Source: an uncultured bacterium
GTDB taxonomy: Bacteria > Patescibacteriota > Microgenomatia > Levybacterales > UBA12049
Direction of reading: 5' to 3'
NCBI GenBank assembly: GCA_963826535.1
Contig: CAWGXL010000010.1
Span: 170,814-234,813, forward strand
Length of the DNA stretch: 64,000 nucleotides
The notes below the pieces were generated by a model. The model saw nothing but the letters and a program-made list of their open reading frames with translations, made no database searches and was not told the origin of the DNA. How positions within the stretch are numbered: position 1 is the first letter of the stretch; the number at the start of each line of letters is the position of its first letter. Of this stretch, positions 1 to 64,000 are shown one piece after another. The position numbers were made by a program, and so were the translations under genes.

Positions 1-1259
1 CAACAATATTTTTAGCGGTCTCTCCCTGGCATATTATGCTTTCACGTGCGGCTTTTGAGGCAAATGTCGCAACCTTCTTTTTAATTGTCGGAGTTACAAG
101 TTTTCTTTATTGGATTAATAAAAAAAATATATTTCTCGTCTTGTCAGTATTATCGTTTGTTCTTTCGCTTTATACATTTAATTCTGCCCGTGTAGTAGCT
201 CCGCTTTTGGTAATTTTGTTGGTAGTGGGATTTTGGAAAATATTATTGCAGAGGAAAAATGCTGTTATTACAGCAGGAATTATTGGATTTTTGCTTGCGG
301 CACCTCTTGTACCCTTTTTATTATCTCCGCAGGCAGGATTGAGATATAAAGAGGTAAATATTTTTTCAGATCCGCAAATTGTAGAAAAGGCTAATCAACA
401 AATCGCCAATGATAATAACGCTTGGTGGTCAAAGATTATCCATAATCGGCGTGTGGGATATGGATTATCTTATATGCAACATTATTTAGATAATTTTTCT
501 CCTGACTTTCTATTTATAAAAGGCAATGGAAATCCCAAATTTTCCACACAAGACGTCGGGCAAATGTATATTTGGTCGCTACCCTTTTTTATATTAGGTG
601 TACTTTTTCTATTTAAAAAAAGAGAAGGACATTGGTGGATAGTTCCTGCCTGGCTATTACTTAGTATAGTACCCGCGGCAGTAGCGCGTGAGACCCCCCA
701 TTCTTTAAGAACGGAGGGTGCACTGCCTACATTTCAAATACTTGAGGCGTATGGTTTTATAGGAGTACTTATTTTTATTAAGGAGCATTTTAGAAAGAAG
801 ATTTTTACTCTCGCATGCGCAATCTTTGGGGTTATATATATATTTAACATTGCTTATTTTATCCATGGTTATTATGCTCATTATGCATGGCAATACTCAG
901 GTGAATGGCAGTATGGCTATAAAGATTCGATCAACTTTATTAGGGATCATGAGCAACAGTTTGATAAGATTTTCGTAACTGATGCCCTAGGGAGGCCATA
1001 TATTTATTATCTCTTTTATCTGAAAACCCCTCCTGAAACTTTTAGAAATAATGCAAAAGTAGAACGGGATTCATTTGGATTTGTAAAAGTAAAAGATTTT
1101 GGGAAGTTTTCTTTTGATAGCAATATTAGTGGACCAAGGCTTGAAGATGAGAAAGTGTTATATATTAGTGATATGAAAAATATTCCCCGAAATGCGAAAG
1201 TTCTAAAAACTTTTTATCTCAAAAATGGAAGCCCGGTATTAATTGCATATGTAATTTGA
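1..1259 (+). CDS. GT-C membrane glycosyltransferase (PMT_2/ArnT-like), 5'-partial at window edge
   Basis: The frame is open from nt 3. The upstream translation TIFLAVSPWHIMLSRAAFEANVA aligns with residues ~125-150 of the next gene (LLLAISPWHLQFSRVGFEANIG). The C-terminal motifs EWQYGYK and FYLFYLKTPPE are shared with 1261..2907. It has multiple TM segments. Confidence 0.6.
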   Translation, partial: TIFLAVSPWHIMLSRAAFEANVATFFLIVGVTSFLYWINKKNIFLVLSVLSFVLSLYTFNSARVVAPLLVILLVVGFWKILLQRKNAVITAGIIGFLLAAPLVPFLLSPQAGLRYKEVNIFSDPQIVEKANQQIANDNNAWWSKIIHNRRVGYGLSYMQHYLDNFSPDFLFIKGNGNPKFSTQDVGQMYIWSLPFFILGVLFLFKKREGHWWIVPAWLLLSIVPAAVARETPHSLRTEGALPTFQILEAYGFIGVLIFIKEHFRKKIFTLACAIFGVIYIFNIAYFIHGYYAHYAWQYSGEWQYGYKDSINFIRDHEQQFDKIFVTDALGRPYIYYLFYLKTPPETFRNNAKVERDSFGFVKVKDFGKFSFDSNISGPRLEDEKVLYISDMKNIPRNAKVLKTFYLKNGSPVLIAYVI

Positions 1260-1260
1260 C

Positions 1261-2907
1261 ATGAAAAAAAAAGTTGGATTATTATTACTTGCCATTTTAG
1301 CGTTAGCGTTTATGTTAAGATTTTGGGATTTGGGTAAGGTTCCTATATCGCCTAATTGGGATGAGGTGGCACTTGGTTATAATGCATATTCGATTATTCA
1401 GACGGGAAGGGATGAATATGGTAAATTTCTGCCGGTTATTTTTAGATCCTTTGATGATTATAAGCCAGGGCTGTATACGTACCTCGCGATACCGTCTGTA
1501 TATACATTTGGGCTCAATACATTTGCTGTACGTTTGCCTTCTGCAATCTTTGGCGTACTCGCTGTGTTAGCGACATTTTATTTAGTACGTGAATTATTCA
1601 AGCGTGATAGTTACGCGTTTATTGCCGCTTTGCTGTTGGCAATTTCTCCCTGGCATCTTCAGTTTTCCCGCGTTGGTTTTGAGGCCAATATAGGTGACGC
1701 ATTAAATATTTTTGCTGCGTTATTTTTTATTAAAGGATTGAAGAAACCATGGTTTTTAACACTGAGCACTGTTTGCGCTGCGCTTTCTTTACATGCTTAT
1801 CAATCTGAAAAAGTTTTCACTCCACTTTTTATGCTTTTGTTAATTGCGATCTACTTTAAGGTTTTGGTTAAAATAGATAAGAAGAAAATTCTTTCTGCAT
1901 TTTTAGTAGGTATAGTTGTCACATTACCGTTGATACACGCAATTGTTTCAGATAAAAATGTTTTGCTCAGAGCAAAAGGTACAAGCATTTTCCAAGATAA
2001 AGACTGGTTGCTTAAAGATCAGGTGAGCATCTTACAATATGAGGTTTCTCAGGGAGATAAGTTAGGAGTATTGTTTGACAATAGAAGAGTTCTCTATGTT
2101 AAAACAGTTATATCGGGATATCTGATTCACTTCAATCCGAATTGGCTATTTATAACCGGCGATATTGCCAGACATCACGCGCCAGGTATGGGATTGTTAT
2201 ATTTATGGGAGTTACCTTTTATATTAATAGGTATCTATTTTCTTATTTTTGGGAAATTTGATAGAAGAACAAAACTGTTTATTTTCGGATGGTTTTTGCT
2301 GGTTCCTATACCTGCATCTATTACAACTGAATTACCTCATTCGGTGCGGACATTAAATTTTCTACCTGTATGGCAAATATTTACTTTGCTTGGTCTTATG
2401 ACCGCATATGGATTTTGGAAGAATATAAAAAAAGGTATATTTAGAATTATACTAGCTGTAGCTTTTCTGGGGGCTGTATTCCTTAACTTTTTTTACTATC
2501 TTAATCAATATTTTGTTCAACAAAACTTTTATTATGCAAGCGAATGGCAATATGGTTATGAATCAGCAATTAAGAGTATGCAGGAAGAAAAAAAGAATTA
2601 CAAAAAAGTGATTGTGTCGGATTTTGCTCCAATGGATAAATCATATATGTTTTTCTTATTTTATCTTAAATACCCGCCTGTGGCTTATCAAGTAGTCGGG
2701 GTGAACAGTTCGGGTCATTTTGCTGCGCATCATAGATTTGATAAGTATGAATTCCGTCCGATAAATTGGGATAAAGAAGAAAAGAGTTCGGACATACTCT
2801 ATATTGGAAGACCAAAAGACTTCCCTGAAAAAGTAAAGGCGCAAAAAATTATTTCATATCCAGATGGTAAACCTGCGATAATACTTGTAGAAGGAGAACA
2901 AATATGA
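1261..2907 (+). CDS. polyprenol-phosphate-sugar dependent GT-C glycosyltransferase (PMT_2/ArnT-like, GT39/GT83-type)
   Basis: 548 aa, about 11 TM. N-terminal periplasmic-loop motif WDEVALGYNAYSI...GRDEYG plus a YKPGLYTY loop. It is a paralog of 1..1259. Confidence 0.7.
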   Translation: MKKKVGLLLLAILALAFMLRFWDLGKVPISPNWDEVALGYNAYSIIQTGRDEYGKFLPVIFRSFDDYKPGLYTYLAIPSVYTFGLNTFAVRLPSAIFGVLAVLATFYLVRELFKRDSYAFIAALLLAISPWHLQFSRVGFEANIGDALNIFAALFFIKGLKKPWFLTLSTVCAALSLHAYQSEKVFTPLFMLLLIAIYFKVLVKIDKKKILSAFLVGIVVTLPLIHAIVSDKNVLLRAKGTSIFQDKDWLLKDQVSILQYEVSQGDKLGVLFDNRRVLYVKTVISGYLIHFNPNWLFITGDIARHHAPGMGLLYLWELPFILIGIYFLIFGKFDRRTKLFIFGWFLLVPIPASITTELPHSVRTLNFLPVWQIFTLLGLMTAYGFWKNIKKGIFRIILAVAFLGAVFLNFFYYLNQYFVQQNFYYASEWQYGYESAIKSMQEEKKNYKKVIVSDFAPMDKSYMFFLFYLKYPPVAYQVVGVNSSGHFAAHHRFDKYEFRPINWDKEEKSSDILYIGRPKDFPEKVKAQKIISYPDGKPAIILVEGEQI

Positions 2908-3779
2908 AAAAACTAACAGTTGCTTTGGCGACGTACAATGAGGAAAGTAACTTATCCGAGTGTCTTGAGTCTATAAAGGACTTGGCCTCAGAAATTGTTA
3001 TTGTTGATGGGTCATCTACAGATAGAACTATAGAGATCGCTAAGAAGTTTGGGGCAAAAGTAGAGGTTACGAATAACCCGCCAATTTTTCATATTAACAA
3101 ACAAAAAGCAATGGATCTAGCGACTAATGATTGGGTCTTGCAACTTGATGCTGATGAGCGTGTAAGCGCAGCGCTTTCTGAAGAGATAAAAAAAGTTATA
3201 AGTATGTCTAATGAAGATTTGAAGGAATATCAAGAAAAGCTTCCAAATAGAAGATTATTTATGAAACACCAAAGGTTACTTATAAAAAGAGATGGGAATA
3301 TCGGCACAGCAGATGGACCATATGTTGCTTTTTTTATTCCCAGACTTAACTATTTTTTGGGAAGATATCTTAAATACGGTGGTATTTATCCGGATGGGGT
3401 TATACGGTTGCTCAAAAAAGGAAAAGCATATTTGCCGTGTATTGATGTCCATGAGCAAATGGTTGTTAAGGGTAGTGTAGGATGGTTACAGAATTCCCTT
3501 TTGCATAAAGATTCACCCACGTTTGAGCGGTACTTGCAGCGCAATAGTCGTTATATTGATCTTATTGCAAAAAAGCTGGAGGAAGAGAGTATCAAAAAAG
3601 ATATAAAAACTTCTGCTGACTATCTTTTATTCAAACCTCTCTCTTGGTTTTTTCTCACACAGGTAAGACATAAGGGTATTCTGGATGGATATCAAGGAGT
3701 AATTTTTTCATTTTTTTCAGCATTGCGATTTCCCAGAGCGTACTTAAGATATATAAAAAAATCAGGATTAAGAAGATAA
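2904..3779 (+). CDS. GT2 family glycosyltransferase
   Basis: ATGA overlap with the upstream gene. N-terminal motifs ALATYNEESNL..IVIVDGSSTDRT and QLDADE (DxD) indicate a GT-A fold. Confidence 0.8.
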   Translation: MKKLTVALATYNEESNLSECLESIKDLASEIVIVDGSSTDRTIEIAKKFGAKVEVTNNPPIFHINKQKAMDLATNDWVLQLDADERVSAALSEEIKKVISMSNEDLKEYQEKLPNRRLFMKHQRLLIKRDGNIGTADGPYVAFFIPRLNYFLGRYLKYGGIYPDGVIRLLKKGKAYLPCIDVHEQMVVKGSVGWLQNSLLHKDSPTFERYLQRNSRYIDLIAKKLEEESIKKDIKTSADYLLFKPLSWFFLTQVRHKGILDGYQGVIFSFFSALRFPRAYLRYIKKSGLRR

Positions 3780-3784
3780 GCACA

Positions 3785-5326
3785 ATGCATCACAGGATCA
3801 AAAGCTTTTTTGAAAAACCAATCGCTATTTTTATAGCAGCAGCGATACTATCCATTGTGCCGACAATAGCTATTTTTTATAAGATTGCAACAGGAGATAT
3901 TTCTTTTTGGTATGACCCTGCAAGGGATTTGCTTTCATCTCTGGAAAATTTACATAAACCTACCTTGATTGGTCCACCTTCCGGCATACCTGGAGTATTC
4001 TATGGTCCATATTGGATTTGGCTTTTGAGTTTTGGACTAATTTTTTCACAAGATCCCCGCCTGGTCACAATCGTAGTACTAACAATTCCTTATTTTATTT
4101 TATTCCCCTTCATTCTTTCGCGTTTTTCAAAAATAATTGGTTGGCACACTATTGCTATTTTGTGGCTCCTTTTTCTATTGACGTCACAAAAGTATTTTAC
4201 CAATCTTTGGAACCCACACCCATCTCTTCTCATCATTCTGCTCAGCATTTATTTGTTTTTTATCAAAACAACCGCGAAGTCTTTCAAAAACTCTCTTATC
4301 ACTTTTTTTGCAGGATTTACAACTGGCCTTGTCATGAACTTCCAACTATCGTTTGGAATAGGAATGCTTTTAGGCATGACCTTCTATCTACTTGGAGAAA
4401 GCATCGTCTATCTTGTTGCGGCAAAAAAGAAATTAGAAGCATTATTGCTAAGAATAAGCATCATGGTTTTATTTGTCCTAGGCTGCATTATATCTTTTAC
4501 TCCCTTTTTGGTTTTTGAATTCCGGCATAATTTTTTACAAACAAAAACACTTATTAATGCATTTACGCATTTTGGCGCAGTGGTAGATCTTACAGGTTTA
4601 ACAAAACCGCAAATACTACAAGTTTTTTTCAATCAAATAAGCAACGTTTTACACCTAACATTTATTCCGGCTATGATATCTTTTATCATTATAACCGTCT
4701 TTTACATTTATTCTTACAGAAAAAGAGGTGACCAGGTAAAAAGTAAAGAAATAAAATTGATAAGTATACTGGTCGCAATTACATCGGGGATTATGTATCT
4801 TTACCTAACTGCAAAAAATCCTATTTGGGATTACCATTTTATTGGTTTTGAACCTCTCATTTTATTATTAATAGGAATTTTTATTGATAGAGCCAAAGCT
4901 CTAAAAATTATTATAACATTATGGATTGTAGTCTTAGTAGCGAACTACACATTTGATTTTATTAAAGGATTTAGGCATGAACCGAAACACATAGAAGGCA
5001 ATCTCGCAGCAGTTGAAGAAGTAGCTAAAAAAATTCAAAAAGAAAGCGATAATAAAGATTACGAAGTTTTTGCATATAGTCAATCCATTTACATATATGA
5101 GTATTCTTATCTATTTAAATGGCTGAATCAGAAGGATGTTCCTTTTGACCCAGGCCAAGTTAGGCCAGGTTCTTCTCTTGTGTACGTAATTATTCCTAAC
5201 TCAGCAAAAAATATGTATAATAGCTATATTGAATATAGAGCCCCGGGTAAGCAATATAAAACAGCAAAAAGTTGGAAAATGAGTGATGGTACAGCGATCG
5301 TCCAGCGTGTAAAAATAATCAAATGA
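3785..5326 (+). CDS. polytopic membrane protein, putative GT-C glycosyltransferase (paralog of 5323..6948)
   Basis: 513 aa with many TM. The N-terminal loop WYDPARDLLSSLENLHKPTLIGPPSGIPGVFYGPYWIWLL aligns with GIGDDSSRDIAIAREALARHELPLIGSFSSAGPFVFGPLFYWVL of the next gene. Confidence 0.5.
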   Translation: MHHRIKSFFEKPIAIFIAAAILSIVPTIAIFYKIATGDISFWYDPARDLLSSLENLHKPTLIGPPSGIPGVFYGPYWIWLLSFGLIFSQDPRLVTIVVLTIPYFILFPFILSRFSKIIGWHTIAILWLLFLLTSQKYFTNLWNPHPSLLIILLSIYLFFIKTTAKSFKNSLITFFAGFTTGLVMNFQLSFGIGMLLGMTFYLLGESIVYLVAAKKKLEALLLRISIMVLFVLGCIISFTPFLVFEFRHNFLQTKTLINAFTHFGAVVDLTGLTKPQILQVFFNQISNVLHLTFIPAMISFIIITVFYIYSYRKRGDQVKSKEIKLISILVAITSGIMYLYLTAKNPIWDYHFIGFEPLILLLIGIFIDRAKALKIIITLWIVVLVANYTFDFIKGFRHEPKHIEGNLAAVEEVAKKIQKESDNKDYEVFAYSQSIYIYEYSYLFKWLNQKDVPFDPGQVRPGSSLVYVIIPNSAKNMYNSYIEYRAPGKQYKTAKSWKMSDGTAIVQRVKIIK

Positions 5327-6948
5327 AACAGAAAAACACTAATCCATTAAAATCCAAAAAAAATAGCAAAATTAATGCGAATCACGAAAGTTTTTTACAA
5401 AAAATTTCGAGGCAAAAATTCCTCATAGGTATTTTGGTAATTCTTTTTATAGCTACTATTCTTCGGTTTTATGATTACCCAACTCGTTGGGGAATAGGAG
5501 ACGACAGTAGCCGGGATATTGCGATAGCAAGAGAAGCTTTAGCTCGTCATGAGCTACCTCTGATTGGTTCATTTAGTTCTGCTGGTCCTTTTGTCTTCGG
5601 TCCACTTTTCTATTGGGTTCTCATGGCGAGTTATATCATACTTCCTTTTTGGTTTACTGCTCCGGTAATAGTAACTGTTTTGACTAGTATCCTAACAGTT
5701 GGCGTGTTGACAGCAGGCGGTTATTTAATTGGCGGTAAAAGATTGGCAATACTTGTGGGTGTACTTGCCACTACCGCTCCTCAGATGGTCGCCCGTTCCG
5801 TCGCTATTGGTCAGCATTCATATGTAGCTATTTCGACTGCGTCACTTTTCCTCTTTTTTATTCTCTATTGGAAAAGACGAAATCCAGTGTATGCCTTTTT
5901 GATGGGATTGGCGTTGGGAGCGGCACTAAGTTTCCATTATCAGACAATTAATCTTTTAATTTTTTTTGCTGCAATTCTCTTTATTCCAAAAGTAAACCTA
6001 GTACATAGAATTGGTGGCTTGCTCAGTATGGGTGTAGGTTTTCTTATCCCTTCACTTCCTCTTATCATTTGGGATAGCCAACAGCAATGGGCAAATTTGC
6101 GAAATATTCTTGATTATTTATTGATAGCACAATATCGTTTGTATGTCCCAAACAGCTGGAGGCTTTTCCTTTTCAATTACTTGCCTTCATATTGGTCATT
6201 TGTTGTCAGCGGTTATGCTGCCAGTGCTTTATTCGTCATGACAGTGACGTTTATTGTGGTTTGTGTATCTGCTATCAGGAGAAAAATTTCAGGTATTATG
6301 GTGGCGTTTAGTATAATCTTTGCTATTTTACTGTTCGTTAACAAATTTTATAAAGGAGAACGTTCAGAAGGCTACCTTATTTATTTATCACCGTTTATTA
6401 TTCTTTTTACAGCATGGAGTATTGAGAAGCTCTTTCAAGTATCAGGAAAAAGAATATATTTAAGATTAGGTCAGCTTATCGGTATAATAGTTCTTCTCAT
6501 TATCCTTACGGGAAATTTTTTGCAAATCAAACATTACGAAAATAGTAAAAACATAAAACATGAACTTGATACAACAATTAGTTTTCTTATAAAAAAATAT
6601 CCAGACACAAAATTTGTAATATATGATTATCGAAATAGGGCAGGAGCGGTGAGTCAGCCATTGGGTCTTTTTTTGAAATTGCAAGACAAAACAGATTCTC
6701 AGGGAATGCCAATCGGTTTTACCTGTTCCGGTGGGGATTGTCCACAGAAGCTCCCTGTAATAGCTACGCTTGCCGGCCGGCCTATTATTGATATGAGTAG
6801 CGTAATAAATAGAGATAATAAGTCGAGTAATTGGGTGAAAGTGAATCAGGAAAATATGTATGATGACCTTATTGGTTGGTCAAAGAGGCATGAGCTGAAA
6901 TCCACCTTTTCGATTCAAAATTACCTCATGGAAAGACTTAGATTATAA
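5323..6948 (+). CDS. GT-C membrane glycosyltransferase (ArnT/PMT_2-like)
   Basis: ATGA overlap with the upstream gene. 541 aa, polytopic. It has the DDxxRD-type first-loop motif typical of ArnT/PMT-like enzymes. Confidence 0.6.
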   Translation: MKQKNTNPLKSKKNSKINANHESFLQKISRQKFLIGILVILFIATILRFYDYPTRWGIGDDSSRDIAIAREALARHELPLIGSFSSAGPFVFGPLFYWVLMASYIILPFWFTAPVIVTVLTSILTVGVLTAGGYLIGGKRLAILVGVLATTAPQMVARSVAIGQHSYVAISTASLFLFFILYWKRRNPVYAFLMGLALGAALSFHYQTINLLIFFAAILFIPKVNLVHRIGGLLSMGVGFLIPSLPLIIWDSQQQWANLRNILDYLLIAQYRLYVPNSWRLFLFNYLPSYWSFVVSGYAASALFVMTVTFIVVCVSAIRRKISGIMVAFSIIFAILLFVNKFYKGERSEGYLIYLSPFIILFTAWSIEKLFQVSGKRIYLRLGQLIGIIVLLIILTGNFLQIKHYENSKNIKHELDTTISFLIKKYPDTKFVIYDYRNRAGAVSQPLGLFLKLQDKTDSQGMPIGFTCSGGDCPQKLPVIATLAGRPIIDMSSVINRDNKSSNWVKVNQENMYDDLIGWSKRHELKSTFSIQNYLMERLRL

Positions 6949-7115
6949 TCCCGAGCTGCATTTGAGGCAAATGTAGCCACATTTTTTCTTGTTTTTGGTA
7001 TATATACTTTTCTCGCCGAAATCCAGGATAAACCCAAATTTCTCTTTCTGTCAGCAATATCTTTCGTGCTTTCTTTATTTCACGAAAAAGCACCGCTTCT
7101 GCTTCCCAGAATTCT
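6949..7115 (+). pseudogene. remnant (internal ~55-codon fragment) of a PMT_2/ArnT-like GT-C gene
   Basis: It starts directly after the stop of 5323..6948. The translation SRAAFEANVATFFLVFGIYTFLAEIQDKPKFLFLSAISFVLSLFHEKAPLLLP matches ORF 1..1259 residues SRAAFEANVATFFLIVGVTSFLYWINKKNIFLVLSVLSFVLSLYTFNSARVVAPLL. The DNA at 6950-6990 is near-identical to 48-90. There is no start codon and both gene ends are missing. Confidence 0.7.
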
Positions 7116-7147
7116 GCGGTGCTATTTTCGACGTTCAACGCTTTACT

Positions 7148-8842
7148 TTACAAAGAAATGTAATTCGCTGAAGCGTAATTGACCAAGCTTACCTTGGATT
7201 TGGCATCACCGGTACGGATCAAGACGTCACCGCCCTTATTTCCATAGTATTTAGAATACCAATATGGATTTTTGGCGAATTTGTGATTGTCTTTTTTAAC
7301 ATACTTATCCAAGTCCTGCTTCTTGAAGTACTTTTCGTAGTCAAGATGCTTAGTATATAGTTTGTAATGTTTTTTCACATCAACATGCTTTTTGTCTGAA
7401 TGCGAGTTATAGCTAACTTGCTTTACATAACTATATTTTTTGTCATCATGCTTTGAGTACTTCTTATCATGATCATCGTCTTTCTTGTAATCAGAATCCT
7501 TGTGTTTTGGATAAAGCACTAAGACGATTGGTGATTTGTGATCACCATAATTTTTGGCAAGCTTTCCCTTATGTTCATAGTCATGCTTAGAATCGACTAA
7601 TTTAGGATACGAGAAGTTAGTATATTTTTTAGCGTACGCGCCATCGTCTTCCCGATATTTTTTATCATAATCGTAATCATCATGCTTGACATATGGGTTG
7701 TAATGATCCTTATGATAGGCATCCTTTTTATCCTTATCATGATCGTATGACTTTTTTTGGTCTACGTAATTGTTATTATCATGATCTTTCTTGGATTGCT
7801 TCTTATCATAATCGTGATCTTTTACGACTTTTTTTTCATGATCATCATAGTTTATGAATTTATATGAATAATCATGATCTTTTTTATTCCCAACAAAGTG
7901 GTACGAGTCCTTGGAATAGGAATTATTGTCGTGCTTGTTATAGTCATGGTCTTTTCCATAATCAGACTTTTCTTCCTCACCCTTTTTATCAGATTCATGA
8001 TACCGATCTTTTTCATAATCATGTTTACCATAATCATGTTTGTATCGATCTGAATCGCCAGCTGTGTAACCTGTATGATTGTTGACATTGACATCGTTGT
8101 TTATATCGGTGTCATTATCTTGGTGCGCTTTCTCCTGAGAATCTTTTGAGAATTTGACTTTATTATCTGAGAATGCACCGTTTCCATGGATTTTAATATC
8201 CAGGTCTTCATCACACTCATTACACCCGGAAATCTGAGCAACGTTCAGGCCTGCCTCATTTTTTATAGAAACGTTTGCTTCAGCATCTCCCGTCTCAATT
8301 CGGACATCACCATCACCGCGTTTCCAGTAACCGGTGTTGCCGCTTGCGCGGTTATTCCCGGTATTATTTTCTACATCGACTTGTGTGTCAATGTTAGTGT
8401 TATTATTCTGGTCAACACGTGTAGTTTTATCGCTTGATAAACGGACATTATTGTCAGAGAATGCACCATTACCATGAATATTAATATCCAGGTCTTCATT
8501 ACATCCATTACAGCCCGAAACACGGGCGACATTTAGACCTGCCTTATTATGGATAGATACATTTGCATCTGCATCGCCGGTTTTGATTGCTACATCTCCT
8601 CCGGTATTTCCGTTAGCTGAGTTATGACCTGTAATATTACTTATTGACACATCATTTCTGATTGTTGTGTCATTTGATTGTCGGATAGCTACGTTTTTAT
8701 TCGTATCAACCCGAACCCTATTATCAGAACCATACCCATTACCCGAAACGCGAATATCTGTATCCGCTGAGGCTGAAGTTACGAAAACTAACCCCAAGAT
8801 TCCTACTGCTGATACCACTTTTGCTATTTTAGTTTTTAACAT
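7148..8842 (-). CDS. secreted repeat protein with Asp/His/Lys/Tyr-rich low-complexity region (unknown function)
   Basis: 564 aa. Signal peptide MLKTKIAKVVSAVGILGLVFVTSASA. Two ~96-aa repeats (GDVxIxTGDAxANVSIxNxAGLNVAxxSGCNxCxEDLDIxIHGNGAFSDN) and a third partial copy at the C-terminus. About 280 aa of KHDY/DHDY/KKD low complexity. Canonical SD GAAAGGAGGTGA 8 nt upstream of the ATG. Confidence 0.75.
   Translation of the reverse strand: MLKTKIAKVVSAVGILGLVFVTSASADTDIRVSGNGYGSDNRVRVDTNKNVAIRQSNDTTIRNDVSISNITGHNSANGNTGGDVAIKTGDADANVSIHNKAGLNVARVSGCNGCNEDLDINIHGNGAFSDNNVRLSSDKTTRVDQNNNTNIDTQVDVENNTGNNRASGNTGYWKRGDGDVRIETGDAEANVSIKNEAGLNVAQISGCNECDEDLDIKIHGNGAFSDNKVKFSKDSQEKAHQDNDTDINNDVNVNNHTGYTAGDSDRYKHDYGKHDYEKDRYHESDKKGEEEKSDYGKDHDYNKHDNNSYSKDSYHFVGNKKDHDYSYKFINYDDHEKKVVKDHDYDKKQSKKDHDNNNYVDQKKSYDHDKDKKDAYHKDHYNPYVKHDDYDYDKKYREDDGAYAKKYTNFSYPKLVDSKHDYEHKGKLAKNYGDHKSPIVLVLYPKHKDSDYKKDDDHDKKYSKHDDKKYSYVKQVSYNSHSDKKHVDVKKHYKLYTKHLDYEKYFKKQDLDKYVKKDNHKFAKNPYWYSKYYGNKGGDVLIRTGDAKSKVSLVNYASANYISL
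8162..8599 (-). repeat. intragenic direct repeat (two ~150-bp copies, period 288 bp) inside the secreted repeat protein gene
   Basis: The copies at 8162-8311 and 8450-8599 are ~75% identical at the DNA level and encode repeat units B2 and B1. Confidence 0.7.
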
Positions 8843-9035
8843 TATTTATTCACCTCCTTTCATTTGAGTGTAATATACTTATATAGCGGTTGTAAGTAAT
8901 AATATAAAACAATATTTGCTAATAATCCCGTAAGAAAAGTAAAAAGGATAATATAGATGAAGTAACATAATTACGCGCGCATATACAAATATATTATCTG
9001 TATCGTAAAATAGATTTTGAGGTTAATATAAGCGA

Positions 9036-9215
9036 AATGAAAATGCAAATAATACATAAATTAATTTTTCCATTCCTAAAGCCATTTTACCGGCTACTAT
9101 TAACCCAAATCAGGCACAAGGGAGCTTTAGAGGGAGCACAAGGCTTCATCTTCTCGTTCTTCTCCGCCCTCCGCTTCCCCATCGCCTACCTTAAATACTT
9201 AAGCAAAAAACGTTG
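9036..9215 (+). pseudogene. 3' remnant of a GT2 glycosyltransferase gene (paralog of 2904..3779)
   Basis: The translation MKMQIIHKLIFPFLKPFYRLLLTQIRHKGALEGAQGFIFSFFSALRFPIAYLKYLSKKR* aligns with the C-terminus of 2904..3779 (LLFKPLSWFFLTQVRHKGILDGYQGVIFSFFSALRFPRAYLRYIKKSGLRR*). Only ~59 codons remain. GC is locally elevated relative to the AT-rich spacer. Confidence 0.75.
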
Positions 9216-9240
9216 ACAAACTGTAAAAAGGTTATATAAT
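9213..9240 (+). promoter_or_regulatory. sigma70-type promoter (TTGACA-N16-TATAAT) driving a leaderless transcript
   Basis: TTGACA at 9213-9218 and TATAAT at 9235-9240. The ATG is at 9253, only ~6 nt after the predicted TSS, with no room for an SD. Confidence 0.5.
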
Positions 9241-9252
9241 GTCCTATATTAT

Positions 9253-9906
9253 ATGCACGAAAGATTTAGACCACTTACAGCTGCAGCTTTAATGGTAGGA
9301 GCTGAAGTTTTTATCGCAACAAGTGCTATTGCTCAGAATGATGAAATTAAACCTGTTGACCCCTCTTTAATGAGGGAAGCCATCGAATGTGTTTTGACAG
9401 TCAAGCCAGGAAAAACAGTTTTATATACAAAGGATTATCCTCAATTTAACTTAAGAAAAACTGAAATTAAGAATAAAGGAAAAAGATATTTTATTGATAC
9501 ATCAAAAAGTTACACAGAAGAGACTGTTCTGTCAGATATCGAAATTGTCGAAATATCTAAAGGAAAAAGCGGAAATGAACAGGTAAGGATTTATTATGAT
9601 GGAACAATAGAACAGCTTGAGGGAGCGGCCAAGAGCGATGACATTTCTCAACGGAAGGAAGCAATATTAAAGCTTACTAAAATTGAAGCTCAAAAAAAAC
9701 TGGATGGACATGTGGATTATGGACGATATCCAGAAGATGAAGCTATCGAGAATAGGGTAAACGATAGGTTTATAAATGGGAGTATAGACCCTCTAGCTGC
9801 TGGTTTATATTTAGAAGCTAGATTTCAGGTAAAACGGGATATATATCAAAAAGGATATAATTCAGCTATTCAGGATATAGTTGAGGCATGCAGAGAAAAT
9901 AAATAA
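9253..9906 (+). CDS. hypothetical secreted protein
   Basis: 217 aa. N-terminal signal-peptide-like segment MHERFRPLTAAALMVGAEVFIATSAIA-Q. No recognisable catalytic motifs. Confidence 0.55.
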   Translation: MHERFRPLTAAALMVGAEVFIATSAIAQNDEIKPVDPSLMREAIECVLTVKPGKTVLYTKDYPQFNLRKTEIKNKGKRYFIDTSKSYTEETVLSDIEIVEISKGKSGNEQVRIYYDGTIEQLEGAAKSDDISQRKEAILKLTKIEAQKKLDGHVDYGRYPEDEAIENRVNDRFINGSIDPLAAGLYLEARFQVKRDIYQKGYNSAIQDIVEACRENK

Positions 9907-9915
9907 GAGATTGCT

Positions 9916-9960
9916 TCGTCGTCCGCCAGCTGGCGGACTCCTCACAATGACTTGTGTTTT
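9916..9960 (+). terminator. GC-rich perfect palindrome (GTCCGCCAGCTGGCGGAC) followed by a T-rich tract; putative terminator/attenuator
   Basis: An 18-nt perfect palindrome at 9921-9938, 15 nt after the stop codon. A T-rich stretch lies ~15-20 nt downstream, which is not ideal for a classic intrinsic terminator. Confidence 0.4.
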
Positions 9961-10004
9961 CTACCTCATTTTTCTGCTAAAATAGAACAAGTTGTTTAAA
10001 TCAT

Positions 10005-10976
10005 ATGAGAATACTCGTCACCGGCGGTGCAGGCTATATCGGCAGTTTCATGGTCAAAAGACTATTAGAAGAGCAACATCAAGTCGTCGTTTTCGACAGC
10101 CTGGAACGTGGACATAAAGAAGCAATAGATCCAAGAGCAAGTCTAAAAATAGGAAATCTACTTAATGAAAACTTTTTAGATGATACATTAAAGAACAACA
10201 ATTTTGACGCAATAATCCATTTTGCCGGCTATATCTCCATGGAAGAATCCATGCGAAAACCTGAAATATATTTCACAAATAATACTTTCGCTACATTAAA
10301 GTTACTCGAAAAAGCAAAAACTTTTTCTATCAATAAATTTATCTTCTCCTCAACAGCCGGAGTTTATGGAAATCCTACAAAAGTACCGATCCCGGAAGAC
10401 CACCTCAAAAATCCCGAAAATCCCTATGGAGAAAGTAAATTAATAGTTGAAAATATACTAAAATGGTTTCAAAAAATTCATGGTGTTAACTTCGTCGCTC
10501 TTCGTTATTTCAACGCTTGCGGAGCCGCGCTAGATGGCAAAATGGGTGAAAACCATAAACCCGAAACCCACATCATCCCTAAAGCAATTGAAGCGGCGCT
10601 TACAAATCAACTATTTACATTATTTGGCAGCGATTACAAAACAAAAGATGGAACCTGCGTAAGAGATTATATCCATGTATTAGATTTAGTAGAAGCTCAT
10701 ATTTTGGCATTACAAAAATTAAACACCGATCCCGGCGGACATTATTACAATGTAGGAACAGGCAATGGCTTTTCAAATAAAGAAGTAGTAGAAATGGTTA
10801 AAAAAATATCAGACATTGATTTTAAAATACAAACACATGAAAGAAGAGCAGGGGACGCAGATGAACTGGTTGCGGACCCGACAAAAATTAACACCGAATT
10901 ACAATTTAACCCAAAATATTCTGACCTTGAAACAATTGTCAAAACCGCGTGGCTTTGGCACAGGAGAAAGATATGA
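10005..10976 (+). CDS. galE: UDP-glucose 4-epimerase
   Basis: MRILVTGGAGYIGSF Rossmann motif, a YGESK catalytic dyad and an RYFNACGA motif. 323 aa. Confidence 0.9.
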   Translation: MRILVTGGAGYIGSFMVKRLLEEQHQVVVFDSLERGHKEAIDPRASLKIGNLLNENFLDDTLKNNNFDAIIHFAGYISMEESMRKPEIYFTNNTFATLKLLEKAKTFSINKFIFSSTAGVYGNPTKVPIPEDHLKNPENPYGESKLIVENILKWFQKIHGVNFVALRYFNACGAALDGKMGENHKPETHIIPKAIEAALTNQLFTLFGSDYKTKDGTCVRDYIHVLDLVEAHILALQKLNTDPGGHYYNVGTGNGFSNKEVVEMVKKISDIDFKIQTHERRAGDADELVADPTKINTELQFNPKYSDLETIVKTAWLWHRRKI

Positions 10977-12031
10977 AGATTGCATTAGACATCACCCCCC
11001 TAAAAGGAGAACTAAATGGGCACAAAGTAAGAGGTGTAGGTTTCTATATAGAATATCTAAAAAGATCATTACTTAAATATTTCCCCGAAAACGAATACAA
11101 ATTTTTTACAAAACATGATCATCTGGATAACTCAATTGACATAGTACATTATCCTTATTTTGATCCATTTTCTTCTTCTCTACCATTTATAAAAAAACAC
11201 AAAAGAGTTGTGACAGTACACGATCTGACACCACTAATTTATCCACAACATTTTCCTTCAGGGATAAAAGGGAGTTTGCGTTGGCAAATTCAAAAACTTA
11301 TTTTAAAAAGAAGTGAATGTATAATTACTGATTCATATACCTCACAAAAAGACTTAGCGAGAATATTAGGTATGAAAAAAAAGCAAATTAATGTTACATA
11401 CTTAGCAGCTGCCGAGGAATTTCAAAGACTTGAAATCGGTAAATGGAGGCAGCAAATAATTATGAAATATAAATTACCGGAAAAATTCATTTTATATGTA
11501 GGTGACGTAACCTGGAACAAAAACATTCCAACCCTTATTGAGGCGATAAAAGAAGTTAATCTTACTCTAGTCATGGTGGGTAAGGCTCTAGTAGACACAA
11601 ATTTAGACACAAGCAATCTATGGAACGAAGACCTTATAAATGCACAGAAAATGATTGCTGGGGATAAAAGATTTATAAGACTTGGGTTTGTATCTACACA
11701 AGAGTTAATCGAGCTTTACAATATTGCAACTGTTTTTGTCTTCCCTTCAATATACGAAGGTTTTGGGCTGCCTATCCTTGAAGCAATGCAATCCGGCTGT
11801 CCGGTTGTCTTAGGAAAAGAAGGAGCTTTAAAAGAAGTAGGTGGAGATGCAGCTTTCTATGTCAATCCATTTAACACAAATAGCATCGCCAATGGAATAG
11901 GCGAAGTATTTTTTACTCCTAAATTACAAAAAAAATTATCGGAAAAAGGACTAAAGCAAGCCAAAAAATTTAGTTGGCAAAAAACCGCAGGTAAGACAAT
12001 TCATGCTTATAAAGTAGCATTAGAAACTTAA
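10973..12031 (+). CDS. GT4 family glycosyltransferase
   Basis: The ATGA overlap with the galE stop places the likely start at 10973 (MKIALDITPLK), not 10949. C-terminal EGFGLPILEAMQSGCPVV motif. Confidence 0.8.
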   Translation: MKIALDITPLKGELNGHKVRGVGFYIEYLKRSLLKYFPENEYKFFTKHDHLDNSIDIVHYPYFDPFSSSLPFIKKHKRVVTVHDLTPLIYPQHFPSGIKGSLRWQIQKLILKRSECIITDSYTSQKDLARILGMKKKQINVTYLAAAEEFQRLEIGKWRQQIIMKYKLPEKFILYVGDVTWNKNIPTLIEAIKEVNLTLVMVGKALVDTNLDTSNLWNEDLINAQKMIAGDKRFIRLGFVSTQELIELYNIATVFVFPSIYEGFGLPILEAMQSGCPVVLGKEGALKEVGGDAAFYVNPFNTNSIANGIGEVFFTPKLQKKLSEKGLKQAKKFSWQKTAGKTIHAYKVALET

Positions 12032-12032
12032 A

Positions 12033-13223
12033 TTATTTTATTAATTCATGATAAATCAATTCGTATTGTTTCGCAATCGATTCATAAGAATAATTTTCCA
12101 TAACAAAGCTGCGCGCGTTTAAAGCAATTTTCTTATACAAATTCCTATCTTTAAGTATTTTAATTGTCAGATCGGCTAGGTCACCTGAAGTATTCCCAAT
12201 TAAAACATTTTCGTAGTTTTTCGCTTTAATACCGGAAATTCCAATATTTGTAGTAATGACAGGCAATTTTGCTGCCATTGCGCCAAGTATTTTTAATCTG
12301 CTCCCCCCGGGGCCATAAAGTGGGGCTACCATCAAACTAGAGTTTCTATAATATTTTTTTACACTCCCTATATCATCACTCGGAATATCGACAACTGTAA
12401 TATTATTTGAGTGTAAATTTTCTATCTTTTTAGTAAATTGTCCGGCAATTACAAGCTTTGCTTGAGTTAAAGTTTTCAAGATTTGCGGAAAAACCTCTTT
12501 TGCTAATATATTTGCTGCTTCAACATTTTGTAACCAAGCATAGTTCCCCATAAAAAGGATGGTTTGATTATATCGTAGAGGGACGTCTTCTATAAGGTCC
12601 TCCCCGACACCATTTGGTACTACCTTAACATCATCCCTGATTGGCAGTTCTTGTTTCATAATAGTAGCATCATGTTCAGATACGGCAACAGTCACTGAAG
12701 ATTTTTTCCAATAATGTACTTCCCAATGTTTTAGTTTCATTACATCAAGAGAAAGAAGAGGGCGGAGAAATGGAAATTTATAATTTTGCACATAGTGTTT
12801 ATAAACTTCAAACTCAATTGTTTGGTCAACCAGTACTAAAGGCACCTTTGACTCCGGCAAATTCGGTATAACATAGAAAGTTTCAGCATGAATAATATCA
12901 AATTTCCCTGTTTTTATTATATCCGGCAATGCCTTACTGGCCGAAGTAGAAAAGTTTCGCACAATCAAAAACGGACGTGTACTAAAACCTGTTTTGATAA
13001 TATTGGAAAAAGTGAAAGGCTTCTCCGATCTTTTAAAAATGAATATTTTATCACAATACGGTGCGAGATATTTTATATATTTTTTTTCTTCTTCTGTCTT
13101 AATTAGAGAAACAAGTGTAATTTTATGTAACTTTGATAAGTGCTTAATTAAATTATTTGAACGAATTTGCCCACCTGAACTGGTAGGGTAGGGAAAATAA
13201 GGCATAATCATTAAAATTCTCAT
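12033..13223 (-). CDS. GT4 family glycosyltransferase
   Basis: N-terminus MRILMIMPYFPYPTSSGGQIRSNNL and a C-terminal GT1/GT4 nucleotide-sugar binding domain. Convergent with the upstream gene at a 1-nt spacing. Confidence 0.8.
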   Translation of the reverse strand: MRILMIMPYFPYPTSSGGQIRSNNLIKHLSKLHKITLVSLIKTEEEKKYIKYLAPYCDKIFIFKRSEKPFTFSNIIKTGFSTRPFLIVRNFSTSASKALPDIIKTGKFDIIHAETFYVIPNLPESKVPLVLVDQTIEFEVYKHYVQNYKFPFLRPLLSLDVMKLKHWEVHYWKKSSVTVAVSEHDATIMKQELPIRDDVKVVPNGVGEDLIEDVPLRYNQTILFMGNYAWLQNVEAANILAKEVFPQILKTLTQAKLVIAGQFTKKIENLHSNNITVVDIPSDDIGSVKKYYRNSSLMVAPLYGPGGSRLKILGAMAAKLPVITTNIGISGIKAKNYENVLIGNTSGDLADLTIKILKDRNLYKKIALNARSFVMENYSYESIAKQYELIYHELIK

Positions 13224-13263
13224 AAAATTTAGTCTTTAGCAGTTAGGACTTAGAGATTAGTAA

Positions 13264-14673
13264 CTAATCCCTAACACCTTTATATTTAATCGCCCAAGCA
13301 ACACCCAAAAGAATCCAAAAAAGACTGGCAACCTTCGATGCTTCTAAAATATCAATAAACAAAGCAGTAATGGCCGCGTCAATTACAATTCCAATAATAA
13401 CTATATAAAATAATTTTGTAAAACGATCATTTGTATGTATTTCGGCAATAAAGCGACGCAATAAAACCCAAAATATTAGCATAATTGAAACAAAACCTAT
13501 CACCCCTGTTTCTCCTAACGCCCGAAGATAATCATTATCTGTAGCCAGGGAAATTGATGAATATCCTGTACCTAGAAACGGATTTTTGTACAATGCATGA
13601 AGAGCCCGCGGCCATTCATCAGTCAAGCGGATCGCGATAGAACGGCCAACTTCAAGTTCCGTATAATCTGTAGACTCGCCTGCCGCGATATCGCGGGGCA
13701 ATCCTTGTTTGGCTTTTGCTTCAGCAATAGCTTCTTCCGATTCCCTGGAAGGAACAATCAATTTATTCAGAATAATTGGTGTAGGGCTCGGTGTATAAGT
13801 CCTCTCAACCTTATTAAGTATATTAACATTCAATGTGGCGACTATCCGCCCGCGAAATTGTGGAACCGCTATAATCAGAAGAATACAGAATAAAATTAAG
13901 CCGATTATCATTGAGCGTTTTTTCAATAACAATAACACCAGGACCAGTCCTGCAAAAGTAGCAAAAAATGATATTCGGGAGGCAGCGTAGGTAAGTAAAA
14001 TAAAACTAGGAACACTTAGGAGAATAATACCCAATCTCATCCAGGCCCTTTTAACATAAAAAAAGACACCTGCCATTACAATAAGAAAATATGAAAGGTA
14101 AATAGATAAATCATAGTGTCCTGCAAATGTGGAATTTACACGACCGTTTGGGGATAATGTCGACAGTATTCCTGTTGAAAAATCCTTGTCAACTGTTGTA
14201 ACAACTTTAAAACCAAAAAATAATTGACCAAATCCATAAATCACAACTACAAGTGTCGCGAAAATAAATGCCCACAATAAATATTTTATATGTTGTCTAG
14301 ATGTAATACTTGTAGCAGCAATCCAGAACAGAAGCATAAATTCCAATCGCCTTAGCCAATGAAGAAAGCCTAAATGCGGCACGACAGACTGAGTAATAAG
14401 AAGCGCGCTAAGAAGAGAAACGAATCCAACAAACCAGAATAGTAAAAAAACTTGAAAGTAAAGATTTCTAAAAATTTCTCGTTTATATACCAAATGATAA
14501 ATAAACCACGAAAATATGGTAATAGCAATAAATAAATCCTCCAAACGTATTGCCACATAAGTCCCGGGAACATTAAAAAAAGGAAATTTAGGATATAAGG
14601 GAATAAAAATCACCAGTCCCATAAGGAGCCAAAATAAAATCTTTGGATAATAAATACCTATAGATTTGATCAT
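13264..14673 (-). CDS. Wzy_C-domain membrane protein (O-antigen ligase / O-oligosaccharyltransferase-like)
   Basis: 469 aa, about 11 TM. Motifs IRLEDLFIA and ATDNDYLRALGETGVIGF are shared with the paralog 51935..54691. Confidence 0.65.
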   Translation of the reverse strand: MIKSIGIYYPKILFWLLMGLVIFIPLYPKFPFFNVPGTYVAIRLEDLFIAITIFSWFIYHLVYKREIFRNLYFQVFLLFWFVGFVSLLSALLITQSVVPHLGFLHWLRRLEFMLLFWIAATSITSRQHIKYLLWAFIFATLVVVIYGFGQLFFGFKVVTTVDKDFSTGILSTLSPNGRVNSTFAGHYDLSIYLSYFLIVMAGVFFYVKRAWMRLGIILLSVPSFILLTYAASRISFFATFAGLVLVLLLLKKRSMIIGLILFCILLIIAVPQFRGRIVATLNVNILNKVERTYTPSPTPIILNKLIVPSRESEEAIAEAKAKQGLPRDIAAGESTDYTELEVGRSIAIRLTDEWPRALHALYKNPFLGTGYSSISLATDNDYLRALGETGVIGFVSIMLIFWVLLRRFIAEIHTNDRFTKLFYIVIIGIVIDAAITALFIDILEASKVASLFWILLGVAWAIKYKGVRD

Positions 14674-15564
14674 AATTCAGTGAGCACCTTTCTATATGTC
14701 TTTGTATAACTAGGTTTACCTAAGACATAAAAACCGACTATACGAAGGAGAATAGATAAATAGATAAAAACTTTAACAGTATACGCCGCAAAAGCCCCCT
14801 TATATTTTTTCTGCAAATAAAGAAGCTCCTTGAATTCTCCTAACCATTGGCGCAAGTTTGGATTATCTGAACTTGCCCCTCCAATATGCATTATTTGCGT
14901 TTTATCTGTCCACCCGACACTATAGCCTGCCTTTTTAGCCCGTATACAATAGTCAACATCCTCACAATACATGAATATATTTTCATCTAATAAACCAATC
15001 GACCAAAGAATTTTCCTTCTTAAACATAATCACACTGCCGCTAACCCAGCCGACTTTTCTTTCGTTCTTGTAATATGCGGCAGAGGTTTGATGAAATGAG
15101 GGAAGAGCATCTCTAAAAAATGGAAGGTCATCTATCCCAAAAAGCCAAACAAGAAGAGGAAGACCAAAAGGCAAATCCCCTGCATTTGGCTGAAGACTCC
15201 CGTCAGGATTTACAAGCTTACATGTTGCAATATCAAACCCAGTTTTCTCCATACTCTCAAGTAGGGTATCTAAACTACCCTCGCTGACTTCTGTATCAGA
15301 ATTTAGAAGTAAGTAGTAACTGGCGTCGGCTTTTTGTAAAGCTAAATTATTTCCACCGGCAAAACCTCTATTCTTGTCACTCTTAATAAGTTTTACATCT
15401 GAAAATTCCTTTCTTATCATTTCTGCTGACCCATCATTTGAGGCATTATCTACAACCCATGTTTCTTGACTGTGTTTCCATTTTTTTGTCTGAATACTTT
15501 TAAGACACTTCCTCAAAAGATCTTTCGTATTGTAATTAAGAATAATGATTGCAAGATTATTCAT
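14670..15564 (-). pseudogene. GT2 glycosyltransferase disrupted by a frameshift (two ORFs, 14983..15564 and 14670..14972)
   Basis: The N-terminal part (IIILNYNTKDLL..VVDNASNDGS) and the C-terminal part (YCEDVDYC..IMHIGGASS) align with the single intact paralog 56145..57074. Homology continues in another frame (GLLDENIFMYCED matches GWMDEDYFFYGED) around ~14995-15010. Confidence 0.6.
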
Positions 15565-16117
15565 GCTTTCTCCGTGTCCTTTTAAAAAGAATTACTTCAA
15601 AATAGATGCAAGTTAGAATTAAAAGATAAATAACTACTCTTCCGAAAGTAGATGATGGATAATATCGTATAGTTACCTCTGAATTATACTGTTTGCCGTC
15701 AAAGACTAAAGGCTCTGAATTCTTATCGAAAGCCTTACCATTCTCATTAAATGGTTCATAACCGCTTATTATAAGTGAATCTCTCAATATATAAAAATAC
15801 TCCTCGAGATACGTACTTTTTTGTTTTGGATCTAAATATGTAGACGCCAGATTCGGAGAATGATTTATACTGAGTGGTTTTATCAAACAGAAAGGGTTGA
15901 CGTATTTAAATAATTGACAGTTTAATCGCTCAAGCTCATTTTTATAAAAGTCAGTAACAAAATTTCTCCGGTTATTTGTATAATATTTACTTATATATTC
16001 TGACTGGCTTACTTTTACTGAATTAGGCAGAGAAGAAAGCATAGCAGGCTGAGAAACTGGCAAAATTACGTACCAAACTCCTAACAGAATTATAACTATT
16101 ACTATGAAGAATTTCAT
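15557..16117 (-). CDS. hypothetical membrane-anchored protein
   Basis: 186 aa with N- and C-terminal hydrophobic helices and no recognisable motifs. Confidence 0.4.
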   Translation of the reverse strand: MKFFIVIVIILLGVWYVILPVSQPAMLSSLPNSVKVSQSEYISKYYTNNRRNFVTDFYKNELERLNCQLFKYVNPFCLIKPLSINHSPNLASTYLDPKQKSTYLEEYFYILRDSLIISGYEPFNENGKAFDKNSEPLVFDGKQYNSEVTIRYYPSSTFGRVVIYLLILTCIYFEVILFKRTRRKHE

Positions 16118-16165
16118 TGCCTAGTTACAATTATACCTCATCACCAATCTCTAAGCACTAACCCC

Positions 16166-16194
16166 TTGAACAACAACAAAAATAACAATACAAT
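16166..16194 (+). promoter_or_regulatory. candidate promoter TTGAAC-N17-TACAAT upstream of wzm
   Basis: TTGAAC at 16166-16171 and TACAAT at 16189-16194. AAGGA lies 5 nt before the ATG at 16208. Confidence 0.4.
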
Positions 16195-16207
16195 ATAACT
16201 TAAGGAT

Positions 16208-16987
16208 ATGAAGGGGATTCTTAAATACAAAAAATATAAAGATTTATTCAAACAACTGACTCTCCGTGAAATAAAAAGTAAATACAAACAATCTGTATTG
16301 GGTTATGCGTGGGTACTGCTTGTCCCACTGCTTAATTTAATTGTTCTAAATATAGTATTCCAATATTTTTTCCGTGTGCCTACAGGAGATATTCCTTATC
16401 CCGTCTATCTTTTTGTCGCCCTGGTACCCTGGACATTTACAGCCAGTGCTATAGCGTCAGCCACGAGTAGTATCATAGCAAATAATTCGCTTATCACAAA
16501 AGTCTATTTCCCAAGAGAAATAATCCCTCTTTCTGTAATTGCTTCAAAGCTGGTAGATTTATTCCTTATGTGTCTTATCCTTATTGTTTTCTTGATTATT
16601 TACCAAATCCCATTACATTTAAGCATTCTCTATATACCTTTAATTTTCGCTATACAACTCATACTTATTACAGGTATATCGTTAATTCTTTCATCAATAA
16701 ATGTTTTCTTCAGGGATATTGAAAATATATTAGGTGTATTTTTAAGCACCTGGATGTATCTTACGCCCATTATATATCCGCCTGAACTTATACCCGCAAA
16801 TGTGAGGTTTATATTTGGACTGAATCCTATGGTTGGAATAATTAATGCCTATAGGAATACAATTTTATATGGTGTTCCGCCTCCTTGGATATCATTTTCT
16901 TTTTCAATTATCATTTCAATTGTTCTACTCATAATAGGTATATATATTTTTCGAAGACTATCAAGATCTTTTGCAGACGTTGTATAG
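16208..16987 (+). CDS. wzm: ABC-2 type polysaccharide/teichoic-acid exporter permease
   Basis: 259 aa. Typical Wzm/TagG N-terminus (LTLREIKSKYKQSVLGYAWVLLVPL) and 6 TM. Confidence 0.85.
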   Translation: MKGILKYKKYKDLFKQLTLREIKSKYKQSVLGYAWVLLVPLLNLIVLNIVFQYFFRVPTGDIPYPVYLFVALVPWTFTASAIASATSSIIANNSLITKVYFPREIIPLSVIASKLVDLFLMCLILIVFLIIYQIPLHLSILYIPLIFAIQLILITGISLILSSINVFFRDIENILGVFLSTWMYLTPIIYPPELIPANVRFIFGLNPMVGIINAYRNTILYGVPPPWISFSFSIIISIVLLIIGIYIFRRLSRSFADVV

Positions 16988-17016
16988 TTATAAAATTATA
17001 GGGTAATGTCTTAGAT

Positions 17017-17736
17017 ATGGATAATACAATAATTTCATTTAATAGTGTAAGCAAAAAGTTTCGTAGAGGCCAAAAGTTACTTTTAAAAGAAGCCTTAATC
17101 GATTTATTTTTACCCGACAAAAAGGAAGATTTTTGGGCTTTAAAAGATGTGAATTTTGAAATCAAAAGAGGTGAAACGGTCGGAATTATAGGAAATAACG
17201 GTTCAGGAAAAAGTACTATTTTGAAATTAATCGCTGGCGTGATGTTTCCTACAAAAGGGATGGTGACTGTAAAAGGACGAATAAGTCCGCTTATAGAACT
17301 TGGTGCAGGATTTCACCCGGAATTAACAGGTAGAGAAAATATTTATCTTAACGGAGCTATTTTAGGACTCACAAAAAAACAAATAGACGAACGGTTTGCA
17401 GATATTGTAGCCTTTTCTGAACTATCAGATTTTATTGACACACCTGTGAAGCACTACTCTTCCGGAATGTACATGCGGCTAGGATTTTCAGTTGCAGTAC
17501 ATACGGAACCGGAAATCTTACTTATTGATGAAATATTCGCAGTGGGGGATACAAGTTTCCAGGAAAAATGCTTCAGAAAAATGGAAGAATTTAAGAAAAA
17601 AAATGTTACAATTGTGCATGTCACCCACGATATGGCAACGGTTGAAAAATTCTGTGAAAAAGCAATATTTATCAATAAAGGCCATATAGAAGAAATCGGG
17701 AATGCCAGGCAAATTGTCAAAGAATATTTAAAATAA
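17017..17736 (+). CDS. wzt: ABC transporter ATP-binding protein of glycan exporter (no C-terminal carbohydrate-binding domain)
   Basis: Walker A GNNGSGKST, signature SGMYMRLGF and Walker B LLIDEIFAVGD. It is only 239 aa, i.e. the NBD alone. Confidence 0.9.
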   Translation: MDNTIISFNSVSKKFRRGQKLLLKEALIDLFLPDKKEDFWALKDVNFEIKRGETVGIIGNNGSGKSTILKLIAGVMFPTKGMVTVKGRISPLIELGAGFHPELTGRENIYLNGAILGLTKKQIDERFADIVAFSELSDFIDTPVKHYSSGMYMRLGFSVAVHTEPEILLIDEIFAVGDTSFQEKCFRKMEEFKKKNVTIVHVTHDMATVEKFCEKAIFINKGHIEEIGNARQIVKEYLK

Positions 17737-17930
17737 ATCTTTATACACTTCTAATTTAAAAATAAATTTTATAATACTAACATAACCCCGCTTAGCGAGA
17801 CGGCGCAGTATATATTTTTTTAGAAAAATCCCATATAATATAAAAATAATCTACAATGATCTAAAAAATAATTCAGTTTAAAGATATGTTCTCTTTGATA
17901 AGAGAGGGTGAATAAAACTAAGTCCATTAT

Positions 17931-20786
17931 ATGCAGATGCTACGGAAATTTAATAAGGAATTTGTATTCATCATAATAGCATTTTTACTTCCTTTACTTT
18001 TTTACATAACTATTTTTTTTGGTAATTCTTTCGGATTTGACTGTGCACCTGGAGTTATGGGCAATTATCCTCCTTATGGACAGAAATTAACTCCATCCAA
18101 TTTATATTGCGCGTCTATTCTGGATCCCGGAGCTTATACATGGCAATTTCCTGCAATGTGGGCTTCTGTAGCAAGACAATTTTTCCAAGGTAATTTTGCG
18201 ATTTGGTCACAAAACATAGGCATAGGGATTCCCCTTGCCGCGAATTTCCAATCAAACGCCTTTAATCCTATTTTATTACCTTTTATACTATTATTTAAGG
18301 CTTCGAATCTAAACCTTTTTTATCTTGATATATTCTTCGTTTTTCGCTACATGATTATGTCATTAGGCATGTATTTATTCCTGCGTAGTTTGAAACTGGA
18401 TAGATCTATTGCTTATATCGGTTCCTTAGCGTTTATATCAGCAGGCTACTTTATCAACATTCCAACCATGGCACATCACAACGTAGATATGTTACTGCCA
18501 CTTATCGCTTGGTCTATTAATAAATTCTACTTCACAAAGCAAACGAAATGGATAGGAATAAGTGCACTATTGCTTGGGTTATCAATGCTGGGAGGTATGC
18601 CTGAATCAAGTATTTTTATATTGTTTTTCTCTTTTTTATATGTAACATTTCTTTCTTTATTTTATATCCGGCAAAAGAAAATATTATTTTTGACTCTAGG
18701 ATGGTTAACTACTTTAATAGGTTTTCTGATAGGTGCAATACTTTATTTGCCCGGAATAGAGTATGTCCTGAATGGTGTAAATAATCACTCTCAGGGCTCA
18801 CAATATTATTTTGATGCTAGGAATATAATTTTATTCTTTTTACCTAAAATTTTTGGAGGTGCGCCTTTTTACTGGTCAGGATTTGCAGACAAAATTGATT
18901 TTAGTCCTCAATCATGGAATTATATAGGTTCAATAATTTTCTTTCTTTATCTGCTTAGTTTTACATATTTAAAAGATGTCTATAAGGAAATTAATAAAAA
19001 TAGAATTACAATCATTTTCTTTTTCTTTTTTATATTACTTGCAATATTACTTCTTCAACTCTATGGAATAATACACTTTTTTATATTTGAATATTTACCT
19101 GGCTTCAGGGAAACTCAGTTCACGAAATATAGTTCTGCGTTAATAAATTTTTCCATAATTACTTCCGTCAGCATATTTCTTCCAATTTTATTCAAGAAAA
19201 AATCCTTAAGAATCCTAATAGTTTATATCTTATTTGCTGCAATTTTATTGTTTATTAACTTCCACTATCAGGAGATTATCACGTCAAATTACTTTATTAA
19301 TAAATATATTGGTCTAGCTTCGAATATTTTCTTCTCATTAGTATTTATTTCAATAATAATATTCACTCTTTATAAATTTAATAATAAAAAAATAATATTA
19401 TGGATCATTTTCTTGTTACTTTTGATGGAATTTTTTATATATTTTCCGCGTTTCGGAGACAAGACAAGAAAAGATAGTTTCAGGCAACCACCAGGTATCA
19501 GTTTTCTGCAAAAGCAGAATTATCATGATTTTAGAATAATTGGATTGGACAACATACTTTTCCCCGACTTATCGGCAATATATGATTTAAATGATATGAG
19601 AATGCTTGATGCACTATGGATTGGTCGTTATTACGATTATATTAAAAACTTCTATGCCGTACCAGATGCTTATCGCATAACAGGTATCCAGGAAGTAAAC
19701 GCAACTCAGTCTGCCAATATAATAAACAACAATTTTTTTGATATGTTGTCCGTCAAATATCTATTAAGCTTTAATAATATCCAGGACACCATAATTGAAA
19801 ATGGATATATAACAGAAATGCTAAAACAAAATCCCAATGTGGAGAATTTTAATAAATCTATATTTACAATAAAAAAAGACTCGAAAAAAGTTTTATTCGA
19901 GCATGCTCCAAATAATATAAAAGCCGACTTGATCAAGCCACAAGATGCCCAATATTTAATACTTTTTCCGGCAATGAGTCAAGATTTATTCGGAAAAAAA
20001 GAAGGAGATGGAGTTGGATTTATTGCTAAAGCTTATGTCAATGGTTCACAAATAGATGCTCAAGAAATCTCAATTAACCCATCACACAATAAATCCGATG
20101 AAAAATGGTTCACTATGAAGCTAGGACCATTTCCGAATAGCGATGAATCCTATAAATTTAATTTAGAACTGATTACCGTCCAATTGCAGAATAATGCGTT
20201 TGACTGGGCAGGGTGGGGTGGATTCACATGGGATACGGAGCTGAATAAAGCAATAGATAAATATAAACTTGTATATGATAAGGATATGAAAATTTACGAA
20301 AACAAAGATTTCATTCCACGCTTAAGATTCATCAGTCAAACGATATGTGTGAATTCTAACAAGACAAAGCAAAATGAGAATGCCTATATTGTTGATCTAA
20401 TGAAACAGCATGCACAAGAAATCAAAAACCTGGCAATAGTTGAGTCCGATAATTGCCGAAATAGGACATACGACCCGGGGAAAGGAAATTTTTATTCACA
20501 ACAATTCCAGGATCAGAAAATTTCATTTACTTATTCATCCCAGGAAGAACAATATGCAATATTATCAGATTCGTATTATCCTGGATGGAATATCTATATT
20601 AAAGGTAAAAAAGGAGTCATTGACCCTGCAAACCTTGCCTTCAGAGGATTCAAGTTGCCACAAGGAGATAATGTAAAAGTTGAAATAAAGTACGAGCCGA
20701 TTAGTTTTCAAATTGGATTATTTATATCTCTATTTAGTTTAGGTATAATAATTATTATTATCTATAAAAATAAAAAAATTAAATGA
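17931..20786 (+). CDS. large polytopic membrane protein with extracytoplasmic C-terminal domain (YfhO-like, putative glycan-modifying GT-C)
   Basis: 951 aa, of which ~480 aa are TM-rich and followed by a soluble domain. The architecture resembles the YfhO family. Confidence 0.4.
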   Translation: MQMLRKFNKEFVFIIIAFLLPLLFYITIFFGNSFGFDCAPGVMGNYPPYGQKLTPSNLYCASILDPGAYTWQFPAMWASVARQFFQGNFAIWSQNIGIGIPLAANFQSNAFNPILLPFILLFKASNLNLFYLDIFFVFRYMIMSLGMYLFLRSLKLDRSIAYIGSLAFISAGYFINIPTMAHHNVDMLLPLIAWSINKFYFTKQTKWIGISALLLGLSMLGGMPESSIFILFFSFLYVTFLSLFYIRQKKILFLTLGWLTTLIGFLIGAILYLPGIEYVLNGVNNHSQGSQYYFDARNIILFFLPKIFGGAPFYWSGFADKIDFSPQSWNYIGSIIFFLYLLSFTYLKDVYKEINKNRITIIFFFFFILLAILLLQLYGIIHFFIFEYLPGFRETQFTKYSSALINFSIITSVSIFLPILFKKKSLRILIVYILFAAILLFINFHYQEIITSNYFINKYIGLASNIFFSLVFISIIIFTLYKFNNKKIILWIIFLLLLMEFFIYFPRFGDKTRKDSFRQPPGISFLQKQNYHDFRIIGLDNILFPDLSAIYDLNDMRMLDALWIGRYYDYIKNFYAVPDAYRITGIQEVNATQSANIINNNFFDMLSVKYLLSFNNIQDTIIENGYITEMLKQNPNVENFNKSIFTIKKDSKKVLFEHAPNNIKADLIKPQDAQYLILFPAMSQDLFGKKEGDGVGFIAKAYVNGSQIDAQEISINPSHNKSDEKWFTMKLGPFPNSDESYKFNLELITVQLQNNAFDWAGWGGFTWDTELNKAIDKYKLVYDKDMKIYENKDFIPRLRFISQTICVNSNKTKQNENAYIVDLMKQHAQEIKNLAIVESDNCRNRTYDPGKGNFYSQQFQDQKISFTYSSQEEQYAILSDSYYPGWNIYIKGKKGVIDPANLAFRGFKLPQGDNVKVEIKYEPISFQIGLFISLFSLGIIIIIIYKNKKIK

Positions 20787-21769
20787 TCAATCAAAAAATA
20801 AAAAAAACCGACTCAAAAAAAATAAAAGAAATGTGGGGCTCACATGAGCATACAGTTGAAAGATATGGAAAAGGGTTTCATTGGGTAGAATCACCTGTAA
20901 TAATGGAAGCAATAAATCGAAAAATTAGCGGTGATAGTAGCATAGATTGGCTTTCCTATGTTATAGCAAAATACTTATCACATAAAAAAAGCGACTATAT
21001 TGGTTTGTCTTTAGGATGTGGAACGGGAATACTGGAAAGACAGGTACAGCAAAAAAATTTATTTAAACGAATTGAAGCATTCGATTTTGCAGATGAAGTA
21101 ATTAGGCAGGCAAAAGAATCCGCGCATAAAGAAGGATTGAAAATCAGTTATCATGTTGCGGATTTAAATAAATTAAAATTAAAGAAGAATTATTATCATT
21201 TTATATTCGCTAACTCTGTTCTGCATCATTTAAAGAATTTGGAATTTGTATATAATCAAATTAGTCAAGCTCTTGTAGATGGCGGTATAGTTTTCATAAA
21301 TGAATATGTTGGCCCTTCACAATTTCAATATACGGATAAACAAACTGAAATAATAAATAACATCCTAGATATTTTGCCTAAACAGTATAAGAAAAGGGTT
21401 ACTGATCATAAAAGCTTAAAGCCTCATTTTTACCCTGCTAGCATAGATTATATGAACGATCATGATCCCTCTGAAGCAGTTAGATCAAAAGAAATAATTC
21501 CTTTATTGAAAAAAAAATTCGATATTATTGAACATAAAGATTTTGGTGGATCTTTGCTCCATATGCTAATGCAAGATATTGTAGGAAATTTTAACTCTAA
21601 AAACGAAAAAGATATAGTTTTACTTAAATTATTAATTTATATAGAAGAATATTTAATTAAATCGAAAGTAATTGAAAGTGATTTCTCATTTCTGGTTGTA
21701 CGTAAAAGGACTAAACTACGTTCATCCATTTCAAAGTTTCAGTCAATCCTGAAGAAAGTGAAGTCTTAG
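20783..21769 (+). CDS. class I SAM-dependent methyltransferase
   Basis: ATGA overlap with the upstream gene. Motif I LSLGCGTGILE, and acidic residue FDFADE. Confidence 0.75.
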   Translation: MINQKIKKTDSKKIKEMWGSHEHTVERYGKGFHWVESPVIMEAINRKISGDSSIDWLSYVIAKYLSHKKSDYIGLSLGCGTGILERQVQQKNLFKRIEAFDFADEVIRQAKESAHKEGLKISYHVADLNKLKLKKNYYHFIFANSVLHHLKNLEFVYNQISQALVDGGIVFINEYVGPSQFQYTDKQTEIINNILDILPKQYKKRVTDHKSLKPHFYPASIDYMNDHDPSEAVRSKEIIPLLKKKFDIIEHKDFGGSLLHMLMQDIVGNFNSKNEKDIVLLKLLIYIEEYLIKSKVIESDFSFLVVRKRTKLRSSISKFQSILKKVKS

Positions 21770-22658
21770 GTTTCCAGCTAAACTCATTTTTAAAACGGGA
21801 GATGTCCAAAATTACTTTATCAATATCGAAGATGCGTTTTTCTTTATATAGTACCTTAACTTTGCTATGAGAAATATCTTTAATTAATGCCCAAACGTCT
21901 TTAATTTTTACACCCTTACCTGACCCAATATTATAAATTTCATGCTTATTCTTTCTATTAAATGAGATGGCTATTGCATCGATCAAATCGTCGATATAGA
22001 TAAAATCCCGGATTAACTTTCCGTAATTAAAAAGTGTCGGTGAGGTATTATTCTGTATATGATGCACTATTGTTGGTATTAAGGCAAAGCCCTCTTTCGG
22101 CAGTTGATTCGGCCCGTAAGGATTACTAATGCGATATATAAGACACTCAACCTGGTATTGATGAGCATAATAACGAAGGAAATATTCTATTGTCAATTTT
22201 CCTATTGCATACGGTGAACTGGGTTTTGGGACTGCCTCTTCGCATATTGGCAAAACTTGATTCTCACCATATATTCCGCCACCGGAGGAAGGAAAAATAA
22301 TTTTCTTAACTCTTTTCTCGCAGGCAATTTTAATAAAGTTTTCATGTAAAAAAATATCTTCTTGAATTACCCTTAGGGGGGATTGCATTGACGTGAACGG
22401 TACTGTTGAAGAAATTAAATCAAAAACAATATCCTTCGGCTGAAGTATTTCATTAATCAATTTAGAATTGGAAAAATCTTCAATTATTATTTGAATCTTA
22501 TTTTTATATTTATTCCTTAATTGATCTAAATTGCTTTTATTTTCATGTGTTAACCTGGTAAATATAGTAACATGAAAATCATCCTGAAGTAGCTTTTTTG
22601 ATAAATGACTTCCGATGAATCCTGCTCCTCCAAATAAAACAATTCTAGATTTTTTCAT
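21711..22658 (-). CDS. NAD-dependent epimerase/dehydratase (extended SDR)
   Basis: N-terminus RIVLFGGAGFIGSHL and a YAIGK-type YxxxK motif. Confidence 0.75.
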   Translation of the reverse strand: MKKSRIVLFGGAGFIGSHLSKKLLQDDFHVTIFTRLTHENKSNLDQLRNKYKNKIQIIIEDFSNSKLINEILQPKDIVFDLISSTVPFTSMQSPLRVIQEDIFLHENFIKIACEKRVKKIIFPSSGGGIYGENQVLPICEEAVPKPSSPYAIGKLTIEYFLRYYAHQYQVECLIYRISNPYGPNQLPKEGFALIPTIVHHIQNNTSPTLFNYGKLIRDFIYIDDLIDAIAISFNRKNKHEIYNIGSGKGVKIKDVWALIKDISHSKVKVLYKEKRIFDIDKVILDISRFKNEFSWKPKTSLSSGLTETLKWMNVV

Positions 22659-22664
22659 ACAGTT

Positions 22665-24003
22665 TTAATTTAATAAATTCTTATAAACCGTTACTAACTC
22701 CTTAACATTTTCTTCAATAGATATTTGTTGTGGGAAATATTGTTCCATTTCTTGCATAATTTTTGGATTTTGAATAAAACGCTTGATTTTGCTTGCTAAA
22801 TCAGCACTATTTTCGTTCTCAAAAAGCATCCCTGTTTTATTTTCAATAATAATTTCAGGTAAGCTTCCCAAATTTGTTGCAATGACCGGAGTTTTAGTCA
22901 ATAAAGCATTACGTACTACTAAAGGAGCATTCTTCGAACCATCTTGAAGGTACAATTAGTATATCTATTTCTTTATATACATTAGCTATTTTTTGGGAAT
23001 CAAATGTTCCGCATAACTGAACGTTTTTTAATCCTTTCAAAAGTTTGTAAATCTTTATTGAATATTTGGGATCTGTGTTCAAATCTCCGTATATTTTCAA
23101 CACGATTTTATTGCTATTTAATTCCTTCCATGCTTTTAGCAGTATATCCAGACCTTTTGAATTAATAATACTGCCTATAAATGCAAAACGGATTTTATCT
23201 GCAGCTTTTTTATGAAAATTATTAAAAAGCGATACGTTAACTCCATGAGAAGAAACTATAACCTTTTTTGCGTAAAAACCCCATTTACAAAAATCTCTAT
23301 ATAAAAATAGTGTTGGAAAAATAGCTAAATCCAGTAATGCTAAATTCTTTCGGATAAGATAATTTCTTTTTTTTATCATCGCAACATACTGTGTTTTTTC
23401 TAAATGATATATGGCATTACCAATAAATCTATACAATATTTTCTTAGTAAGATATTTTATATTCATTTTGAATGGATCATCTGTATTAAATCTATTATGG
23501 TTAAAAAATCCTATTGTAAAGAGATTTGCAAGATCCTCTGCCAGATTTTCATCTGCAGGATTAATTAATAATGCATTTTTACTTGTAATCCTATTAAATA
23601 ACATAGTTTGGAGCCAGAAATCATTAACGGTCATAATCTGGGGGATGCCTGAAACATATCCAGCTTGAATTAGATTAATTGATAAATGCATTAAGTGTTG
23701 ATAATGGATAATATCAGGCTTAAATTCTTGTAATAATACCTTGAAACCAGGTATAACTTTATCATCGTTGTATGTTTTCTCGAAATTTTTTATTTTTTTA
23801 ATATTTTTTCTTAAGCGGTAAACGGTTATTCCGTAATATTCATCGGCCTTAATCTCATAATCACCATTTTTATCTAAGGGTTCAGTAGTAAAAATAACTA
23901 CTTCATGATTTTTGCTAAGCGTTTTGGCTAATTCATATGTATATACTTCAGTTCCGCCTACATAATTTGGCAGGAAAGTGTGGGTTACTAATAAAATTTT
24001 CAT
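22665..24003 (-). pseudogene. GT4 glycosyltransferase split by a frameshift (ORFs 22909..24003 and 22665..22955)
   Basis: The N-terminal ORF carries the GT4 N-domain (MKILLVTHTFLPNYVGGTEVY) and ends at VPSRWFEE. The downstream ORF, in another frame, carries the C-terminal motif (TKTPVIATNLGSLPEIIIENKTGMLF). Confidence 0.55.
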
Positions 24004-25514
24004 ACGTCTTTTGATAATATAGAATCTAAATTATTTTCTAATTCCTCCCTTTTAGGATTCTTCTTATCCAAAGTTAAAAAAACAAGATTATTGCTAACTA
24101 TTATAGCCATTAACTTCTCAAAAAATGGAATGATCTGTTTATCAGAATAAATTTGCCCTTTCATTAGCTTAGTCGCATCATTAAATACATTATAGACTTG
24201 TGAATATGTTATTTGCATATATTTATTTGTTAAATCTGTCCGCGATATAAGTATTATTTTTAATAAATGAGAAATATTTTCTAAATTTTGTAAAAATTCA
24301 GATTTATATTTATTTGACACATTATTATTAATTTTAATCTTAATAAGTTCGTTATACTCGGGTATATTTTTTGAAACGGGGTGCAATTGAAAATGTTGCT
24401 GTAATAGAAGATAGAGAATATAAATAGTTTGGAGTAAATCTTGGGGATTTGTAGAAATAGTATTTACTTTCTCTCTAAACAATTTATATACTGTTTTTGT
24501 ATCTACATAATATCTTTTAAAAAAATAAGTAATAGAGCGCGTATGTGAATGAATTACACCACTCTGCCCTGTAAATCCGATCTTATAACCCTGCTTTAAT
24601 GCCCTTATTGCAAATTCAATATCTTCTGCAAATTCAATTTTTCGATAACCTCCCAATTTTATAAAATTATCTCTTTTAACACAAGAACAAACATCATCGA
24701 ACAGAGATATTTTTCTCTTTAATATAAAAGGCAGTGAATAAAAATTAATATTTTTAGGAAGTTTGGATATATAATTTGAATTATTAAGATATAAAGCTGA
24801 ATTATGATGTATCATTTGCCATTTAGCGAATAAATCAGCATCCGGGTAAGGTGTCTGTTTTGTAGAAACTCCTATAATGGAATCTTCTGAAGACAGAAGA
24901 GTTAATAAATTAACATATGTATAATTATCAATAGGTAATGCATCCTGAACTGCAAAAATAATATATTTACCTTTTGCAACCTCAGCTCCTATATTTCGAG
25001 TTAAACCATGATTAAAATCTTTTTTATCAATCGAAATCACTTTTGCATGATAACGTCTGGCAATGGATACTGTTTTATCAATTGATCCTGAATCAATTAT
25101 TATAATTTCTGGGCTTTGAATTCCTTCTTGCATGCGAATTGCTGTAAAAAGATTCTCAAGGTATTCTGCTCCGTTTAATGTGGGGATAACTATACTAACA
25201 TCATCAAAAAATTTAGTACTTTTTGTGAAAGTAATATTTTTAATATATTTCTGTTCATTTTTATTACTCCGGGTAAGCCACTGAATTCTATTTTTTACAT
25301 TATATTTAATAGTCTTTTTAGCATATTGGTTTAATGTTGCGTATATTTGCCAGAGCATATATGCTTTAGAGGAAAAAATTATATTAAGTATTTTTTCAAA
25401 ATATTTTTTTTCTTCATGTGTTTCATACAATTCCATACGTAATACTTCCATTTGTGCTTCTAAGAGGTTTTTATCGAAGGAGTTAATTGTATTTTTTTTA
25501 GTTTTTCGAAGCAT
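24000..25514 (-). CDS. GT2 glycosyltransferase with N-terminal coiled-coil segment
   Basis: SIVIPTLNGAEYL..IIIDSGSIDKT GT-A motifs. The N-terminal coiled coil and a KAYMLWQ motif resemble the linker of the neighbouring 937-aa fusion. Confidence 0.7.
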   Translation of the reverse strand: MLRKTKKNTINSFDKNLLEAQMEVLRMELYETHEEKKYFEKILNIIFSSKAYMLWQIYATLNQYAKKTIKYNVKNRIQWLTRSNKNEQKYIKNITFTKSTKFFDDVSIVIPTLNGAEYLENLFTAIRMQEGIQSPEIIIIDSGSIDKTVSIARRYHAKVISIDKKDFNHGLTRNIGAEVAKGKYIIFAVQDALPIDNYTYVNLLTLLSSEDSIIGVSTKQTPYPDADLFAKWQMIHHNSALYLNNSNYISKLPKNINFYSLPFILKRKISLFDDVCSCVKRDNFIKLGGYRKIEFAEDIEFAIRALKQGYKIGFTGQSGVIHSHTRSITYFFKRYYVDTKTVYKLFREKVNTISTNPQDLLQTIYILYLLLQQHFQLHPVSKNIPEYNELIKIKINNNVSNKYKSEFLQNLENISHLLKIILISRTDLTNKYMQITYSQVYNVFNDATKLMKGQIYSDKQIIPFFEKLMAIIVSNNLVFLTLDKKNPKREELENNLDSILSKDV

Positions 25515-25523
25515 ACTTCTATT

Positions 25524-28337
25524 TTAAAAGATATCAATAGTATTCCTATTAAAGTAAGGATCATTATAAATCAGATGTTTCCATTTTTTATGCAATAATT
25601 CTAGCTCTTGCTTAAAAAATAGCATATTTCTATCAGAATCTCCCGGCCGCTTCATTGTAGCAGATTCATGATGAATAAGAACTCCATGGGAAGTATATAC
25701 ATTTTGATAGCCTTTCACTAATAATTTCAGGCAAAAATCAATATCGTTAAACGCAAGTTTATAAGACGAATTCATTCCCCCTACCGCCTTAAACTTTTTA
25801 CTATCAATCATCAAACAAGCTCCTGTTACAGCTATATAATTAGCTGTACCATAAATGCCACCATTTAATTGAGCATAATCTACATTATTTTGATAATTTT
25901 TGTAAATATGCGACGGTAAAATAAGTCCATCCAAAGTAAACTTAGGATTAAAGACTATTCCTGCATGTTGAATAGTATTATCGGGATATAATAGTTTTGC
26001 TCCGACAGCGCCAACTTCTTTTCTTTGCGCGTGTTCTAATAATGCTTCAATCCAGGTAGTTGTAACGATCTCAGTATCATTATTCAGGAAAAGAAAGTAT
26101 TCCCCGTTGCTATTTTTACTGCCATAGTTACAAACGGAAGAGAAGTTAAAGGAATTTTTCCAATGTATTACTTTTGTTTGAGCATACCTATTTTGAACAT
26201 TTTCATATAATTTCCAAATGTCTTTATTCTTAGATCCGGTATCAACTATTATTAACTCGTAGTTTTTATATGTAGATTTTTCAATTATTGATTCTAAACA
26301 TGGTTTAATTAATTCATACTGATCTTTTGTTGGTATAATAATTGACACTAGCGGGTTACCAATAATATTATACTTTACTCTCCATAAACCTAGGTATTCC
26401 GTAGATATTACTTTACCTTTTAATTTCCTATTAGCTAAATCACTTTCAAGCACTTTCTTTTGATTATTGATAGCATATTTTTTAATTGTTTGAATATGCT
26501 CAGGGGAAGATGTTGATAGCGACGATTTTCTCCACGAATAAAGTATACTTGGGATATGGATAATTTTATTTTTTACATTTTTCTTTTCAGTTTCTAAAGT
26601 AGCCCGTAAAAATAAATCCCAATCTTGTGCCCCTTCATATCCTTTACGAAAGGCACCAACTTTATGTATTAAAGATTTTTTTATGACAGCAAAATGAGTG
26701 ATGTAATTTAACGAACGCAGGAAGTCCGGACTCCAATCTGGTTTAAAAAAGGGATCAATATGAGTAAACCCATCATAATCAAGCTTATCCTCATCGCTAT
26801 AAATAAATTCAACATCTCTATTCTTATTGATCACTTTGGCTACTTCATAAAGGCAGTTTGGCCAAAGTATATCATCATGATCTAGAAATCCAATAAATTC
26901 CCCCTTAGCCAAACTTAAAGCAGAATTGGATGCCTCGCAAATATGACCATTTTTCTCTCCTAAAATATACTTTATTCTTTTATCTTTTTCAGCATACTCT
27001 TTTATTTTTTCTCTTACAGCATTATCATATGAAGCATCATCTGCAATACATAATTCCCAATTATTATATGTTTGGTTGATTAATGATTCTATACACTGAG
27101 CCAAAAAATTTATCGGTGTATTAAACACAGGGGTAATAAGAGATATTTTGGGACTGTATTTTAAATTACCATTATCATTTTGTTGTCGTGATATCTCTTC
27201 CTCCGAAGGATAATGTTCCATAAACCAATTTTGGTAGCGCTGATTAATATTCAGTACATTATTCTTGACGACTTCCATGTTCGCTAATCTTTTCTCAATT
27301 CCTCTCGGTCCTTCTTGAAAGAAAATCCTTCCTATTTTAATAATTTTTCTAGGATCATGGAGAGCCTTTTTCGCGATCTTTTTTGTTTTATTAAACCCCT
27401 GCCAAAGTTTAAATGTTTTCGCGGAAATAATATTATCTAAAATCGATTGTAACTGTAGTTTTACTTCTGTCAATGTCTTGACTTCATTTCTTAGCTTTTT
27501 TATATCCTCTTCATTATTTTTGTTTAAATTAATTAATTGACTTACGCTCTGTAGATTTTTGTCCATACCTTGAATTGCTTGGTTTCTCAGCATTTCATAT
27601 TCGTATGAATAACGCATCTGGAGATTTTTTTCTAATTTTAAAAATTCATTAGCCTGCCTATTTTTATTTTTAAATAAAACTCCTAAACCGAATGAGTGAA
27701 AAAATTCAATTGTTTTATACTTAGACTTTAATTCACCCCAAAGTTTATATACTCCAAAATCATCTTCTATTACTTTTATGTCATGAAATAAAATTATTCC
27801 TTGATCGCTTACTTTGTTTCGCCACCTTTCAAAATCATGTTTAACCACGTCATAAGTGTGGAACCCATCGATATGTAAAACATCTATAACTTTATCCGAA
27901 AATTCACTTAAGGCTTCATCAAAAGTTTTTCTTAGTAATTTAATTTTTTGATCTTTATAATACTTATTTTTTATTTCATTTACTTCTTCAAAAACTTCAT
28001 TGCCATAAAAACCACTATGTTCATCGCCCTTCCAATTGTCTATAGCGTAGAGCTTAGTATTTATGCCTCCGTCTTTAACAGCTTGGCAAAATGAGAAAAA
28101 TGAGGTTCCTCTATGAGTACCTATCTCAACAACTATATTTGGTTTTAAATTTCGTATAAGTTCATATGCAAAATGTCTATGTCCATACCAAGGCCAACCT
28201 AAGTCCTCAAATTTTTCGACATATTCAAATTTTGGATTAAATATTCGCCATTTTTTATACTTTCTATTAATTGGAAGTTCGCTCATCGGGCTATATCCAA
28301 TATACTTGTTTTTTTTCTTCTGTGTTGTATCATTCAT
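25524..28337 (-). CDS. multidomain methyltransferase - coiled-coil - GT2 - GT2 glycan polymerising/terminating enzyme (WsaE-like)
   Basis: 937 aa. N-terminal class I MTase fold (IVEIGTHRGTSFF..AIDNWKGDEHSG..VLHIDGFHTYD), a ~120-aa coiled-coil region, and two GT2 domains (ISLITPVFNTP..CIADDAS and VSIIIPTKDQYEL..IIVDTGS). Confidence 0.7.
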   Translation of the reverse strand: MNDTTQKKKNKYIGYSPMSELPINRKYKKWRIFNPKFEYVEKFEDLGWPWYGHRHFAYELIRNLKPNIVVEIGTHRGTSFFSFCQAVKDGGINTKLYAIDNWKGDEHSGFYGNEVFEEVNEIKNKYYKDQKIKLLRKTFDEALSEFSDKVIDVLHIDGFHTYDVVKHDFERWRNKVSDQGIILFHDIKVIEDDFGVYKLWGELKSKYKTIEFFHSFGLGVLFKNKNRQANEFLKLEKNLQMRYSYEYEMLRNQAIQGMDKNLQSVSQLINLNKNNEEDIKKLRNEVKTLTEVKLQLQSILDNIISAKTFKLWQGFNKTKKIAKKALHDPRKIIKIGRIFFQEGPRGIEKRLANMEVVKNNVLNINQRYQNWFMEHYPSEEEISRQQNDNGNLKYSPKISLITPVFNTPINFLAQCIESLINQTYNNWELCIADDASYDNAVREKIKEYAEKDKRIKYILGEKNGHICEASNSALSLAKGEFIGFLDHDDILWPNCLYEVAKVINKNRDVEFIYSDEDKLDYDGFTHIDPFFKPDWSPDFLRSLNYITHFAVIKKSLIHKVGAFRKGYEGAQDWDLFLRATLETEKKNVKNKIIHIPSILYSWRKSSLSTSSPEHIQTIKKYAINNQKKVLESDLANRKLKGKVISTEYLGLWRVKYNIIGNPLVSIIIPTKDQYELIKPCLESIIEKSTYKNYELIIVDTGSKNKDIWKLYENVQNRYAQTKVIHWKNSFNFSSVCNYGSKNSNGEYFLFLNNDTEIVTTTWIEALLEHAQRKEVGAVGAKLLYPDNTIQHAGIVFNPKFTLDGLILPSHIYKNYQNNVDYAQLNGGIYGTANYIAVTGACLMIDSKKFKAVGGMNSSYKLAFNDIDFCLKLLVKGYQNVYTSHGVLIHHESATMKRPGDSDRNMLFFKQELELLHKKWKHLIYNDPYFNRNTIDIF

Positions 28338-28490
28338 ATTGAATGTTTAATAAATGACTTTTAAAGTGAATTTGAAACTTTGAACTTAATTTAAACCATC
28401 CTAAATTTTATTTAGGAGTACTATGAATGGTACAATATTTCTCTTTCAAGCTTGATGAGCAATAATATAAATTTATCTAAAATAGAATAG

Positions 28491-28519
28491 TTGATTTTTA
28501 CTCATTTTGCAAGTATTAT
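28491..28519 (+). promoter_or_regulatory. conserved promoter TTGATT-N17-TATTAT (copy 1 of a motif repeated at 43311)
   Basis: The 45-nt block AAATAGAATAGTTGATTTTTACTCATTTTGCAAGTATTAT is ~85% identical to 43301-43345. Confidence 0.45.
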
Positions 28520-28616
28520 TTGATTCGAATATCTTAGCGATTATGTATTTTATGACTATCATGCATGAAAATGTTATATTAACTTAACATCAAATTTTGC
28601 TATAGTTAAATATAAT

Positions 28617-29348
28617 ATGAATAAAGAAGCTTCCTATACAATCTCTGTCCTAATACCTGCCTACAACGAAGAAAAAAAGATCGAAAAAGATATCCGTGAA
28701 ATATACAAATTTTTAGATAAATATAAAATAATAGGTGAAGTTATTATCTCAACTGACGGGGTAACCGATAATACAATTAATATTGTAAAAAGTTTACAAA
28801 ACGAATTTAAGACTTTAAAGCTTCTTGCCGAAAAAATAAGAATTGGGAAAGGAGCAGCGATAAAAAAAGGAGTTAAAATTGCGTCAGGCAAATACATTAT
28901 GTTTGCTGATGCAGGTCATTGTGTGCCCTATAGATTTATCAACGAAGGCATTGCTAAAATTGACGAAGGATATGATGTCGCACTTGCATCAAGGGCATCA
29001 ATAAAAAGCATCATTACAAAACCTCAACCTTTTTACCGTCAAATTGGATCAAAAATATTTGGCATTATCGTTAGAGACATAATGCACACTCCAAAAAATA
29101 TCAAGGACACACAGTGCGGATTTAAAATATATAAAAATAAAGTAGCAAAAAAATTATTCAATGAATTAAAGACAAAAAGTTTTATGTTTGATATTGAATT
29201 AATTCTAAGGGCAAAAAAAGAAAATTACAAAATGACACAGTTTCCTGTGCAATGGAGAAATGATAGTGATACTAAATTTAATCCTATAAGCGGCTCAGTG
29301 AGAAATATAAAAGATTTATTTAAAATTAAATTTATATATAAATTATAA
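28617..29348 (+). CDS. polyprenol-phosphate sugar synthase (GT2, Dpm1/ArnC/GtrB-like)
   Basis: 243 aa. ISVLIPAYNEEKKI and a DxD motif (FADAG). Confidence 0.7.
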   Translation: MNKEASYTISVLIPAYNEEKKIEKDIREIYKFLDKYKIIGEVIISTDGVTDNTINIVKSLQNEFKTLKLLAEKIRIGKGAAIKKGVKIASGKYIMFADAGHCVPYRFINEGIAKIDEGYDVALASRASIKSIITKPQPFYRQIGSKIFGIIVRDIMHTPKNIKDTQCGFKIYKNKVAKKLFNELKTKSFMFDIELILRAKKENYKMTQFPVQWRNDSDTKFNPISGSVRNIKDLFKIKFIYKL

Positions 29349-29357
29349 AAGCCTATT

Positions 29358-30116
29358 CTATAATTTATTTACCGGAGTAAACCTCGTAAATATAATCATA
29401 TGTAGATATCTTACGACATCCCGCCTAAAGCTCACTTTTTTACCCTCAGAATATCCTCTGGACACATATTTTATTGGAACTTCCAACGGTAAGTATCCAA
29501 GTCTGACAAACTTACATACAATTTCCCAATCAAGTTCAAAATATTCACCTCGCAAATGCACTTTCTTTAGTAATTCACTCTTAAACACTTTATACATGGT
29601 AGTCGGATCGGTTAAGCGAGTACCATAAAGTAAATTAAAAAAAGTATGAAAAAAAATGGCACCAAAATTCATAAAATGAGCAATATATCTCTCTTTACCT
29701 TTAAAACGCCTTATCAGCCATCTTATATCTCCATTTTGTTGTAAATGTCTTGAACCTAATACAAATGATGCTTCCCCTTTAATTATTGGCCTTATTAATG
29801 TATCATAATCATTAACATCATATTCCAAATCCGCGTCTTGAATTAGTACAATATCCCCGGTAATCTCTTTAAGACCCCTTCTAACTGCGCTACCCTTACC
29901 TCTAGCTTTTACTTGGAGAATTAATTTTACATCTGATTTATTCTTAGTAAATTCTTTTACAATTTCTCTTGTGCCATCATTACTATTATCTTCAACTAAT
30001 ATTAATTCTTTGGTAACTCCGGGAATTTTATGCCTATAGACGTTTTTTAATAATGTAAGCACTGTTCTGGACTCATTATAGATAGGAATGACAATAGACA
30101 ATGTATATTTCTTCAT
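29358..30116 (-). CDS. polyprenol-phosphate sugar synthase (GT2, Dpm1-like)
   Basis: 252 aa. LSIVIPIYNESRTV..LVEDNSNDGT..IQDADLEYD. Confidence 0.7.
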   Translation of the reverse strand: MKKYTLSIVIPIYNESRTVLTLLKNVYRHKIPGVTKELILVEDNSNDGTREIVKEFTKNKSDVKLILQVKARGKGSAVRRGLKEITGDIVLIQDADLEYDVNDYDTLIRPIIKGEASFVLGSRHLQQNGDIRWLIRRFKGKERYIAHFMNFGAIFFHTFFNLLYGTRLTDPTTMYKVFKSELLKKVHLRGEYFELDWEIVCKFVRLGYLPLEVPIKYVSRGYSEGKKVSFRRDVVRYLHMIIFTRFTPVNKL

Positions 30117-30335
30117 AACAAACCCGAATGATCTAGTTTTCTAAACGCCTAAAAAATTACATTTAAGTTAACATTACAAAACTTAAACTCTTTTACTCAA
30201 TTGAGAATTCACTTATTCAATCTATTGTAACAGAAACACTGAATATATAAGAATTAATTGATATGATTTGGGAAAATCTGTAGTTAGTTAGTCATATAAG
30301 ATTTGGTAGATAAGCACATATTAAAATAACAGCAT

Positions 30336-31784
30336 TTAATTTGGTTCAAACGTTCTTTCTTTATTATATAAACTAAAACACCGGCTAAGGTCGTTATGAA
30401 AACCATTTTGGCAGTTTAAGTTAATAGCTAATAATGAAGTCCACAAAATTAGTATACATACAAAAATGATTATAAAGGCTTTGATTAAGGGTGTAGTTTT
30501 AGATGCATAGTATTTCCAAAAATATGTAAATCCTATGAAAGCTAAAATACATAATGCAAAATAAAAATCCTGATAGTAACGTCGTGCGTATCCCATTAAA
30601 GATAGCCCATAGATAGAAACTAATATCATAACTAAAAAAATAAATACTACAAATTCCAGCCTTTTTCCTTTTAACTTATTTTTTGTGATATAAACAGGAA
30701 TATAAAATATGAATAAAAGCAGAGGTGATGAAAAAAATACTGAAGATGTAAATTCAACGTCTACTAATTTAGGATAAGCTCCTACTAACCATTCCGGAGC
30801 ATCATAGAAAACATAAGGATTTGTTAATGAAGTTCGGGGGAAAAATGCTGTTAATTGAACAATGTTTAAAAGCAAATAATTTATGGAGCTAGTTTTATTT
30901 GTTAATATTCTGGTTTTTAGTTCCATAATACTAGGGTTTACATATTGTGTACCAAACTCGAAAGGATTATCAAACCGAGCCATATTGTAATGCATAAAAA
31001 TTAAACATCCAATCAAGATTGGCAAAATTAAAATACTAATTGAAAACCAAGTTTTATAGATTAAAGCACTAGAGATTTTTTGTTTTAGACTTTTATATTC
31101 ACTATAGATAATAAAAAGTAAATAAGGAAAAACAGATAATATGAGGTTTGCACGAGAAAAAAAACTTAACGTCAAAAATAGGCCGGCTAGTAATAAAAAT
31201 AAGTTTTTTTTAACTGCGTTAATTTTATCACGCTCATAAACTTTTAAAAATATAACTAATGACAAAAGAAGTAAAGTTGAACCAAAAATAATAGCTGTTT
31301 CATATACTAAATTACGCGATGATAAAAAGTACAACGAACCTAGTGCATAAATTACAAGAAAAATTAATTTTATTAGCTTAAATTCTGTTTTATTTTTATT
31401 TAATTTCAAAAATCCTGCTGTTTGTTGTAATAAAAAATAAAATAATAATAAATTAGCAGAAGATAAAAATAACGATAAAAATTGAAATGTAACCTCAATG
31501 TGGAATATATTCTTAATAATGAGCCAGGTACTTGCAGGAAGTGGCCCAAAGTAAAGATAATTTGTATGGTTGTAAAATGACCAGTCTGCGCCCGGACTAT
31601 CAGAAGGTATTCCGTATTGACCCTTTTCAAAAGCTATGGCTAATTGCTTATAATATGTACCTTGATTATAATCTTCAAATCTAAAGGTACCTTCTGTCAT
31701 ATCGTGCGCATAAATTAAGGTAAATAAAAATACTAATATAATTACAAGAATTAACTCACGATATTTTGTAAAATTGACAAACAT
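30336..31784 (-). CDS. polytopic membrane protein, candidate GT-C glycosyltransferase
   Basis: 482 aa, about 12 TM. N-terminal periplasmic loop containing FEDYNQGTYYKQLAIAFEKGQYGIP. Confidence 0.4.
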   Translation of the reverse strand: MFVNFTKYRELILVIILVFLFTLIYAHDMTEGTFRFEDYNQGTYYKQLAIAFEKGQYGIPSDSPGADWSFYNHTNYLYFGPLPASTWLIIKNIFHIEVTFQFLSLFLSSANLLLFYFLLQQTAGFLKLNKNKTEFKLIKLIFLVIYALGSLYFLSSRNLVYETAIIFGSTLLLLSLVIFLKVYERDKINAVKKNLFLLLAGLFLTLSFFSRANLILSVFPYLLFIIYSEYKSLKQKISSALIYKTWFSISILILPILIGCLIFMHYNMARFDNPFEFGTQYVNPSIMELKTRILTNKTSSINYLLLNIVQLTAFFPRTSLTNPYVFYDAPEWLVGAYPKLVDVEFTSSVFFSSPLLLFIFYIPVYITKNKLKGKRLEFVVFIFLVMILVSIYGLSLMGYARRYYQDFYFALCILAFIGFTYFWKYYASKTTPLIKAFIIIFVCILILWTSLLAINLNCQNGFHNDLSRCFSLYNKERTFEPN

Positions 31785-32213
31785 ATAAATTTTTATTAAA
31801 TATATACCACACCTCTATTTTTTAAAAACTATTTACTTAATCATGCATTCAACCCAATAATAACCGAAATCTATGCGAATTTGAAACTAATTAATATTAC
31901 TTCTTCAATTCAAGTATCAAAGGTTAATTTAGTAATCGATATCGATTTGGCAGAGAGGGATATTTTCAACTGTTATCTTTAAACCTTCCTATTTAATAAC
32001 AACGGAATATCCTAAATTAAAACATCATCTTAAATATATTTGCTAATAATCTGTAAACTTTTTAGACGTAGATAAAACATTAAGTCTAAATCATTCCACA
32101 GTTATTTAAGACAATTTTTAAAAACTTATATTTTTACAATAAAAAATTTAGGTAAATTACGGCTTTTAGCTTATAATCTTGAAATATAAATATAACAGAA
32201 TCAACAAAAGTTA

Positions 32214-32243
32214 TTGACAAGCTTACATTAATCATATTATATA
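32214..32243 (+). promoter_or_regulatory. candidate promoter TTGACA-N17/18-TTATAT/TATATA
   Basis: TTGACA at 32214-32219 and an AT-rich -10 at 32237-32243. It lies at the end of a 506-bp AT-rich spacer, ~45 nt before the ATG at 32291. Confidence 0.4.
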
Positions 32244-32290
32244 TACTGATAACTACTATAACAAGTTGAGTATAAATGCTCTAATGCCTT

Positions 32291-32968
32291 ATGGCGAATA
32301 AAAAAATAACTGTTGTTATACCCTGTCTTAATGAAGGGGTAGGACTTAATTCTATTCTAAAAAATATTCCGGATATTGTGAATGAAGTAATTGTAGTAGA
32401 TGGAAATTCAACAGACAATAGCGTAGGCATAGCCAGGAATTATGGTGCAAAAGTAATAATTCAAAAGAAAAGAGGATACGGTTTAGCATTGAGGACAGGT
32501 TTTAATTCTGTAAAAAACGATATTATCGTGTCGCTTGATGGTGATAGCACATATCCCGCTGAAGACATACCAAAGCTTTATAAATATTTCGCTGGAAATA
32601 ACCTGGATTTTTTAGTAGCCTGCCGTTTCCCTCTGAAGCACCGCCATGCAATGACAGTAAAAAATTTCTTTGGTAACCTTCTCTTATCATCTATAACATC
32701 ATTAGTTTTCAATTTTCAAGTCACAGATGTATGCTCTGGTATGTGGATGATTTCGCGCAAAGCTTGGAGAGTTCTTGAACCTCGGATAGAGGACAACAAA
32801 TGGTTCTTCTCAAACGAAATAAAAATAGAAGCGATTAAGGACAATAATATACTATATGACGAAAAATGGATTGAATTACGTGCGCGCTCCGGAGAAACAA
32901 AAGTGGGCAATGTTTGGCTCATTGGTTTAAACGTGCTTTTTTTAATACTGAAAAAACGCTTTTTTTAG
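32291..32968 (+). CDS. polyprenol-phosphate sugar synthase (GT2, Dpm1/GtrB-like)
   Basis: 225 aa. ITVVIPCLNEGVGL..VIVVDGNSTDNS..SLDGDSTYP. Confidence 0.7.
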   Translation: MANKKITVVIPCLNEGVGLNSILKNIPDIVNEVIVVDGNSTDNSVGIARNYGAKVIIQKKRGYGLALRTGFNSVKNDIIVSLDGDSTYPAEDIPKLYKYFAGNNLDFLVACRFPLKHRHAMTVKNFFGNLLLSSITSLVFNFQVTDVCSGMWMISRKAWRVLEPRIEDNKWFFSNEIKIEAIKDNNILYDEKWIELRARSGETKVGNVWLIGLNVLFLILKKRFF

Positions 32969-32971
32969 TAT

Positions 32972-34144
32972 ATGGATACACTTAAAAATCAATTAAATAA
33001 ACTTTGGCACAAATTTTATAATAAAGATTTAAGTGAAAATTATTCATTTTACAAAAAAACAAATGATTATACGATCAATTATAATAAAAAAGAAGTTTAC
33101 CGTGAATCAATTCAACATGTTGAAGCAGTTTGTAAGTTATTGAGAGTACCAATAATTCTATGGCTGATCTGGGCTATTAGTGTTTTAGAAGCATCCCCGA
33201 AAAGGAATCCAATGTCACTACCACTTGCGAAGCGTTTAAGATTATTTAAACAAGCTCATAGAATTACGATTGCTAAATACATTCCTAAACCTCAAGAATT
33301 TAATATAAAGACTGATAAATGCCCGAACTGCGACAAAATTTATTTTAAAAAGCCAATATATAAAGTTACCCCTTTTAGAACAATTGCTGTAATGTTTTGC
33401 AAAAATTGCGGATTAGGCATCCGTTTTCCTGCAGACACGAAAGAAGCATTGTCCAAAATATATGAAGAAGACTATTTTTCAGGAAACTCAACCGACGTTG
33501 GATATTTCGATTATTTAGCCGAAGAAGGTTGGAGAATCAAAAAAGCAGAAAACTATCTAAATAAACTTGAGGAATTACTAAATATATCACCCAAGAATAC
33601 CAAAGTTTTAGATTTAGGATCAGGCTATGGTTACTTCTTGATCCCCTTAAAAAAACGAAATTATTCCTACCTTGGTATAGAACTGGCACAGGAAGCAGTT
33701 GATATAGCTAACAATAAGTATAAAACATTAACCATAAAAGGTGATCTCTTAAATTTAGACAAAGAAAAAAAACTAAAAGACAAAAGCTATGATCTTATCA
33801 CACTGTGGGATATTATTGAACATTTCTATGATTTTCGTAATGAACTAAAAATAATTAATAAATTACTTAATCCGGGTGGTTTTGTTGCTCTGAGAACAAA
33901 TAATATAAATAGTATAGAATATGATGTGTTTGGAAAAGATTTTCACTCAATAAAAAATGAGCACACATATTACTATTCTGAAAAAACACTTAGTGATATC
34001 TTTCAACACGTAAAAATTAAGACATATAAAATCTGGACCCATACACATTTATTTTTATGTTTTATGACTCAAAAAGAAATTGAAAAAATTAACAAAGAAA
34101 ATAGGGGAGGCGATATTTTTTATATTGGTCAGAAATATGAATAA
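32972..34144 (+). CDS. SAM-dependent methyltransferase with CxxC...CxxC zinc-ribbon segment
   Basis: Motif I VLDLGSGYGYF and LITLWDIIEHF. A KCPNCDK...CKNCG Zn-ribbon precedes the MTase core. Confidence 0.65.
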   Translation: MDTLKNQLNKLWHKFYNKDLSENYSFYKKTNDYTINYNKKEVYRESIQHVEAVCKLLRVPIILWLIWAISVLEASPKRNPMSLPLAKRLRLFKQAHRITIAKYIPKPQEFNIKTDKCPNCDKIYFKKPIYKVTPFRTIAVMFCKNCGLGIRFPADTKEALSKIYEEDYFSGNSTDVGYFDYLAEEGWRIKKAENYLNKLEELLNISPKNTKVLDLGSGYGYFLIPLKKRNYSYLGIELAQEAVDIANNKYKTLTIKGDLLNLDKEKKLKDKSYDLITLWDIIEHFYDFRNELKIINKLLNPGGFVALRTNNINSIEYDVFGKDFHSIKNEHTYYYSEKTLSDIFQHVKIKTYKIWTHTHLFLCFMTQKEIEKINKENRGGDIFYIGQKYE

Positions 34145-35132
34145 AGTAGGCGTTTCAATTATGGGAGCAGGATTGATTGGAAAAAAACGTGCTGAAGCGC
34201 TTTTAAAAATTCCAAATTCAACATTACGCTACATTTATGATATCAATAAAGTAGCCTCAAAAACATTCGCAAAGCAATATAAATCCAAAGTCGCTGAAAA
34301 TATCGATGAAATTTTAAGTGATCAGAAAACTAATTTAGTTATCATCGCGATTCGACATAAAGATGCAGCCGCCTTAGCTCCTTCCGTATTAAAAAAGAAG
34401 AATGTACTTATTGAAAAGCCAATTGGCCGGAACCTTTCGGAGACGAGAAAAATTATCAATGCAGCGAAACGATATAATACCAAATTATTTGCCGGATTTA
34501 ATTACCGCTACTATCCGCACTTACAAAAAGCATTGTCATTTATAAAACACAAAAAGTTAGGCCAAATAATTTCCTCCACATTTAAAATTGGTCATGCTGC
34601 ATTCCCCGGATATGAAAAGACGTGGAAAATGGATAAAGATTTATGTGGTGGTGGCGTTTTCCTTGATCCTGGTGTGCATATGCTTGATTTAATGCAATTA
34701 TTACATGGAAAGCCAGAAACACTCGATGCGTTTAGCAATAGAATTGGATGGAAAAGCAAAGTTGAAGAAGAAGCATTCTTAGTTTTTACTTTTTCCGATA
34801 AAACAATTTCCGAGCATCATTATAGTTTAAACTTAGCCAAAAATACTTTTATGATTGAATTAATAGGTACGAAAGGCACTCTGACTCTTTCTGGTAGAGG
34901 AGGTAATTATGGACCAATGCGGTTAGTTTATATACCCCGTTGGTTTTGGCAGCCGGATAGCGATAAAATAATTGAGGAAGATTACGGTATAGTAGACCAA
35001 TCTTTTTACTTTGAATTAAAATCTATTATAAACGATATCATTGCCAACAAGAAACAAGAATCTATTTTCCCAGAATTTCTCAGTGTAATGAAACTAATTG
35101 ACACGATTTATAATTCCCCCAACAAATCCTGA
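34137..35132 (+). CDS. Gfo/Idh/MocA family oxidoreductase
   Basis: The start is taken at the ATG overlapping the upstream stop (MNKVGVSIMGAGLIGKKRA). It is a paralog of 38386..39378. Confidence 0.75.
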   Translation: MNKVGVSIMGAGLIGKKRAEALLKIPNSTLRYIYDINKVASKTFAKQYKSKVAENIDEILSDQKTNLVIIAIRHKDAAALAPSVLKKKNVLIEKPIGRNLSETRKIINAAKRYNTKLFAGFNYRYYPHLQKALSFIKHKKLGQIISSTFKIGHAAFPGYEKTWKMDKDLCGGGVFLDPGVHMLDLMQLLHGKPETLDAFSNRIGWKSKVEEEAFLVFTFSDKTISEHHYSLNLAKNTFMIELIGTKGTLTLSGRGGNYGPMRLVYIPRWFWQPDSDKIIEEDYGIVDQSFYFELKSIINDIIANKKQESIFPEFLSVMKLIDTIYNSPNKS

Positions 35133-36052
35133 GCGGTTTTTTCGACTGCCGTTTTTGTCGTAAATTTTCGTTTCCACCCAAGTTTTATAAGCGCATCACC
35201 ATTTAACCTAACTATTGGAACATCACCTTTCCAACCTACTTTACCGCCCGTATATTTTAAATTGACATTCTTAAGACCCATCGTTTTGATAATTACACGT
35301 GCAATTTCAGTAACAGTTAAGAAATCAGTTGAAGTTAAGTTATATAAATTAATCGGCAAATTACTTTTTTCCCAGACTAATAGAAATGCATCCAATACAT
35401 CGTCAATATAGAGATAAGACTTACTCTGCTCACCGTCTCCAAGTATTTTTAACTGTTTGGGATTACTTCGCAATTTTTTAATAAAGTCAAATATAACCCC
35501 GTGAGTTGAATGAGGGCCAATTATATTAGCTGGCCGCATAATCCATGCCCGCATGTCATATAAATGTACAAAAGCAGAAATAAATGCTTCAGCCGATAAT
35601 TTTGTTGCTCCATACATTGATACAGGAAATAATGGGCCAAAAGTCTCGTCCGTATAGACCTCCCCGACATCCCCATATACGCCACTTCCGGACGTAAAAA
35701 AAATCTTTCTTATTTTTTTCTCCCTCATGGCATCTAACAGATTATATGTAGCCATTGTAGTATTTTTATAATCAACACTGGTGTCCGTTGCACCTATAGA
35801 AATATCTGAATTTGCTGCGAGATGAAAAACGGTATCAATGGTATGAGGCGTTGCATTAAATAGTTTTTTTTTATCCAGTAAATTTAATTGAACAAAAGAA
35901 AACTTCGGATTTTTTAAATAAGGCTTAAGATACTCTATTCGGCCTAAAGATAAATTATCAAAAACAATTATTTCATAACCCTTTTTAATCAAACGTTTTA
36001 TCAATAGTGATCCGATAAATCCAGCCCCACCCGTAATTAAAATCTTTTTCAT
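35108..36052 (-). CDS. NAD-dependent epimerase/dehydratase
   Basis: KILITGGAGFIGSLL and YGATK. It is a paralog of 36427..37371. Confidence 0.8.
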   Translation of the reverse strand: MKKILITGGAGFIGSLLIKRLIKKGYEIIVFDNLSLGRIEYLKPYLKNPKFSFVQLNLLDKKKLFNATPHTIDTVFHLAANSDISIGATDTSVDYKNTTMATYNLLDAMREKKIRKIFFTSGSGVYGDVGEVYTDETFGPLFPVSMYGATKLSAEAFISAFVHLYDMRAWIMRPANIIGPHSTHGVIFDFIKKLRSNPKQLKILGDGEQSKSYLYIDDVLDAFLLVWEKSNLPINLYNLTSTDFLTVTEIARVIIKTMGLKNVNLKYTGGKVGWKGDVPIVRLNGDALIKLGWKRKFTTKTAVEKTAQDLLGEL

Positions 36053-36064
36053 AAATACCCTAAT

Positions 36065-36430
36065 TTACCTCGTTATCAAAATAACTCCCACAAGGATAAC
36101 AAATATCCCTGCGACCTTAGTAGCTGTAATAGGTTCTTTGAACAAAAAATAAGACAATATAAGTATAAATACATAACCCATACTCATCAGCGGCGCAGCA
36201 GCACTAAGTTGGACCTTATTAAGAATCAACACCCACAATATAAATCCCAGCCCAAAAACAGCCAAACCCCCAACGAGGAACCAATTTGTTACTAATTTAA
36301 ACGCGAATGGAAAAACTTCTACAAAATCATGCGGCAATGTTCCTATTTTATTTGCCCCGGTTTTAATCAGCATATTAGCAGTAGTATTTAATAATGCAGC
36401 AACAATAACTAGTAAGTAATAAGGGTTCAT
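36065..36430 (-). CDS. small 4-TM SMR/EamA-like membrane protein, putative polyprenol-P-sugar flippase (ArnE/ArnF/GtrA-like)
   Basis: 121 aa, four hydrophobic helices. ATGA coupling with the upstream epimerase. It sits among ArnC-like and ArnT-like genes. Confidence 0.5.
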   Translation of the reverse strand: MNPYYLLVIVAALLNTTANMLIKTGANKIGTLPHDFVEVFPFAFKLVTNWFLVGGLAVFGLGFILWVLILNKVQLSAAAPLMSMGYVFILILSYFLFKEPITATKVAGIFVILVGVILITR

Positions 36431-37371
36431 ATGATTTTATTATCTAAAACATAGTGTACAGTTTTTGCTATACCTTCCTCAATAGTCAAAGTAGGTTTCC
36501 AGCCAAGTTTACTTAACTTTTTAATCCCTAATTGAACAAACTCGTTGTCCCCCTTCCAATTACTCGCCTTTCCCAACCATTTCTTCTTAACATTTTTATA
36601 ACCGCTCGCATGCAAGATTGCATCAATAATCTGATTGACAGTTAGCACTTGAGTGTGCCCGATATTATAAACATTAAACTGTTCCTTGGATTTTTTTATA
36701 ACCGTAAATATAGCCTCAACTCCATCATTAACATAAAGCGAAGACTTTTTTGGTGTTCCATCCGAAAAAAGCTCCAGTGACTTATTATTTTTCTTGAGTT
36801 TTTTTAAAACGTCAACTATTATTCCGTGAGTATATCTTTCTCCAATGAAAGAAACAAACCGGAAAATAAAACTTGTCATGCCATAATATGAAGCGTAAGT
36901 ACGTATATAAGTTTCACATGCGGCCTTGGTTGCTCCATAAAGCGAGGTCGGTTCAAACGGATAATCTTCAGGAGTTGGATGAATCTTGGCATCACCATAG
37001 ACAGATGAACTTGATGAGAAAGCCATCCTTTTTACATTATTTTTGCACATTGCTTCCAATACATTTTGCGTCATTTCAAGATTTTGTTCATGATCGATAA
37101 AGTGATCATTGAATCCCGAGCGGACATCTGCGTGAGCAGCTAAATGAAAAACAAAGTCAACATTCCTCATTATTTTATTAAGCAAGTCAGTATCTTTAAG
37201 ATCACCCTTTACAAGTTTATAATTTGAATTATTCAGAATGTGTTTTACAAATAATTCTCTTCCAGTAGAGAAATTATCATAAACAATAACTTTATTTTTT
37301 TCTTTAAGAAGCCTGTCAACAATATGACTTCCAATAAATCCTGCCCCACCTGTAACTAATACCGTTTTCAT
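36427..37371 (-). CDS. NAD-dependent epimerase/dehydratase
   Basis: KTVLVTGGAGFIGSHIV and YGATK. Tandem paralog of 35108..36052. Confidence 0.8.
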   Translation of the reverse strand: MKTVLVTGGAGFIGSHIVDRLLKEKNKVIVYDNFSTGRELFVKHILNNSNYKLVKGDLKDTDLLNKIMRNVDFVFHLAAHADVRSGFNDHFIDHEQNLEMTQNVLEAMCKNNVKRMAFSSSSSVYGDAKIHPTPEDYPFEPTSLYGATKAACETYIRTYASYYGMTSFIFRFVSFIGERYTHGIIVDVLKKLKKNNKSLELFSDGTPKKSSLYVNDGVEAIFTVIKKSKEQFNVYNIGHTQVLTVNQIIDAILHASGYKNVKKKWLGKASNWKGDNEFVQLGIKKLSKLGWKPTLTIEEGIAKTVHYVLDNKII

Positions 37372-37600
37372 AAATGCCCTAATTTTCTTTGTTATCGAAA
37401 TAACCCCATGTGTATAGAAAATATCTCCTCTACAATAATAAATGTAATAAGAATTAATTTGTTACTAGTTTAAACCTGAACGGATCAACTTCTATAATAT
37501 CATAGGGGACAACTCTTAACTTATTTACTCTTTTTTTAACCATGTATGCGATTGAATTCAAAAATACCGCAACTATTTTTAATAGATTATTTAATTTCAT
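37372..37600 (-). pseudogene. decayed second copy of the small flippase-like gene (internal deletion plus premature stop)
   Basis: Reverse translation gives MKLNNLLKIVAVFLNSIAYMVKKRVNKLRVVPYDIIEVDPFRFKLVTN*, matching MNPYYLLVIVAALLNTTANMLIKTGANKIGTLPHDFVEVFPFAFKLVTN of 36065..36430. The 3' end (37372-37410) matches the C-terminus and gene junction of copy 1 (36053-36090). The middle ~140 bp is missing. Confidence 0.7.
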
Positions 37601-38343
37601 AATTTCTTTACCACATTCACAATAGATATTCCGACTGGGAATGTTGCGAATCTCTGAACAGAATTTTCAAGTAATTCATAATAGTACAATATTTCATTTA
37701 AAATAGGATGTGTTGAAGCAGAATCCATTTTCAAATCTGCCACCCCATCTTTTTTGGTTGCGTATTTATGAAGAAATTTAAATAAAAAATAAAGTGTAAA
37801 ATCAACATTTTTCTCGGTAAGGACCTTTAGGCCTGCCAATTTGGCGATTTTGGCAAGTTGTTTTTTTTTGTAACGTCTAAAATGTTCTAATCTTATATCC
37901 CGTGTTGACCAAAGATTTTGATGAGCAGGTACAAGAAATATTCCAATTCCTCCCGTTTTCAATACTCTATGTATTTCCTTAATGGCTTTTAGGTCATCTT
38001 GCACGTGTTCTATCACATCGATTGCTGTGATTAAATCAAAACTATTATCCTTAAAGGGAATAATTTTGCCATTAAATAGAAAAGCATTTTTTACACCACG
38101 CATTTTAGTAAATTTAATAGCATCACTCGAAGTATCAATTCCAAACGTTTGATCACTGGTAATTTTTTTTGCAAACTCATTCTGCAGTGTTCCGGTTCCA
38201 CACCCAAAGTCAAGCATCTTAGTTTTATTATAATGCGGATTTCTAAACTGTTCCCATAATTGCAATATTAGCCCCCGTTTAGCCCGGGCGCGCCATTCGT
38301 CTTCATCTAGTTTATAACGTAAATCATAAAAATGTTTTTGCAT
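37597..38343 (-). CDS. class I SAM-dependent methyltransferase
   Basis: Motif I MLDFGCGTGTL, and DLITAIDVIEHV. Confidence 0.75.
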   Translation of the reverse strand: MQKHFYDLRYKLDEDEWRARAKRGLILQLWEQFRNPHYNKTKMLDFGCGTGTLQNEFAKKITSDQTFGIDTSSDAIKFTKMRGVKNAFLFNGKIIPFKDNSFDLITAIDVIEHVQDDLKAIKEIHRVLKTGGIGIFLVPAHQNLWSTRDIRLEHFRRYKKKQLAKIAKLAGLKVLTEKNVDFTLYFLFKFLHKYATKKDGVADLKMDSASTHPILNEILYYYELLENSVQRFATFPVGISIVNVVKKL

Positions 38344-38385
38344 ATACTCTTAACTTATATAAAATTAAGCTTTACCTGACCTAGT

Positions 38386-39378
38386 TTAATTTTTATTTAA
38401 TTTATATAATGTATCTATAACTTTCATTACCTTCAATGCGTCTCTAATTAAAGTAGGCGAGTAGTCTTTTTTTATAATTTTATCAATAAAAATTTTATTC
38501 TCTGTCTCCCACGATAAATCATTCTCTGGGAATACAAACTCTTCTGTATCAGGCGGCCCCATCTCTGGCTTCATTTTATAAAAAGTAAGTTTTTCACGGC
38601 CGTAACTCCCTCCCAATCCGTCTATTTGAATCTTCGCAGTTTTTAACATAATCTCAAAAGAAAAAATATTTTTCCATTCCACGCAACTAACACTCAAATG
38701 CGCTATTTGATTTTTTTTATTTTTCAATATAAAAAAAGCAGAATCTTCCAAATCGGATTTCCAAAAAAGCCTTTCGGTAAAGCCAATTATAGTATCCATT
38801 GTACCGCAAAAATAATTTGTAAGATCTATCAAATGCGGACCTTGATCCATAAGCTCTCCTCCACCCGAAATATTTTTTTTAAACCTCCACTCTCTCTCGT
38901 AACCCAACCTTCCTCCGTGCCCATAACGCGCCCTGATAAATAATAACTCCCCATATTTTTTTGAATCAACCAATTCTTTCGCTTTAATAAACGCCGGATG
39001 ATATCGGTGATTATATCCAAACATAACGACAACAGGACTCTTTTTATGAGCATTACTAATATTTTTCAATTCAGAAATACTTATTCCACCAGGTTTCTCA
39101 ACCAACACATGTTTACCATTGGTGACTGCCTCTGCCGCAATCGGAGCAAGCCAATTATTTGTAGTAGAAATGATGACCGCCCGGATCTTAGAATCAGTTA
39201 TAACTTTCCTCCAGTCAGACTCATAGGTGCACTTGAACTCTTTTGCAAATTGCAATCCTCGCGTAGTGTCTACATCGCATATTAAAGATAAATTTGAAGA
39301 TTTTGGGAGCACCTTTGCTCTTTTCCTGCCAATTAGTCCGGCTCCGATTATAGCGACATTAATATTCTTGACTGTCAT
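38386..39378 (-). CDS. Gfo/Idh/MocA family oxidoreductase
   Basis: NINVAIIGAGLIGRKRA N-terminal Rossmann fold. 330 aa. Confidence 0.75.
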   Translation of the reverse strand: MTVKNINVAIIGAGLIGRKRAKVLPKSSNLSLICDVDTTRGLQFAKEFKCTYESDWRKVITDSKIRAVIISTTNNWLAPIAAEAVTNGKHVLVEKPGGISISELKNISNAHKKSPVVVMFGYNHRYHPAFIKAKELVDSKKYGELLFIRARYGHGGRLGYEREWRFKKNISGGGELMDQGPHLIDLTNYFCGTMDTIIGFTERLFWKSDLEDSAFFILKNKKNQIAHLSVSCVEWKNIFSFEIMLKTAKIQIDGLGGSYGREKLTFYKMKPEMGPPDTEEFVFPENDLSWETENKIFIDKIIKKDYSPTLIRDALKVMKVIDTLYKLNKN

Positions 39379-39436
39379 TGCATGATAAACTATATTTCAA
39401 TTATAATAGAAAACATCATTTAACCCAATAAGGAAT

Positions 39437-40288
39437 ATGAATGTACTTACAGGCAAAACAGCATTAATTACCGGCGGAGCTCGTGGAATTGGAAAAGCAA
39501 TAGCAAGGCAATTTTTAGAAGATGGCGCTCTGGTATTGATTTGCTCAAGAAAAAAAGAAGAACTGGAAAAAACATGTAAAGAATTGGATCCATCGGGAAA
39601 AAAGTTATTTTATTTTGTAGCTGACATTTCCGTATACAACGACTGCGAAAACCTTTTTAATTACTCTCTAAAAATATTCAAAAAACTGGATATTTTAGTA
39701 AACAATGCGGGAGTCTACGGGCCAATTGGTCTACTCGTTGAAAACTCGCCGTCTGAATGGGTAAAAACAATTCACATAAACTTACTTGGTGCAGTTTATT
39801 GTACGAAACTAGCTCTTCCACAAATGAAGAAACAAAAAAAAGGCAAAATCATCAATCTCGCGGGAGCCGGCGTTGGGGGACAAAATCCTCTAAGTAGGTT
39901 TTCAGCATATTACACGTCCAAAGCCGGAATCGCAGCATTTACAGAAGTTATTGCCTCAGAAGTTAGTGAAGATAATATTCAAGTTAATTGTATTTCTCCC
40001 GGTGCAATAAACACTTATTTTATAGATTACCTTCTTTCTCAAGATCCAAAAAATGCAGGCCCAATGTATAAACAAGCGCTTGTTACAAAACGGACAGGCG
40101 GAGATTCTCCCGGCTCTGCAACCAAATTAGTCTCCTTCTTAGCCTCAGACGTAAGTAAAAACGTAACAGGAAAAATTTTGAGTGCAAAATGGGATAAAAT
40201 TGAATTATTAAAAAAATTAAATAAAAAAAACAAGAACTTGTTTACATTAAGAAGAATAGATGAGGAGCTTTTCAGTGAAAAAAAATAA
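39437..40288 (+). CDS. SDR family oxidoreductase
   Basis: TGGARGIGKAIA, NNAG and a YTSKAGI (YxxxK) motif. Confidence 0.8.
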   Translation: MNVLTGKTALITGGARGIGKAIARQFLEDGALVLICSRKKEELEKTCKELDPSGKKLFYFVADISVYNDCENLFNYSLKIFKKLDILVNNAGVYGPIGLLVENSPSEWVKTIHINLLGAVYCTKLALPQMKKQKKGKIINLAGAGVGGQNPLSRFSAYYTSKAGIAAFTEVIASEVSEDNIQVNCISPGAINTYFIDYLLSQDPKNAGPMYKQALVTKRTGGDSPGSATKLVSFLASDVSKNVTGKILSAKWDKIELLKKLNKKNKNLFTLRRIDEELFSEKK

Positions 40289-41567
40289 TAAAGTCGGAGT
40301 TCTCGGTCTTTGGCATTTAGGTACAGTTTATTCTGCTTGTCTTGCAAAACTTGGATTTAGTGTTACAGGTTGGGATATTGATCTGGAAATAATTAATAAT
40401 CTCAAAAAGGGTTTGCCGCCCATAGAGGAACCCCGGCTCAAGGAAACCATAAATGAATTTCTGAATAGAAAACTTGATTTTGTAAGTAAACCAAAGGAAG
40501 CAATTAGTAACAAAAAATACTTATTTATCACTTTTGACGTACCGGTTGACAATAACGATAAAATAAATTTAACCATCATTGATAAAACTTTCAGTTTAAT
40601 CAGTAAATATATCTCGCCCCAAACCACTATAGTTATTTCCAGTCAATTACCTCTAGGATATTCAAGAAAGGGACTAGAATTAATCAAAAAAAAAGAACCT
40701 ACAATTAATGTAATTTATTTACCTGAAAATTTAAGATTAGGGACGGCATTTGAAAGTTTCCTAAAACCGGACAGAATAATAATTGGTTCGAGCGATAAAA
40801 AAATACTAGACATGTTTGAAAAAGATTTCGATTCTCTTAAGTGCCCTTTTATAAAGATCGGCCTGGAAAGCGCTGAAATGGTAAAACATTCACTAAATAG
40901 TTACCTGGCAATGATGATAAGCTTTAGTAGCGAAATAGGGGATCTATGTGAATTATTAGGCGCCAATATGGAAGAAGTAGTAACCGCTCTTAAAACAGAA
41001 AGAAGAATTAGCCCTTATGCACCGCTCAATCCAGGATTAGGTTTTGCTGGTGGCACATTAGGAAGAGATATTCAAACGTTGAGAAGATTAGGCAAAAAAA
41101 AAGGTTACAATTCATTATTGTTAGACTCGATTTATAAAGTAAATCAAAATCGCCTGCCCAACTTAGTAAAAAAAATAAAAACAACCCTCGTTTCTTTAAA
41201 AGAAAAAAAGATTGGTATACTTGGTCTGACCTACAAGCCCAACACGAATACACTTAGGAGATCAATGTCTTTAGAGCTCGCAAATATGTTAAGAATAGAA
41301 GGAGCATTAATTACAGCCTATGACCCCATGATAAAAGAACAGATAGAGAAATTTCATTTTATAAAAATCAAAAAAACAGAGAGTGATTTCTTTAAAGGCC
41401 TTGATCTAATTGTACTTATGACAGAATGGGCGGAATTTAAAAAAATAAATTGGAATGATAATTCCAAATTAATGAAGAATAGATTTATAATTGACACAAA
41501 AAACTTTATTGACACAAAAATACTTGACAAAAATAAAATTAAATATAGCCGGATAGGAATTTCGTAA
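40260..41567 (+). CDS. nucleotide-sugar 6-dehydrogenase (UDP-glucose/GDP-mannose dehydrogenase family)
   Basis: N-terminal KVGVLGLWHLGTVYSACLA Rossmann fold and a C-terminal GLTYKPNTNTLRRS motif. The start codon is ambiguous (40260 ATG or 40275 GTG). Confidence 0.8.
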   Translation: MRSFSVKKNNKVGVLGLWHLGTVYSACLAKLGFSVTGWDIDLEIINNLKKGLPPIEEPRLKETINEFLNRKLDFVSKPKEAISNKKYLFITFDVPVDNNDKINLTIIDKTFSLISKYISPQTTIVISSQLPLGYSRKGLELIKKKEPTINVIYLPENLRLGTAFESFLKPDRIIIGSSDKKILDMFEKDFDSLKCPFIKIGLESAEMVKHSLNSYLAMMISFSSEIGDLCELLGANMEEVVTALKTERRISPYAPLNPGLGFAGGTLGRDIQTLRRLGKKKGYNSLLLDSIYKVNQNRLPNLVKKIKTTLVSLKEKKIGILGLTYKPNTNTLRRSMSLELANMLRIEGALITAYDPMIKEQIEKFHFIKIKKTESDFFKGLDLIVLMTEWAEFKKINWNDNSKLMKNRFIIDTKNFIDTKILDKNKIKYSRIGIS

Positions 41568-41584
41568 AGAAGTGTAAACGGGTT

Positions 41585-42505
41585 TTATTGCTTTAACTTG
41601 GCCGTTCCATTTAATCTCCGGGAACGGGTAGTAAGATTCATTTCAGCATTTGCTGGCTTGGCCTCTCCGTTACTTGCATGCATCTCTTTCCATGCGTCAT
41701 CAAACTGCTTGATTGTCTCAACAGTTCTTTGGCTAAACAACATTGAGGTGAGTATTTCCGGTGTAGTAGTACAAATATGTCCTCCTGCTGCGAAAGCTTC
41801 ACCTACCATCGAAGCAGTTCGAATACTGCCAACGATAATCCGTAAATTATCATATCCGCCTTCCTTCAAAAATGTAGCCACAGAACTGACAATTAATTGC
41901 GGTTGTCCATTAATTTCCGATTCAAGACCAACCCGCGGATGGTTTGCCATAAAATCAAATCTGCTGCGATAATTTGCGCTGTCCTCAATAGACCTACCCC
42001 AAAACAAACTTAAAAATGAAGTCTTTAAATTATACCGTGCTGACAATGCCGCGAGAATCATCTGCTCAAAAGTCATAATAGTCGTTACATTAACAGCTAT
42101 ATCAAGCTTAACCAATTCTCTAATAACAAACAGACTTTTTGTAGTGTCGGGAATAAGTGGCACCTTTACAACTACATTCTCAGCAAGATCCGCATATCGT
42201 CTCGCTTCATCCAGCATCTCATCAGGGGTTGCTGTACTGTCCGACAACTCAACAGAAACAGGTTTGTCTTTCATTTCAGCACAAATATCCTTCACTACTT
42301 TGATGAAATTTTTAGGCTTTACACCCTCCTTTAACATGATCGCTTGATTTGAAGTAACCCCATCAATTGCTCCGGTAGCATTCCATTTCTGGATCTCTTC
42401 AATATTTGAAGAATCTATGAAGAGTGATCTGTTAAAATTATAAGATAATCCTTTTTGAAGAGAAAGTTCACCATTGGTAATGTGCAGAATACCGGATGTT
42501 TTCAT
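41585..42505 (-). CDS. transaldolase / fructose-6-phosphate aldolase family protein
   Basis: FIDSSNIEEIQKW...GAIDGVTSNQAIM resembles the transaldolase motifs (DTA..GVTTNP). It has a ~80-aa C-terminal extension. Confidence 0.55.
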   Translation of the reverse strand: MKTSGILHITNGELSLQKGLSYNFNRSLFIDSSNIEEIQKWNATGAIDGVTSNQAIMLKEGVKPKNFIKVVKDICAEMKDKPVSVELSDSTATPDEMLDEARRYADLAENVVVKVPLIPDTTKSLFVIRELVKLDIAVNVTTIMTFEQMILAALSARYNLKTSFLSLFWGRSIEDSANYRSRFDFMANHPRVGLESEINGQPQLIVSSVATFLKEGGYDNLRIIVGSIRTASMVGEAFAAGGHICTTTPEILTSMLFSQRTVETIKQFDDAWKEMHASNGEAKPANAEMNLTTRSRRLNGTAKLKQ

Positions 42506-42562
42506 GTGGGCTTACCTATATGTATACAGAATTTCCGCAGAAATTGCAAGTAGTATTTCTTT

Positions 42563-43282
42563 TTATGTGCGTAATGCAGGATGATAGACCATTAGATGCC
42601 AAAGCAATCCTTGAAAACTTTCAGCATATGGCGTAATTGTTTCTTCGGAAATCACAGGAACCAAAATGGAAACATCCGCAACTTTTCTCGTATACCCTCC
42701 ATTCCGGCTGACAATTCCCAAAACCATTGACCCAACACTTTTAGCATATTCAACAGCCCGGACAATATTTGTACTAACCTTTTTCTCCAAATTACCTCCA
42801 CCGACCGATAAAACCATTACTGCATCTTTCTTCGACAATTTCGATCCGGTTAACCATAGAGCAAACGCAGTATCCCATCCGTCATCATTTATACGCGCGG
42901 TTAACTCAGATACATTATCTACCACAGTATATGATTCTATGTGGGCGATTTTACGGAAATCATTTACAGCATGGGAACAATTTGCCGCACTTCCGCCCAC
43001 TCCCAATAAAAATAGTCTTCCTCCTCTCTTTTTAAGTAGAGCAAGACTATTAATTGTATTTTGAATTTCTTCATGAGAAAGTTTATCAATTACTTTCCTC
43101 GCTCCCTCCAAATAATTCGAAATGAAATATTGCTTAACTTGTCCGTCGCGAAATCCCTGATTTTCTTCTCGAAGTTTTATTACCTCAGACCTTAACACAT
43201 CTATCTGGCGACGTAACGAGCTACTTGATTCTTTAACAGGTGATTGAAGATTATTTCTGATGTTATTCATATCCCTTTTCAT
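42563..43282 (-). CDS. gmhA: phosphoheptose isomerase (SIS domain)
   Basis: RLFLLGVGGSAANCSHAVNDF matches the GmhA GNGGSAAD..HFA.E motif. It has a ~40-aa N-terminal extension. Confidence 0.7.
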   Translation of the reverse strand: MKRDMNNIRNNLQSPVKESSSSLRRQIDVLRSEVIKLREENQGFRDGQVKQYFISNYLEGARKVIDKLSHEEIQNTINSLALLKKRGGRLFLLGVGGSAANCSHAVNDFRKIAHIESYTVVDNVSELTARINDDGWDTAFALWLTGSKLSKKDAVMVLSVGGGNLEKKVSTNIVRAVEYAKSVGSMVLGIVSRNGGYTRKVADVSILVPVISEETITPYAESFQGLLWHLMVYHPALRT

Positions 43283-43310
43283 TTATCAAAAAATTATAGA
43301 AATAGATTAG

Positions 43311-43339
43311 TTGATTTTTGTTTATTTTGCAAGTATCAT
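43311..43339 (+). promoter_or_regulatory. conserved promoter TTGATT-N17-TATCAT (copy 2), near-leaderless for gmhB
   Basis: Same 45-nt motif as 28481-28525. The ATG at 43359 lies ~12 nt after the predicted TSS with no SD. Confidence 0.45.
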
Positions 43340-43358
43340 TATGCAGTAAGTTTTATAT

Positions 43359-43949
43359 ATGACAAAAGCAGCATTTTATGATCGTGACGGAATTATTATA
43401 AAAATGGTATATGATTTGGAAAACGGGCTTATTGAAACGGCAAGCGCCATAGATCAGATTACATTCGTTCCCGGAATAATTAACCTCCTCAAGCATACGG
43501 CCAGCTTGGGATATAAAAATATAATAATCTCAAATCAAGCCGGTATCGGCATAAAAAAAATAAGCGAAGAGAAGTTTAATTCAATTAGTGATGAAATGCT
43601 GGAGAGATTAAGAAAACAAGGTGCAATAATAGACGCGCAGTATTATTGTTTCCACCATCCCTACGCAACAATAGAGAAATACAAAAAAAAATGCGACTGC
43701 CGCAAACCCAAACCTGGTTTACTTCATCAAGCCGCAAAAGAGCACGAAATAGATCTTAAAAAATCCTGGATGATCGGCGACAGTGTCAATGATGTACTAG
43801 CAGGTGAAAAAGCCGGATGTAAAACAATTCTTCTGGCAAATCTTTATGAATCCGAGTATCTCCATATTTTGGAAGAGAAACTTCAAGGAACAAAACCCGA
43901 TTATTTGATAAAGAAATTAAAAGATGCCATTAGCATAATCAAAAATTAA
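43359..43949 (+). CDS. gmhB: D,D-heptose 1,7-bisphosphate phosphatase (HAD-IIIA)
   Basis: DRDGII motif I, the CDCRKPKPG zinc/loop motif and GDSVNDVLAGEKAG motif IV. Confidence 0.85.
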   Translation: MTKAAFYDRDGIIIKMVYDLENGLIETASAIDQITFVPGIINLLKHTASLGYKNIIISNQAGIGIKKISEEKFNSISDEMLERLRKQGAIIDAQYYCFHHPYATIEKYKKKCDCRKPKPGLLHQAAKEHEIDLKKSWMIGDSVNDVLAGEKAGCKTILLANLYESEYLHILEEKLQGTKPDYLIKKLKDAISIIKN

Positions 43950-43953
43950 CTCT

Positions 43954-44715
43954 ATGAAAGCCATCATTATCGCCGGAGGCAAAGGAGAACGACTTCGTCC
44001 TCTCACAGACACTCTCCCCAAGCCAATGATTGAAGTAGCTGGCAAACCAATTATCGAACACATAATTAACTTACTCAAAAAAAACGGAATAACCGATTTT
44101 ATTTTTTCTCTCTGTTATTTACCCATTAAATTTAAAAACTATTTTGGAAATGGCAAACGATTTGGAATTAATATTCAATACATATACGAAAATGAAGCCT
44201 CCCCCCTTGGTACTGCCGGAAATTTGTCATTAGCCCGCGATTTAATTGACTCAACATTTATTGTTACTTATGCTGATATTTTACGGGATCTAAATATCGC
44301 TGATATGATCAAATTTCATAAAAACAAAAAAGCATTTGCCACACTTAATATTTATAAACGTTTTGGTGAAAATCCCAAAAGCAGTGTGTTGTTTGATAAA
44401 AATAATAAGATTACAAATTTCCTCGAACGACCAAAACCAAATGAACTTAATAATAACTTCGTCTGGGCAAACGGCTCATTCTACATTTTCGAACCTGCTA
44501 TATTTAATTTTATTCCGCATAACAAATTTACAGATTTCGGCAAAGACGTTTTCCCCAAACTCCTTAAAGACGGAAAAAATCTCTACGCCTATCCTTCAGA
44601 TAGTTTTTTTGTTGACATTGGCAATCATGAAAAGCTTGCCCAAGCTTCTGAAATGCTAAAATCTAAGAAGACAACTTTGGAGAAAGAAACGCCAACCAAA
44701 CCCCGGCTCCAATGA
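43954..44715 (+). CDS. hddC: D-glycero-alpha-D-manno-heptose 1-phosphate guanylyltransferase (sugar-1-P nucleotidyltransferase)
   Basis: MKAIIIAGGKGERLRPLTDTLPKPM nucleotidyltransferase signature. 253 aa. It is located with gmhA/gmhB/hddA. Confidence 0.65.
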   Translation: MKAIIIAGGKGERLRPLTDTLPKPMIEVAGKPIIEHIINLLKKNGITDFIFSLCYLPIKFKNYFGNGKRFGINIQYIYENEASPLGTAGNLSLARDLIDSTFIVTYADILRDLNIADMIKFHKNKKAFATLNIYKRFGENPKSSVLFDKNNKITNFLERPKPNELNNNFVWANGSFYIFEPAIFNFIPHNKFTDFGKDVFPKLLKDGKNLYAYPSDSFFVDIGNHEKLAQASEMLKSKKTTLEKETPTKPRLQ

Positions 44716-45541
44716 TCAACACCCCGCCAATTATAACTTGCATTGATGGAGTTTCATTTAATAATATTATTCCGTACAGTATAGCTATCACCGGCTCACT
44801 CTTACCAAGTATTGAGGCATGAAGTGCTCGTGTTTGTATCAGGCCAGAAATATGAATAGCTGAAGCGATAACCGCAAAGATAATGCCAAATATTATAAGA
44901 GGAACAAAGTCTTGATTAGTAACATTGAATCCGCCAAATAAAAACATAAAAGGAAACATCATAATAACACTAAATGTATATCGCCAAAAACTTATAGTAC
45001 TTATCGTTAAACCTCTCTGGCTGGTAAGTCTAAAAAAAATAATTATAAGAGCATAAAAGAGAGCAGATGCAAGACCCAAAGTTATTCCCAGCAAATCCTG
45101 CCCGCTCTGCAAACTAATACCATTCCAATAAATGATTACTAGTCCCAAAATCGACACAACTAAAGCAGTCCATTCATATTTATTAGTTTTTTCTTTCAGA
45201 AAATATGGAGCTAGGAAAATAAGAAAAATCGAAACCATCTGATGCGGCAATGCCGTATTGGCAATAGAAGTCAAGCGGAAAGCCTGAAAATACATAAGAT
45301 CATTTGCAACAGCAAAAATCGCGAGCCCAAGAAGAAAAAGCAAATCCTTTCTATTTACCCACAACAAATTTCGTTTCAATGCAATCAGAAAAAATGAGAT
45401 AGCACCAACTAATTGGAAAAAGAAGAGAAATGAAATAGTAGGGATTGCAGGAAAAGCCCTGAGAAAAAGTGCGTAACTCCCAAAAATTAGCATCGCTATA
45501 AGAATAAGAGAGTCACCCTTTGCTTCCTTTGACAACTTCAT
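44663..45541 (-). CDS. EamA/DMT superfamily transporter
   Basis: 292 aa, ten TM, with duplicated EamA-like halves. Confidence 0.55.
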   Translation of the reverse strand: MKLSKEAKGDSLILIAMLIFGSYALFLRAFPAIPTISFLFFFQLVGAISFFLIALKRNLLWVNRKDLLFLLGLAIFAVANDLMYFQAFRLTSIANTALPHQMVSIFLIFLAPYFLKEKTNKYEWTALVVSILGLVIIYWNGISLQSGQDLLGITLGLASALFYALIIIFFRLTSQRGLTISTISFWRYTFSVIMMFPFMFLFGGFNVTNQDFVPLIIFGIIFAVIASAIHISGLIQTRALHASILGKSEPVIAILYGIILLNETPSMQVIIGGVLIIGAGVWLAFLSPKLSS

Positions 45542-45558
45542 ATAAGCCTTGATAATTA

Positions 45559-46536
45559 CTAACTTAAATTAATAAGCACCTTACTCCCTTCCCAATCAAA
45601 ACTAACATTTCTTTCTTCCAGCCCAATACTATTCATTCTTTGACGAAATTTGTTTTTATTTTTATTCACATAAAACACAAACCAGCCCCCGCCGCCTGCG
45701 CCCATAATCTTCCCTCCAAGGGCTCCTGCCTTCATCCCTTCTTTATACCATTCATCTATCTTCGAATTTGTAGAACTTGATTGACGGGTTTTTATTAACC
45801 AATGCGCGTGGAGTGTTGCGCCATATTCGTCAACTTTTCCCGATAGTAGATATTTTTTAGCAAGTTGCCCTAATTCTTTAATATCATCATACATATTAAT
45901 AAACTTTTTTGAATTTTCATCTTTTTTCATAACCGACTTTTTTCCCTCTCCATGTATTTTTGCCGTCTCATGCTGCATTCCGGTTCTGAAAAATAAAAAA
46001 TTACTTTCGAGTTGCGTTATAGTATCAACCGATAAACGCAGGGGAGTGACTGTAACTCGTCCTTTTTTATCAAGTTCAAAATAATTTATTCCTCCAAATG
46101 CCGTTATATACTGATCCTGCGGCCCGACAGGTTTTTGCAAACGATCAATCTCAATTTCGCAAGCCTCTTTTGCCAATTGAAGTGCTGACACCGGCTCTTT
46201 TTTATAAGCATGAAGGGCATGAAGCAGACCGACTTCAAAAGCTCCTGACCCCCCAATCCCTGATTTGCTCGTTGCCTCCGACATAGTTGAAATCTCAATC
46301 CCTTTTTTGACACCAGTCAAATCCAGACATTCTCTTACAATTGGATTTTGTAATTTTTTATAATCATTGGTTACTGTAATTGTTTCGCCATCGGAAATTT
46401 TTAACAGTTTAGGTTCCTCGAATTTACAAAGTGTTATAAAAATATATTTATCAATTGCAGCACTGATCCATGCCCCGCCTCTTAACTTCGCATACCAAAG
46501 AAGATCTGTCCCGCCTCCTGCCAGAGTAATTCTCAT
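45559..46536 (-). CDS. hddA: D-glycero-alpha-D-manno-heptose 7-phosphate kinase (GHMP kinase)
   Basis: MRITLAGGGTDL N-terminus and a GGSGAFEVGLLHAL GHMP motif. The start is taken at the internal Met (46536), because the 45-aa upstream extension has no homology. Confidence 0.7.
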   Translation of the reverse strand: MRITLAGGGTDLLWYAKLRGGAWISAAIDKYIFITLCKFEEPKLLKISDGETITVTNDYKKLQNPIVRECLDLTGVKKGIEISTMSEATSKSGIGGSGAFEVGLLHALHAYKKEPVSALQLAKEACEIEIDRLQKPVGPQDQYITAFGGINYFELDKKGRVTVTPLRLSVDTITQLESNFLFFRTGMQHETAKIHGEGKKSVMKKDENSKKFINMYDDIKELGQLAKKYLLSGKVDEYGATLHAHWLIKTRQSSSTNSKIDEWYKEGMKAGALGGKIMGAGGGGWFVFYVNKNKNKFRQRMNSIGLEERNVSFDWEGSKVLINLS

Positions 46537-46594
46537 TGGAGTTTTAGTAATAATCACAAAAATTATTCTAGCACAATACATTCCTTTACAAAAG

Positions 46595-46616
46595 CCGATT
46601 TGTATCGTAAAATCGG
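46595..46616. promoter_or_regulatory. inverted repeat CCGATTT-N8-AAATCGG in divergent intergenic region (candidate operator)
   Basis: Perfect 7-bp arms. It lies between hddA (-) and the HD-domain gene (+), just upstream of the likely ATG at 46627. Confidence 0.3.
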
Positions 46617-46626
46617 TTTTATTCAT

Positions 46627-47469
46627 ATGCCACGAGAAACATTTGTAGCTATTCGAAATCTTATAGCTCAATCTGAACCCATACCACCTGACCTGGCAGC
46701 AAAAGATGAGTTAAACAAACAGAAAGCAAAAACCTTTGATAGAATTGCCCAAGCTAACATGGGAGCTATGCGTATATTAAAGGAAGGTGGGGTTTTAGGC
46801 GGTGGGCCATTTGGTAAAGAAGCTAAAGAAACAGGATGGAGAAATGTTGGCGAACACAATGGCGCAGCATTATTTGTGTCACGTCCAATCGGAGAGCTTT
46901 GTGGTCTACCGCGAGGTGAGCAAAGAGAGCTTGAACATGCTGCTGGTATGCATGATTATGATAAACGGATACAACTAGAAGAGAGCAAGTTGGGGAAAAG
47001 AAGAACTTCTGAAGGTATAATGATCATAGAATATGATGCAAGTAAAGTAGCTCAAGATGAAGTTGATAATACAGGATTAGTCGGAGTAACAAAGGGCGAT
47101 TTAAGAGGACACGAAAAGTGGGGATACCAACAAATGGCTCTACGTTATACAGACTCAATTCTTGTCCCAATACCTAAAACTGCTCATACTGATATAGTTC
47201 ACTGGAGAGACAGAATTAATGAATTAAGAAAAAGACATCCCGATGCTGATAAAGAACAAGGTAGATTATACGGCGAGGGAGTACGATTCTATGACGTACT
47301 CGAGCGGATTATGGAAGAAATTGAACCTAAACTGTATGAAAGAGCAATTCTGGTCCGCCCTGAATTAAGAAAAAAATATCCAAGATCAGATATGTATTTT
47401 CAAATAGTTAAAGATCGAATTATGGCAAATATAAAAAACACGCCGTTAAAAACTCAAAAAGCTTCTTAG
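46627..47469 (+). CDS. HD-domain metal-dependent phosphohydrolase
   Basis: H...HD motif (NVGEHNGAALF ... EHAAGMHDYDK). ~42% GC versus ~31% in the surroundings. The start at ATG 46627 is preferred over the TTG at 46600. Confidence 0.55.
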   Translation: MPRETFVAIRNLIAQSEPIPPDLAAKDELNKQKAKTFDRIAQANMGAMRILKEGGVLGGGPFGKEAKETGWRNVGEHNGAALFVSRPIGELCGLPRGEQRELEHAAGMHDYDKRIQLEESKLGKRRTSEGIMIIEYDASKVAQDEVDNTGLVGVTKGDLRGHEKWGYQQMALRYTDSILVPIPKTAHTDIVHWRDRINELRKRHPDADKEQGRLYGEGVRFYDVLERIMEEIEPKLYERAILVRPELRKKYPRSDMYFQIVKDRIMANIKNTPLKTQKAS

Positions 47470-47473
47470 AGTT

Positions 47474-48241
47474 TTAGGCCTTGATATACCCGGATAAATT
47501 TCTCAGTCGCTCAATTATTATTTGTAGTAAATTTCTTAAAAGTTTTTTCCTATCCCAATTTTTCCAGATTACTAAAAACCAATTTTTTAAGTCCTGCTTC
47601 TGCTTAAACTTACCCATTCGAGAAGAAGTTGCATTTTTCTTATGCATTACCTCAATATTCCTATCAACCCCAAAACTATACCCTTTCCTTTTCATTCGCA
47701 GAAACAAATCAACATCCTCGAGATATGCAAAAAACCGCGCGTCAAAACCGCCCATTGCATCAAAATCTTTTTTTCTAATCAGCAAACAAGCTGCAGTAAG
47801 ACCGTCAAGCGTACGCTGATCAAACTTAGCCATATCAAAATTCAATTCTACCCGCCCGATCGGCAAAACCCGATAGCCGATATTTTCAATGTTCCCTTTG
47901 TTGTCTCTCAAAACAGGACTCACTGCGCTATAGTTATTTTTTTCCGCAAATTTAAGAAGTTGATCAATATATTTAGTATGTTTAATAACTACATCATCAT
48001 TAAGAATAAGCAGCCATTCAGTTTTCGCCTCTTTAGCCCCAATATTAATAGCTCTCGCAAATCCGGTGTTTTTCTTTTGCGGAAAATAATTTACATTCTC
48101 AACATTACAAAGCTCACGCTTTTCTTTAGTTGATTGATTATCGATTACCATGATAGGTATATCTGTCAATTTAAGTTTATATATTAATTTCGAGAAACCC
48201 TCAGTGTTTGTAAATGTTGGGATAATAATAGTAATACTCAT
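47474..48241 (-). CDS. GT2 family glycosyltransferase
   Basis: ITIIIPTFTN..MVIDNQST..LNDDVV..YLEDVDLFLR motifs. Confidence 0.8.
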   Translation of the reverse strand: MSITIIIPTFTNTEGFSKLIYKLKLTDIPIMVIDNQSTKEKRELCNVENVNYFPQKKNTGFARAINIGAKEAKTEWLLILNDDVVIKHTKYIDQLLKFAEKNNYSAVSPVLRDNKGNIENIGYRVLPIGRVELNFDMAKFDQRTLDGLTAACLLIRKKDFDAMGGFDARFFAYLEDVDLFLRMKRKGYSFGVDRNIEVMHKKNATSSRMGKFKQKQDLKNWFLVIWKNWDRKKLLRNLLQIIIERLRNLSGYIKA

Positions 48242-48470
48242 AATCTATATTATAGCTGCTAAGTGAATCTTTTTGTGATAGTTTTTATAATAAATGCAGA
48301 CTGTAACAAATAAGAAAAAGCTATAACCAAAATAAAAAAGTAAGAGAATAAACGGTAATATACTACGTTCTAAGCTCCACTACACTCAATGATTATAACA
48401 AAGTCATATATTTTTTGTTCTAAATTTGGGATAATAAGTCAATAATGCTAAAATAGAAGAGCTATTACAT

Positions 48471-49418
48471 ATGATAAGCATAGTAGTACCCGTACTAAAC
48501 GAAGAAGAAAGCCTGGAGCCATTTTATCAAGAGCTCCACAAAATTATACTCGAACTCAAAGTTGATTACGAAATCATCTTTATTGACGACGGATCAACTG
48601 ACAATTCATTGGAAATACTAAAAAAGTTATTCAAAGTCAATGACAAAATAAGGATATTTTCCTTCAGGAGAAATTTAGGAAAATCCGAAGCTCTCAGCTT
48701 AGGTTTTATAAAAGCCAAAGGAGATTTTATTATCACCCTCGATGCAGATCTACAAGATAAACCCTCGGAAATACCCAAGCTTCTGCGCATTGCTAAAGAT
48801 GGAATTGATGTGGTATCCGGATGGAGAAAAAACAGAAAAGACAAATCCCGCATGTTGATTATTTCCCGTTTATTTAATTTTTTAATGGGAATGCTATTCA
48901 ATCTTCATCTACATGATTATAATTGCGGAATAAAGTTATATACCAGAGATGCTGCCAAAAGCCTGCGTCTGTACGGAGGGCTTCACCGTTTTATTCCTCT
49001 TCTGGCTTACGAACAAGGATTTACCGTAGATGAAGTGATAGTTGAACATGCGTCAAGAAAGTATGGCAAATCAAAGTATAATTTTTCCAAACTCTGGAAA
49101 GACGTACCCGATATGTTTACAATGCTGTTTCTTGTAAAATATGGCAAACGCCCTTTACATTTTTTTGGTATTGTTGGAGGAGTATTAACACTAATCGGAT
49201 TTATTGTACTAGGTTACTTAGCTGTCCTTCGCTTTTCAGGAGAAACGATTGGTAATCGGCCTCTACTATTTTTTGGTATGTTACTTCTACTTGCCGGATT
49301 CCAAATATTTTTTACAGGATTCCTTGCAGATCTGATGATTAACATTTCTCATAATCCAAAATTTCTCAATGAAGAGAACCCTCATTATCCTATTAAATAC
49401 GCCAGCGAAAAATTATGA
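48471..49418 (+). CDS. polyprenol-phosphate sugar synthase with C-terminal TM helices (ArnC/GtrB-like GT2)
   Basis: ISIVVPVLNEEESL..FIDDGSTDNS..TLDADLQD, plus two C-terminal TM helices as in GtrB/ArnC. Confidence 0.8.
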   Translation: MISIVVPVLNEEESLEPFYQELHKIILELKVDYEIIFIDDGSTDNSLEILKKLFKVNDKIRIFSFRRNLGKSEALSLGFIKAKGDFIITLDADLQDKPSEIPKLLRIAKDGIDVVSGWRKNRKDKSRMLIISRLFNFLMGMLFNLHLHDYNCGIKLYTRDAAKSLRLYGGLHRFIPLLAYEQGFTVDEVIVEHASRKYGKSKYNFSKLWKDVPDMFTMLFLVKYGKRPLHFFGIVGGVLTLIGFIVLGYLAVLRFSGETIGNRPLLFFGMLLLLAGFQIFFTGFLADLMINISHNPKFLNEENPHYPIKYASEKL

Positions 49419-49993
49419 TTATCGGAATTGATATTTCCCAAATGGCTTATGAGAATACTGGAGTGGCAAACTATTTAGAAAGTCTAATAAAAAGTTTATT
49501 TGCAAAAGATGATAAAAATGAATATATATTATTTTTCTCATCTTTAAGACGAACTATTCATTTTTCATCTGATTTAATAGGGACTCAATCAAATCACAAA
49601 GTTTCGATTAAGCAATTTAAAATCCCTCCATTTTTTTTAGATATCCTTTGGAACAAACTTCACATTTTCCCTATAGAATGGTTCATTGGTAATGTAGACA
49701 TATTTATTTCCTCAGACTGGACAGAGCCGCCTACAAGGAAAGCAAAAAAAGTTACAATATTATATGATTTTATTATATTTAAACACCCGGAAGAAACGCA
49801 TAATATAACAGAGTTTAAAGTAAAAAAGTTAATTCTTTCACCAAATATTGTGGCTATTCAGAAAAGAAAATTACTTTGGATGAAAAAGGAATGCAAACTT
49901 ATCATTTGTATTTCAGAGTCTACAAAGCGGGATGCAATAGAGATGCTAGGTATTGAAGAAAAACGGTTGAAAGTAATTTATCCCGGAGTTTAA
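49415..49993 (+). CDS. truncated GT4 paralog (N-terminal Rossmann domain only)
   Basis: MIIGIDISQMAYENTGVANY... ends at KVIYPGV*. This corresponds to the first ~165 aa of the next gene (MIIGIDGNEANVTNKVGISEF ... VVYPGIKP). Confidence 0.55.
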   Translation: MIIGIDISQMAYENTGVANYLESLIKSLFAKDDKNEYILFFSSLRRTIHFSSDLIGTQSNHKVSIKQFKIPPFFLDILWNKLHIFPIEWFIGNVDIFISSDWTEPPTRKAKKVTILYDFIIFKHPEETHNITEFKVKKLILSPNIVAIQKRKLLWMKKECKLIICISESTKRDAIEMLGIEEKRLKVIYPGV

Positions 49994-49997
49994 TTCT

Positions 49998-51179
49998 ATG
50001 ATTATAGGTATTGATGGAAATGAGGCAAATGTAACAAATAAAGTAGGCATAAGCGAATTTGCTTTCCAACTTCTTTTGCAATTTTCAAATCTAAAAAGCT
50101 CAAAATTTAATATATACTTAAAAAGTAAACCAAAAGATGACTTGCCTAAGCCGGACAATAATTGGCAATATAGAACTGTAACTCCCGGAAAACTCTGGAC
50201 TCAATGGCGACTGCCGCTGGATTTATATTTACATCAGCCGAGGCCAAATGTTTTTTTCAGCCCGACACATTATGCCCCTAGATTCTCTCCTGTCCCCACA
50301 GTTATTTCCATTATGGATTTGTCTTATCTTTATTTCCCTAAAATGTTTAAAAAATCTGATTTATATCAACTTCGAAGTTGGACATCCTACTCCGCAAAAA
50401 AGGCACAAAGAGTCTTAACCATAAGCAACTCAAGCAAGTTTGCTATAATCAAAGAATATAAAATACCTGAGGATAAGGTGATAGTCGTTTACCCGGGTAT
50501 CAAGCCTGCCCGCCTGCCTGCCGGTCAGGCAGGTCCGGCAGGCGGGCCAACTGTTTACCGGGAGCCGAAGGTTTTATCTATGAATACAGTAAAAGCGAAA
50601 TACGGTATAAGTGATAAATTTATTCTCTTTGTAGGTACATTACAGCCGAGGAAAAACATTGTCAGATTAATAGAAGCGTTCGCAAAAGTCTTATCCCAGG
50701 AAAAAATACCTAAAAATCTTCAATTGTTAATTGTCGGCAAAAAAGGTTGGTTATACGAAGAAATATTGAGAAAGCCAAAAGAATTAGGTATTGAGGAAAA
50801 AGTAAAATTTCTTGACTTTGTCTCCGATGACGAATTAGCAGTTCTCTACAATAATGCTTTATGTTTCATTCTCCCGAGCCTATATGAAGGTTTTGGGCTT
50901 CCGGTATTAGAAGCTATGAAGCACGGATGTCCGGTTATCACAAGTAATGTATCAAGTCTTCCCGAAGCTGGCGGTGACGCTGCAATTTACATAGACCCGG
51001 AAGATATAAATGATCTTACAGAAAAAATCCTAAAACTTATAACCAATGAAAAATTACGCCAGGAATTAATCGAAAAAGGTAAGAAGCAGGCAGCGAAGTT
51101 TAGTTGGGAGAAAACAGCCACGGAAACTTTAAAAGTATTAGAAGAGGTTGGTTCCTTGTCTTCCCGACCGAAGCGATAG
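49998..51179 (+). CDS. GT4 family glycosyltransferase with GC-rich in-frame insertion in the interdomain linker
   Basis: EGFGLPVLEAMKHGCPVI motif. The inserted segment PARLPAGQAGPAGGP is encoded by a ~45-bp, ~80% GC palindrome. Confidence 0.8.
   Translation: MIIGIDGNEANVTNKVGISEFAFQLLLQFSNLKSSKFNIYLKSKPKDDLPKPDNNWQYRTVTPGKLWTQWRLPLDLYLHQPRPNVFFSPTHYAPRFSPVPTVISIMDLSYLYFPKMFKKSDLYQLRSWTSYSAKKAQRVLTISNSSKFAIIKEYKIPEDKVIVVYPGIKPARLPAGQAGPAGGPTVYREPKVLSMNTVKAKYGISDKFILFVGTLQPRKNIVRLIEAFAKVLSQEKIPKNLQLLIVGKKGWLYEEILRKPKELGIEEKVKFLDFVSDDELAVLYNNALCFILPSLYEGFGLPVLEAMKHGCPVITSNVSSLPEAGGDAAIYIDPEDINDLTEKILKLITNEKLRQELIEKGKKQAAKFSWEKTATETLKVLEEVGSLSSRPKR
50504..50548 (+). repeat. GC-rich imperfect palindrome (CCTGCC x3 / GGCAGG x3) embedded in frame in a coding sequence
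   Basis: GCCTGCCCGCCTGCCTGCCGGTCAGGCAGGTCCGGCAGGCGGGCC. The outer 11-bp arms GCCCGCCTGCC and GGCAGGCGGGC are perfectly complementary. Confidence 0.6.
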
Positions 51180-51185
51180 CGTAGT

Positions 51186-51233
51186 GGAGGAATCTCACAC
51201 CACAAAGTAGCTTAGGTGGTATGAGATTCCTCG
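51186..51233 (+). other. 15/16-bp stem hairpin immediately downstream of the GT4 stop (terminator-like or structured RNA element)
   Basis: GGAGGAATCTCACACC - 16-nt loop - GGTATGAGATTCCTC. It starts 7 nt after the TAG at 51177-51179. There is no adjacent U-tract. Confidence 0.4.
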
Positions 51234-51272
51234 ACTCCCTTTCAGTCGCTCGGAATGACAAATATTTAATTT

Positions 51273-51866
51273 ATGGTAGACAAAACAGGTAAAAATCTTA
51301 CAACTGAAGAAATTAGGCAAAAGGCATCAAATAGATTAAATACTATTCTCCTTGAATTTCAAGTTTTTCTTCTACATATTGTTGGATTATTGCCCTCCCA
51401 TGATCTTCGCAGATTTTTCTACCGTTTAGCCGGTATCGAAATAGGAAAAGGGAGTACGATCCATACGGGAGCCAGATTCTATAACCCTGCTAATATAAAA
51501 ATAGGACAAGATACTATAATTGGCGAAAATGCTGTACTTGACGGACGCGATAAATTAGTTATCGGTTCGCATGTCGGCATAGCAACTGATGTTATGATTT
51601 ATAATTCTGAACATGATATTGAAAGCGATAATTTTCTCGCAATTCACAAACCTGTATTGCTCGGAGATTATATATTTATCGGGCCAAGGGCTATTATCCT
51701 GCCTGGAGTAACTATTGGCAGAGGAGCGGTTATAGCTGCAGGTGCAGTTGTAACCAAAAACGTAGACCCGTTTCAAATTGTTGCCGGTATTCCTGCAAAA
51801 GTAATAGGAGAAAGAAGCCGCAAGGATTTACACTACAAATTAGGAAGGGCAGCATGGTTTCGTTAG
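51273..51866 (+). CDS. sugar O-acetyltransferase (left-handed beta-helix, hexapeptide repeat)
   Basis: Hexapeptide repeats IGQDTIIGENAVL..IGSHVGIATDVMI..IGRGAVIAAGAVV. Confidence 0.75.
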   Translation: MVDKTGKNLTTEEIRQKASNRLNTILLEFQVFLLHIVGLLPSHDLRRFFYRLAGIEIGKGSTIHTGARFYNPANIKIGQDTIIGENAVLDGRDKLVIGSHVGIATDVMIYNSEHDIESDNFLAIHKPVLLGDYIFIGPRAIILPGVTIGRGAVIAAGAVVTKNVDPFQIVAGIPAKVIGERSRKDLHYKLGRAAWFR

Positions 51867-51934
51867 TTTTGTTGAATCGCTTACCGGCTATAGCCCTGAG
51901 CCAAGTCGAAGGGTTCAGTTAAAAATCTGTCAAT

Positions 51935-54691
51935 ATGAAAAAGTTATTACATTTTTACGATAACTACGCTTTAAAAATAGGTATCGCATTTTTAATAATT
52001 TTTACAGCTCTATACCCGAAGTTACCCAGCGTGCATATCATCAGAACTTGGGTATACATCCGGCTCGAGGATTTTTTTATTCTGGCTATAGTCATTTTAT
52101 GGATAATACAACTTCTAAGAAGAAAGATAAATTTACCCATTGCCGTGAGTATTCCGATAGCAGTCTATTGGCTAATTGGATTTTTATTGCTTATTTTCTC
52201 GATAATCTACATCGGCCCCTATTTAACAAATTTTTTTCCTCACGTCGCAGCTTTTAATTATTTTCGAAGAATAGAATATATGATCCTCTTCTTTGTAGCT
52301 CTTTCCACAGTTAGAAGTATTAAAGATGTTCGTGACTATACTATTATACTTTCGCTGACCACGCTTGGCGTGGTTTTATACGGATTTGGACAGAGATTCT
52401 ATTTGGACTTATGGACCAGGTTCCCCGCTTTTTTTCAACAAAATTCCTTTTGTTTCCCCTCATTTCAGACAGGAAATGAAGAATTCGCCAAAGGCATGCC
52501 ATTGTGTCTCCAAAAGGCCGCAAGACTTACCTCAACATTTGGCGGACATTACGACCTTGCCGCTTACCTCGTACTTGTAATACCGATTCTATTAACAGTC
52601 GCTTTAAGTGTAAAAAAACTCTCAATCCGCATTCTCACTTTCCTTTTATTTCTAGGTAATCTGATTTTACTTATTTTCACCTCTTCCAGGATCTCATTCA
52701 TCTCATATCTCGCGGCAGTAATATTTGCTCTGATTTTTTATAAAAAGAAATTATTTATCATTCCAATAATCATTATAAGTGTCGTTTTGTTGGTTATATT
52801 TAGCGAATCAACAGCCAAACGCTTATTAGCAACGTTTAGACTAAGCTCGGTCGTGACAAATATGCAAGGACAATTAATAGGCTTAGCGCCGGCAAATTTG
52901 TCTCCTGAACTACAGAAAAAACTAAATGAAAACCAAACACAAACGCAGTTACAAACTCTACCATTTGGATCCGGCTACTTAGGCTTGCCACAAAAAGCTG
53001 TACCTGTTGCTACAAGTGTTGCGGTCGTCAACAAAACCCTTACCCCGGAAGAAATACGAAGACTAAAATTGCAGAGTGGAAGTCTCGAATTGTCTACGAT
53101 TTCAGGTAGCTTTCTAATCCGCAAAGTGCTTGTCTATGATATCTCTTTTACAACAAGATTTCAGGCAGAATGGCCAAACGCCTGGAATGCATTCCTTAGG
53201 AATCCGGTATTAGGCAGCGGCTATTCAACTATTACACTAGCAACTGACAATGATTACTTCCGCGCGCTGGGAGAAACAGGATTGCTTGGGCTTCTCTCAT
53301 TCTTATCTATTTTTCTAATACTCGGAATCACTCTAAAAGAAATTAGCCCTTCTATAAATAAACCGCTTATCAAAGCATTCGTCTTCGGTCTTGCCGGTGG
53401 TACGATCGGCCTTATGATTAACGCGATGCTCATTGATGTATTTGAAGCCTCAAAAGTAGCTGAAAACTTATGGATATTACTCGGAATAGGGACAGGAGGA
53501 TTACTCCTTTTCAAAAAGAAAACTGTACCGTATTGGCAGATACTAAAAAAAGTTTTTACATCAAACATATTTATTTCCATTTATTTATTCGTGCTTATTT
53601 TGACCGTCTACCTGGGAAGTATAAATAATTTCTTTGTAGCCGACGATTTTACTTTATTGCGTGAAGGAGCCTCATCTTCAACAGGTGATTTCGTGAAATA
53701 CTTTACGGATTCTCAAAATAACATTTATGCGCCGATAGCCAAAATAATTGTTTTTTTGCTATATACTCTTTTCTCTTTCCAGCCCCAAGGCTATCATGTA
53801 TTTATTTTATTCTTACATTTCGCGGCCACTTTAGGAGTTTTCTTTCTCGCTCAAAAATTATTGAAAAAAAGATTATTGGCGTTTCTTTCAGCGCTTGTCT
53901 TTTTAGTGTATCCGGTTAGCGGTACTTTTATCTTCTGGTTTTCAACTATTTCAGTGACTCTCGCTACAATTTTTTGTATTTATGCTTTAATCAGTTTCAT
54001 CAAATTTAAAGAAAGCAAATCACGCACCGCCTATATTTTTACGTTTATATTCGCAGTTTTTGCCTTCCTATCACACGAACTCTCTCTGATTTTACCGTTT
54101 CTCTTAATTGCCTGTGACTTATTTCTCTTCAAACAAAAAAGAATTAGTAGAAGATTGCTTATTTACTTGCCGTTTTTTATCCTCATACCTATTTATCTTA
54201 TTATTCTCTATCTTACCCACGCGTCTCCTTATATTCCACATTTAAGCTTAGTTTACCCTGCATCAATCGGCTTAAGTATAATCACAATTGTCATTTTAGA
54301 TATAATTAGCAATTTTCTCACAAAAAATAGAGGATCAATGTCAACTCTGCCATTAATAGTACTTACAATAGTAATTTTAATTGCCTCCTACATTGAAATA
54401 CAAAAACAAAATAATACTTGGCAAAAAGATGGAAATATCACCAAAAATATATTAACTGATCTAAGGGTAGATTATGAAGGATTTAGTAAATCAACAAATG
54501 TATATTTTGTCAATGTACCGATTCAGACCGGCTTAGCAGATAGTTTATGGTTTATCTATCAAAATAATAACCCTGTTGTCCACCAGGCATCAAGCGTTGA
54601 TGAGGCAAAAATGCATATTTTAAATAACAATAAAGTTGATAATTATATTTTTATTATCCAAAAAGATGGAAGAATAAAAGAAGCAGAATGA
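51935..54691 (+). CDS. fusion protein with N-terminal Wzy_C (O-antigen ligase / O-oligosaccharyltransferase-like) domain and C-terminal GT-C-like polytopic domain
   Basis: 918 aa. Residues 1-530 are paralogous to 13264..14673 (IRLEDFFILAI, ATDNDYFRALGETGLLG). Residues ~560-918 add ~10 further TM and an FFVADDFTLLRE loop motif like the PMT/ArnT first-loop acidic motif. Confidence 0.6.
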   Translation: MKKLLHFYDNYALKIGIAFLIIFTALYPKLPSVHIIRTWVYIRLEDFFILAIVILWIIQLLRRKINLPIAVSIPIAVYWLIGFLLLIFSIIYIGPYLTNFFPHVAAFNYFRRIEYMILFFVALSTVRSIKDVRDYTIILSLTTLGVVLYGFGQRFYLDLWTRFPAFFQQNSFCFPSFQTGNEEFAKGMPLCLQKAARLTSTFGGHYDLAAYLVLVIPILLTVALSVKKLSIRILTFLLFLGNLILLIFTSSRISFISYLAAVIFALIFYKKKLFIIPIIIISVVLLVIFSESTAKRLLATFRLSSVVTNMQGQLIGLAPANLSPELQKKLNENQTQTQLQTLPFGSGYLGLPQKAVPVATSVAVVNKTLTPEEIRRLKLQSGSLELSTISGSFLIRKVLVYDISFTTRFQAEWPNAWNAFLRNPVLGSGYSTITLATDNDYFRALGETGLLGLLSFLSIFLILGITLKEISPSINKPLIKAFVFGLAGGTIGLMINAMLIDVFEASKVAENLWILLGIGTGGLLLFKKKTVPYWQILKKVFTSNIFISIYLFVLILTVYLGSINNFFVADDFTLLREGASSSTGDFVKYFTDSQNNIYAPIAKIIVFLLYTLFSFQPQGYHVFILFLHFAATLGVFFLAQKLLKKRLLAFLSALVFLVYPVSGTFIFWFSTISVTLATIFCIYALISFIKFKESKSRTAYIFTFIFAVFAFLSHELSLILPFLLIACDLFLFKQKRISRRLLIYLPFFILIPIYLIILYLTHASPYIPHLSLVYPASIGLSIITIVILDIISNFLTKNRGSMSTLPLIVLTIVILIASYIEIQKQNNTWQKDGNITKNILTDLRVDYEGFSKSTNVYFVNVPIQTGLADSLWFIYQNNNPVVHQASSVDEAKMHILNNNKVDNYIFIIQKDGRIKEAE

Positions 54692-56148
54692 AAAAAATTC
54701 ACACTATAATACTTATATTAATACTAGCAGGTGCTTTTATTGTTCGTTTACACGGATTTTATAATCCAATAGCCGACTGGCATGCTTGGCGTCAAGCTGA
54801 TACTTCCGCAGTATCAAGAAATTTCATCAATAACGGCTTTGACCTGCTACACCCCAGATTTGATGACCTTTCCAATGTGCCATCCGGTAAAGATAATCCT
54901 CAAGGCTATCGTTTTGTAGAATTTCCGATATATAATATATTCCAAGCCTTTTTCTACAAAGAATTCGGCATTTTCTCACTTGAGCAATGGGGCAGACTCG
55001 TTACGATCATCTCTTCATTGCTTTCAATTATTTTTATTTATCTCATCGTAAAAAAATATGCTGATGATATCTCAGCTATTTTTGCGGCATTTTTCTTTGC
55101 TTTTTTACCGTACAACATATATTACGGAAGGACAATCCTCCCGGACACTATGATGGCAATGTCAATACTTGGAGGAATTTATTTCTTTGATAAATGGTTA
55201 GATAGGATTATTCCTAGACCAATTACCAGGGTGTGGATAACTAGCGCGGCAATATTTACAGCCTCCGCCTTACTTCTCAAACCTTATGCAATTTTTTTCA
55301 CCTTACCCATGATATATCTAGCCTTTTATAAATTAGGCATAGGTTTTGTGAAAAAGTGGCAGCTTTGGATTTTCTTGGTTCTAGCTATCACACCGTTAAT
55401 ATTATGGCGAATATGGATGACTTATTTTCCTGAAGGAATTCCTGCCAGTGAATGGCTTCTAAACGGAGGCAATATCCGATTCAAAGGTTCGTTTTTCTAC
55501 TGGATTTTTGCCGATAGAATTGGCAGGCTCATGTTAGGATATTGGGGACTCATAATTTTTAGTGCTGGAATTTTGGCAATAGGGCGAAAAAAATTACTTA
55601 GTAAGAATTTATTTTTCTTAACTTTTCTACTTTCCTCGCTATTATATATTGTAGTTTTTGCCAGAGGCAATGTGCAACATGACTATTATCAAATACTTAT
55701 TGCCCCAACTATCGCAATTTTTCTCGGACTTGGCAGCGGGTTTCTTCTTACCCTCCCCAAGGAATATTTCCACCGCAGTGTAGGGTTTATTCTTCTTTGT
55801 ATTAGTGCTATTTTTACCATACTTTTCGGTTGGTATTTTGTTCGTGATTATTTCAATATCAACAATCCTTCAATTGTTGTGGCAGGGGAAGCTGTAGACA
55901 AGCTAATTCCTAAAAACGCGAAAGTTATCGCCATACTTCATGGATCTGAAGGAGATACAACGTTTTTATATCATACAAACCGAAAGGGTTGGACAAGTTT
56001 CCAAAATCCTCTTCCGGAAATGACAACAAAGGGTGCGGATTATCTGATTTTTGCCAACCCTACAATAGAAGATCAAAATTTCAAAAAAAACTATAAATTA
56101 GTCACCTCAACTCCCGAATATATTATTTTTGATTTGCACAAAAAATGA
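54688..56148 (+). CDS. GT-C membrane glycosyltransferase (PMT_2/ArnT-like)
   Basis: ATGA overlap with the upstream gene. 486 aa, polytopic. First-loop motif ADWHAWRQADTSAVSRNF. Confidence 0.6.
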   Translation: MKKIHTIILILILAGAFIVRLHGFYNPIADWHAWRQADTSAVSRNFINNGFDLLHPRFDDLSNVPSGKDNPQGYRFVEFPIYNIFQAFFYKEFGIFSLEQWGRLVTIISSLLSIIFIYLIVKKYADDISAIFAAFFFAFLPYNIYYGRTILPDTMMAMSILGGIYFFDKWLDRIIPRPITRVWITSAAIFTASALLLKPYAIFFTLPMIYLAFYKLGIGFVKKWQLWIFLVLAITPLILWRIWMTYFPEGIPASEWLLNGGNIRFKGSFFYWIFADRIGRLMLGYWGLIIFSAGILAIGRKKLLSKNLFFLTFLLSSLLYIVVFARGNVQHDYYQILIAPTIAIFLGLGSGFLLTLPKEYFHRSVGFILLCISAIFTILFGWYFVRDYFNINNPSIVVAGEAVDKLIPKNAKVIAILHGSEGDTTFLYHTNRKGWTSFQNPLPEMTTKGADYLIFANPTIEDQNFKKNYKLVTSTPEYIIFDLHKK

Positions 56149-57074
56149 CCGTCACATTATCAATCATCATTCTCAACTACAACACAAAAAAATTAACCTT
56201 AGAAGCCATAAAATCAATTGATAAAAATTACCCAAAGGAAACCCAGTCAGGCGAATACGAAGTAATAGTCGCAGATAATGCCTCTCCCGACGACTCCCTT
56301 GCAGCTTTTCTGGAATATAAAAAGAACACAAAAATCAAATCATTTATTGTGTTGGATAATAAGAAAAATCTTGGCTACTCCAAAGGCAATAACCAAGCCG
56401 TTGCTCATGCGCATGGAAGCTATATTTTATTCCTCAATCCCGATACCATTGTTCCACCTGATACATTATCTTTTATGCTGGTATTTATTGAAAACCATCC
56501 CAAAGCCGGAGCAGCAACATGTAAAATTATTTCACCCGATGGAGAACTTGACCCCAATTGCCTAAGAGGTTTTCCAACACCTTGGAACGCCTTCTGTCAT
56601 TTCTCTGGGCTGGGGAAACTTTTTCCGCATGTCCCTTTATTTGCCGGCTATTTACAATCAGGATGGAGAGACACGGAAAAGACACAAGAAATTGACGCAA
56701 TCGAAGGAGCATTCATGTTAGTTCCTAGAAAAGTAGGAGAAAAAATAGGCTGGATGGACGAAGACTATTTCTTTTACGGTGAAGACCTCCAATTTTGTTT
56801 TAATATTAACAAAGAAGGCTACAAAATTTATTACGTCCCCTCTGTTACCATCACTCATTACGGCGGAGCTTCAAGTGGTATAAAAAAACAATCCGAAAAT
56901 ATTACTACTGCCGATATAGATTTAAAAAAGAAAGTACAAGGTCACCGCTTCGACGCCATGCGAATTTTTTTTAAGAAAAACTATTCCCACAAATACCCCA
57001 AACCCTTCAGCTGGTTCATTCTCTTAGTTATTAACTTTCTCTACAAAAAAAATCTCCAGAATATCTCTTCATAG
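56145..57074 (+). CDS. GT2 family glycosyltransferase (intact paralog of frameshifted 14670..15564)
   Basis: LSIIILNYNTKKLT..VIVADNASPDDS..FLNPDT..FFYGEDLQFC motifs. Confidence 0.8.
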   Translation: MTVTLSIIILNYNTKKLTLEAIKSIDKNYPKETQSGEYEVIVADNASPDDSLAAFLEYKKNTKIKSFIVLDNKKNLGYSKGNNQAVAHAHGSYILFLNPDTIVPPDTLSFMLVFIENHPKAGAATCKIISPDGELDPNCLRGFPTPWNAFCHFSGLGKLFPHVPLFAGYLQSGWRDTEKTQEIDAIEGAFMLVPRKVGEKIGWMDEDYFFYGEDLQFCFNINKEGYKIYYVPSVTITHYGGASSGIKKQSENITTADIDLKKKVQGHRFDAMRIFFKKNYSHKYPKPFSWFILLVINFLYKKNLQNISS

Positions 57075-57114
57075 ATATCCAACACTGTTTTATTCACTTA
57101 ATCTCCTAAACGTA

Positions 57115-58020
57115 TTAACCTATTTTAGTATTGCAAGAATCAAGAACCTCATTTTGTTTTAGTCTTACAGTTTCTCTACTCATTTTTAGATCCTTACCGA
57201 TACTAGGATGAGTCCTGTTTTCAACAAATCGCTCATGCATTATAAATCTCTCTATATCAGATGAATGTTCGAGTATGTCTTCCATCACACCTGCCACCTC
57301 GATACGAAGAACCCCGTTAAATGTAGGATCATTCGGAACAAATTCTTGATCTTCGTGAAGCAAGTGTGGATTTTTTCGTATGATATAAGCTTTCAATGCG
57401 TTTTTACTAATACGATTTTTTTCACTGGTATCATCTGATATTGCCTCAATTGTATCTTTGCCTATATCACTAACCGACTGATCTATATCATGAAAGATTC
57501 TTCTTTTTATCCAATGAACTGGTACTCCAAACTCTTTTAAATAAAAATAACCTACAGCCCCAAGTGTAAAATTACTCACCTGAATGTTAATTGGGGTTTG
57601 CTCATTAAATTTTTTTGCTTTTTCATTTACTTTGTCTAATACATCCTGAACTAAATCACTGTTCACATTTATATCGTCTGAAAGATATGGTTTAATCACA
57701 CCAAGAATTGTCTTTAAATTAACCGCGATAAACACCTGCTTACCCATTCCGGATATTTTTGGATCATCGCTAGTTATTGCTTCTTTTGCTTTTTTATTAA
57801 CCCCGGCAGATACATGTTTTGGTAGCTTTTCTGCAAACTGTGAATATAAATCAAAAAGTGATACATCTGCTCTGTGTTGAGCCATATATTCCTTATAGGT
57901 TTTATTATAAACACGGGCTATACTTGTGCTTGCGTCTTCCAAGCTCATTTTTTTTAAGTCGAAATTTTTTAATTCTATTTCAGCAGGATTTTGTCCATGT
58001 CCCAAAGCTTCTTTAATCAT
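57115..58020 (-). CDS. hypothetical protein with C-terminal sigma-70 region-4-like helix-turn-helix
   Basis: The C-terminal ~50 aa (ERFIMHERFVENRTHPSIGKDLKMSRETVRLKQNEVL) resemble sigma70 r4 / LuxR-type HTH. The N-terminal 240 aa are unassigned. Confidence 0.4.
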   Translation of the reverse strand: MIKEALGHGQNPAEIELKNFDLKKMSLEDASTSIARVYNKTYKEYMAQHRADVSLFDLYSQFAEKLPKHVSAGVNKKAKEAITSDDPKISGMGKQVFIAVNLKTILGVIKPYLSDDINVNSDLVQDVLDKVNEKAKKFNEQTPINIQVSNFTLGAVGYFYLKEFGVPVHWIKRRIFHDIDQSVSDIGKDTIEAISDDTSEKNRISKNALKAYIIRKNPHLLHEDQEFVPNDPTFNGVLRIEVAGVMEDILEHSSDIERFIMHERFVENRTHPSIGKDLKMSRETVRLKQNEVLDSCNTKIG

Positions 58021-58093
58021 AGCAATATTCTACTATAAGACATATGCAATCACAACACTTTATACTTTTTGATTTATTCTTTATACTATACAC

Positions 58094-59206
58094 ATGAGAA
58101 TAGGTATCGACGTAAGGCTATGGAGTGAGACCGGCGTAGGACGTTACATCAGAAACTTAGTAAAAAAACTGCAAATTTTAGATAAAAACAACCAATACGT
58201 TCTGTTTGTCAGATCTCAAAATTATTCTGACATAAATTCTAAAATTGCAGCTACCAACTTTAAGCTAATTAAAGCAGATATTCACTGGCATTCGATTGCT
58301 GAGCAGATAATATTTCCAAATCTTCTTAACAAAGAAAATCTTGACCTTATGCATTTTCCATATTTTTCTCTCCCCATTTTTTATTCTCGGCCTTTTGTGG
58401 TGACTGTGCATGATTTAATTATCAACCATTTTCCAACCGGCAAAGCATCCACCTTGCCTTACCCAATGTACATTGTCAAACGGTTTGGTTATGATTTTGT
58501 TATTAAAAATGCGGTAAAAAATGCTACCAAGATTATTGTCCCCTTGCACGTGGTAAAAGATGATTTAGTTCAAACACTTGGGGTACAAGCAAATAAAATT
58601 ATGGTTACATATGAAGGCGCTTCTTTAAAGTTAAAGGGAAAAGAAGAAATCGGGAAGAACGCCTCGCCCTTCTTTTTGTATGTAGGGAATGCCTATCCTC
58701 ATAAAAATTTAGAATTCTTGATAAATGCGTTTACTAAGTTTAAAAAAGATATAAAGAAAGATATGCATCTCGTTCTTGTAGGTGAAAATGATTTTTTCTA
58801 TAAAAGACTAAGTGAATTGGTTGAAAAAGAAAAAATTTCTGGAATAATTTTCCGTCACGATGTTGGCGATGAAGAACTAGCTTTACTTTATTCTCAAGCA
58901 ACTGCTTATGTTTCTGCATCACTTATGGAGGGATTTGGCTTACCGCCGCTTGAAGCAATGGCAGCAAACTGTTCTGTTTTACTCTCGGATATACCATCTT
59001 TTAGGGAAGTATGCAGGGATGCGGCTTTTTATTTTGATCCACGAGAATTATCTTCTCTTACCCAAAATTTGACTTTAGTATATAATCTTGACCCGAAAAC
59101 TAAAGAAAAACATTTAACAAATGGCCTTGAAAGGACAAAAGATTTCTCCTGGGAGAAAATGGCCAAAGAGACGAAGGAAATTTATGAAAGTTGCTTTAGT
59201 TTATGA
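58094..59206 (+). CDS. GT4 family glycosyltransferase
   Basis: MRIGIDVRLWSETGVGRYIRN N-terminus and a C-terminal EGFGLPPLEAMAANCSVL motif. Confidence 0.8.
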   Translation: MRIGIDVRLWSETGVGRYIRNLVKKLQILDKNNQYVLFVRSQNYSDINSKIAATNFKLIKADIHWHSIAEQIIFPNLLNKENLDLMHFPYFSLPIFYSRPFVVTVHDLIINHFPTGKASTLPYPMYIVKRFGYDFVIKNAVKNATKIIVPLHVVKDDLVQTLGVQANKIMVTYEGASLKLKGKEEIGKNASPFFLYVGNAYPHKNLEFLINAFTKFKKDIKKDMHLVLVGENDFFYKRLSELVEKEKISGIIFRHDVGDEELALLYSQATAYVSASLMEGFGLPPLEAMAANCSVLLSDIPSFREVCRDAAFYFDPRELSSLTQNLTLVYNLDPKTKEKHLTNGLERTKDFSWEKMAKETKEIYESCFSL

Positions 59207-60257
59207 TCGGGTCAACAAATTAGGAGGAGCAGAAAGAGTTTTGCTTGCACTGCATGAATTATACCCGGAGGCCCCAATATATACGTCAGTCTTAAACTCT
59301 AAAAAAGCTCTCTGGGCTAATGTATTTAATATAATTACATCATTTTTACAAAAACTACCTCATGCCGCGTCTCATCATGAACTTTTAGCAACTCTCATGC
59401 CGATTGCTTTTGAGAGCTTTTCATTTGATGAATTTGATTTAGTGATAAGCATCACCTCCGAATCAGCAAAGGGAATAATTACAAAACCAACTACTAAGCA
59501 TATCTGTTATTGCCTCACTCCAACAAGATATCTCTGGAGCGGATATGACGAGTATTTTAAAAACCAATTTTTTAAAATTCTTGCGTATCCCCTAGTTTCA
59601 TACTTGCGCACCTGGGACAAAATAGCGGCGAATCGTCCTGATTTCTACATCGCTATATCAAACGAAGTAAAAAAGAGAATAAAAAAATATTACGACTTAG
59701 AATCGGAAGTGGTCTATCCTCCCCTATATATAAGCAGTAAAAAGAGAACAATAAAAAATAATAAAAGCAACTTTTTTCTTGTTGTATCGCGCTTAATTGC
59801 TTACAAAAGAATAGATCTGGCAATTGAAGCATGTAATGCATTGCAACTACCTTTAAAAATCATAGGCACAGGCCACGAAGAAAAGATCCTAAAAAAAATA
59901 GCGGGCCCATCAGTGGAATTTCTCGGTAACTTGACGGATGATAAGCTTATAGTGTATTATACACAAGCAAAGGCGCTCCTTTGTCCCGGTATAGAAGATT
60001 TTGGTCTGACAATAATTGAAGCCCAAAAATATGGAACGCCTGTTATTGCATTCAGAGGTGGCGGAGCGTTAGAAACAATTATTGAAAGGAAAACAGGATT
60101 ATTCTTTGATAAGCAAAAAAAGGATTCACTTATACAAACGCTCAATGAATTCAGTAAATATAACTTTAATAGCGAAGACTGTGTAAAACAAGCCGCAGCA
60201 TTTAGCTTCAAAAAGTTTAAAGCCAATTTTACTTTACTTGTGGACAAAGTGATTTAA
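59184..60257 (+). CDS. GT4 family glycosyltransferase
   Basis: The start is taken at ATG 59184 (MKVALVYDRVNKLGGAERV) with AGGAAA 5 nt upstream. It overlaps the upstream gene by 23 nt. C-terminal EDFGLTIIEAQKYGTPVIA motif. Confidence 0.8.
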   Translation: MKVALVYDRVNKLGGAERVLLALHELYPEAPIYTSVLNSKKALWANVFNIITSFLQKLPHAASHHELLATLMPIAFESFSFDEFDLVISITSESAKGIITKPTTKHICYCLTPTRYLWSGYDEYFKNQFFKILAYPLVSYLRTWDKIAANRPDFYIAISNEVKKRIKKYYDLESEVVYPPLYISSKKRTIKNNKSNFFLVVSRLIAYKRIDLAIEACNALQLPLKIIGTGHEEKILKKIAGPSVEFLGNLTDDKLIVYYTQAKALLCPGIEDFGLTIIEAQKYGTPVIAFRGGGALETIIERKTGLFFDKQKKDSLIQTLNEFSKYNFNSEDCVKQAAAFSFKKFKANFTLLVDKVI

Positions 60258-60289
60258 TATTATAATATATCAGTACAACAGAATTATTT

Positions 60290-61372
60290 ATGAAAATTAT
60301 TATTTTCGCAGGTGGAGTCGGCACAAGATTATGGCCTCTCTCCCGGAAAAATTCACCAAAACAATTCGGCAAAATGGTAGGCGAACATTCTACCTTACAA
60401 CAAGCGGTTTCCAGATTATTGCCGGAATTTAATGCTGCAGATATTTATATCGCAACTGGCAAACAATATAAAGATATTGTAATTGAACAGTTGCCGACAA
60501 TTCCAAAAGAAAACTTCATTTTCGAGCCTGCGTTACAAGATGTAGGTCCGGCTATTGGATTATCTGCATTTCTGCTCGAGAAAAATTTCAGTGATGAACC
60601 CGTAGCAATAATTTGGAGCGATCATATGGTAAAAAATGATATCGCCTTTCGCCAGGCGCTTCGCCTTGCGGAAAAGCAAATACTTGGGAACCAATCGGAA
60701 TTTATTTTTATAGCTCAGAAGGCTCGATTTGCAAATCAAAATTGCGGTTGGATAGAACTAGGTGAAAAGATCGAAGATGCTGATAACGCAACAATTTTTA
60801 AATTCAAAAGATTATGTTACCGGCCCAAGCAGGAAGAAGCTGAAGAATTTTTCAAGAACGAAAACTTTATATGGAATTTAGGCTATTTTGTAACAACACC
60901 AAAATATCTAATGACTATGTACAAAAACTACATGCCAGAAATGTATGAGAAACTATTACTTATACAAAATTCTGTAGGCACCCCGGATTTTGAAAAAACC
61001 CTTGATGAGACTTACCCGACATTACAGAAAATAAGTTTTGACGATGCGATATTAGTAAAATTAAATTCCGATAATTTTAGAGTAATCGCCGCAGACCTGG
61101 AATGGAGTGATGTCGGCACATGGGATGCACTCAAAGAAGCGCTTTCAGGAAATAAGGATGAGAATATTACACTTGGGGATGTTGTGTTAGAAAATACAAA
61201 AGATACACTACTTTTTAATTACGACAAAAAATTATGTCTCGGAATTGATCTAAACGAATTTATTATCATTAATACCGAGGATGTTTTATTAATTTGTCCA
61301 AAAAGCTCAGTACCAAAAATCAAAAAATTTGTTGAAAAACTAAATGGTACCGCGTATGAACATCTGGTGTAA
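60290..61372 (+). CDS. manC: mannose-1-phosphate guanylyltransferase
   Basis: MKIIIFAGGVGTRLWPLSRKNSPKQF signature. 360 aa, without a PMI domain. Confidence 0.75.
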   Translation: MKIIIFAGGVGTRLWPLSRKNSPKQFGKMVGEHSTLQQAVSRLLPEFNAADIYIATGKQYKDIVIEQLPTIPKENFIFEPALQDVGPAIGLSAFLLEKNFSDEPVAIIWSDHMVKNDIAFRQALRLAEKQILGNQSEFIFIAQKARFANQNCGWIELGEKIEDADNATIFKFKRLCYRPKQEEAEEFFKNENFIWNLGYFVTTPKYLMTMYKNYMPEMYEKLLLIQNSVGTPDFEKTLDETYPTLQKISFDDAILVKLNSDNFRVIAADLEWSDVGTWDALKEALSGNKDENITLGDVVLENTKDTLLFNYDKKLCLGIDLNEFIIINTEDVLLICPKSSVPKIKKFVEKLNGTAYEHLV

Positions 61373-61374
61373 TA

Positions 61375-62037
61375 ATGTACACTAAAATTAAAAAAAAATA
61401 TCCTTACAAGTTCTTAAAAAGAACAATAGATGTTGTTTTCACCATAATTCTACTGATCATTTTCTCACCTGTTATAGTCGCAGTCGCTCTAGCTATCAAA
61501 ATAAATTCACCGGGCCCTGTTTTTGCCGATACGCCTGAAAGAGTAGGAAAAAATGGAAAGAGATTTAAGATGTACAAATTCCGGTCTATGATACAAAATG
61601 CTCACCAAATGTTACGGGAAGACCCAAAGTACTTGGAGCTATTTAACAAATACAAAAAAAGTAGTTACAAGTTAAAAGATGATCCAAGAATTACCTCTGT
61701 AGGCCGCTTTATTCGCAAGCACTCTCTTGATGAAATGCCTCAATTTTTTAATGTTTTGAAGGGGGAAATGAGTATTGTCGGTCCAAGAGCTTATTATCCG
61801 GATGAACTTGAAGAACAACAAAAAAAATATCCGTATACCAAAAAAGCTGTAAAAATTGTGATATCAGTAAAACCTGGCATAACCGGTCTCTGGCAAGTCT
61901 CAGGGAGAAGCGATATCAATTTTGATAAGCGCATTCAAATGGATGCGGAATATGTAACAAGACGATCAATAAGATACGATCTATGGCTTATTTTAAAATC
62001 TCCCTGGGCTATGATCTCCGGCAAAGGAGCCCTATAA
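61375..62037 (+). CDS. initiating polyprenyl-phosphate phosphoglycosyltransferase (Bac_transf, PglC/WbaP C-domain type)
   Basis: Single N-terminal TM, then PGPVFADTPERVGKNGKRFKMYKFRSM ... MSIVGPRAY ... PGITGLWQVSGRSD. Confidence 0.85.
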   Translation: MYTKIKKKYPYKFLKRTIDVVFTIILLIIFSPVIVAVALAIKINSPGPVFADTPERVGKNGKRFKMYKFRSMIQNAHQMLREDPKYLELFNKYKKSSYKLKDDPRITSVGRFIRKHSLDEMPQFFNVLKGEMSIVGPRAYYPDELEEQQKKYPYTKKAVKIVISVKPGITGLWQVSGRSDINFDKRIQMDAEYVTRRSIRYDLWLILKSPWAMISGKGAL

Positions 62038-62073
62038 AATTTGACAACACCTCCAATGATTCAGTAAGATATT

Positions 62074-63991
62074 ATGGTGAGCGGCTTTGATAAAATTGAT
62101 CTTAATAATCTAAACCATTCTATGCCAAAAAGAAAAAATAAAAAACCCAAAAAACGCTCCCGGCGTACCATCATTGCAGTAGTTATATTTTTAATTATTG
62201 GACTTCTAATTGGATTCCCGGCGTATGCAACCTATAACTCTGGACTAAAAACCTATCGCCAATCAAAAGTATTATTTGACGCGGTCAAGAAGCAAAATAT
62301 CACCTTAGCATCTACCGAATTAGTAAAGACAAAAAAATCCCTGGAAGAGACACGAAGCTCCTTGCGGCTCCTTTCACCGCTCAAATTTATACCTGTACTA
62401 AATTGGTACTATAACGACGCTGATCATCTGCTAACGGCAGGACACCATAGTCTTGAAAGTGCGGGTATAGCCATAGATGCTATAGAGCCATACGCAGACG
62501 TGTTAGGCTTGAAAGGGCAGGGAAGCTTTACTGCCGGTTCTGCGGAAGAACGTATAAGAACAGCCATCCTAACTGCCGGTAAAATTACACCCAAGATCGA
62601 CCAAATTTCTGAGTCTCTCACCCAGGTTCGAAGTGAAATTGATCAGGTAAACCCCGATCATTACCCATCCCTTATATTTGGAAACAATATTAGAACACAG
62701 TTAATAACAGTAAAAAAACTTGCGGATGATGGAACCGCGTTCGTTACAGAAGCCAGGCCGCTTATAAAAGTCCTCCCTTCACTTTTAGGAGAATCAAAAG
62801 AAAAGAAATACTTAATTCTCTTTCAAAATGACAAAGAACTTCGCCCCACCGGAGGCTTTATTACAGCGTATGCTATTTTACGGGTCGATAAAGGTGTTAT
62901 ACACATCGACAAATCGGAAGATATTTATAGCCTGGATGATTCAATACCCAACAAGCCCAGGGCACCTGCGCCAATTCTCAAATACCTGGCCGGAGTAAGC
63001 ACTTTTAATCTGCGCGATAGCAATCTTTCCCCGGATTTTATTGAGTCTATGAAGACATTTAACTCAATGTACGATAAAGCCGGCGATAGAGTAGATATAG
63101 ACGGCATCATTGCTATGGATACCAATGTTCTTGTGTCTACAATTAAAATACTTGATGACCAAGTCTCTGCAGGTGGCCTCACATTTACTTCCAAAGATGA
63201 CCCCCGCTGTGATTGCCCGCAAGTTATCTATGAGCTTGAAGATAATATCTCCCGCCCGTCAATTATGTAAAAGTAAAAGAAAAGGTCTTCTGGGAGAATT
63301 GCTGCAGGCATTAATGACCAAAGCTCTTTCTTCCTCTCCGAAAATCTATTGGGGTCCATTATTCCAAACTTTAATCGCTCAAACAAATGAAAAACATGTA
63401 CTTTTCTATCTTTTTGATAAGGACGCCCAAAGTGGTATTGAAGCGCTTAACGCGGCCGGAAGAATCAAAGACTTCGATGGAGATTATCTGCACATAAATG
63501 AAACCAGTTTTTCCGGTGCGAAAGTAAATATCTTCCTGCAACAGGAAATAGAAAATAATTTTGACTTCAAAGACGACGGTACCATAACTAAAACAGTCGT
63601 AGTTCACTATAAAAACCCTTATCCGCCATCGGATTGTAATCTAGAAAGGGGAGGCTTGTGTCTTAACGCTGAATACAGAGACTGGTTCCGTATCTATGTG
63701 CCCAAAGGAAGCAAGCTCGTAGAAAGTAAGGGCTCACAAGTAAAAATTTCAACCTACGATGAATTAGACAAGACAGTTTTTGACGGCTTTCTGACAGTGA
63801 GACCCAAAGGAATAGCTACCCTCACTATAACCTATACCTTGCCGTTTAAACTTACCTCGAGCTCCCCCTTGCCTGTACTTATTCAAAAGCAGCCGGGAAC
63901 CGGTGGTAATAAATATACGATCAACGTAAATGGCAACACCAAAGAATCTTTTGAACTCTTTGCCGATCGGGAACTAAAACTTCAAAAATGA
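62074..63991 (+). pseudogene. DUF4012-family protein gene interrupted by a frameshift (ORFs 62074..63270 and 63110..63991)
   Basis: N-terminal TM and an LRPTGGFITAY motif. The frame-1 ORF ends at CDCPQVIYELEDNISRPSIM*. The plausible protein sequence continues in frame 2 (ARQLCKSKRKGLLGELLQALMTKAL...) to 63991, so the shift is near 63240-63270. Confidence 0.55.
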
Positions 63992-64000
63992 GGACATACA

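Follow-up and report, generated by a model that had tools for sequence, protein, structure and literature searches.

What is made by a 64-kb stretch of DNA (the window, at its full length) whose content is almost entirely genes of cell-surface sugar synthesis? A sequence-only reading had proposed a massive single-locus expansion of lipid-linked-sugar glycosylation in a small-genome organism. Every open reading frame that it named is present at the coordinates given, and the guess of a small genome was borne out, the closest relative being a Levybacteria chromosome of 1,142,061 bp (1.14 Mb). The parts are all of known kinds. The presence of the three component classes, namely GT-A synthases of polyprenol-phosphate sugars, GT-C transferases and a small candidate flippase of SMR/DMT-like type, is supported at the family or fold level.

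We judged Pfam matches by gathering scores and NCBIfam matches by curated equivalog cut-offs; membrane helices were predicted by a simple hydropathy scan. It should be noted that all NCBIfam matches (synthases, flippase candidate and other window genes) scored below the equivalog cut-offs; therefore, the assignments are made at the family level, without a specific donor sugar.

GT-C Transferases

All eight polytopic candidates were found to be GT-C proteins by Pfam, paralogy, profile-profile comparison and predicted fold, and the Pfam search placed none of them among transporters or unrelated families. Two score above the PMT/PMT_2 thresholds of Pfam and a third above that of YfhO; another is clearly paralogous to a PMT-matching protein, and the other four are tied in solely through profile-profile comparison or predicted fold. 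The stand-alone candidates have 6-10 predicted membrane helices. In each of the eight, a conserved acidic motif lies directly past the first membrane helix, at a distance of 5-30 residues, and the N-termini are lysine/arginine-rich, which is consistent with a first loop facing outside. Identity among the window paralogs is 31% or less; they are old and do not result from recent amplification.

Four candidates, GT-C A to D, form a core cassette (1..6948, all on the + strand). GT-C A (1..1259, PMT/GT39-like) was assigned by paralogy to its neighbor, GT-C B (31% identity over 428 aa, E 6e-59). It is cut by the left window edge, with a frame open from base 3 (3..1259), and aligns to residues 123-541 of the neighbor; thus, about 120-140 N-terminal residues are missing. 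Seven membrane helices are predicted in the remaining part; the ortholog in the nearest relative (L001) has 561 aa, and the WDE, DE and D..K motifs past the first membrane helix are kept family-wide. GT-C B (1261..2907) exceeds the Pfam gathering scores of both PMT (40 bits) and PMT_2 (35.2 bits) and has conserved residues D34-E35, D51-E52, D66 and K68 past the first helix. Between B and C, in the window and in many related loci, there is a soluble GT2 of the GmaR/SunS type and not the Dpm1 type (2904..3779, + strand, Pfam GT2 61.5 bits), for which the best PDB matches, GmaR (2e-10) and SunS (1.4e-9), cover the N-terminal 100 aa only.

GT-C C (3785..5326) has no match in Pfam, NCBIfam or PDB sequences; it belongs to a Microgenomates-wide family of at least 287 homologs, and a Pfam domain was found in none of 120 homologs among the matches listed. 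This family is linked to that of GT-C D with an hhalign probability of 99.4%, and D44, R47 and D48 past the first membrane helix are invariant. Predicted folds were obtained for the two candidates with the least sequence signal, C and the C-terminal half of the fusion protein described below. For C, the AlphaFold model has a pLDDT of 90.3, and the best 21 Foldseek matches in PDB are all GT-C, with ArnT first by TM-score (0.61), ahead of Emb and Aft; membership of C in the GT-C fold is supported at the level of this predicted structure. GT-C D (5323..6948) is a distant PMT_2 relative (18.9 bits, below gathering) that is connected to the PMT-type family by hhalign (98.5%, E 2e-15) and carries, as D61, R64 and D65, the same D-x-x-R-D motif as C.

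Two more GT-C are found further into the window. The YfhO-like protein (17931..20786, + strand, 951 aa) matches Pfam YfhO at 30.3 bits versus a gathering score of 28.5 in its C-terminal part only (residues 605-933), while residues 11-269 align to the family of GT-C D (hhalign 92%). PF09586 is also found in its 959-aa ortholog on contig L053 (1402 bits) and in the orthologs on contig L054, weakly in one of the two L054 genes. The other protein (30336..31784, - strand) represents a rare family, with 15 matches in 5.8 billion proteins; its TMEM260-like score (16.4 bits) is below gathering, hhalign links it to the PMT-type family (95.5%, E 1.3e-8, 309 columns), D67 is invariant and D38 is near-invariant. 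Genes of these two types adjoin each other on both L053 and L054.

The sequence-only reading had overlooked two Wzy_C domains. One is the membrane protein 13264..14673 (- strand, O-antigen ligase/polymerase-like; 36 bits, above gathering; 10 predicted membrane helices), and the other, its paralog (E 5e-47), is the N-terminal half (approximately residues 1-515; 28.9 bits, below gathering) of a 918-aa fusion protein with 18 predicted helices (51935..54691, + strand). The C-terminal half of the fusion (approximately residues 540-918) is a PMT_2/TMEM260-like GT-C (hhalign 84%) that has distant homologs with PF13231 and an invariant D570-D571 past a membrane helix; its model has a pLDDT of 77.5, and its best 15 Foldseek matches are all GT-C. 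The fusion is recurrent (about three dozen representatives at 50% identity, and also in L001 and L026), and we know of no characterized example of Wzy_C fused to a GT-C of the PMT_2/TMEM260-like kind. In L001 and L026, as in the window, it is followed by GT-C H (54688..56148, + strand), so that 51935..56148 is a conserved pair; H passes the thresholds of PMT_2 (38.5 bits) and PMT (25.5 bits) and matches the PMT-type family by hhalign (96.3%).

PglL-type O-oligosaccharyltransferases contain Wzy_C. The fusion could be read as a PglL-type en-bloc glycan ligase joined to a single-sugar transferase, and some GT-C, chiefly A, B, H and the fusion, as protein O-glycosyltransferases acting on pilins, S-layer proteins or adhesins. 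We regard this as possible but doubtful. It agrees with the matches of A and B to the Pfam protein O-mannosyltransferase model (B above gathering), with distant homologs of the fusion C-terminal half that are PMT_2-plus-TPR proteins labeled protein O-mannosyl-transferase by JGI, with PglB, STT3 and Pmt4 as best structural matches of that half, with the resemblance of 2904..3779 to the protein/peptide glycosyltransferases GmaR and SunS, and with a GDP-mannose supply encoded in the window. However, the window encodes no Ser/Thr-rich or other obvious acceptor protein, its proteins lack TPR and MIR acceptor-binding domains, and PMT_2 also covers lipid- or glycan-directed enzymes, such as ArnT.

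Candidate Polyprenol-Phosphate-Sugar Synthases and Flippase

Four GT2 had been described as Dpm1/ArnC/GtrB-like, and each of them indeed finds its best PDB or NCBIfam matches among polyprenol-phosphate-sugar synthases (ArnC, GtrB, DPMS, AglJ, dolichyl-phosphate hexose transferase and PgfS). Such synthases head the NCBIfam lists in four of four cases, whereas other GT2 types rank first for the controls, four further GT2 of the same window. One of the four is GtrB/ArnC-type and membrane-anchored (48471..49418, + strand): it matches ArnC 9hwj (4e-42, residues 2-289) and GtrB 5ekp (3e-32) in PDB and ArnC (172 bits, cut-off 529) and PgfS (139 bits) in NCBIfam, has a DAD motif, and its two C-terminal membrane helices are covered by the full-length ArnC/GtrB match.

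The three short GT2 have no membrane helices, and DPMS is the best solved relative of each. The Dpm1/DPMS-like 29358..30116 (- strand) matches DPMS 5mlz (1.2e-16, residues 5-226) and AglJ (91 bits), has a DAD motif, and a homolog occurs in L053 (328 bits). The Dpm1/AglJ-like 32291..32968 (+ strand) matches AglJ (106 bits), dolichyl-phosphate hexose transferase (83 bits) and DPMS 5mlz (2.7e-8), has a DGD motif, and its 225-aa ortholog in L054 (298 bits) is near the GT-C pair. The Dpm1/DPMS-like 28617..29348 (+ strand) matches P. furiosus DPMS 5mlz (1.5e-12, residues 6-236), with GtrB second (5e-12); in NCBIfam, it scores 57 bits for PgfS and 52 bits for dolichyl-phosphate hexose transferase. 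It has DAG where DXD is expected and is the weakest of the four candidates.

The proposed small flippase (36065..36430, - strand) does have four predicted helices and is ArnF/ArnE-like, a half-size DMT/SMR-like protein: ArnF matches over the full length (54.6 bits, cut-off 99), ArnE scores 32.8 bits (cut-off 92), and Pfam EamA is above gathering (39.8 bits). It is flanked by SDR-type sugar-tailoring enzymes. On the other side, both NCBIfam scores are below the cut-offs, and no homolog was found beside GT-C genes in 54 related loci. ArnE and ArnF act as a pair, whereas the window has a single such gene. This protein is the weakest link of the proposed system, and we infer its flippase activity.

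If the polytopic proteins were transporters or otherwise non-enzymatic and the GT2 were ordinary cytoplasmic chain extenders, there would be no lipid-linked monosaccharide branch. Five of the eight GT-C candidates pass no Pfam gathering threshold themselves, none of those tested has a PDB sequence match, no membrane helix is predicted in the three soluble GT2, and the synthase scores all fall below the equivalog cut-offs. Foldseek E-values for the two modeled GT-C are also modest (1.5e-4 and 1.6e-3, with TM-scores of 0.4-0.6). However, the best 21 and best 15 structural matches are exclusively GT-C, and transporters appear among the matches solely at probability <0.2; profile-profile links are 84-99%, the acidic first-loop motifs are conserved, 48471..49418 has full-length ArnC and GtrB matches, and other families rank first for the control GT2. 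Such an interpretation is largely refuted, and we consider it very improbable.

Composite Layout of the Locus

The single-locus expansion was not borne out. The locus is composite: the core cassette 1..6948 and the pair 51935..56148 flank a variable glycan island of 42.5 kb (6912..49413). In blastn comparison, window positions 1..6911 correspond to L001 6217..13127 (83% identity), and the match picks up again at window 49414 and L001 13227 (65% identity); the island is missing from this nearest relative. GC content drops to 0.285-0.315 at 16-32 kb of the window, and island genes are found again on L053 and L054. The island has a module of its own, made up of two GT-C, enzymes for sugar tailoring and Dpm1-like GT2; in L053 and L054, the adjoining 30336-type and YfhO-type pair has a Dpm1-like GT2 less than 6 kb away. 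The core cassette is present in many of 52 Microgenomates loci, and many Microgenomates loci have a GT2 of the 29358 type upstream of their GT-C A and B genes. These conserved neighborhoods point to a functional linkage of GT2 and GT-C. In related Microgenomates loci of at least 15 kb, the GT-C density has a median of 4 and a maximum of 8 per ~20 kb; thus, the "unusually elaborate investment" of the sequence-only reading holds for bacteria in general, whereas within Microgenomates dense GT-C arrays are typical.

In mycobacteria, polyprenol-phosphate-mannose is one donor for many transferases (on this logic, see also PMC3123699). By analogy with mycobacterial assembly of lipomannan, lipoarabinomannan and arabinogalactan by MptA/B/C, Emb and Aft, GT-C A-D and the upstream Dpm1-like synthase might build a lineage-specific polymer serially outside the membrane, instead of decorating a finished one. 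Many Microgenomates loci have 4-8 GT-C genes in a row, versus one in classical three-component systems, several GT-C share a single upstream synthase gene, and the structural matches of C include Emb and AftA. However, ArnT exceeds Emb and Aft by TM-score for C, A and B best match the Pfam protein-mannosyltransferase model, and no PimA/PimB-like lipid-anchor pathway is evident in the window; serial synthesis is, in our estimate, a minority possibility.

Proposed Pathway and Known Systems

The window also encodes machinery for a backbone glycan. A Wzm/Wzt (TagG/TagH)-type glycan-export ABC transporter (16208..17736, + strand; permease 16208..16987, ATPase 17017..17736) matches Pfam ABC2_membrane and ABC_tran, with NCBIfam scores of 64.5 bits for Wzm and 240.9 bits for the TagH-type ATPase, both below equivalog cut-offs. 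A mannose-1-phosphate guanylyltransferase for GDP-mannose supply (60290..61372, + strand, Pfam NTP_transferase; NCBIfam GMP_PMI 213 bits, below the 373-bit cut-off) is followed by an initiating polyprenyl-phosphate phosphoglycosyl transferase of the small WbaP/Bac_transf type (61375..62037, + strand; Bac_transf 211 bits, EPS_sugtrans 258 bits).

The pathway that we infer, including its donors, acceptors, membrane sidedness and the joint action of its parts, would start from cytoplasmic nucleotide sugars, with GDP-mannose, GDP-heptose-type sugars, UDP-glucuronate and epimerized, reduced or methylated derivatives as candidates. The Bac_transf enzyme would start the backbone on polyprenol phosphate, GT4 and GT2 enzymes would extend it, and it would be exported by the Wzm/Wzt-type transporter and/or handled by the Wzy_C proteins. 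In parallel, the four Dpm1/GtrB/ArnC-like GT2 would put single sugars on polyprenol phosphate; these would be flipped, the ArnE/F-like protein being the only candidate encoded in the window, and the eight GT-C would move them to glycan or protein acceptors on the outer face. Given four synthases and the GDP-mannose, heptose and UDP-glucuronate pathways, it is plausible that several different sugars are added.

The match of this scheme to published three-component and multi-component systems (PMC11127046, PMC8035078) counts in its favor. Such systems include GtrA-GtrB-GtrV of Shigella and Salmonella, CsbB-GtcA-YfhO and GtlA-GtcA-GtlB of Bacillus and Listeria, GacI/J-GacK-GacL of S. pyogenes, and the Csd pairs with CflA of L. 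lactis (PMC11127046, PMC8035078, PMC5836110). As in these, the window combines GT-A (GT2) synthases, a small flippase candidate and polytopic GT-C whose first loop carries an acidic motif, and the genes belong to a surface-polysaccharide locus in which export is by an ABC transporter; several GT-A/GT-C sets may share a single flippase, as in L. lactis. Unlike these, it has eight GT-C and four synthases versus one to three pairs, only one of the four synthases has membrane helices, the others being soluble and Dpm1-like, there is no GtrA-family or Wzx-type flippase in the window while the ArnE/F-like candidate is not conserved in relatives, and it comes from a CPR bacterium whose genome measures ~1 Mb.

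The Arn pathway (ArnC, ArnE/ArnF, ArnT), by which lipid A is modified with aminoarabinose, is approached by the full-length match of 48471..49418 to solved ArnC, the best match of 36065..36430 to ArnF, the structural closeness of GT-C C to ArnT and the SDR-type enzymes beside the flippase candidate. The differences are scores far below the equivalog cut-offs (172 versus 529; 54.6 versus 99), one small gene versus the ArnE/ArnF pair, and an ArnA, ArnB and ArnD set that was not found in the window. Mycobacterial and corynebacterial GT-C (PMT with Ppm1, MptA/B/C, PimE, EmbA/B/C, AftA-D) use polyprenol-phosphate-mannose or -arabinose as donors (PMC3123699, PMC12331936, PMC12041525). The window resembles them in many divergent GT-C, several in tandem, that would be fed by Dpm1-like synthases, in PMT-like A and B, in GDP-mannose supply, and in Emb, AftA and Pmt4 among structural matches. 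It differs in that its proteins have no detectable sequence match to solved mycobacterial enzymes, C-terminal carbohydrate-binding domains of Emb or AftD size are absent, and the genes all lie within 56 kb of a ~1-Mb genome versus being scattered over 4.4 Mb. With the Wzy_C family (WaaL, Wzy polymerase, PglL/PilO), the window shares 13264..14673, above the Pfam threshold, and its paralog; it differs in that the paralog is fused to a GT-C half and that no Wzx flippase gene is present in the window.

Taken as a whole, the window is likely to be a surface-glycan factory of a Microgenomates (Levybacteria-like, CPR) bacterium that operates by multi-component transmembrane glycosylation. Its machinery is two-layered, with parts common to related Microgenomates and a strain-variable island of 42.5 kb.

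Glycan Synthesis Genes in the Window

We scanned all of the ~57 closely spaced ORFs of the window (GC content 29-38%) with Pfam and NCBIfam, and the content is almost wholly devoted to glycan synthesis. Glycosyltransferases make up ~27 of the 57 genes, including eight GT-C candidates. The Pfam-based tally comprises ~10 GT2, 7 GT4, the 8 GT-C candidates, and 2 Wzy_C domains, together with sugar-nucleotide enzymes, methyltransferases, and one acetyltransferase. Pfam also identified an initiating phosphoglycosyl transferase (Bac_transf, 61375..62037) and a Wzm/Wzt-type ABC exporter (16208..17736).

The best-supported reading of this content is the published scheme of three- or multi-component transmembrane glycosylation (PMC11127046, PMC8035078). 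The analysis establishes the family and fold membership, the motifs, the clustering, and the synteny of the genes. According to this scheme, GT2 synthases would work on the inner side of the membrane and attach single sugars to polyprenol phosphate, a flippase would allow the lipid-linked sugars to cross it, and GT-C enzymes would then move the sugars onto acceptors outside the cell. In parallel, a backbone glycan could be begun by the Bac_transf enzyme, and lengthened by GT4 and GT2 enzymes, after which the ABC transporter would export it or the Wzy_C proteins would act on it. The putative elements of this reading are the donors, the acceptors, the sidedness, and the flipping step.

Two gene models show signs of a frameshift. 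The GT2 gene at 14670..15564 (minus strand) lies in two frames, with an N-part (14983..15564) and a C-part (14670..14972), each of which aligns with the full-length paralog 56145..57074; the frameshift reflects either a pseudogene or an assembly error. The DUF4012 gene 62074..63270 (398 aa) overlaps 63110..63991 (293 aa), which is read in a different frame, extends to the window edge, and has no match in the Pfam scan, and 62074..63991 is probably a single frameshifted gene. A further ORF, 49415..49993, encodes a 192-aa protein with the Glyco_transf_4 (GT4 N-terminal) domain alone, immediately upstream of a complete GT4 gene. We rejected its interpretation as a pseudogene fragment, since a separate ORF of ~180 aa is kept in the Levybacteria relative and in two other related loci (L004 and L026).

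GT-C Glycosyltransferases

We found that all eight polytopic candidates are GT-C enzymes, with certainty that varies from one to another: three were recognized by Pfam, one by paralogy, and the other four by profile comparison or predicted fold. This agrees with the sequence-only reading, which had proposed about eight such enzymes. By a hydropathy scan, the stand-alone candidates have 6-10 membrane helices apiece and the 918-aa fusion protein has 18, and the structural models of 3785..5326 and of the C-terminal half of the fusion contain at least 13 long helices.

The three candidates that pass the Pfam gathering thresholds are 1261..2907 (GT-C B; PMT 40 bits, PMT_2 35 bits), 54688..56148 (GT-C H; PMT_2 38.5 bits, PMT 25.5 bits), and the YfhO-like 17931..20786 (PF09586, 30.3 bits vs. 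a gathering threshold of 28.5). The YfhO match covers the C-terminal third of the protein only (model positions 543-835 of 835), and the N-terminus matched the family of 5323..6948 at 92% (hhalign). The YfhO-like orthologs on two other metagenome contigs, L053 and L054, carry PF09586; L054 has two such genes, one of them with a weak hit. GT-C A (3..1259, truncated by the window) is a clear paralog of 1261..2907, with 31% identity over 428 aa (E 6e-59).

For 5323..6948 (GT-C D) the PMT_2 score was 18.9 bits, below the gathering threshold of 26.1, and no Pfam PMT or PMT_2 match was found for 3..1259, 3785..5326 (GT-C C), 30336..31784, or the C-terminal half of the fusion; these five are classed as GT-C, not as members of PMT_2. 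We built family alignments from homologs in 52 related loci and compared the profiles using hhalign. The 5323..6948 family matched the PMT-type family with 98.5% probability (E 2e-15, 340 columns), the 3785..5326 family matched the 5323..6948 family at 99.4% (E 6e-22), the 30336..31784 family matched the PMT-type family at 95.5% (E 1.3e-8, 309 columns), and the C-terminal half of the fusion gave an 84% match over the catalytic N-terminal 160 residues.

The family of 3785..5326 has 287 or more members; the 120 that are listed all lack a Pfam domain. The protein itself has no match in Pfam, NCBIfam, or PDB sequences; PDB sequence searches with its family profile, with 1261..2907, and with 54688..56148 likewise returned no matches. 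Its predicted structure (42-sequence alignment; pLDDT 90.3, pTM 0.89) has only GT-C enzymes as its top 21 Foldseek matches in the PDB, namely AglB, STT3, ArnT (TM 0.61/0.59), AftA, DPY19, EmbA/B/C, ALG9, and Pmt4. Transporters appear among these matches with probabilities below 0.2 only, and the possibility that the polytopic proteins are transporters or otherwise unrelated to GT-C is essentially excluded. As one refinement of the glycosylation scheme, a polymer might be assembled serially outside the membrane, in a way comparable to mycobacterial lipomannan and arabinan synthesis. AftA and EmbA/B/C are found in the list of fold matches side by side with AglB, STT3, and ArnT, and we consider serial assembly somewhat unlikely.

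The 918-aa protein encoded by 51935..54691 is a Wzy_C half fused to a GT-C half. The N-terminal half scores 28.9 bits with Wzy_C (PF04932), below gathering, and is a paralog of 13264..14673 (E 5e-47), which itself passes (36 bits vs. 31.7). Distant homologs of the C-terminal half bear PF13231 and TPR repeats, and in the family profile search, TPR matches from these extra domains swamp the signal. The model of this half (pLDDT 77.5) has only GT-C enzymes among its top 15 Foldseek matches (PglB, Pmt4, ArnT, STT3, DPY19), with modest E-values starting from 1.6e-3. The fusion is retained in the Levybacteria relative and in L026, and also occurs in approximately three dozen 50%-identity representatives, most of ~1000 aa. 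As a second refinement, the PMT-like members and the fusion could carry out protein O-glycosylation. The PMT score of 1261..2907 and the presence of PglB, STT3, and Pmt4 among the fold matches are compatible with this; we consider it somewhat unlikely, to the same degree as serial assembly.

A conserved acidic motif follows soon after the first membrane helix in every GT-C family but the YfhO-like one, the alignment of which contains no acidic motif at ≥85% conservation. The motif is WDE in families A and B, D-x-x-R-D in C and D, D30/D38 in H, D38/D67 in the 30336..31784 family, and DD570-571 in the C-terminal half of the fusion. The families with the motif have lysine/arginine-rich N-termini, and it is from these N-termini only that the loop carrying the motif is predicted to face outward.

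The GT-C paralogs share no more than 31% identity and most of the pairs are undetectable by BLAST; they represent an old diversification rather than a recent amplification.

Candidate Polyprenol-Phosphate-Sugar Synthases and a Candidate Flippase

Four GT2 proteins had been proposed as polyprenol-phosphate-sugar synthases, and for all four, such synthases are the top matches in both PDB and NCBIfam, with Pfam GT2 scores of 77-113 bits. The 48471..49418 protein aligns at full length with the solved ArnC (E 4e-42, residues 2-289) and with GtrB (3e-32), and has two C-terminal membrane helices (234-252 and 265-283), as in GtrB and ArnC. The other three (28617..29348, 29358..30116, and 32291..32968) are short and soluble, with no membrane helices in the hydropathy scan. 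The best solved relative of each is the Pyrococcus DPMS (5mlz), matched over the whole catalytic domain in two of the three cases, and ArnC or GtrB also rank high. They resemble anchor-less enzymes of the Dpm1 or GacI type, which depend on a partner (PMC8035078). The top NCBIfam matches of the four are ArnC, AglJ, dolichyl-phosphate hexose transferase, and PgfS, whereas four other GT2 proteins of the window, used as controls, put unrelated GT2 types first. Since all NCBIfam scores are below the equivalog cut-offs (the best is 172 bits vs. the 529-bit ArnC cut-off, the others far below), no donor sugar can be named. A DXD motif is found in three of the four proteins (DAD, DGD, and DAD); 28617..29348 has DAG in its place and is the weakest synthase candidate.

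We considered the GT2 protein 2904..3779 as a fifth synthase and rejected it, since GmaR and SunS match it best and DPMS reaches no more than E 0.0055. It resembles these cytoplasmic protein/peptide glycosyltransferases (GmaR, 2e-10; SunS, 1.4e-9) over the N-terminal 100 aa only, the other 190 aa having no assignment. In many loci of Microgenomates, a gene of this type separates GT-C B from GT-C C.

The proposed SMR-like flippase, 36065..36430, holds up in part. The protein (121 aa) does have four membrane helices, passes Pfam EamA, and matches ArnF along its full length (54.6 bits, E 1.4e-14, model positions 3-117 of 120). The ArnF and ArnE scores (the latter 32.8 bits) are below the curated cut-offs of 99 and 92, respectively, and the gene is a single one, located between two SDR genes rather than in an adjacent ArnE/ArnF-style pair; therefore, it is classified as an ArnE/F-like protein, not as an ortholog of ArnE or ArnF. 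Neither a homolog of 36065..36430 nor a recurring family of small multi-helix ORFs was found in 54 related loci, and Pfam detected no GtrA or Wzx family anywhere in the window. The gene lies within 32972..39378 between two paralogous triplets, each consisting of a methyltransferase, a GFO/IDH/MocA oxidoreductase, and an SDR epimerase/dehydratase. The genes of the first triplet start at 32972(+), 34080(+), and 35108(-), and those of the second at 36427(-), 37597(-), and 38386(-); identity between paralogs is 33% for GFO (E 5e-52), 40% for SDR (E 1e-70), and 29% for the methyltransferase.

Conserved Core Cassette and Variable Island

Using the alignment of family C, we searched one genome per species and obtained 52 loci. 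Those with informative labels are mostly Patescibacteria, chiefly Microgenomates (Levy-, Roizman-, and Gottesmanbacteria), with a few other labels. Many third-party MAGs with the cassette (L002, L007, L008, and others) are titled "uncultured Gammaproteobacteria bacterium", which looks like a placeholder or a wrong label. The closest relative is a Levybacteria chromosome of 1,142,061 bp (80% protein identity). The recurrent cassette starts with a YfhO-like GT-C, a GT2, a Dpm1-like GT2 of the 29358..30116 type, GT-C A, and GT-C B; continues with the 2904..3779-type GT2, GT-C C, GT-C D or a B-like GT-C, and an epimerase; and ends with a GT4, an unassigned ORF of ~420 aa, a GT2 of the 28617..29348 type, and another GT4. 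Among loci of at least 15 kb, the number of GT-C-family genes within 10 kb on either side of family C has a median of 4 and a maximum of 8, each locus holding at least one by construction. The Gottesmanbacteria locus L018 and the locus of the Levybacteria relative have eight each within ~21 kb. Many related loci also contain further polytopic ORFs, up to five each (≥400 aa, ≥7 helices) outside the GT-C families of the window; these may be additional unrecognized GT-C families.

Positions 1..6911 of the window are collinear with the Levybacteria relative (83% DNA identity), and collinearity resumes from 49414 (65% identity), only 100 bp further on in that genome; thus, 6912..49413 is a 42.5-kb island that is missing from the relative. 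From the gene order in the relative, a further C-like GT-C, a Dpm1-like GT2, another GT2, and a YfhO-like GT-C would be expected upstream of base 1 of the window. The island shows a dip in GC content, and no tRNA genes mark either border. Besides a heptose-type pathway, it carries all four of the synthase candidates and the candidate flippase, two GT-C genes (the YfhO-like one and that of the 30336..31784 type), one gene for Wzy_C, and the ABC exporter. Island genes recur, reordered, on L053 and L054, where the 30336..31784-type and YfhO-type GT-C adjoin and a Dpm1-like GT2 is less than 6 kb away. This conserved neighborhood is the best evidence here for joint action of these genes. The co-location of a synthase and GT-C is thus kept in relatives, both in the core cassette and in the island module of L053 and L054.

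The heptose-type region (41585..46671) encodes an apparent GDP-glycero-manno-heptose-type pathway: a transaldolase (41585..42505, minus strand), a GmhA-like SIS isomerase (42563..43282, minus strand; 45 bits), a GmhB-like phosphatase (43359..43949; 136 bits vs. a cut-off of 149.6), a sugar-1-phosphate nucleotidyltransferase (43954..44715), and an HddA-like GHMP kinase (45559..46671, minus strand; 156 bits), with a 10-helix EamA transporter (44663..45541, minus strand) in the middle. L053 has homologs of the transaldolase, phosphatase, and nucleotidyltransferase. Elsewhere in the island, 25524..28337 (minus strand) encodes a 937-aa soluble protein with a Methyltransf_24 methyltransferase followed by two GT2 domains, an arrangement that resembles chain-terminating/polymerising enzymes of ABC-transporter-dependent O-antigen pathways. 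Just within the left border, 7148..8842 (minus strand) encodes a secreted protein of 564 aa that carries a signal peptide, the module "...NTGGDVxIxTGDAxAxVSIxN..." in ~2.5 copies, and an extended low-complexity middle rich in K/D/H/Y; Pfam and NCBIfam gave no match, and the 52 related loci contain no homolog.

Implications

The genomes of CPR bacteria are tiny, and their presumed lifestyle is one of attachment to other cells, which makes the surface central to their biology; to our knowledge, almost nothing is known about the chemistry of this surface. In a survey of CPR protein families, those enriched in Microgenomates are hypothetical for the most part, with many membrane proteins among them, and glycosylation is unmentioned (PMC6744442). 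Every part of the system described here is of a known kind. The new elements are ones of detail: how densely GT-C genes are packed in a lineage with ~1-Mb genomes, the recurrent tandem cassette, the Wzy_C-GT-C fusion, and the GT-C assignment of the large 3785..5326-type family, which has no Pfam domain on record. A search of open-access papers and bioRxiv on CPR, Patescibacteria, or Microgenomates yielded no description of them.

It is conceivable, as a tentative proposal, that the cassette (the Dpm1-like synthase, the PMT-like A and B, the GmaR/SunS-like GT2, and C and D of the unannotated D-x-x-R-D family) builds a lineage-defining glycopolymer or glycoprotein coat of the envelope outside the membrane, as a core and possibly essential trait of these ultra-small bacteria. 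If so, both family C and the Wzy_C-GT-C fusion would be founding members of new glycosyltransferase families, each with a novel acceptor specificity.

These results give a function class to hypothetical polytopic proteins of the 3785..5326 type, with at least 287 members. The dense, recurring GT-C arrays in Levy-, Roizman-, and Gottesmanbacteria point to an elaborate, externally assembled glycan coat as a general trait of Microgenomates. The variable 42.5-kb island suggests strain-level variation of the surface, comparable to that of O-antigen loci, which could affect host or phage specificity.

Follow-up and report, generated by a model that had tools for sequence, protein, structure and literature searches.

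How did two truncated pieces of glycosyltransferase genes come to lie on either side of a secreted repeat-protein gene, between a gene for a 541-amino-acid (aa) GT-C-like protein (5323..6948, plus strand) and galE? The pieces occur in a 64,000-nucleotide stretch of DNA, here called the window, whose nearest neighbour is a Candidatus Levybacteria metagenome-assembled genome and which belongs to an extensive, rapidly changing cluster of surface-glycan genes in a low-GC Patescibacteria genome. A sequence-only reading had taken them for what was left of the window's own GT-C and GT2 cassette after it had been duplicated and the copy recently destroyed. That interpretation is partly supported by the analysis reported here: the pieces are true gene relics, while a recent duplication of the neighbouring genes finds no support in the alignments.

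Two relics of glycosyltransferase genes

The first piece (6949..7105, plus strand) begins directly after the TAA of 5323..6948 and continues in the same frame. Positions 6949-7080 (SRAAFEANVATFFLVFGIYTFLAEIQDKPKFLFLSAISFVLSLF) align with residues 14-57 of the product of the window's first GT-C gene (GT-C#1, ending at 1259), with 66% identity over 44 aa (E 5e-13), and reach 73% against the GT-C#1 ortholog of the relative designated L029, as compared to 35% against GT-C#2 (blastp and tblastn). Taken over the GT-C#1 orthologs, the matches of 66-73% over 44 aa, with E values from 5e-13 to 2e-16, identify the piece as an internal fragment of a GT-C/PMT_2 gene of the GT-C#1 orthogroup, corresponding to about residues 138-190 of roughly 550. 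Past a gap of five codons the homology goes on weakly (APLLL) to about 7105, and tblastn found no homology upstream or downstream; the five-codon deletion takes out a TFNSARV-type motif that is conserved among the intact GT-C genes aligned. The in-frame GT-C fragment of the sequence-only reading is real, at 66% over 44 aa, its extent being 6949-7080 with traces to about 7105. Near-identity at the DNA level to window positions 48-90, which had also been claimed, was not borne out, since that stretch of 43 nucleotides matches at 32 positions (74%) and the relic as a whole at 64%, with 68, 82 and 41% identity at codon positions 1, 2 and 3, respectively, and a longest exact run of 14 nt. The G+C content at third codon positions (GC3) is 0.27, similar to that of local genes. 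The relic has no start codon, and no in-frame start would yield 40 aa or more; Pfam PMT_2 was not detected in it, and nothing in 6949-7105 amounts to a full-length GT-C/PMT_2 gene (about 500-560 aa, with an N-terminal catalytic loop and a start codon).

The second piece (9037..9216, plus strand) is the 3' end of a GT2 gene, comprising the last 59 codons and the stop, much as had been described from the sequence. By blastp and tblastn it belongs to the GT2 family of 2904..3779, with 67% protein identity to that local gene and 74% to its counterpart in L002 (E 2e-18). It forms an intact, ATG-started ORF of 59 codons with its natural stop, from which the whole catalytic domain is missing: the GT-A domain (Pfam Glycos_transf_2, about residues 5-170) is not present in 9037-9216, searches of Pfam and NCBIfam gave no match, and tblastn revealed no further homology. 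The frame upstream of 9037 holds several stops. DNA identity to the local GT2 gene is 60% (70, 86 and 23% at codon positions 1, 2 and 3), and the longest exact run is 5 nt. At 0.63 the GC3 of the piece may be compared to a mean of 0.29 and a maximum of 0.56 for local genes (17,210 windows of 43 codons from 53 genes), and to values of 0.40-0.56 over the matching region of L002-type GT2 genes. Signs of decay were assessed quantitatively at the 26 residues that are invariant in eight orthologs; four of these are altered in the relic (Y>F, W>R, D>E and R>I), compared to between none and two in intact orthologs left out in turn. The exact 59-aa sequence does not occur in the public protein collection, where the ORF is not called as a gene. 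A candidate GAGG is found 12 nt upstream of the ORF, and a weak promoter-like site at 8982-9011. With the ORF intact and this putative GAGG upstream, translation is conceivable.

In both cases the similarity lies at the protein level and is far above chance, and both pieces are truncated homologs of cluster genes situated where synteny and ancestry are broken. Neither relic is capable of acting as a glycosyltransferase. No third relic was found in 6801-10100 by tblastn with 12 full-length proteins, which were taken from the window and its relatives and represent the GT-C-type, GT2 and 513-aa proteins of the cluster.

Genes and signals accompanying the relics

The gene between the relics (7148..8842, minus strand), defined from its ORF and translation, encodes a secreted protein of 564 aa with a signal peptide and three repeats of about 96 aa, the last of which is interrupted by a stretch of about 300 aa rich in His, Asp, Lys and Tyr. 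The repeats are reflected in the DNA (8141-8311 and 8429-8599, 75%), and the gene has a strong Shine-Dalgarno site (AAAGGAGGTG) at 8851-8860. No match to the protein was found in Pfam, NCBIfam or the PDB; for the repeat domain, a profile search of the PDB was empty and a single-sequence AlphaFold model was unusable, with a pLDDT of 36. Homologous clusters are nevertheless numerous (1369 at E<=1e-3, the best at 59-61% identity), and the homologs elsewhere sit in unrelated contexts. Seventeen metagenome loci were considered in this respect, and at the six with enough flanking DNA for inspection there was no flanking GT-C or GT2 gene, which lends no support to the idea of the relics having travelled with the repeat-protein gene.

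Transcription of this gene is likely to end at an intrinsic terminator (7085..7127, minus strand), recognised as an inverted repeat and by RNA folding, in which a hairpin is followed by a T-run. The stem begins about 20 nt past the stop of 7148..8842 and is followed by UUUUU; folding of 7150-7060 on the minus strand yields -26.8 kcal/mol (z -4.17), and none of 200 shuffles was as stable. On the plus strand, pattern scan and folding indicate a further terminator-like hairpin (6955..6999), with a 10-bp stem, a 3-nt loop and a T-rich tail, which is formed by the GT-C relic's codons for AAFEANVA. Its folding energy of -12.7 kcal/mol (z -1.67) is equalled or bettered by 11 of 200 shuffles, the equivalent codons of the intact paralogs fold more weakly, and the pattern scan finds terminator-like sites at only twice their frequency in shuffled sequence. 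At most, the hairpin is suggestive of a candidate terminator for 5323..6948.

Upstream of the repeat-protein gene is an AT-rich divergent intergenic region (8843..9036; about 26% GC), in which tblastn detected no glycosyltransferase homology. At the far end of the GT2 relic, a promoter scan located a perfect sigma-70-type promoter, TTGACA-16-TATAAT (9213..9240, plus strand), matching the consensus at 12 of 12 positions and the sole perfect site in 6800-10100. Its -35 element overlaps that relic's stop codon, and the -10 element ends 12 nt before the ATG at 9253, a spacing from which the transcript would be leaderless or nearly so. The gene starting there (9253..9906, plus strand) encodes a protein of 217 aa with a signal-peptide-like N-terminus, identified from its ORF and by homology search, whose sole match among 5.8 billion clusters is itself; it belongs to no Pfam or NCBIfam family at the curated cut-off, and a single sub-threshold Pfam match was to DUF6881 (E 0.042). 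The sequence-only reading had noted both this orphan and the reverse-strand repeat-protein gene, and its view of them as intruders is upheld by the unrelated contexts of the repeat-protein homologs and by the isolation of the 217-aa protein. Beyond the orphan gene, near the right edge of the insert, a pattern search found a GC-rich, perfect palindrome of 18 nt (9921..9938), which may be a hairpin or a terminator. It is the only match in the window with up to three mismatches, and was matched in one of 100 shuffled sequences. There follow a promoter element of galE (TGCTAAAAT, 9975-9983) and galE itself (10005..10976; Pfam Epimerase, 1e-56), the two together spanning 9975..10976 on the plus strand; the TGnTAnAAT element also precedes galE in L002, L005 and L006.

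The locus in related genomes

Thirteen relatives of the 541-aa gene were examined. In six of them (L002, L005, L006, L007, L026 and L029) the ortholog adjoins galE across a spacer of about 45-70 nt, on which grounds the segment from 6949 to about 9960 is a lineage-specific insert of 3 kb and galE is the ancestral right-hand neighbour of 5323..6948. An 8-nt match (CCCGAGCT) between the first codons of the relic and the spacer of L006 was noticed post hoc and is uninformative. The usual gene order is GT-C#1, GT-C#2, GT2, the 513-aa membrane protein, the 541-aa GT-C-like gene, a short spacer and galE. L028 differs in that its 541-aa ortholog is followed by intact GT-C#1, GT-C#2, a 565-aa gene, a 115-aa gene and GT2, and only then by galE, and in L027, too, a GT-C gene follows the 541-aa ortholog. 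L028 thus holds, at this very spot, the intact arrangement that the sequence-only reading had predicted to exist among relatives; the position of the fragments is one where a GT-C…GT2 module can sit. L028 is a distant genome (51% identity) whose genes match the relics at only 45-60%, and it is not their donor. The three closest relatives, L001, L003 and L004, lack the whole of 6949-49414, synteny stopping at the 541-aa gene, and because of this absence they are uninformative on any intermediate; no genome near enough to show an intermediate state was found.

A change of ancestry is already apparent within the last 19 or so codons of the 541-aa gene (6890..6948, plus strand). Up to 6889 the window sides with the clade of L001, L003 and L004 at 153 of 164 informative sites, while in 6901-6935 it sides with L002 and L007 at six of seven, placing the breakpoint between 6889 and 6901 (171 informative nucleotide sites in all; Fisher 2.6e-6; none of 300 permutations as extreme). 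Across the breakpoint, identity to L001 falls from 85% to 54%, whereas that to L002 and L007 rises from 66% to 72%. The switch rests on seven informative sites in 51 nt, and could alternatively reflect a change in the L001 clade. As it stands, it would put the true discontinuity about 50 nt ahead of the stop of 5323..6948 rather than at 6949. For the right flank, a second switch was considered on account of its 65% DNA identity to L001, compared with 83% on the left, and was rejected because L001 and L003 are themselves only 71-83% identical there, indicating gene-specific rates.

Features of a mobile element or an integrase-type genomic island (transposase or integrase, TIR, target-site duplication, tRNA) were not encountered. 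The window contains no tRNA, ORFs of at least 100 aa between position 1 and about 54.7 kb include no integrase or transposase Pfam domain, and a viral scan gave no match. No convincing repeat was seen at the flanks of the insert, the sole candidates being weak inverted repeats and a match of 9 nt (ATAATCCCG, occurring at 6945 and at 8922), none of which rose above chance level. For lack of a tRNA, of such domains and of convincing flanking repeats, recombination is favoured over a classical mobile element.

Origin of the relics

We consider it probable, at roughly 0.6, that the relics are the decaying remains of a second, divergent GT-C…GT2 module that was overwritten in a hypervariable glycan locus. 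This module, of the form GT-C#1…GT2, would formerly have lain between the 541-aa gene and galE, as it lies intact in L028, having been imported, most likely, from another Patescibacteria lineage by recombination. One crossover would have fallen near 6890-6900, where the 541-aa gene has a conserved 3' end. The greater part of the module would later have been deleted or overwritten by genes that bring their own signals, the repeat-protein gene with its Shine-Dalgarno site and terminator and the orphan gene with its consensus promoter, leaving a start-less internal GT-C piece of 44-52 codons and the last 59 codons of GT2. The relic DNA would now be spacer only. Its GT-C piece would form 3' untranslated region between two convergent genes, where it may provide a terminator hairpin, and the end of its GT2 piece overlaps the -35 element of the orphan gene's promoter. 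The second module was probably foreign in origin; both relics are nearer to other lineages (L029 at 73% and L002 at 74%) than to the local genes (66-67%). What is observed directly is the homology of the relics, the insert as against six genomes, the intact order in L028, the ancestry breakpoint, the foreign composition and the signs of decay, whereas we infer the horizontal origin and the order of events, as well as any terminator or promoter role. As to timing, the codon-position pattern and the lack of stops would fit genes that diverged for a long time while still working and were truncated fairly recently. The earlier description of the event as recent therefore holds for the truncation, which is young relative to the divergence since the relics are without stops or frameshifts, but not for the divergence itself, which is long, with third positions saturated. 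Counting against the preferred reading are the GC3 of the GT-C relic, 0.27, which is unlike the 0.63 of the GT2 relic, so that the histories of the pieces may differ, and the number of steps required, since an intact second module would have had to undergo no fewer than three deletions or replacements to leave what is seen today.

Unlikely, in our estimation, is that no complete module ever stood here and that the fragments are unrelated debris of separate illegitimate recombination or the ends of imported DNA. Their sharp difference in GC3 and their different closest relatives, L029 and L002, would be expected of such debris, and turnover in the cluster is heavy, including the 42-kb difference from the closest relatives; coincidence would however be required for a GT-C#1-type piece to come first and a GT2 3' end last, on the same strand as in the L028 order, and for the pieces to begin immediately past the 541-aa gene and end a short way ahead of galE, again as in L028.

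Duplication of the neighbouring GT-C and GT2 cassette within the genome, with recent destruction of the copy on arrival of the repeat-protein gene, is also rather improbable. The order and strand of the relics do mirror the intact genes at 1..3779, as had been pointed out, although the GT-C relic belongs with GT-C#1, which is not the gene adjacent to GT2. Both relics fall in the same orthogroups as the local genes, the GC3 of the GT-C relic is local-like, and a tandem copy with differential loss would also explain the module beyond the 541-aa gene in L028. The high nucleotide identity, synonymous sites included, that marks a recent segmental duplication is nevertheless missing, overall DNA identity being only 60-64% and the third positions, at 41% and 23%, saturated. 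Furthermore, each relic is nearer to genes of another lineage, the pairwise identities already pointing to a place for both outside the clade of the local genes and their L001, L003 and L004 orthologs; the GT2 relic, with its GC3, cannot have resided long among genes of GC3 0.18-0.38; and no relative with the upstream module has a second one.

More doubtful is a decayed intermediate of a change in gene order. Here a GT-C#1–GT-C#2–GT2 module would once have stood on both sides of the 513-aa and 541-aa genes, through duplication or through homologous import via the flanking 541-aa gene and galE, and reciprocal loss would have produced the upstream order of most relatives and the downstream order of L028. 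The leftovers may, in addition, have found new uses, the GT-C piece serving as a terminator and the GT2 end as the -35 element of a new promoter or as a 59-aa micro-protein.

It is very unlikely that the fragments were kept for a function, the 59-codon ORF as a small protein mimicking the C-terminal helices of GT2 and the GT-C piece as the terminator of 5323..6948. The ORF is intact from its ATG, with the GAGG 12 nt upstream and the weak site at 8982-9011, yet four residues invariant in eight orthologs are altered in it, it is absent from the protein collection, and none of the loci fetched for comparison holds a conserved copy. Similarly, the 10-bp stem of the 6955-6999 hairpin is perfect and followed by a T-tail, and two changes relative to the paralog improve the pairing, but the fold is not significant, the intact paralog's codons already make a weaker hairpin, and sites of this kind are merely twofold over shuffles. 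The overlap of the -35 element of a perfect promoter with the relic's stop codon may be added on the favourable side. Finally, an assembly artefact, a chimeric join of strains in a metagenome-assembled genome, is scarcely credible: the source is a single 494-kb contig, seen once, with two other glycosyltransferase genes in the window apparently frameshifted at A-runs, perhaps by assembly error, and with the ancestry switch inside a conserved block, but the relics share no long exact repeat with the rest of the window (longest run 14 nt) and the 541-aa gene and galE that flank the insert are neighbours in six other genomes.

By analogy with O-antigen gene remnants, the scar left by the preferred sequence of events is an ordinary, well-known phenomenon. 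Polysaccharide loci offer well-documented examples of gene remnants where blocks join (PMC3715488); in Salmonella of groups B1 and D1, for instance, remnants of wzy persist between wbaV and wbaU (Reeves et al. 2013, PMC3715488). As with the remnants in O-antigen and capsule loci, the pieces seen here are truncated, non-functional parts of cluster genes at junctions of blocks with different relationships, recombination and replacement have shaped the polysaccharide locus around them, and different parts of the original gene outlast serial deletions. Unlike the Salmonella case, the host is a Patescibacteria member, the genes are of the GT-C/PMT_2 and polyprenyl-phosphate-type GT2 kinds and not wzy, the junction has neither an insertion-sequence nor an H-repeat element, and the steps cannot be reconstructed from close strains. 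A further likeness is to the hypervariable glycosyltransferase islands of free-living bacterioplankton, thought to aid evasion of phage recognition (discussed by Okazaki et al. 2022, PMC9426551). There, as here, a run of glycosyltransferase, sugar-nucleotide and polymerase genes differs among close relatives (the three nearest lack 42 kb) and foreign composition is seen, although the comparison for the window is of single assemblies, not population data. Here gene turnover among the surface-glycan genes of a Candidate Phyla Radiation bacterium has left a scar that is concrete and datable. Loci of this kind are rarely examined at such resolution and are likely to be important to these bacteria in attaching to hosts and evading phages. 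The present case suggests that the clusters swap modules between fairly distant lineages, and shows that a glycan block of 42 kb can be present in one genome and missing from its close relatives. In annotation, 6949-7105 and 9037-9216 are best treated as pseudogene fragments, not genes.

The intact neighbours of the relics in the window carry PMT/PMT_2 and Glycos_transf_2 domains, as in paired systems of a GT2 synthase and a GT-C transferase (ArnC/ArnT-like and Ppm1/PMT-like). The relics, having lost the catalytic GT-A domain and most of the GT-C membrane domain, resemble these systems by descent and not by function. Among the homologs of the 541-aa protein many are GT2+PMT_2 fusions, which supports regarding GT2 plus GT-C as a functional unit.

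Two truncated genes between the 541-aa gene and galE

The window opens in a GT-C gene that enters from upstream and is partial here (GT-C#1, to 1259), followed by a second (GT-C#2, 1261-2907, PMT/PMT_2), a GT2 gene (2904-3779) and the genes of a 513-aa membrane protein (3785-5326) and of a 541-aa protein with a weak PMT_2 match (5323-6948). Since a GT2 domain is fused to many homologs of the 541-aa protein, the pairing of GT2 with GT-C appears to be a functional unit in this family. Two relics lie between the 541-aa gene and galE (10005-10976); protein alignments and ORFs bear out what a sequence-only reading had described, namely both fragments with their coordinates and order and the genes that separate them. 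A tblastn search of 6801-10100 with 12 full-length GT-C-type, GT2 and 513-aa proteins of the cluster found no further relics.

The GT-C relic (6949-7105, forward strand) starts directly after the TAA of the 541-aa gene and in its frame, encodes SRAAFEANVATFF…SLF and has no usable start codon in that frame. It matches residues 14-57 of the partial GT-C#1 product, equivalent to residues 160-200 or so in the full-length ortholog of L001 (OY970292.1, a complete Candidatus Levybacteria MAG chromosome), with 66% identity over 44 residues (E 5e-13); identity is 73% to the GT-C#1 ortholog of L029, another relative, and 35% to GT-C#2. A five-codon gap deletes a motif conserved across the aligned intact GT-C genes, and past it a weak match (APLLL) extends to about 7105. 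The GT2 relic, a forward-strand ORF at 9037-9216, aligns with the C-terminus of GT2 orthologs from its first residues through the natural stop, and its protein is 67% identical to that of the local gene and 74% to that of the relative L002. The signatures LLLTQIRHKG, QGFIFSFFS and AYLKY are common to the relic, L002 and L007, not the local GT2. Among 26 positions invariant in eight intact orthologs four are changed, compared with 0-2 when an intact ortholog is left out of the set and assessed in the same way.

The sequence-only reading had taken the GT-C fragment as near-identical in DNA to positions 48-90, and the pair as what a recent event left of a second copy of the cassette. Positions 48-90 match the GT-C relic at only 32 of 43 bases, however, with a longest exact run of 14 nt, and over their whole lengths the GT-C and GT2 relics are respectively 64% and 60% identical to their local paralogs (by codon position 68/82/41% and 70/86/23%). 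Third positions are thus saturated in both and second positions conserved, and a recent duplication of the neighbouring cassette is not supported. Such a pattern marks genes that diverged for a long time while still functional, not a fresh copy and not extended neutral decay. No stop or frameshift occurs in either relic, yet both are damaged, by the five-codon deletion and by the changes at invariant sites, so that truncation is young relative to divergence. Only to that extent is the event recent; the divergence itself is either old or arose in another genome.

The site in related genomes

Thirteen loci with orthologs of the 541-aa protein were compared, one of which (L008) stops just past the ortholog. 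In L002, L005, L006, L007, L026 and L029 (53-69% identity) galE follows the ortholog after about 45-70 nt, in most cases behind a TGnTAnAAT promoter element whose window counterpart lies at 9975-9983. Compared with these six, the window carries an extra 3 kb, inserted from 6949 to about 9960. The closest relatives, L001, L003 and L004 (80-83%), continue directly with a homolog of the window gene at 49415; they lack the whole of 6949-49414, some 42 kb of surface-glycan genes, from the syntenic site and so are uninformative on the insert. L001 is 83% identical in DNA to the first 6.9 kb of the window. L027 has a GT-C#2-like gene past the ortholog, and its contig then runs out.

The intact arrangement that the sequence-only reading proposed to seek in relatives is present in L028 (51%), where the 541-aa ortholog is followed by orthologs of GT-C#1 and GT-C#2, a 565-aa gene, a 115-aa gene, the GT2 ortholog and galE. 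A GT-C…GT2 module is thus able to sit at precisely this place with this order of genes. L028 itself can be dismissed as donor because its genes share only 45-60% identity with the relics. The 115-aa gene of L028 (13688-14035), flanked by the third large membrane-protein gene and by the GT2 gene, codes for a member of the '23S rRNA intervening sequence protein' family (four-helix bundle).

Ancestry switches while still inside the 541-aa gene, ahead of its stop codon, a signal with few sites behind it. At 171 informative nucleotide sites L001, L003 and L004 share one base and L002 and L007 another. Of these sites, the window has the L001-clade base at 153 of 164 up to 6889, and the L002/L007 base at six of seven in 6901-6935 (Fisher 2.6e-6; 0/300 permutations as extreme). 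In the final 51 nt of the gene the window drops from 85% to 54% identity with L001 but climbs from 66% to 72% with L002/L007, while most other comparisons drop. The switch lies just past the nearly invariant NQENMYDDLIGWSK block, a plausible crossover site; whether window or L001 clade is the recombinant is a matter of inferred polarity. Right of the insert, the window galE shares 80% identity with its L007 counterpart (3709-4689) but only 60-70% with those of other relatives, which hints at further mosaic ancestry; in the 541-aa gene L007 is no closer to the window than other relatives.

Origin of the relics

On the best reading, which we consider somewhat probable (about 60%), the relics are decaying remains of a second, divergent GT-C#1…GT2 module, once situated between the 541-aa gene and galE, probably acquired, then overwritten. 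The module would have come from another Patescibacteria lineage by recombination through conserved flanks, and would then have been largely overwritten by two lineage-specific secreted-protein genes. Remnants of genes have long been known in O-antigen clusters (PMC3715488), and bacterioplankton have hypervariable glycosyltransferase regions (PMC9426551); what is seen here matches both and is a fresh instance of an already known phenomenon.

A foreign signal lies in GC3, which is 0.63 over the final 43 codons of the GT2 relic, compared with a local mean of 0.29 (SD 0.077, maximum 0.56; 17,210 43-codon windows in 53 window genes) and with 0.23, 0.56, 0.49 and 0.42 in the corresponding region of the local gene, L002, L006 and L007. 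That of the GT-C relic is a local-like 0.27, so that the pieces may have separate histories. Independent debris is a lesser alternative, and co-option of the relics is likewise less favoured. Immediately after the 541-aa gene ends, the first codons of the GT-C relic can pair into a perfect 10-bp hairpin trailed by T-rich sequence, as a minor possibility a terminator between convergent genes; its fold does not significantly outdo shuffled sequences (z -1.67), and in the intact paralog these codons give a weaker hairpin. Assembly artefact is also a lesser alternative; the window's proteins, matched exactly, are found a single time in the public collection, on a 494-kb NCBI/ENA contig.

Genes of the insert and its surroundings

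The repeat-protein gene (7148-8842, reverse strand) has a strong Shine-Dalgarno site and a well-supported terminator hairpin (7127-7085, z -4.2). Its 564-aa product carries a signal peptide and three repeats of about 96 aa, the last interrupted by a His/Asp/Lys/Tyr-rich stretch of about 300 aa, and has no Pfam, NCBIfam or PDB match. The family is large and unnamed (1369 clusters at E<=1e-3), with homologs in unrelated contexts, some in tandem, as for three paralogs in L013 (3303-8582); members share the N-terminal repeats of about 96 aa, an insert of the same composition and variable length, and a closing strand 'GGDVxIxTGDA…'. The orphan gene (9253-9906) encodes 217 aa with a signal-peptide-like start and no homologs at all. 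It is preceded by the only perfect TTGACA-16-TATAAT of the region, the -35 overlapping the GT2 relic stop codon and the -10 ending 12 nt 5' of the ATG. Between this gene and the galE promoter lies a perfect 18-nt GC-rich palindrome, GTCCGCCAGCTGGCGGAC (9921-9938), in a window of 34% GC; no second copy occurs in the window, and none in 25 loci screened for it.

The 42 kb after the 541-aa gene hold almost exclusively GT4, GT2, Wzy-like, ABC-2 transporter, methyltransferase, epimerase and heptose-type sugar-nucleotide genes; a search for tRNAs in the window came up empty, and ORFs scanned up to about 54.7 kb show no integrase or transposase domain. Two further genes look broken at or near A-runs. 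A GT2 gene (14670-15564, reverse strand) falls into two ORFs, 100 and 193 aa long, that jointly match a single 292-aa protein of L001. A GT4 gene (22660-24003, reverse strand) is apparently frameshifted, with its final 75 or so residues (…APLVVRNALLTKTPVIATNLG…) in a different frame within the apparent intergenic gap 22659-22908, and represents a pseudogene or else a homopolymer error of the assembly. At 49415-49993 an ORF of about 180-190 aa covers just the N-terminal half of a GT4 fold and precedes a full GT4 gene as a separate gene; it is kept in L001 (11690-12235) and L003 (2960-3499) and partial in L004, so that not all 'half glycosyltransferases' here are relics.

Follow-up and report, generated by a model that had tools for sequence, protein, structure and literature searches.

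The 64-kb stretch of DNA analysed here, referred to as the window and probably derived from a bacterium of the candidate phyla radiation (CPR), carries an ABC-transporter gene pair, wzm-wzt, followed by a cassette of glycan genes, and a conserved four-gene operon (12033-16117, minus strand) that runs divergently from wzm. The genes discussed below are:

12033-13223, minus strand: GT4 of the Wzy_C operon
13264-14673, minus strand: Wzy_C/WaaL-fold protein of the same operon
14983-15564 and 14670-14972, minus strand: GT2 of the operon, split by an apparent frameshift
15557-16117, minus strand: 186-aa protein of the operon with 2 TM segments
16208-16987, plus strand: wzm, ABC-2 permease, 259 aa (Pfam ABC2_membrane, E 3e-19)
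17017-17736, plus strand: wzt, NBD-only nucleotide-binding subunit, 239 aa (Pfam ABC_tran only)
17931-20786, plus strand: first cassette gene, YfhO-like GT-C protein, 951 aa, ~10 TM (Pfam YfhO, 30.3 bits against a cut-off of 28.5)
20783-21769, plus strand: second SAM methyltransferase, 328 aa (Methyltransf_11), its start overlapping the YfhO stop
21711-22658, minus strand: SDR nucleotide-sugar epimerase/dehydratase, 315 aa (Pfam Epimerase, E 2e-41)
22665-24003, minus strand: GT4 (Glycos_transf_1) in two ORFs (22909-24003 and 22665-22955), an apparent frameshift
24000-25514, minus strand: GT2, 504 aa (Pfam GT2 at aa 107-239)
25524-28337, minus strand: 937-aa methyltransferase/coiled-coil/GT2/GT2 protein, candidate terminator, ruler and polymerase
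28617-29348, plus strand: GT2, 243 aa, in the far conserved flank of the cassette
36065-36430: small 4-TM protein
48471-49418: GtrB-like GT2 with two C-terminal TMs
61375-62037, plus strand: small monotopic phosphoglycosyl transferase (PGT), Bac_transf, 220 aa, single TM, 211 bits

The Wzm/Wzt exporter that the first-pass annotation recognised at 16208-17736 is borne out by both Pfam assignments, and with it export through an ABC transporter. Wzm shares 81% identity with its counterpart in the related locus L085, and its nearest NCBIfam models are galactan Wzm and KpsM; those of Wzt are TagH and galactan Wzt. Wzt had also been described as NBD-only, lacking the cap-binding domain, and this holds, as Pfam finds no Wzt_C or carbohydrate-binding module in its 239 residues. 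Truncation does not account for the missing C-terminal domain, because the next ORF begins just 195 nt after wzt. The Wzt proteins of close relatives measure 240-244 aa, and Wzt_C occurs in 7 of the 120 closest homologs, the remainder having 230-268 aa. Where a Methyltransf_24 terminator candidate is present, Wzt is mostly long, of the size that bears a CBM (8 of 12 loci, Wzt_C being confirmed in two); the NBD-only Wzt of the window differs from these, which counts against the explanation favoured below.

The interval 17931-28337 is a strain-variable, low-GC cassette beside the conserved wzm-wzt pair and the conserved Wzy_C operon. The first-pass annotation had recognised neither this cassette, nor the YfhO-like gene and second methyltransferase inside it (17931-21769), nor the three genes of the window that seem to be frameshifted, the GT4 and the operon GT2 among them. 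L085 is syntenic on both flanks and has other sequence in place of this interval, whose GC content is 0.28-0.31 against about 0.35 in the flanks. The 243-aa GT2 of the far flank is 74% identical to a GT2 of L085, which lies there one gene after wzt. The YfhO-like gene has no counterpart in L085; YfhO homologs stand beside wzm/wzt and GT2-GT2 genes in Saccharibacteria (L019, L022) and in an archaeon (L061). A Methyltransf_11/23 gene is also found in the related clusters L081-L085 and L088, and for the SDR protein no NCBIfam match reaches its cut-off. The two GT4 ORFs cover consecutive parts of the Pfam Glycos_transf_1 profile (9-103, then 104-168), and the splitting of this gene counts against the favoured explanation. 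The 504-aa GT2 is 45% identical to a 488-aa GT2 of L089 and starts with a short helical segment (aa 1-58, nt 25341-25514) whose last residues, SSKAYMLWQ, resemble the place where the coiled coil stops in three other proteins; the coil-end motif S-x-K-x-F/Y-K/M-LWQ is common to these four. Scanning for promoters and terminators yielded nothing that exceeded shuffled controls, which also counts against the favoured explanation.

The 937-aa protein contains, all on the minus strand:

27675-28229: methyltransferase domain, aa 37-221 (Methyltransf_24; AF2 fold)
27168-27662: helical linker, aa 226-390 (AF2 helices, heptad score)
27399-27566: heptad core within the linker, aa 258-313
27291-27395: cationic amphipathic segment within the linker, aa 315-349
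26433-27149: first GT-A (GT2) domain, aa 397-635 (Pfam, AF2)
25563-26351: second GT-A (GT2) domain, aa 663-925 (Pfam, AF2)

The methyltransferase-coil-GT2-GT2 order proposed for this ORF is upheld by Pfam, which places Methyltransf_24 at aa 70-187 (E 8.5e-26) and Glycos_transf_2 at aa 399-560 and about 664-891 (E 1.7e-51), and by the AF2 model (pLDDT 82.8), which shows a methyltransferase fold at aa 37-221, with block pLDDT mostly above 80 and often above 90, and two GT-A domains. In structure the model comes closest to K4CP and PmHS2, both dual-GT-A polymerases (E ~1e-21), and K4CP, a chondroitin polymerase, is also matched by sequence in the PDB, at the first GT-A domain (E 5.7e-28). Long helices are modelled at aa 226-270, 275-306, 328-374 and 378-390; heptad periodicity peaks at aa 258-313, where it exceeds 99.9% of shuffles, and a second stretch lies at aa 347-375. 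In place of the ~120-aa coiled coil first assigned, there is thus a helical linker of ~165 aa with a clear heptad core of ~56 aa. This restriction of strong heptads counts against a ruler-type explanation, as does the low confidence of aa 250-350 in the monomer model (pLDDT 36-60). The segment after the coil, aa 315-349, has the highest hydrophobic moment of the protein (0.74; mean 0.25, sd 0.12) and a net charge of +4 to +7. Across 37 full-length homologs the linker ranges from 145 to 280 aa and catalytic-type residues are invariant at both ends: E70, G72, G76, D99, D156, H184 and D185 in the methyltransferase domain, D432, D485, D487, D488, D514 and D516 in the first GT-A, and N751 and N752, with near-invariant D753, in the second.

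This design is already known from other bacteria and is not a new architecture, being shared with Geobacillus WsaE, Klebsiella O7 ORF6 and O12 WbbB. The likeness to WsaE noted earlier is confirmed by its published domain order, which comes with a terminator-ruler function (PMC2943079), and the analogy with a coiled-coil ruler fits, since WbdD, WbbB and K. pneumoniae O7 ORF6 are all presented as such rulers with a terminator; in all characterised cases the catalytic module across the coiled coil from the polymerase is the terminator (PMC11231755). The models for E. coli O9a and K. pneumoniae O12 have the cap read by a module of Wzt; the window Wzt is without that module. The GT2-GT2 module has at least 598 relatives, in CPR bacteria, Firmicutes, Verrucomicrobia, Chlorobi, cyanobacteria and archaea, and about half of the sampled loci (43-50 of 80) have Wzm or Wzt within 10 kb. 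As the family spans LPS-bearing, Gram-positive and archaeal genomes, the enzyme is uninformative on the final acceptor. In L083 a WsaF_N/WsaF_C glycosyltransferase adjoins a full-length homolog, and in L089 the methyltransferase-coil part (310 aa, 49% identity) and the GT2-GT2 part (597 aa, 58% identity) are two separate proteins.

The four genes of the Wzy_C operon keep their order in L085, L086, L088, L089 and L090, at 54-81% identity to L085. The protein at 13264-14673 scores 36 bits against the Pfam cut-off of 31.7, and the sole strong PDB match of its model is WaaL (7TPG, E 9e-7). Its family has more than 2600 homologs, the top 120 aligning over the full length at 43-75% identity. In WaaL and PglL the motif His is catalytic; the position of this His in E. 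coli WaaL is occupied by Asp in the window protein. A second Wzy_C protein had been proposed at 51935-54691; this 918-aa ORF falls below the Pfam cut-off (28.9 bits), although over its N-terminal ~510 aa it shares 30-32% identity with the Wzy_C proteins encoded in L085 and L086 (E 1e-52 to 1e-61).

The PglC-type initiating transferase predicted at 61375-62037 is confirmed by its Bac_transf match and single TM, and it is the sole initiating enzyme seen in the window. It lies 33 kb off, inside another conserved module, in synteny with L086's Wzy_C/DUF4012 module, and this position counts against the favoured explanation, as does the finding of no rmlC/rmlD-type genes in the 64 kb.

The locus at 16208-28337 is probably an ABC-transporter-dependent surface-glycan locus, made of a conserved wzm-wzt pair and a variable cassette with the 937-aa putative polymerase-terminator at its core. 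By analogy, this protein would be the core machine, both GT-A domains lengthening a polyprenyl-diphosphate-linked chain in the cytoplasm, while the cationic amphipathic segment past the coiled coil may anchor its base to the membrane. The O-methyltransferase at the coil's distal end would cap the non-reducing end when the chain reaches it, so that the coil would determine chain length. Further linkages or an adaptor could come from the 504-aa GT2 and the GT4. Wzm/Wzt would then export the chain without a cap-reading module, and the YfhO-like GT-C would probably add side-chain sugars after export, using a polyprenyl-phosphate sugar as donor; a role of YfhO in glycosylating teichoic acids outside the cell is reported (PMC5836110). 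The chain could end up on protein, peptidoglycan or lipid.

The first-pass annotation went further and proposed a complete ABC-dependent protein O-glycosylation pathway. On such a model the exported glycan would be moved en bloc onto Ser, Thr or Tyr residues of a protein that is secreted or S-layer-like, and Wzy_C 13264-14673 would act as the O-oligosaccharyltransferase, as proposed for WsaB of Geobacillus. The gene content does parallel the slg cluster (WbaP-type PGT, Wzm/Wzt, WsaE-like enzyme and Wzy_C; PMC2943079), the Wzy_C operon divergently adjoins wzm in the window, L085, L088, L089 and L090, and the WaaL fold predicted by the model and the unusual conservation of the Wzy_C family, whose named members belong to Daviesbacteria, a group without LPS, are consistent with such a role, as are three other loci, one of them from Paenibacillus, that combine this polymerase family with Wzy_C. 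However, Wzy_C neighbours the polymerase family in just 3 of 83 other loci, Asp replaces the motif His, L088 and L089 have a Wzx flippase next to this operon, and in L086 wzm/wzt do not lie within 10 kb on either side of it. The proposed target, ORF 7148-8842, does appear to be a secreted repeat protein: its N-terminus resembles a signal peptide, it contains internal repeats and its Shine-Dalgarno sequence is strong, but it has no counterpart in the syntenic L085, and neither a TPR partner nor an SLH or S-layer domain was found in the window. Judged from the sequence, a protein as destination of the glycan appears unsupported beyond gene content, and this reading is doubtful. A Gram-positive rhamnan-type cell-wall polysaccharide is a possible, still tentative alternative: as in streptococcal RGP/GAC, enterococcal EPA or the lactococcal dual-chain system, the backbone would be ABC-exported, decorated outside by GT-C enzymes and joined to peptidoglycan by a ligase whose gene lies elsewhere, and the Wzy_C operon would make a second, Wzx/Wzy-type chain, for which the Wzx genes of L088 and L089 speak. 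An E. faecalis protein encoded downstream of wzm/wzt, probably in the epa locus, shares 41-42% identity with the GT2-GT2 part; in the published EPA model, EF2180/EF2181 are reported as homologous to the C-terminus of WsaE (PMC7188991). The membrane proteins usually found near the GT2-GT2 family are GT-C enzymes rather than Wzy_C (of 80 multi-TM neighbours, 15 are DUF2142, 7 YfhO, 5 PMT_2 and 3 Wzy_C), and the window itself holds YfhO directly 3' of wzt, at least six GT-C-like proteins, the GtrB-like GT2 and the small 4-TM protein. Against the rhamnan, LCP (LytR_cpsA_psr), a TagO/WecA-type initiator, rml and Wzx are all missing from the window, and the Wzy_C family is more conserved than is typical for serotype-specific polymerases.

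Two further readings concern the 937-aa protein and the integrity of the locus. Its methyltransferase might methylate every repeat internally, the linker serving just for oligomerisation or tethering, as the lack of a cap-binding module in Wzt and the second methyltransferase of the cassette would allow; this is improbable, given the terminator role of far-end modules in the characterised systems, the nearly two-fold range of linker length between conserved catalytic ends, and the autonomous methyltransferase-coil protein of L089. There is an equally slim chance that the locus is partly decayed, the strain making no full glycan and the three apparently frameshifted genes of the window (cassette GT4, Wzy_C-operon GT2 and DUF4012) being real pseudogenes. 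Three split genes in 64 kb would fit this, as would the intact counterparts of the GT2 and DUF4012 in relatives (the GT2 is unbroken, at 294-302 aa, in L085, L086, L088, L089 and L090) and the split of the GT4 deduced from its ORF pair; yet three single-site frame breaks in a genome assembled from a metagenome are explained equally well by errors of assembly or consensus, and the remaining genes, the 937-aa ORF with its invariant catalytic residues included, are intact.

The minus-strand ORF at 25524-28337 encodes a protein of 937 aa in which Pfam recognizes an N-terminal Methyltransf_24 domain (aa 70-187, E 8.5e-26) followed by two GT2 stretches in the C-terminal part. An AF2 model of the monomer, built on 37 full-length homologs (pLDDT 82.8), shows aa 37-221 as a confident methyltransferase fold, aa 226-390 as four long helices and, after these, two GT-A domains, which span aa 397 to ~635 and 663 to ~925. 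Model confidence goes down to 36-60 over aa 250-350, as is expected because the coil was modelled as a monomer, and the heptad score lies above 99.9% of shuffles at aa 258-313 and above 99% at aa 347-375. Domain searches, predicted folds and heptad signal thus bear out the order methyltransferase, coiled coil, GT2, GT2 that the first-pass annotation had read from the sequence, including the helical spacer. SAM- and metal-binding-type residues and the Asp-rich GT-A motifs are invariant across all 37 homologs, with E70, G72, G76, D99, D156, H184 and D185 of the methyltransferase unchanged in 37/37, and the linker between methyltransferase and GT modules measures 145-280 aa among homologs. In the PDB, the half with the two GT-A domains is closest, in sequence as well as in fold, to the dual-GT-A polymerases K4CP (chondroitin polymerase) and PmHS2 (heparosan synthase), each of which carries out two alternating transferase activities with one polypeptide; however, identity to them is 15-18%, their substrates are glycosaminoglycans, and they harbor neither a terminator nor a coiled coil.

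The 12-30 kb stretch around this gene is densely coding and is organized as follows:

13264-14673 and adjoining genes, divergent from wzm: operon of a 186-aa 2-TM protein, a GT2 (193-aa and 100-aa ORFs), the 469-aa Wzy_C protein and a GT4
16208-16987, plus strand: wzm, ABC2_membrane (Pfam)
17017-17736, plus strand: wzt, 239 aa, ABC_tran only
17931-20786, plus strand: YfhO-like protein, 951 aa, ~10 TM
20783-21769, plus strand: Methyltransf_11 protein, its start overlapping the YfhO stop
21711-22658, minus strand: SDR epimerase/dehydratase
22909-24003 and 22665-22955, minus strand: GT4 in two ORFs
24000-25514, minus strand: 504-aa GT2
25524-28337, minus strand: the 937-aa ORF, converging on the plus-strand genes

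The methyltransferase and epimerase ORFs are convergent, and their 3' ends share 59 nt (21711-21769). A scan for promoters and terminators returned 80 promoter-like sites, with 80 expected, and 3 terminators, with 5.4 expected. The entire 64-kb window is a glycan island: it holds at least six GT-C-like membrane proteins, many GT2/GT4 genes, several nucleotide-sugar enzymes and a single small PGT (Bac_transf) with a DUF4012 gene after it.

A syntenic relative, locus L085, is gene for gene like the window over 36-17736 (Wzy_C 69% identical, wzm 81%, wzt 80%, GT4 81%), and its synteny resumes at the GT2 gene 28617-29348 (74%). Everything from YfhO to the 937-aa ORF is missing from it, other GTs and methyltransferases being found there instead. 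Three further relatives, L088, L089 and L090, keep both conserved units, the exporter pair and the Wzy_C operon, and carry a different gene set after wzt in each case. This synteny, together with a drop in GC to 0.28-0.31 over 18-34 kb as against ~0.35 in the flanks, thus marks 17931-28337 as the variable cassette of a conserved exporter locus, an arrangement likewise found in O-antigen and slg loci. The four proteins encoded after wzt in L089 are a Methyltransf_24-coil protein on its own (310 aa; 49% identity to aa 28-315 of the window protein), a GT4, a GT2-GT2 protein of 597 aa (58% identical to aa 331-930 of the window protein) and a 488-aa GT2 that is 45% identical to the 504-aa GT2 of the window. 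Methyltransferase-coil and GT2-GT2 are therefore separate modules in this close relative, and the 937-aa protein is a fusion of them.

A near-identical motif ends or begins a short coil in four proteins of the window and L089, reading IISAKTFKLWQGF at aa 300-313 of the 937-aa protein, IKSAKFFKLWQRY in the L089 methyltransferase-coil protein, IKSTKFFKLWQGY in the L089 GT4 and IFSSKAYMLWQIY at the N-terminus of the 504-aa GT2. A strict regular expression for this coil-end motif is matched by only 4/37 homologs, and in almost all 37 the coil is followed by a basic helix of the looser form S-x-x-W-[KR]. In the window protein, aa 315-349, directly after the heptad core, have a helical hydrophobic moment of 0.74, the highest of the protein (mean 0.25, sd 0.12), and a net charge of +4 to +7. 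This candidate amphipathic segment at the coil base resembles that of WbdD, which has an amphipathic helix as well as a site for recruitment (PMC11231755), and by analogy the post-coil basic helix may be a docking or membrane element that would bring partner enzymes together at the ruler's base. At 7238-9389 of L089, the standalone methyltransferase and the next GT4 both end in a coiled coil plus a K-S-[AT]-K-F-F-K-L-W-Q tail, which suggests that separate enzymes in one assembly line have a docking element in common.

ORF6 of Klebsiella pneumoniae O7, made up of a methyltransferase(-kinase), a coiled coil and two GT2 modules, likewise combines a terminator module with a coiled coil and two polymerizing GT modules, and so do its variants O12 WbbB and O9a WbdD/WbdA; for these systems the coiled coil has been described as 'a characteristic marker' and as a molecular ruler, and the strategy is said to be widespread (PMC11231755). 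As in the window protein, the terminator of O7 ORF6 is a methyltransferase and its GT modules are GT2, and the fused form in the window versus the split form in L089 mirrors O12/O7 versus O9a. Unlike these systems, the window protein has no kinase or CBM insert between methyltransferase and coil, its coil is shorter and its methyltransferase is of the Methyltransf_24 (CmcI-like) type. Its host, unlike Klebsiella and E. coli, is probably a CPR bacterium that is monoderm and has no LPS; the named homologs of proteins from the window come from Daviesbacteria, Microgenomates, Patescibacteria, Dojkabacteria and Moranbacteria.

WsaE of Geobacillus stearothermophilus NRS 2004/3a consists of an N-terminal methyltransferase and two rhamnosyltransferase domains, and it elongates and caps the S-layer glycan (PMC2943079, PMC9415975). 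The window protein likewise combines an N-terminal methyltransferase with two GT domains in one soluble protein, its gene lies beside wzm/wzt, and a WbaP-type PGT and Wzy_C are encoded in the same genome region. The link to WsaE is indirect, made up of this described architecture, a WsaF-family glycosyltransferase that adjoins the full-length relative in L083 and a connection through Enterococcus faecalis. There are also differences, as the window has neither rml genes nor WsaF, and the 937-aa gene is opposite in strand to wzm/wzt and placed inside the variable cassette. EPA of E. faecalis (EF2180/EF2181) and streptococcal RGP and GAC share with the window homologous GT2-GT2 proteins (41-42%) and Wzm/Wzt export. 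Homology of EF2180/EF2181 to the C-terminal part of WsaE has been reported (PMC7188991), and the E. faecalis protein that matches the window protein at 41-42% identity, encoded downstream of wzm and a 401-aa wzt, appears to lie in the epa locus. Gram-positive rhamnose polysaccharides are decorated by GT-C enzymes outside the cell (PMC7188991, PMC8035078); in the window, YfhO is directly downstream of wzt, and GT-C families predominate among the membrane neighbours of the polymerase family. However, the methyltransferase-coil module is absent from the EPA, RGP and GAC proteins, the Wzt of these pathways is ~400 aa long, and the pathways rely on a TagO-type initiator, on rml genes and on LCP ligases, of which the window shows none. 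Within the 64 kb there is no LytR_cpsA_psr or Glycos_transf_4 match, and no window ORF scores above cut-off for dTDP_sugar_isom or RmlD-type families; rml genes are possibly located elsewhere in the genome, and the relative L082 has rmlABCD-like genes.

A word-indexed protein search gave dozens of full-length relatives with 40-47% identity and an identical Pfam set, along with GT2-GT2-only proteins, versions with other methyltransferases and fusions to WsaF-type or GT4 domains. In species-representative genomes at least 598 relatives were confirmed. Among the matches listed, full-length forms occur in Dojkabacteria, Prosthecochloris, Opitutales, Chthoniobacterales, a gammaproteobacterium and a thaumarchaeon, and GT2-GT2 forms in Saccharibacteria, Clostridia, Enterococcus, Paenibacillus, cyanobacteria, Chloroflexota and several archaea. 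Wzm or Wzt lies ≤10 kb away in 43-50 of the 80 loci of the GT2-GT2 family. Given this wide spread and co-occurrence, the polymerase is a generic one for ABC-dependent glycans, no matter which acceptor they end up on. Archaeal MAGs of Thaumarchaeota/Nitrosopumilaceae, Methanoperedens, Methanosarcinales and Bathyarchaeia carry close GT2-GT2 homologs with 40-44% identity (L011, L015, L041, L046, L061); two of these five loci have wzm/wzt, and L061 has a YfhO-like neighbour. STT3/AglB domains are present in one multi-TM neighbour of the scanned set.

The Wzm/Wzt exporter proposed at the outset holds, as an ABC-2 permease and an NBD are found together near cytoplasmic GTs (Pfam, NCBIfam), the nearest NCBIfam models for wzt being TagH and galactan Wzt. 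Its description as NBD-only is equally correct: the 239 aa of Wzt match ABC_tran alone, and Wzt_C is found nowhere in the window. Truncation was ruled out as the origin of the short form, since only 195 nt follow wzt and close relatives are equally short. Wzt_C is present in 7 of the closest 120 Wzt homologs (62-91% identity; those named belong to Daviesbacteria, Microgenomates and Patescibacteria), the remainder being short. Beside the GT2-GT2 family, Wzt lengths are bimodal, with 16 short (240-265 aa) and 29 long (379-591 aa) forms. A Methyltransf_24 terminator candidate accompanies a long Wzt in eight loci (L004, L005, L006, L007, L010, L037, L083 and L084, with Wzt_C confirmed in L083 and L084) and a short one in the window, L081, L089 and the archaeal L011. 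The window Wzt thus differs from those of the O7/O12/O9a systems, in which a carbohydrate-binding module gates export, and from the Geobacillus model, in which Wzt is proposed to bind the methylated end (PMC2943079). A terminator without a cap-reading Wzt does depart from the O9a/O12 model, as had been claimed, but it is a recurrent variant and the window is not unique in it.

The 469-aa protein (13264-14673) harbors a Wzy_C domain (Pfam, 36 bits with a cut-off of 31.7), the superfamily of the O-antigen ligase WaaL and of the O-oligosaccharyltransferases (O-OTases) PglL, PilO, WsaB and WsfB, and WaaL 7TPG is the only strong PDB fold match of its model (Foldseek, E 9.4e-7); sequence searches of PDB chains with both Wzy_C proteins or a 32-sequence profile returned nothing. 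It has more than 2600 homologs, the top 120 with 43-75% identity across the full length, and its operon lies next to wzm in divergent orientation both in the window and in four relatives. This conservation, the WaaL fold and the adjacency to wzm point in favour of a ligase-like role. WaaL and PglL share the motif H[NSQ]X9GXX[GTY], and its His is essential in both. Direct reading of the sequences gives H-N-X9-G-XX-G in E. coli WaaL and D379-N380-X9-G390-XX-G393 here, with identical spacing. In the CPR Wzy_C family an Asp takes the place of the His, without exception in 32 sequences, among them the 918-aa paralog in the window (51935-54691) and L083; the His is kept in the Wzy_C proteins of L004 and of the Paenibacillus locus L064. 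Wzy_C also has invariant Arg residues, of which R233 aligns with R215 of E. coli WaaL in a very weak hhalign alignment (probability 0.15). The 918-aa protein has ~18 TM; its N-terminal ~510 aa are the paralog of the 469-aa protein, and its C-terminal 429 aa (~8 TM) match no Pfam family.

Several lines of evidence weigh against placing Wzy_C in this pathway as an O-OTase, the motif Asp among them. In L086 the genes GT4, GT2, Bac_transf and DUF4012 continue the Wzy_C operon, wzm/wzt being absent within 10 kb; the second module of the window (49415-63991) shows synteny with this stretch. A Polysacc_synt (Wzx) gene stands directly beside the Wzy_C operon in L088 and L089, and none does so in the window. 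Wzy_C is also rare near the polymerase: a Pfam scan of all 80 multi-TM neighbours assigned it to 3 (L083, L004 and L064), as compared with 15 DUF2142, 7 YfhO and 5 PMT_2, and phmmer with the window Wzy_C proteins found no neighbours across the 80 loci. WsfB, PglL and WsaA go with a TPR domain or partner, and no TPR family or S-layer domain occurs in any window ORF scanned; Wzx, LCP and SLH likewise gave no Pfam match for any window ORF. A Wzx hidden among the unannotated multi-TM ORFs was sought by permissive Pfam and by tblastn with the L088 and L089 Wzx, and none was found. Wzy_C may be a ligase, a polymerase or an O-OTase.

The first-pass annotation had taken the locus for a complete ABC-dependent protein O-glycosylation pathway. 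Assembly and export of a glycan are well supported and of a known kind, so that the locus opens no new category of system, whereas a protein acceptor is possible but unsupported, and a cell-wall polysaccharide is at least as likely a product. It could be proposed that, in Microgenomates-type CPR, the conserved Asp-variant WaaL-like enzyme beside a likewise conserved, CBM-less Wzm/Wzt is a general ligase that transfers strain-variable, methyl-capped glycans to surface proteins, the cap serving for length control and not for export gating, but we consider this improbable. If true, it would amount to an S-layer-like O-glycosylation system in CPR in which the adjacent GT cassette is swapped between strains. 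Nor can the pathway be called complete in this assembly, because each of three window genes is broken up into a pair of ORFs that lie in different frames: GT2 14670-15564 (break at ~14975), GT4 22665-24003 (~22930) and DUF4012 62074-63991 (~63150-63250). Relatives keep the GT2 (294-302 aa) and DUF4012 (626 aa) genes intact; the GT4 is probably split as well, judging from the match of its two ORFs to consecutive halves of Glycos_transf_1. The splits could be assembly errors, pseudogenes or phase variation.

To our knowledge, there has been hardly any work on the envelope chemistry of CPR/Patescibacteria. As these cells live attached to hosts, the glycans on their surface are likely to be important in attachment and in phage or host recognition. 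The terminator-ruler-polymerase strategy of Klebsiella, E. coli and Geobacillus appears to be used in CPR too, where it sits in a strain-variable cassette by a conserved exporter. The fused and split machines, and exporters with and without a cap-binding module, offer a natural comparison that could test the separability of capping and export gating.

Other parts of the window deserve mention. The ORF at 7148-8842, preceded by a strong Shine-Dalgarno sequence, encodes a secreted protein of 564 aa. Its sequence has two repeats of ~95 aa each (motif GN.G...V.I.TGDA.A.VS..N.AGLN) and, at the C-terminus, a fragment of a third; the middle is long, of low complexity and rich in K/D/H/Y. The protein matches no Pfam family, and the syntenic L085 has no counterpart. 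A gene run at 41585-46671 resembles the GDP-D-glycero-D-manno-heptose pathway, with transaldolase/FSA-like, SIS (weak GmhA), GmhB-like phosphatase, 253-aa nucleotidyltransferase, EamA transporter and HddA-like GHMP kinase genes, all with NCBIfam scores below the curated cut-offs. GT-C-like glycosyltransferases (PMT/PMT_2/YfhO/TMEM260-like) are unusually dense (1261-2907, 5323-6948, 17931-20786, 30336-31784 and 54688-56148), and with the GtrB/DPM-synthase-like GT2 with two C-terminal TMs at 48471-49418 and the 121-aa 4-TM EamA-like protein at 36065-36430 they are parts of several three-component extracytoplasmic glycosylation systems.
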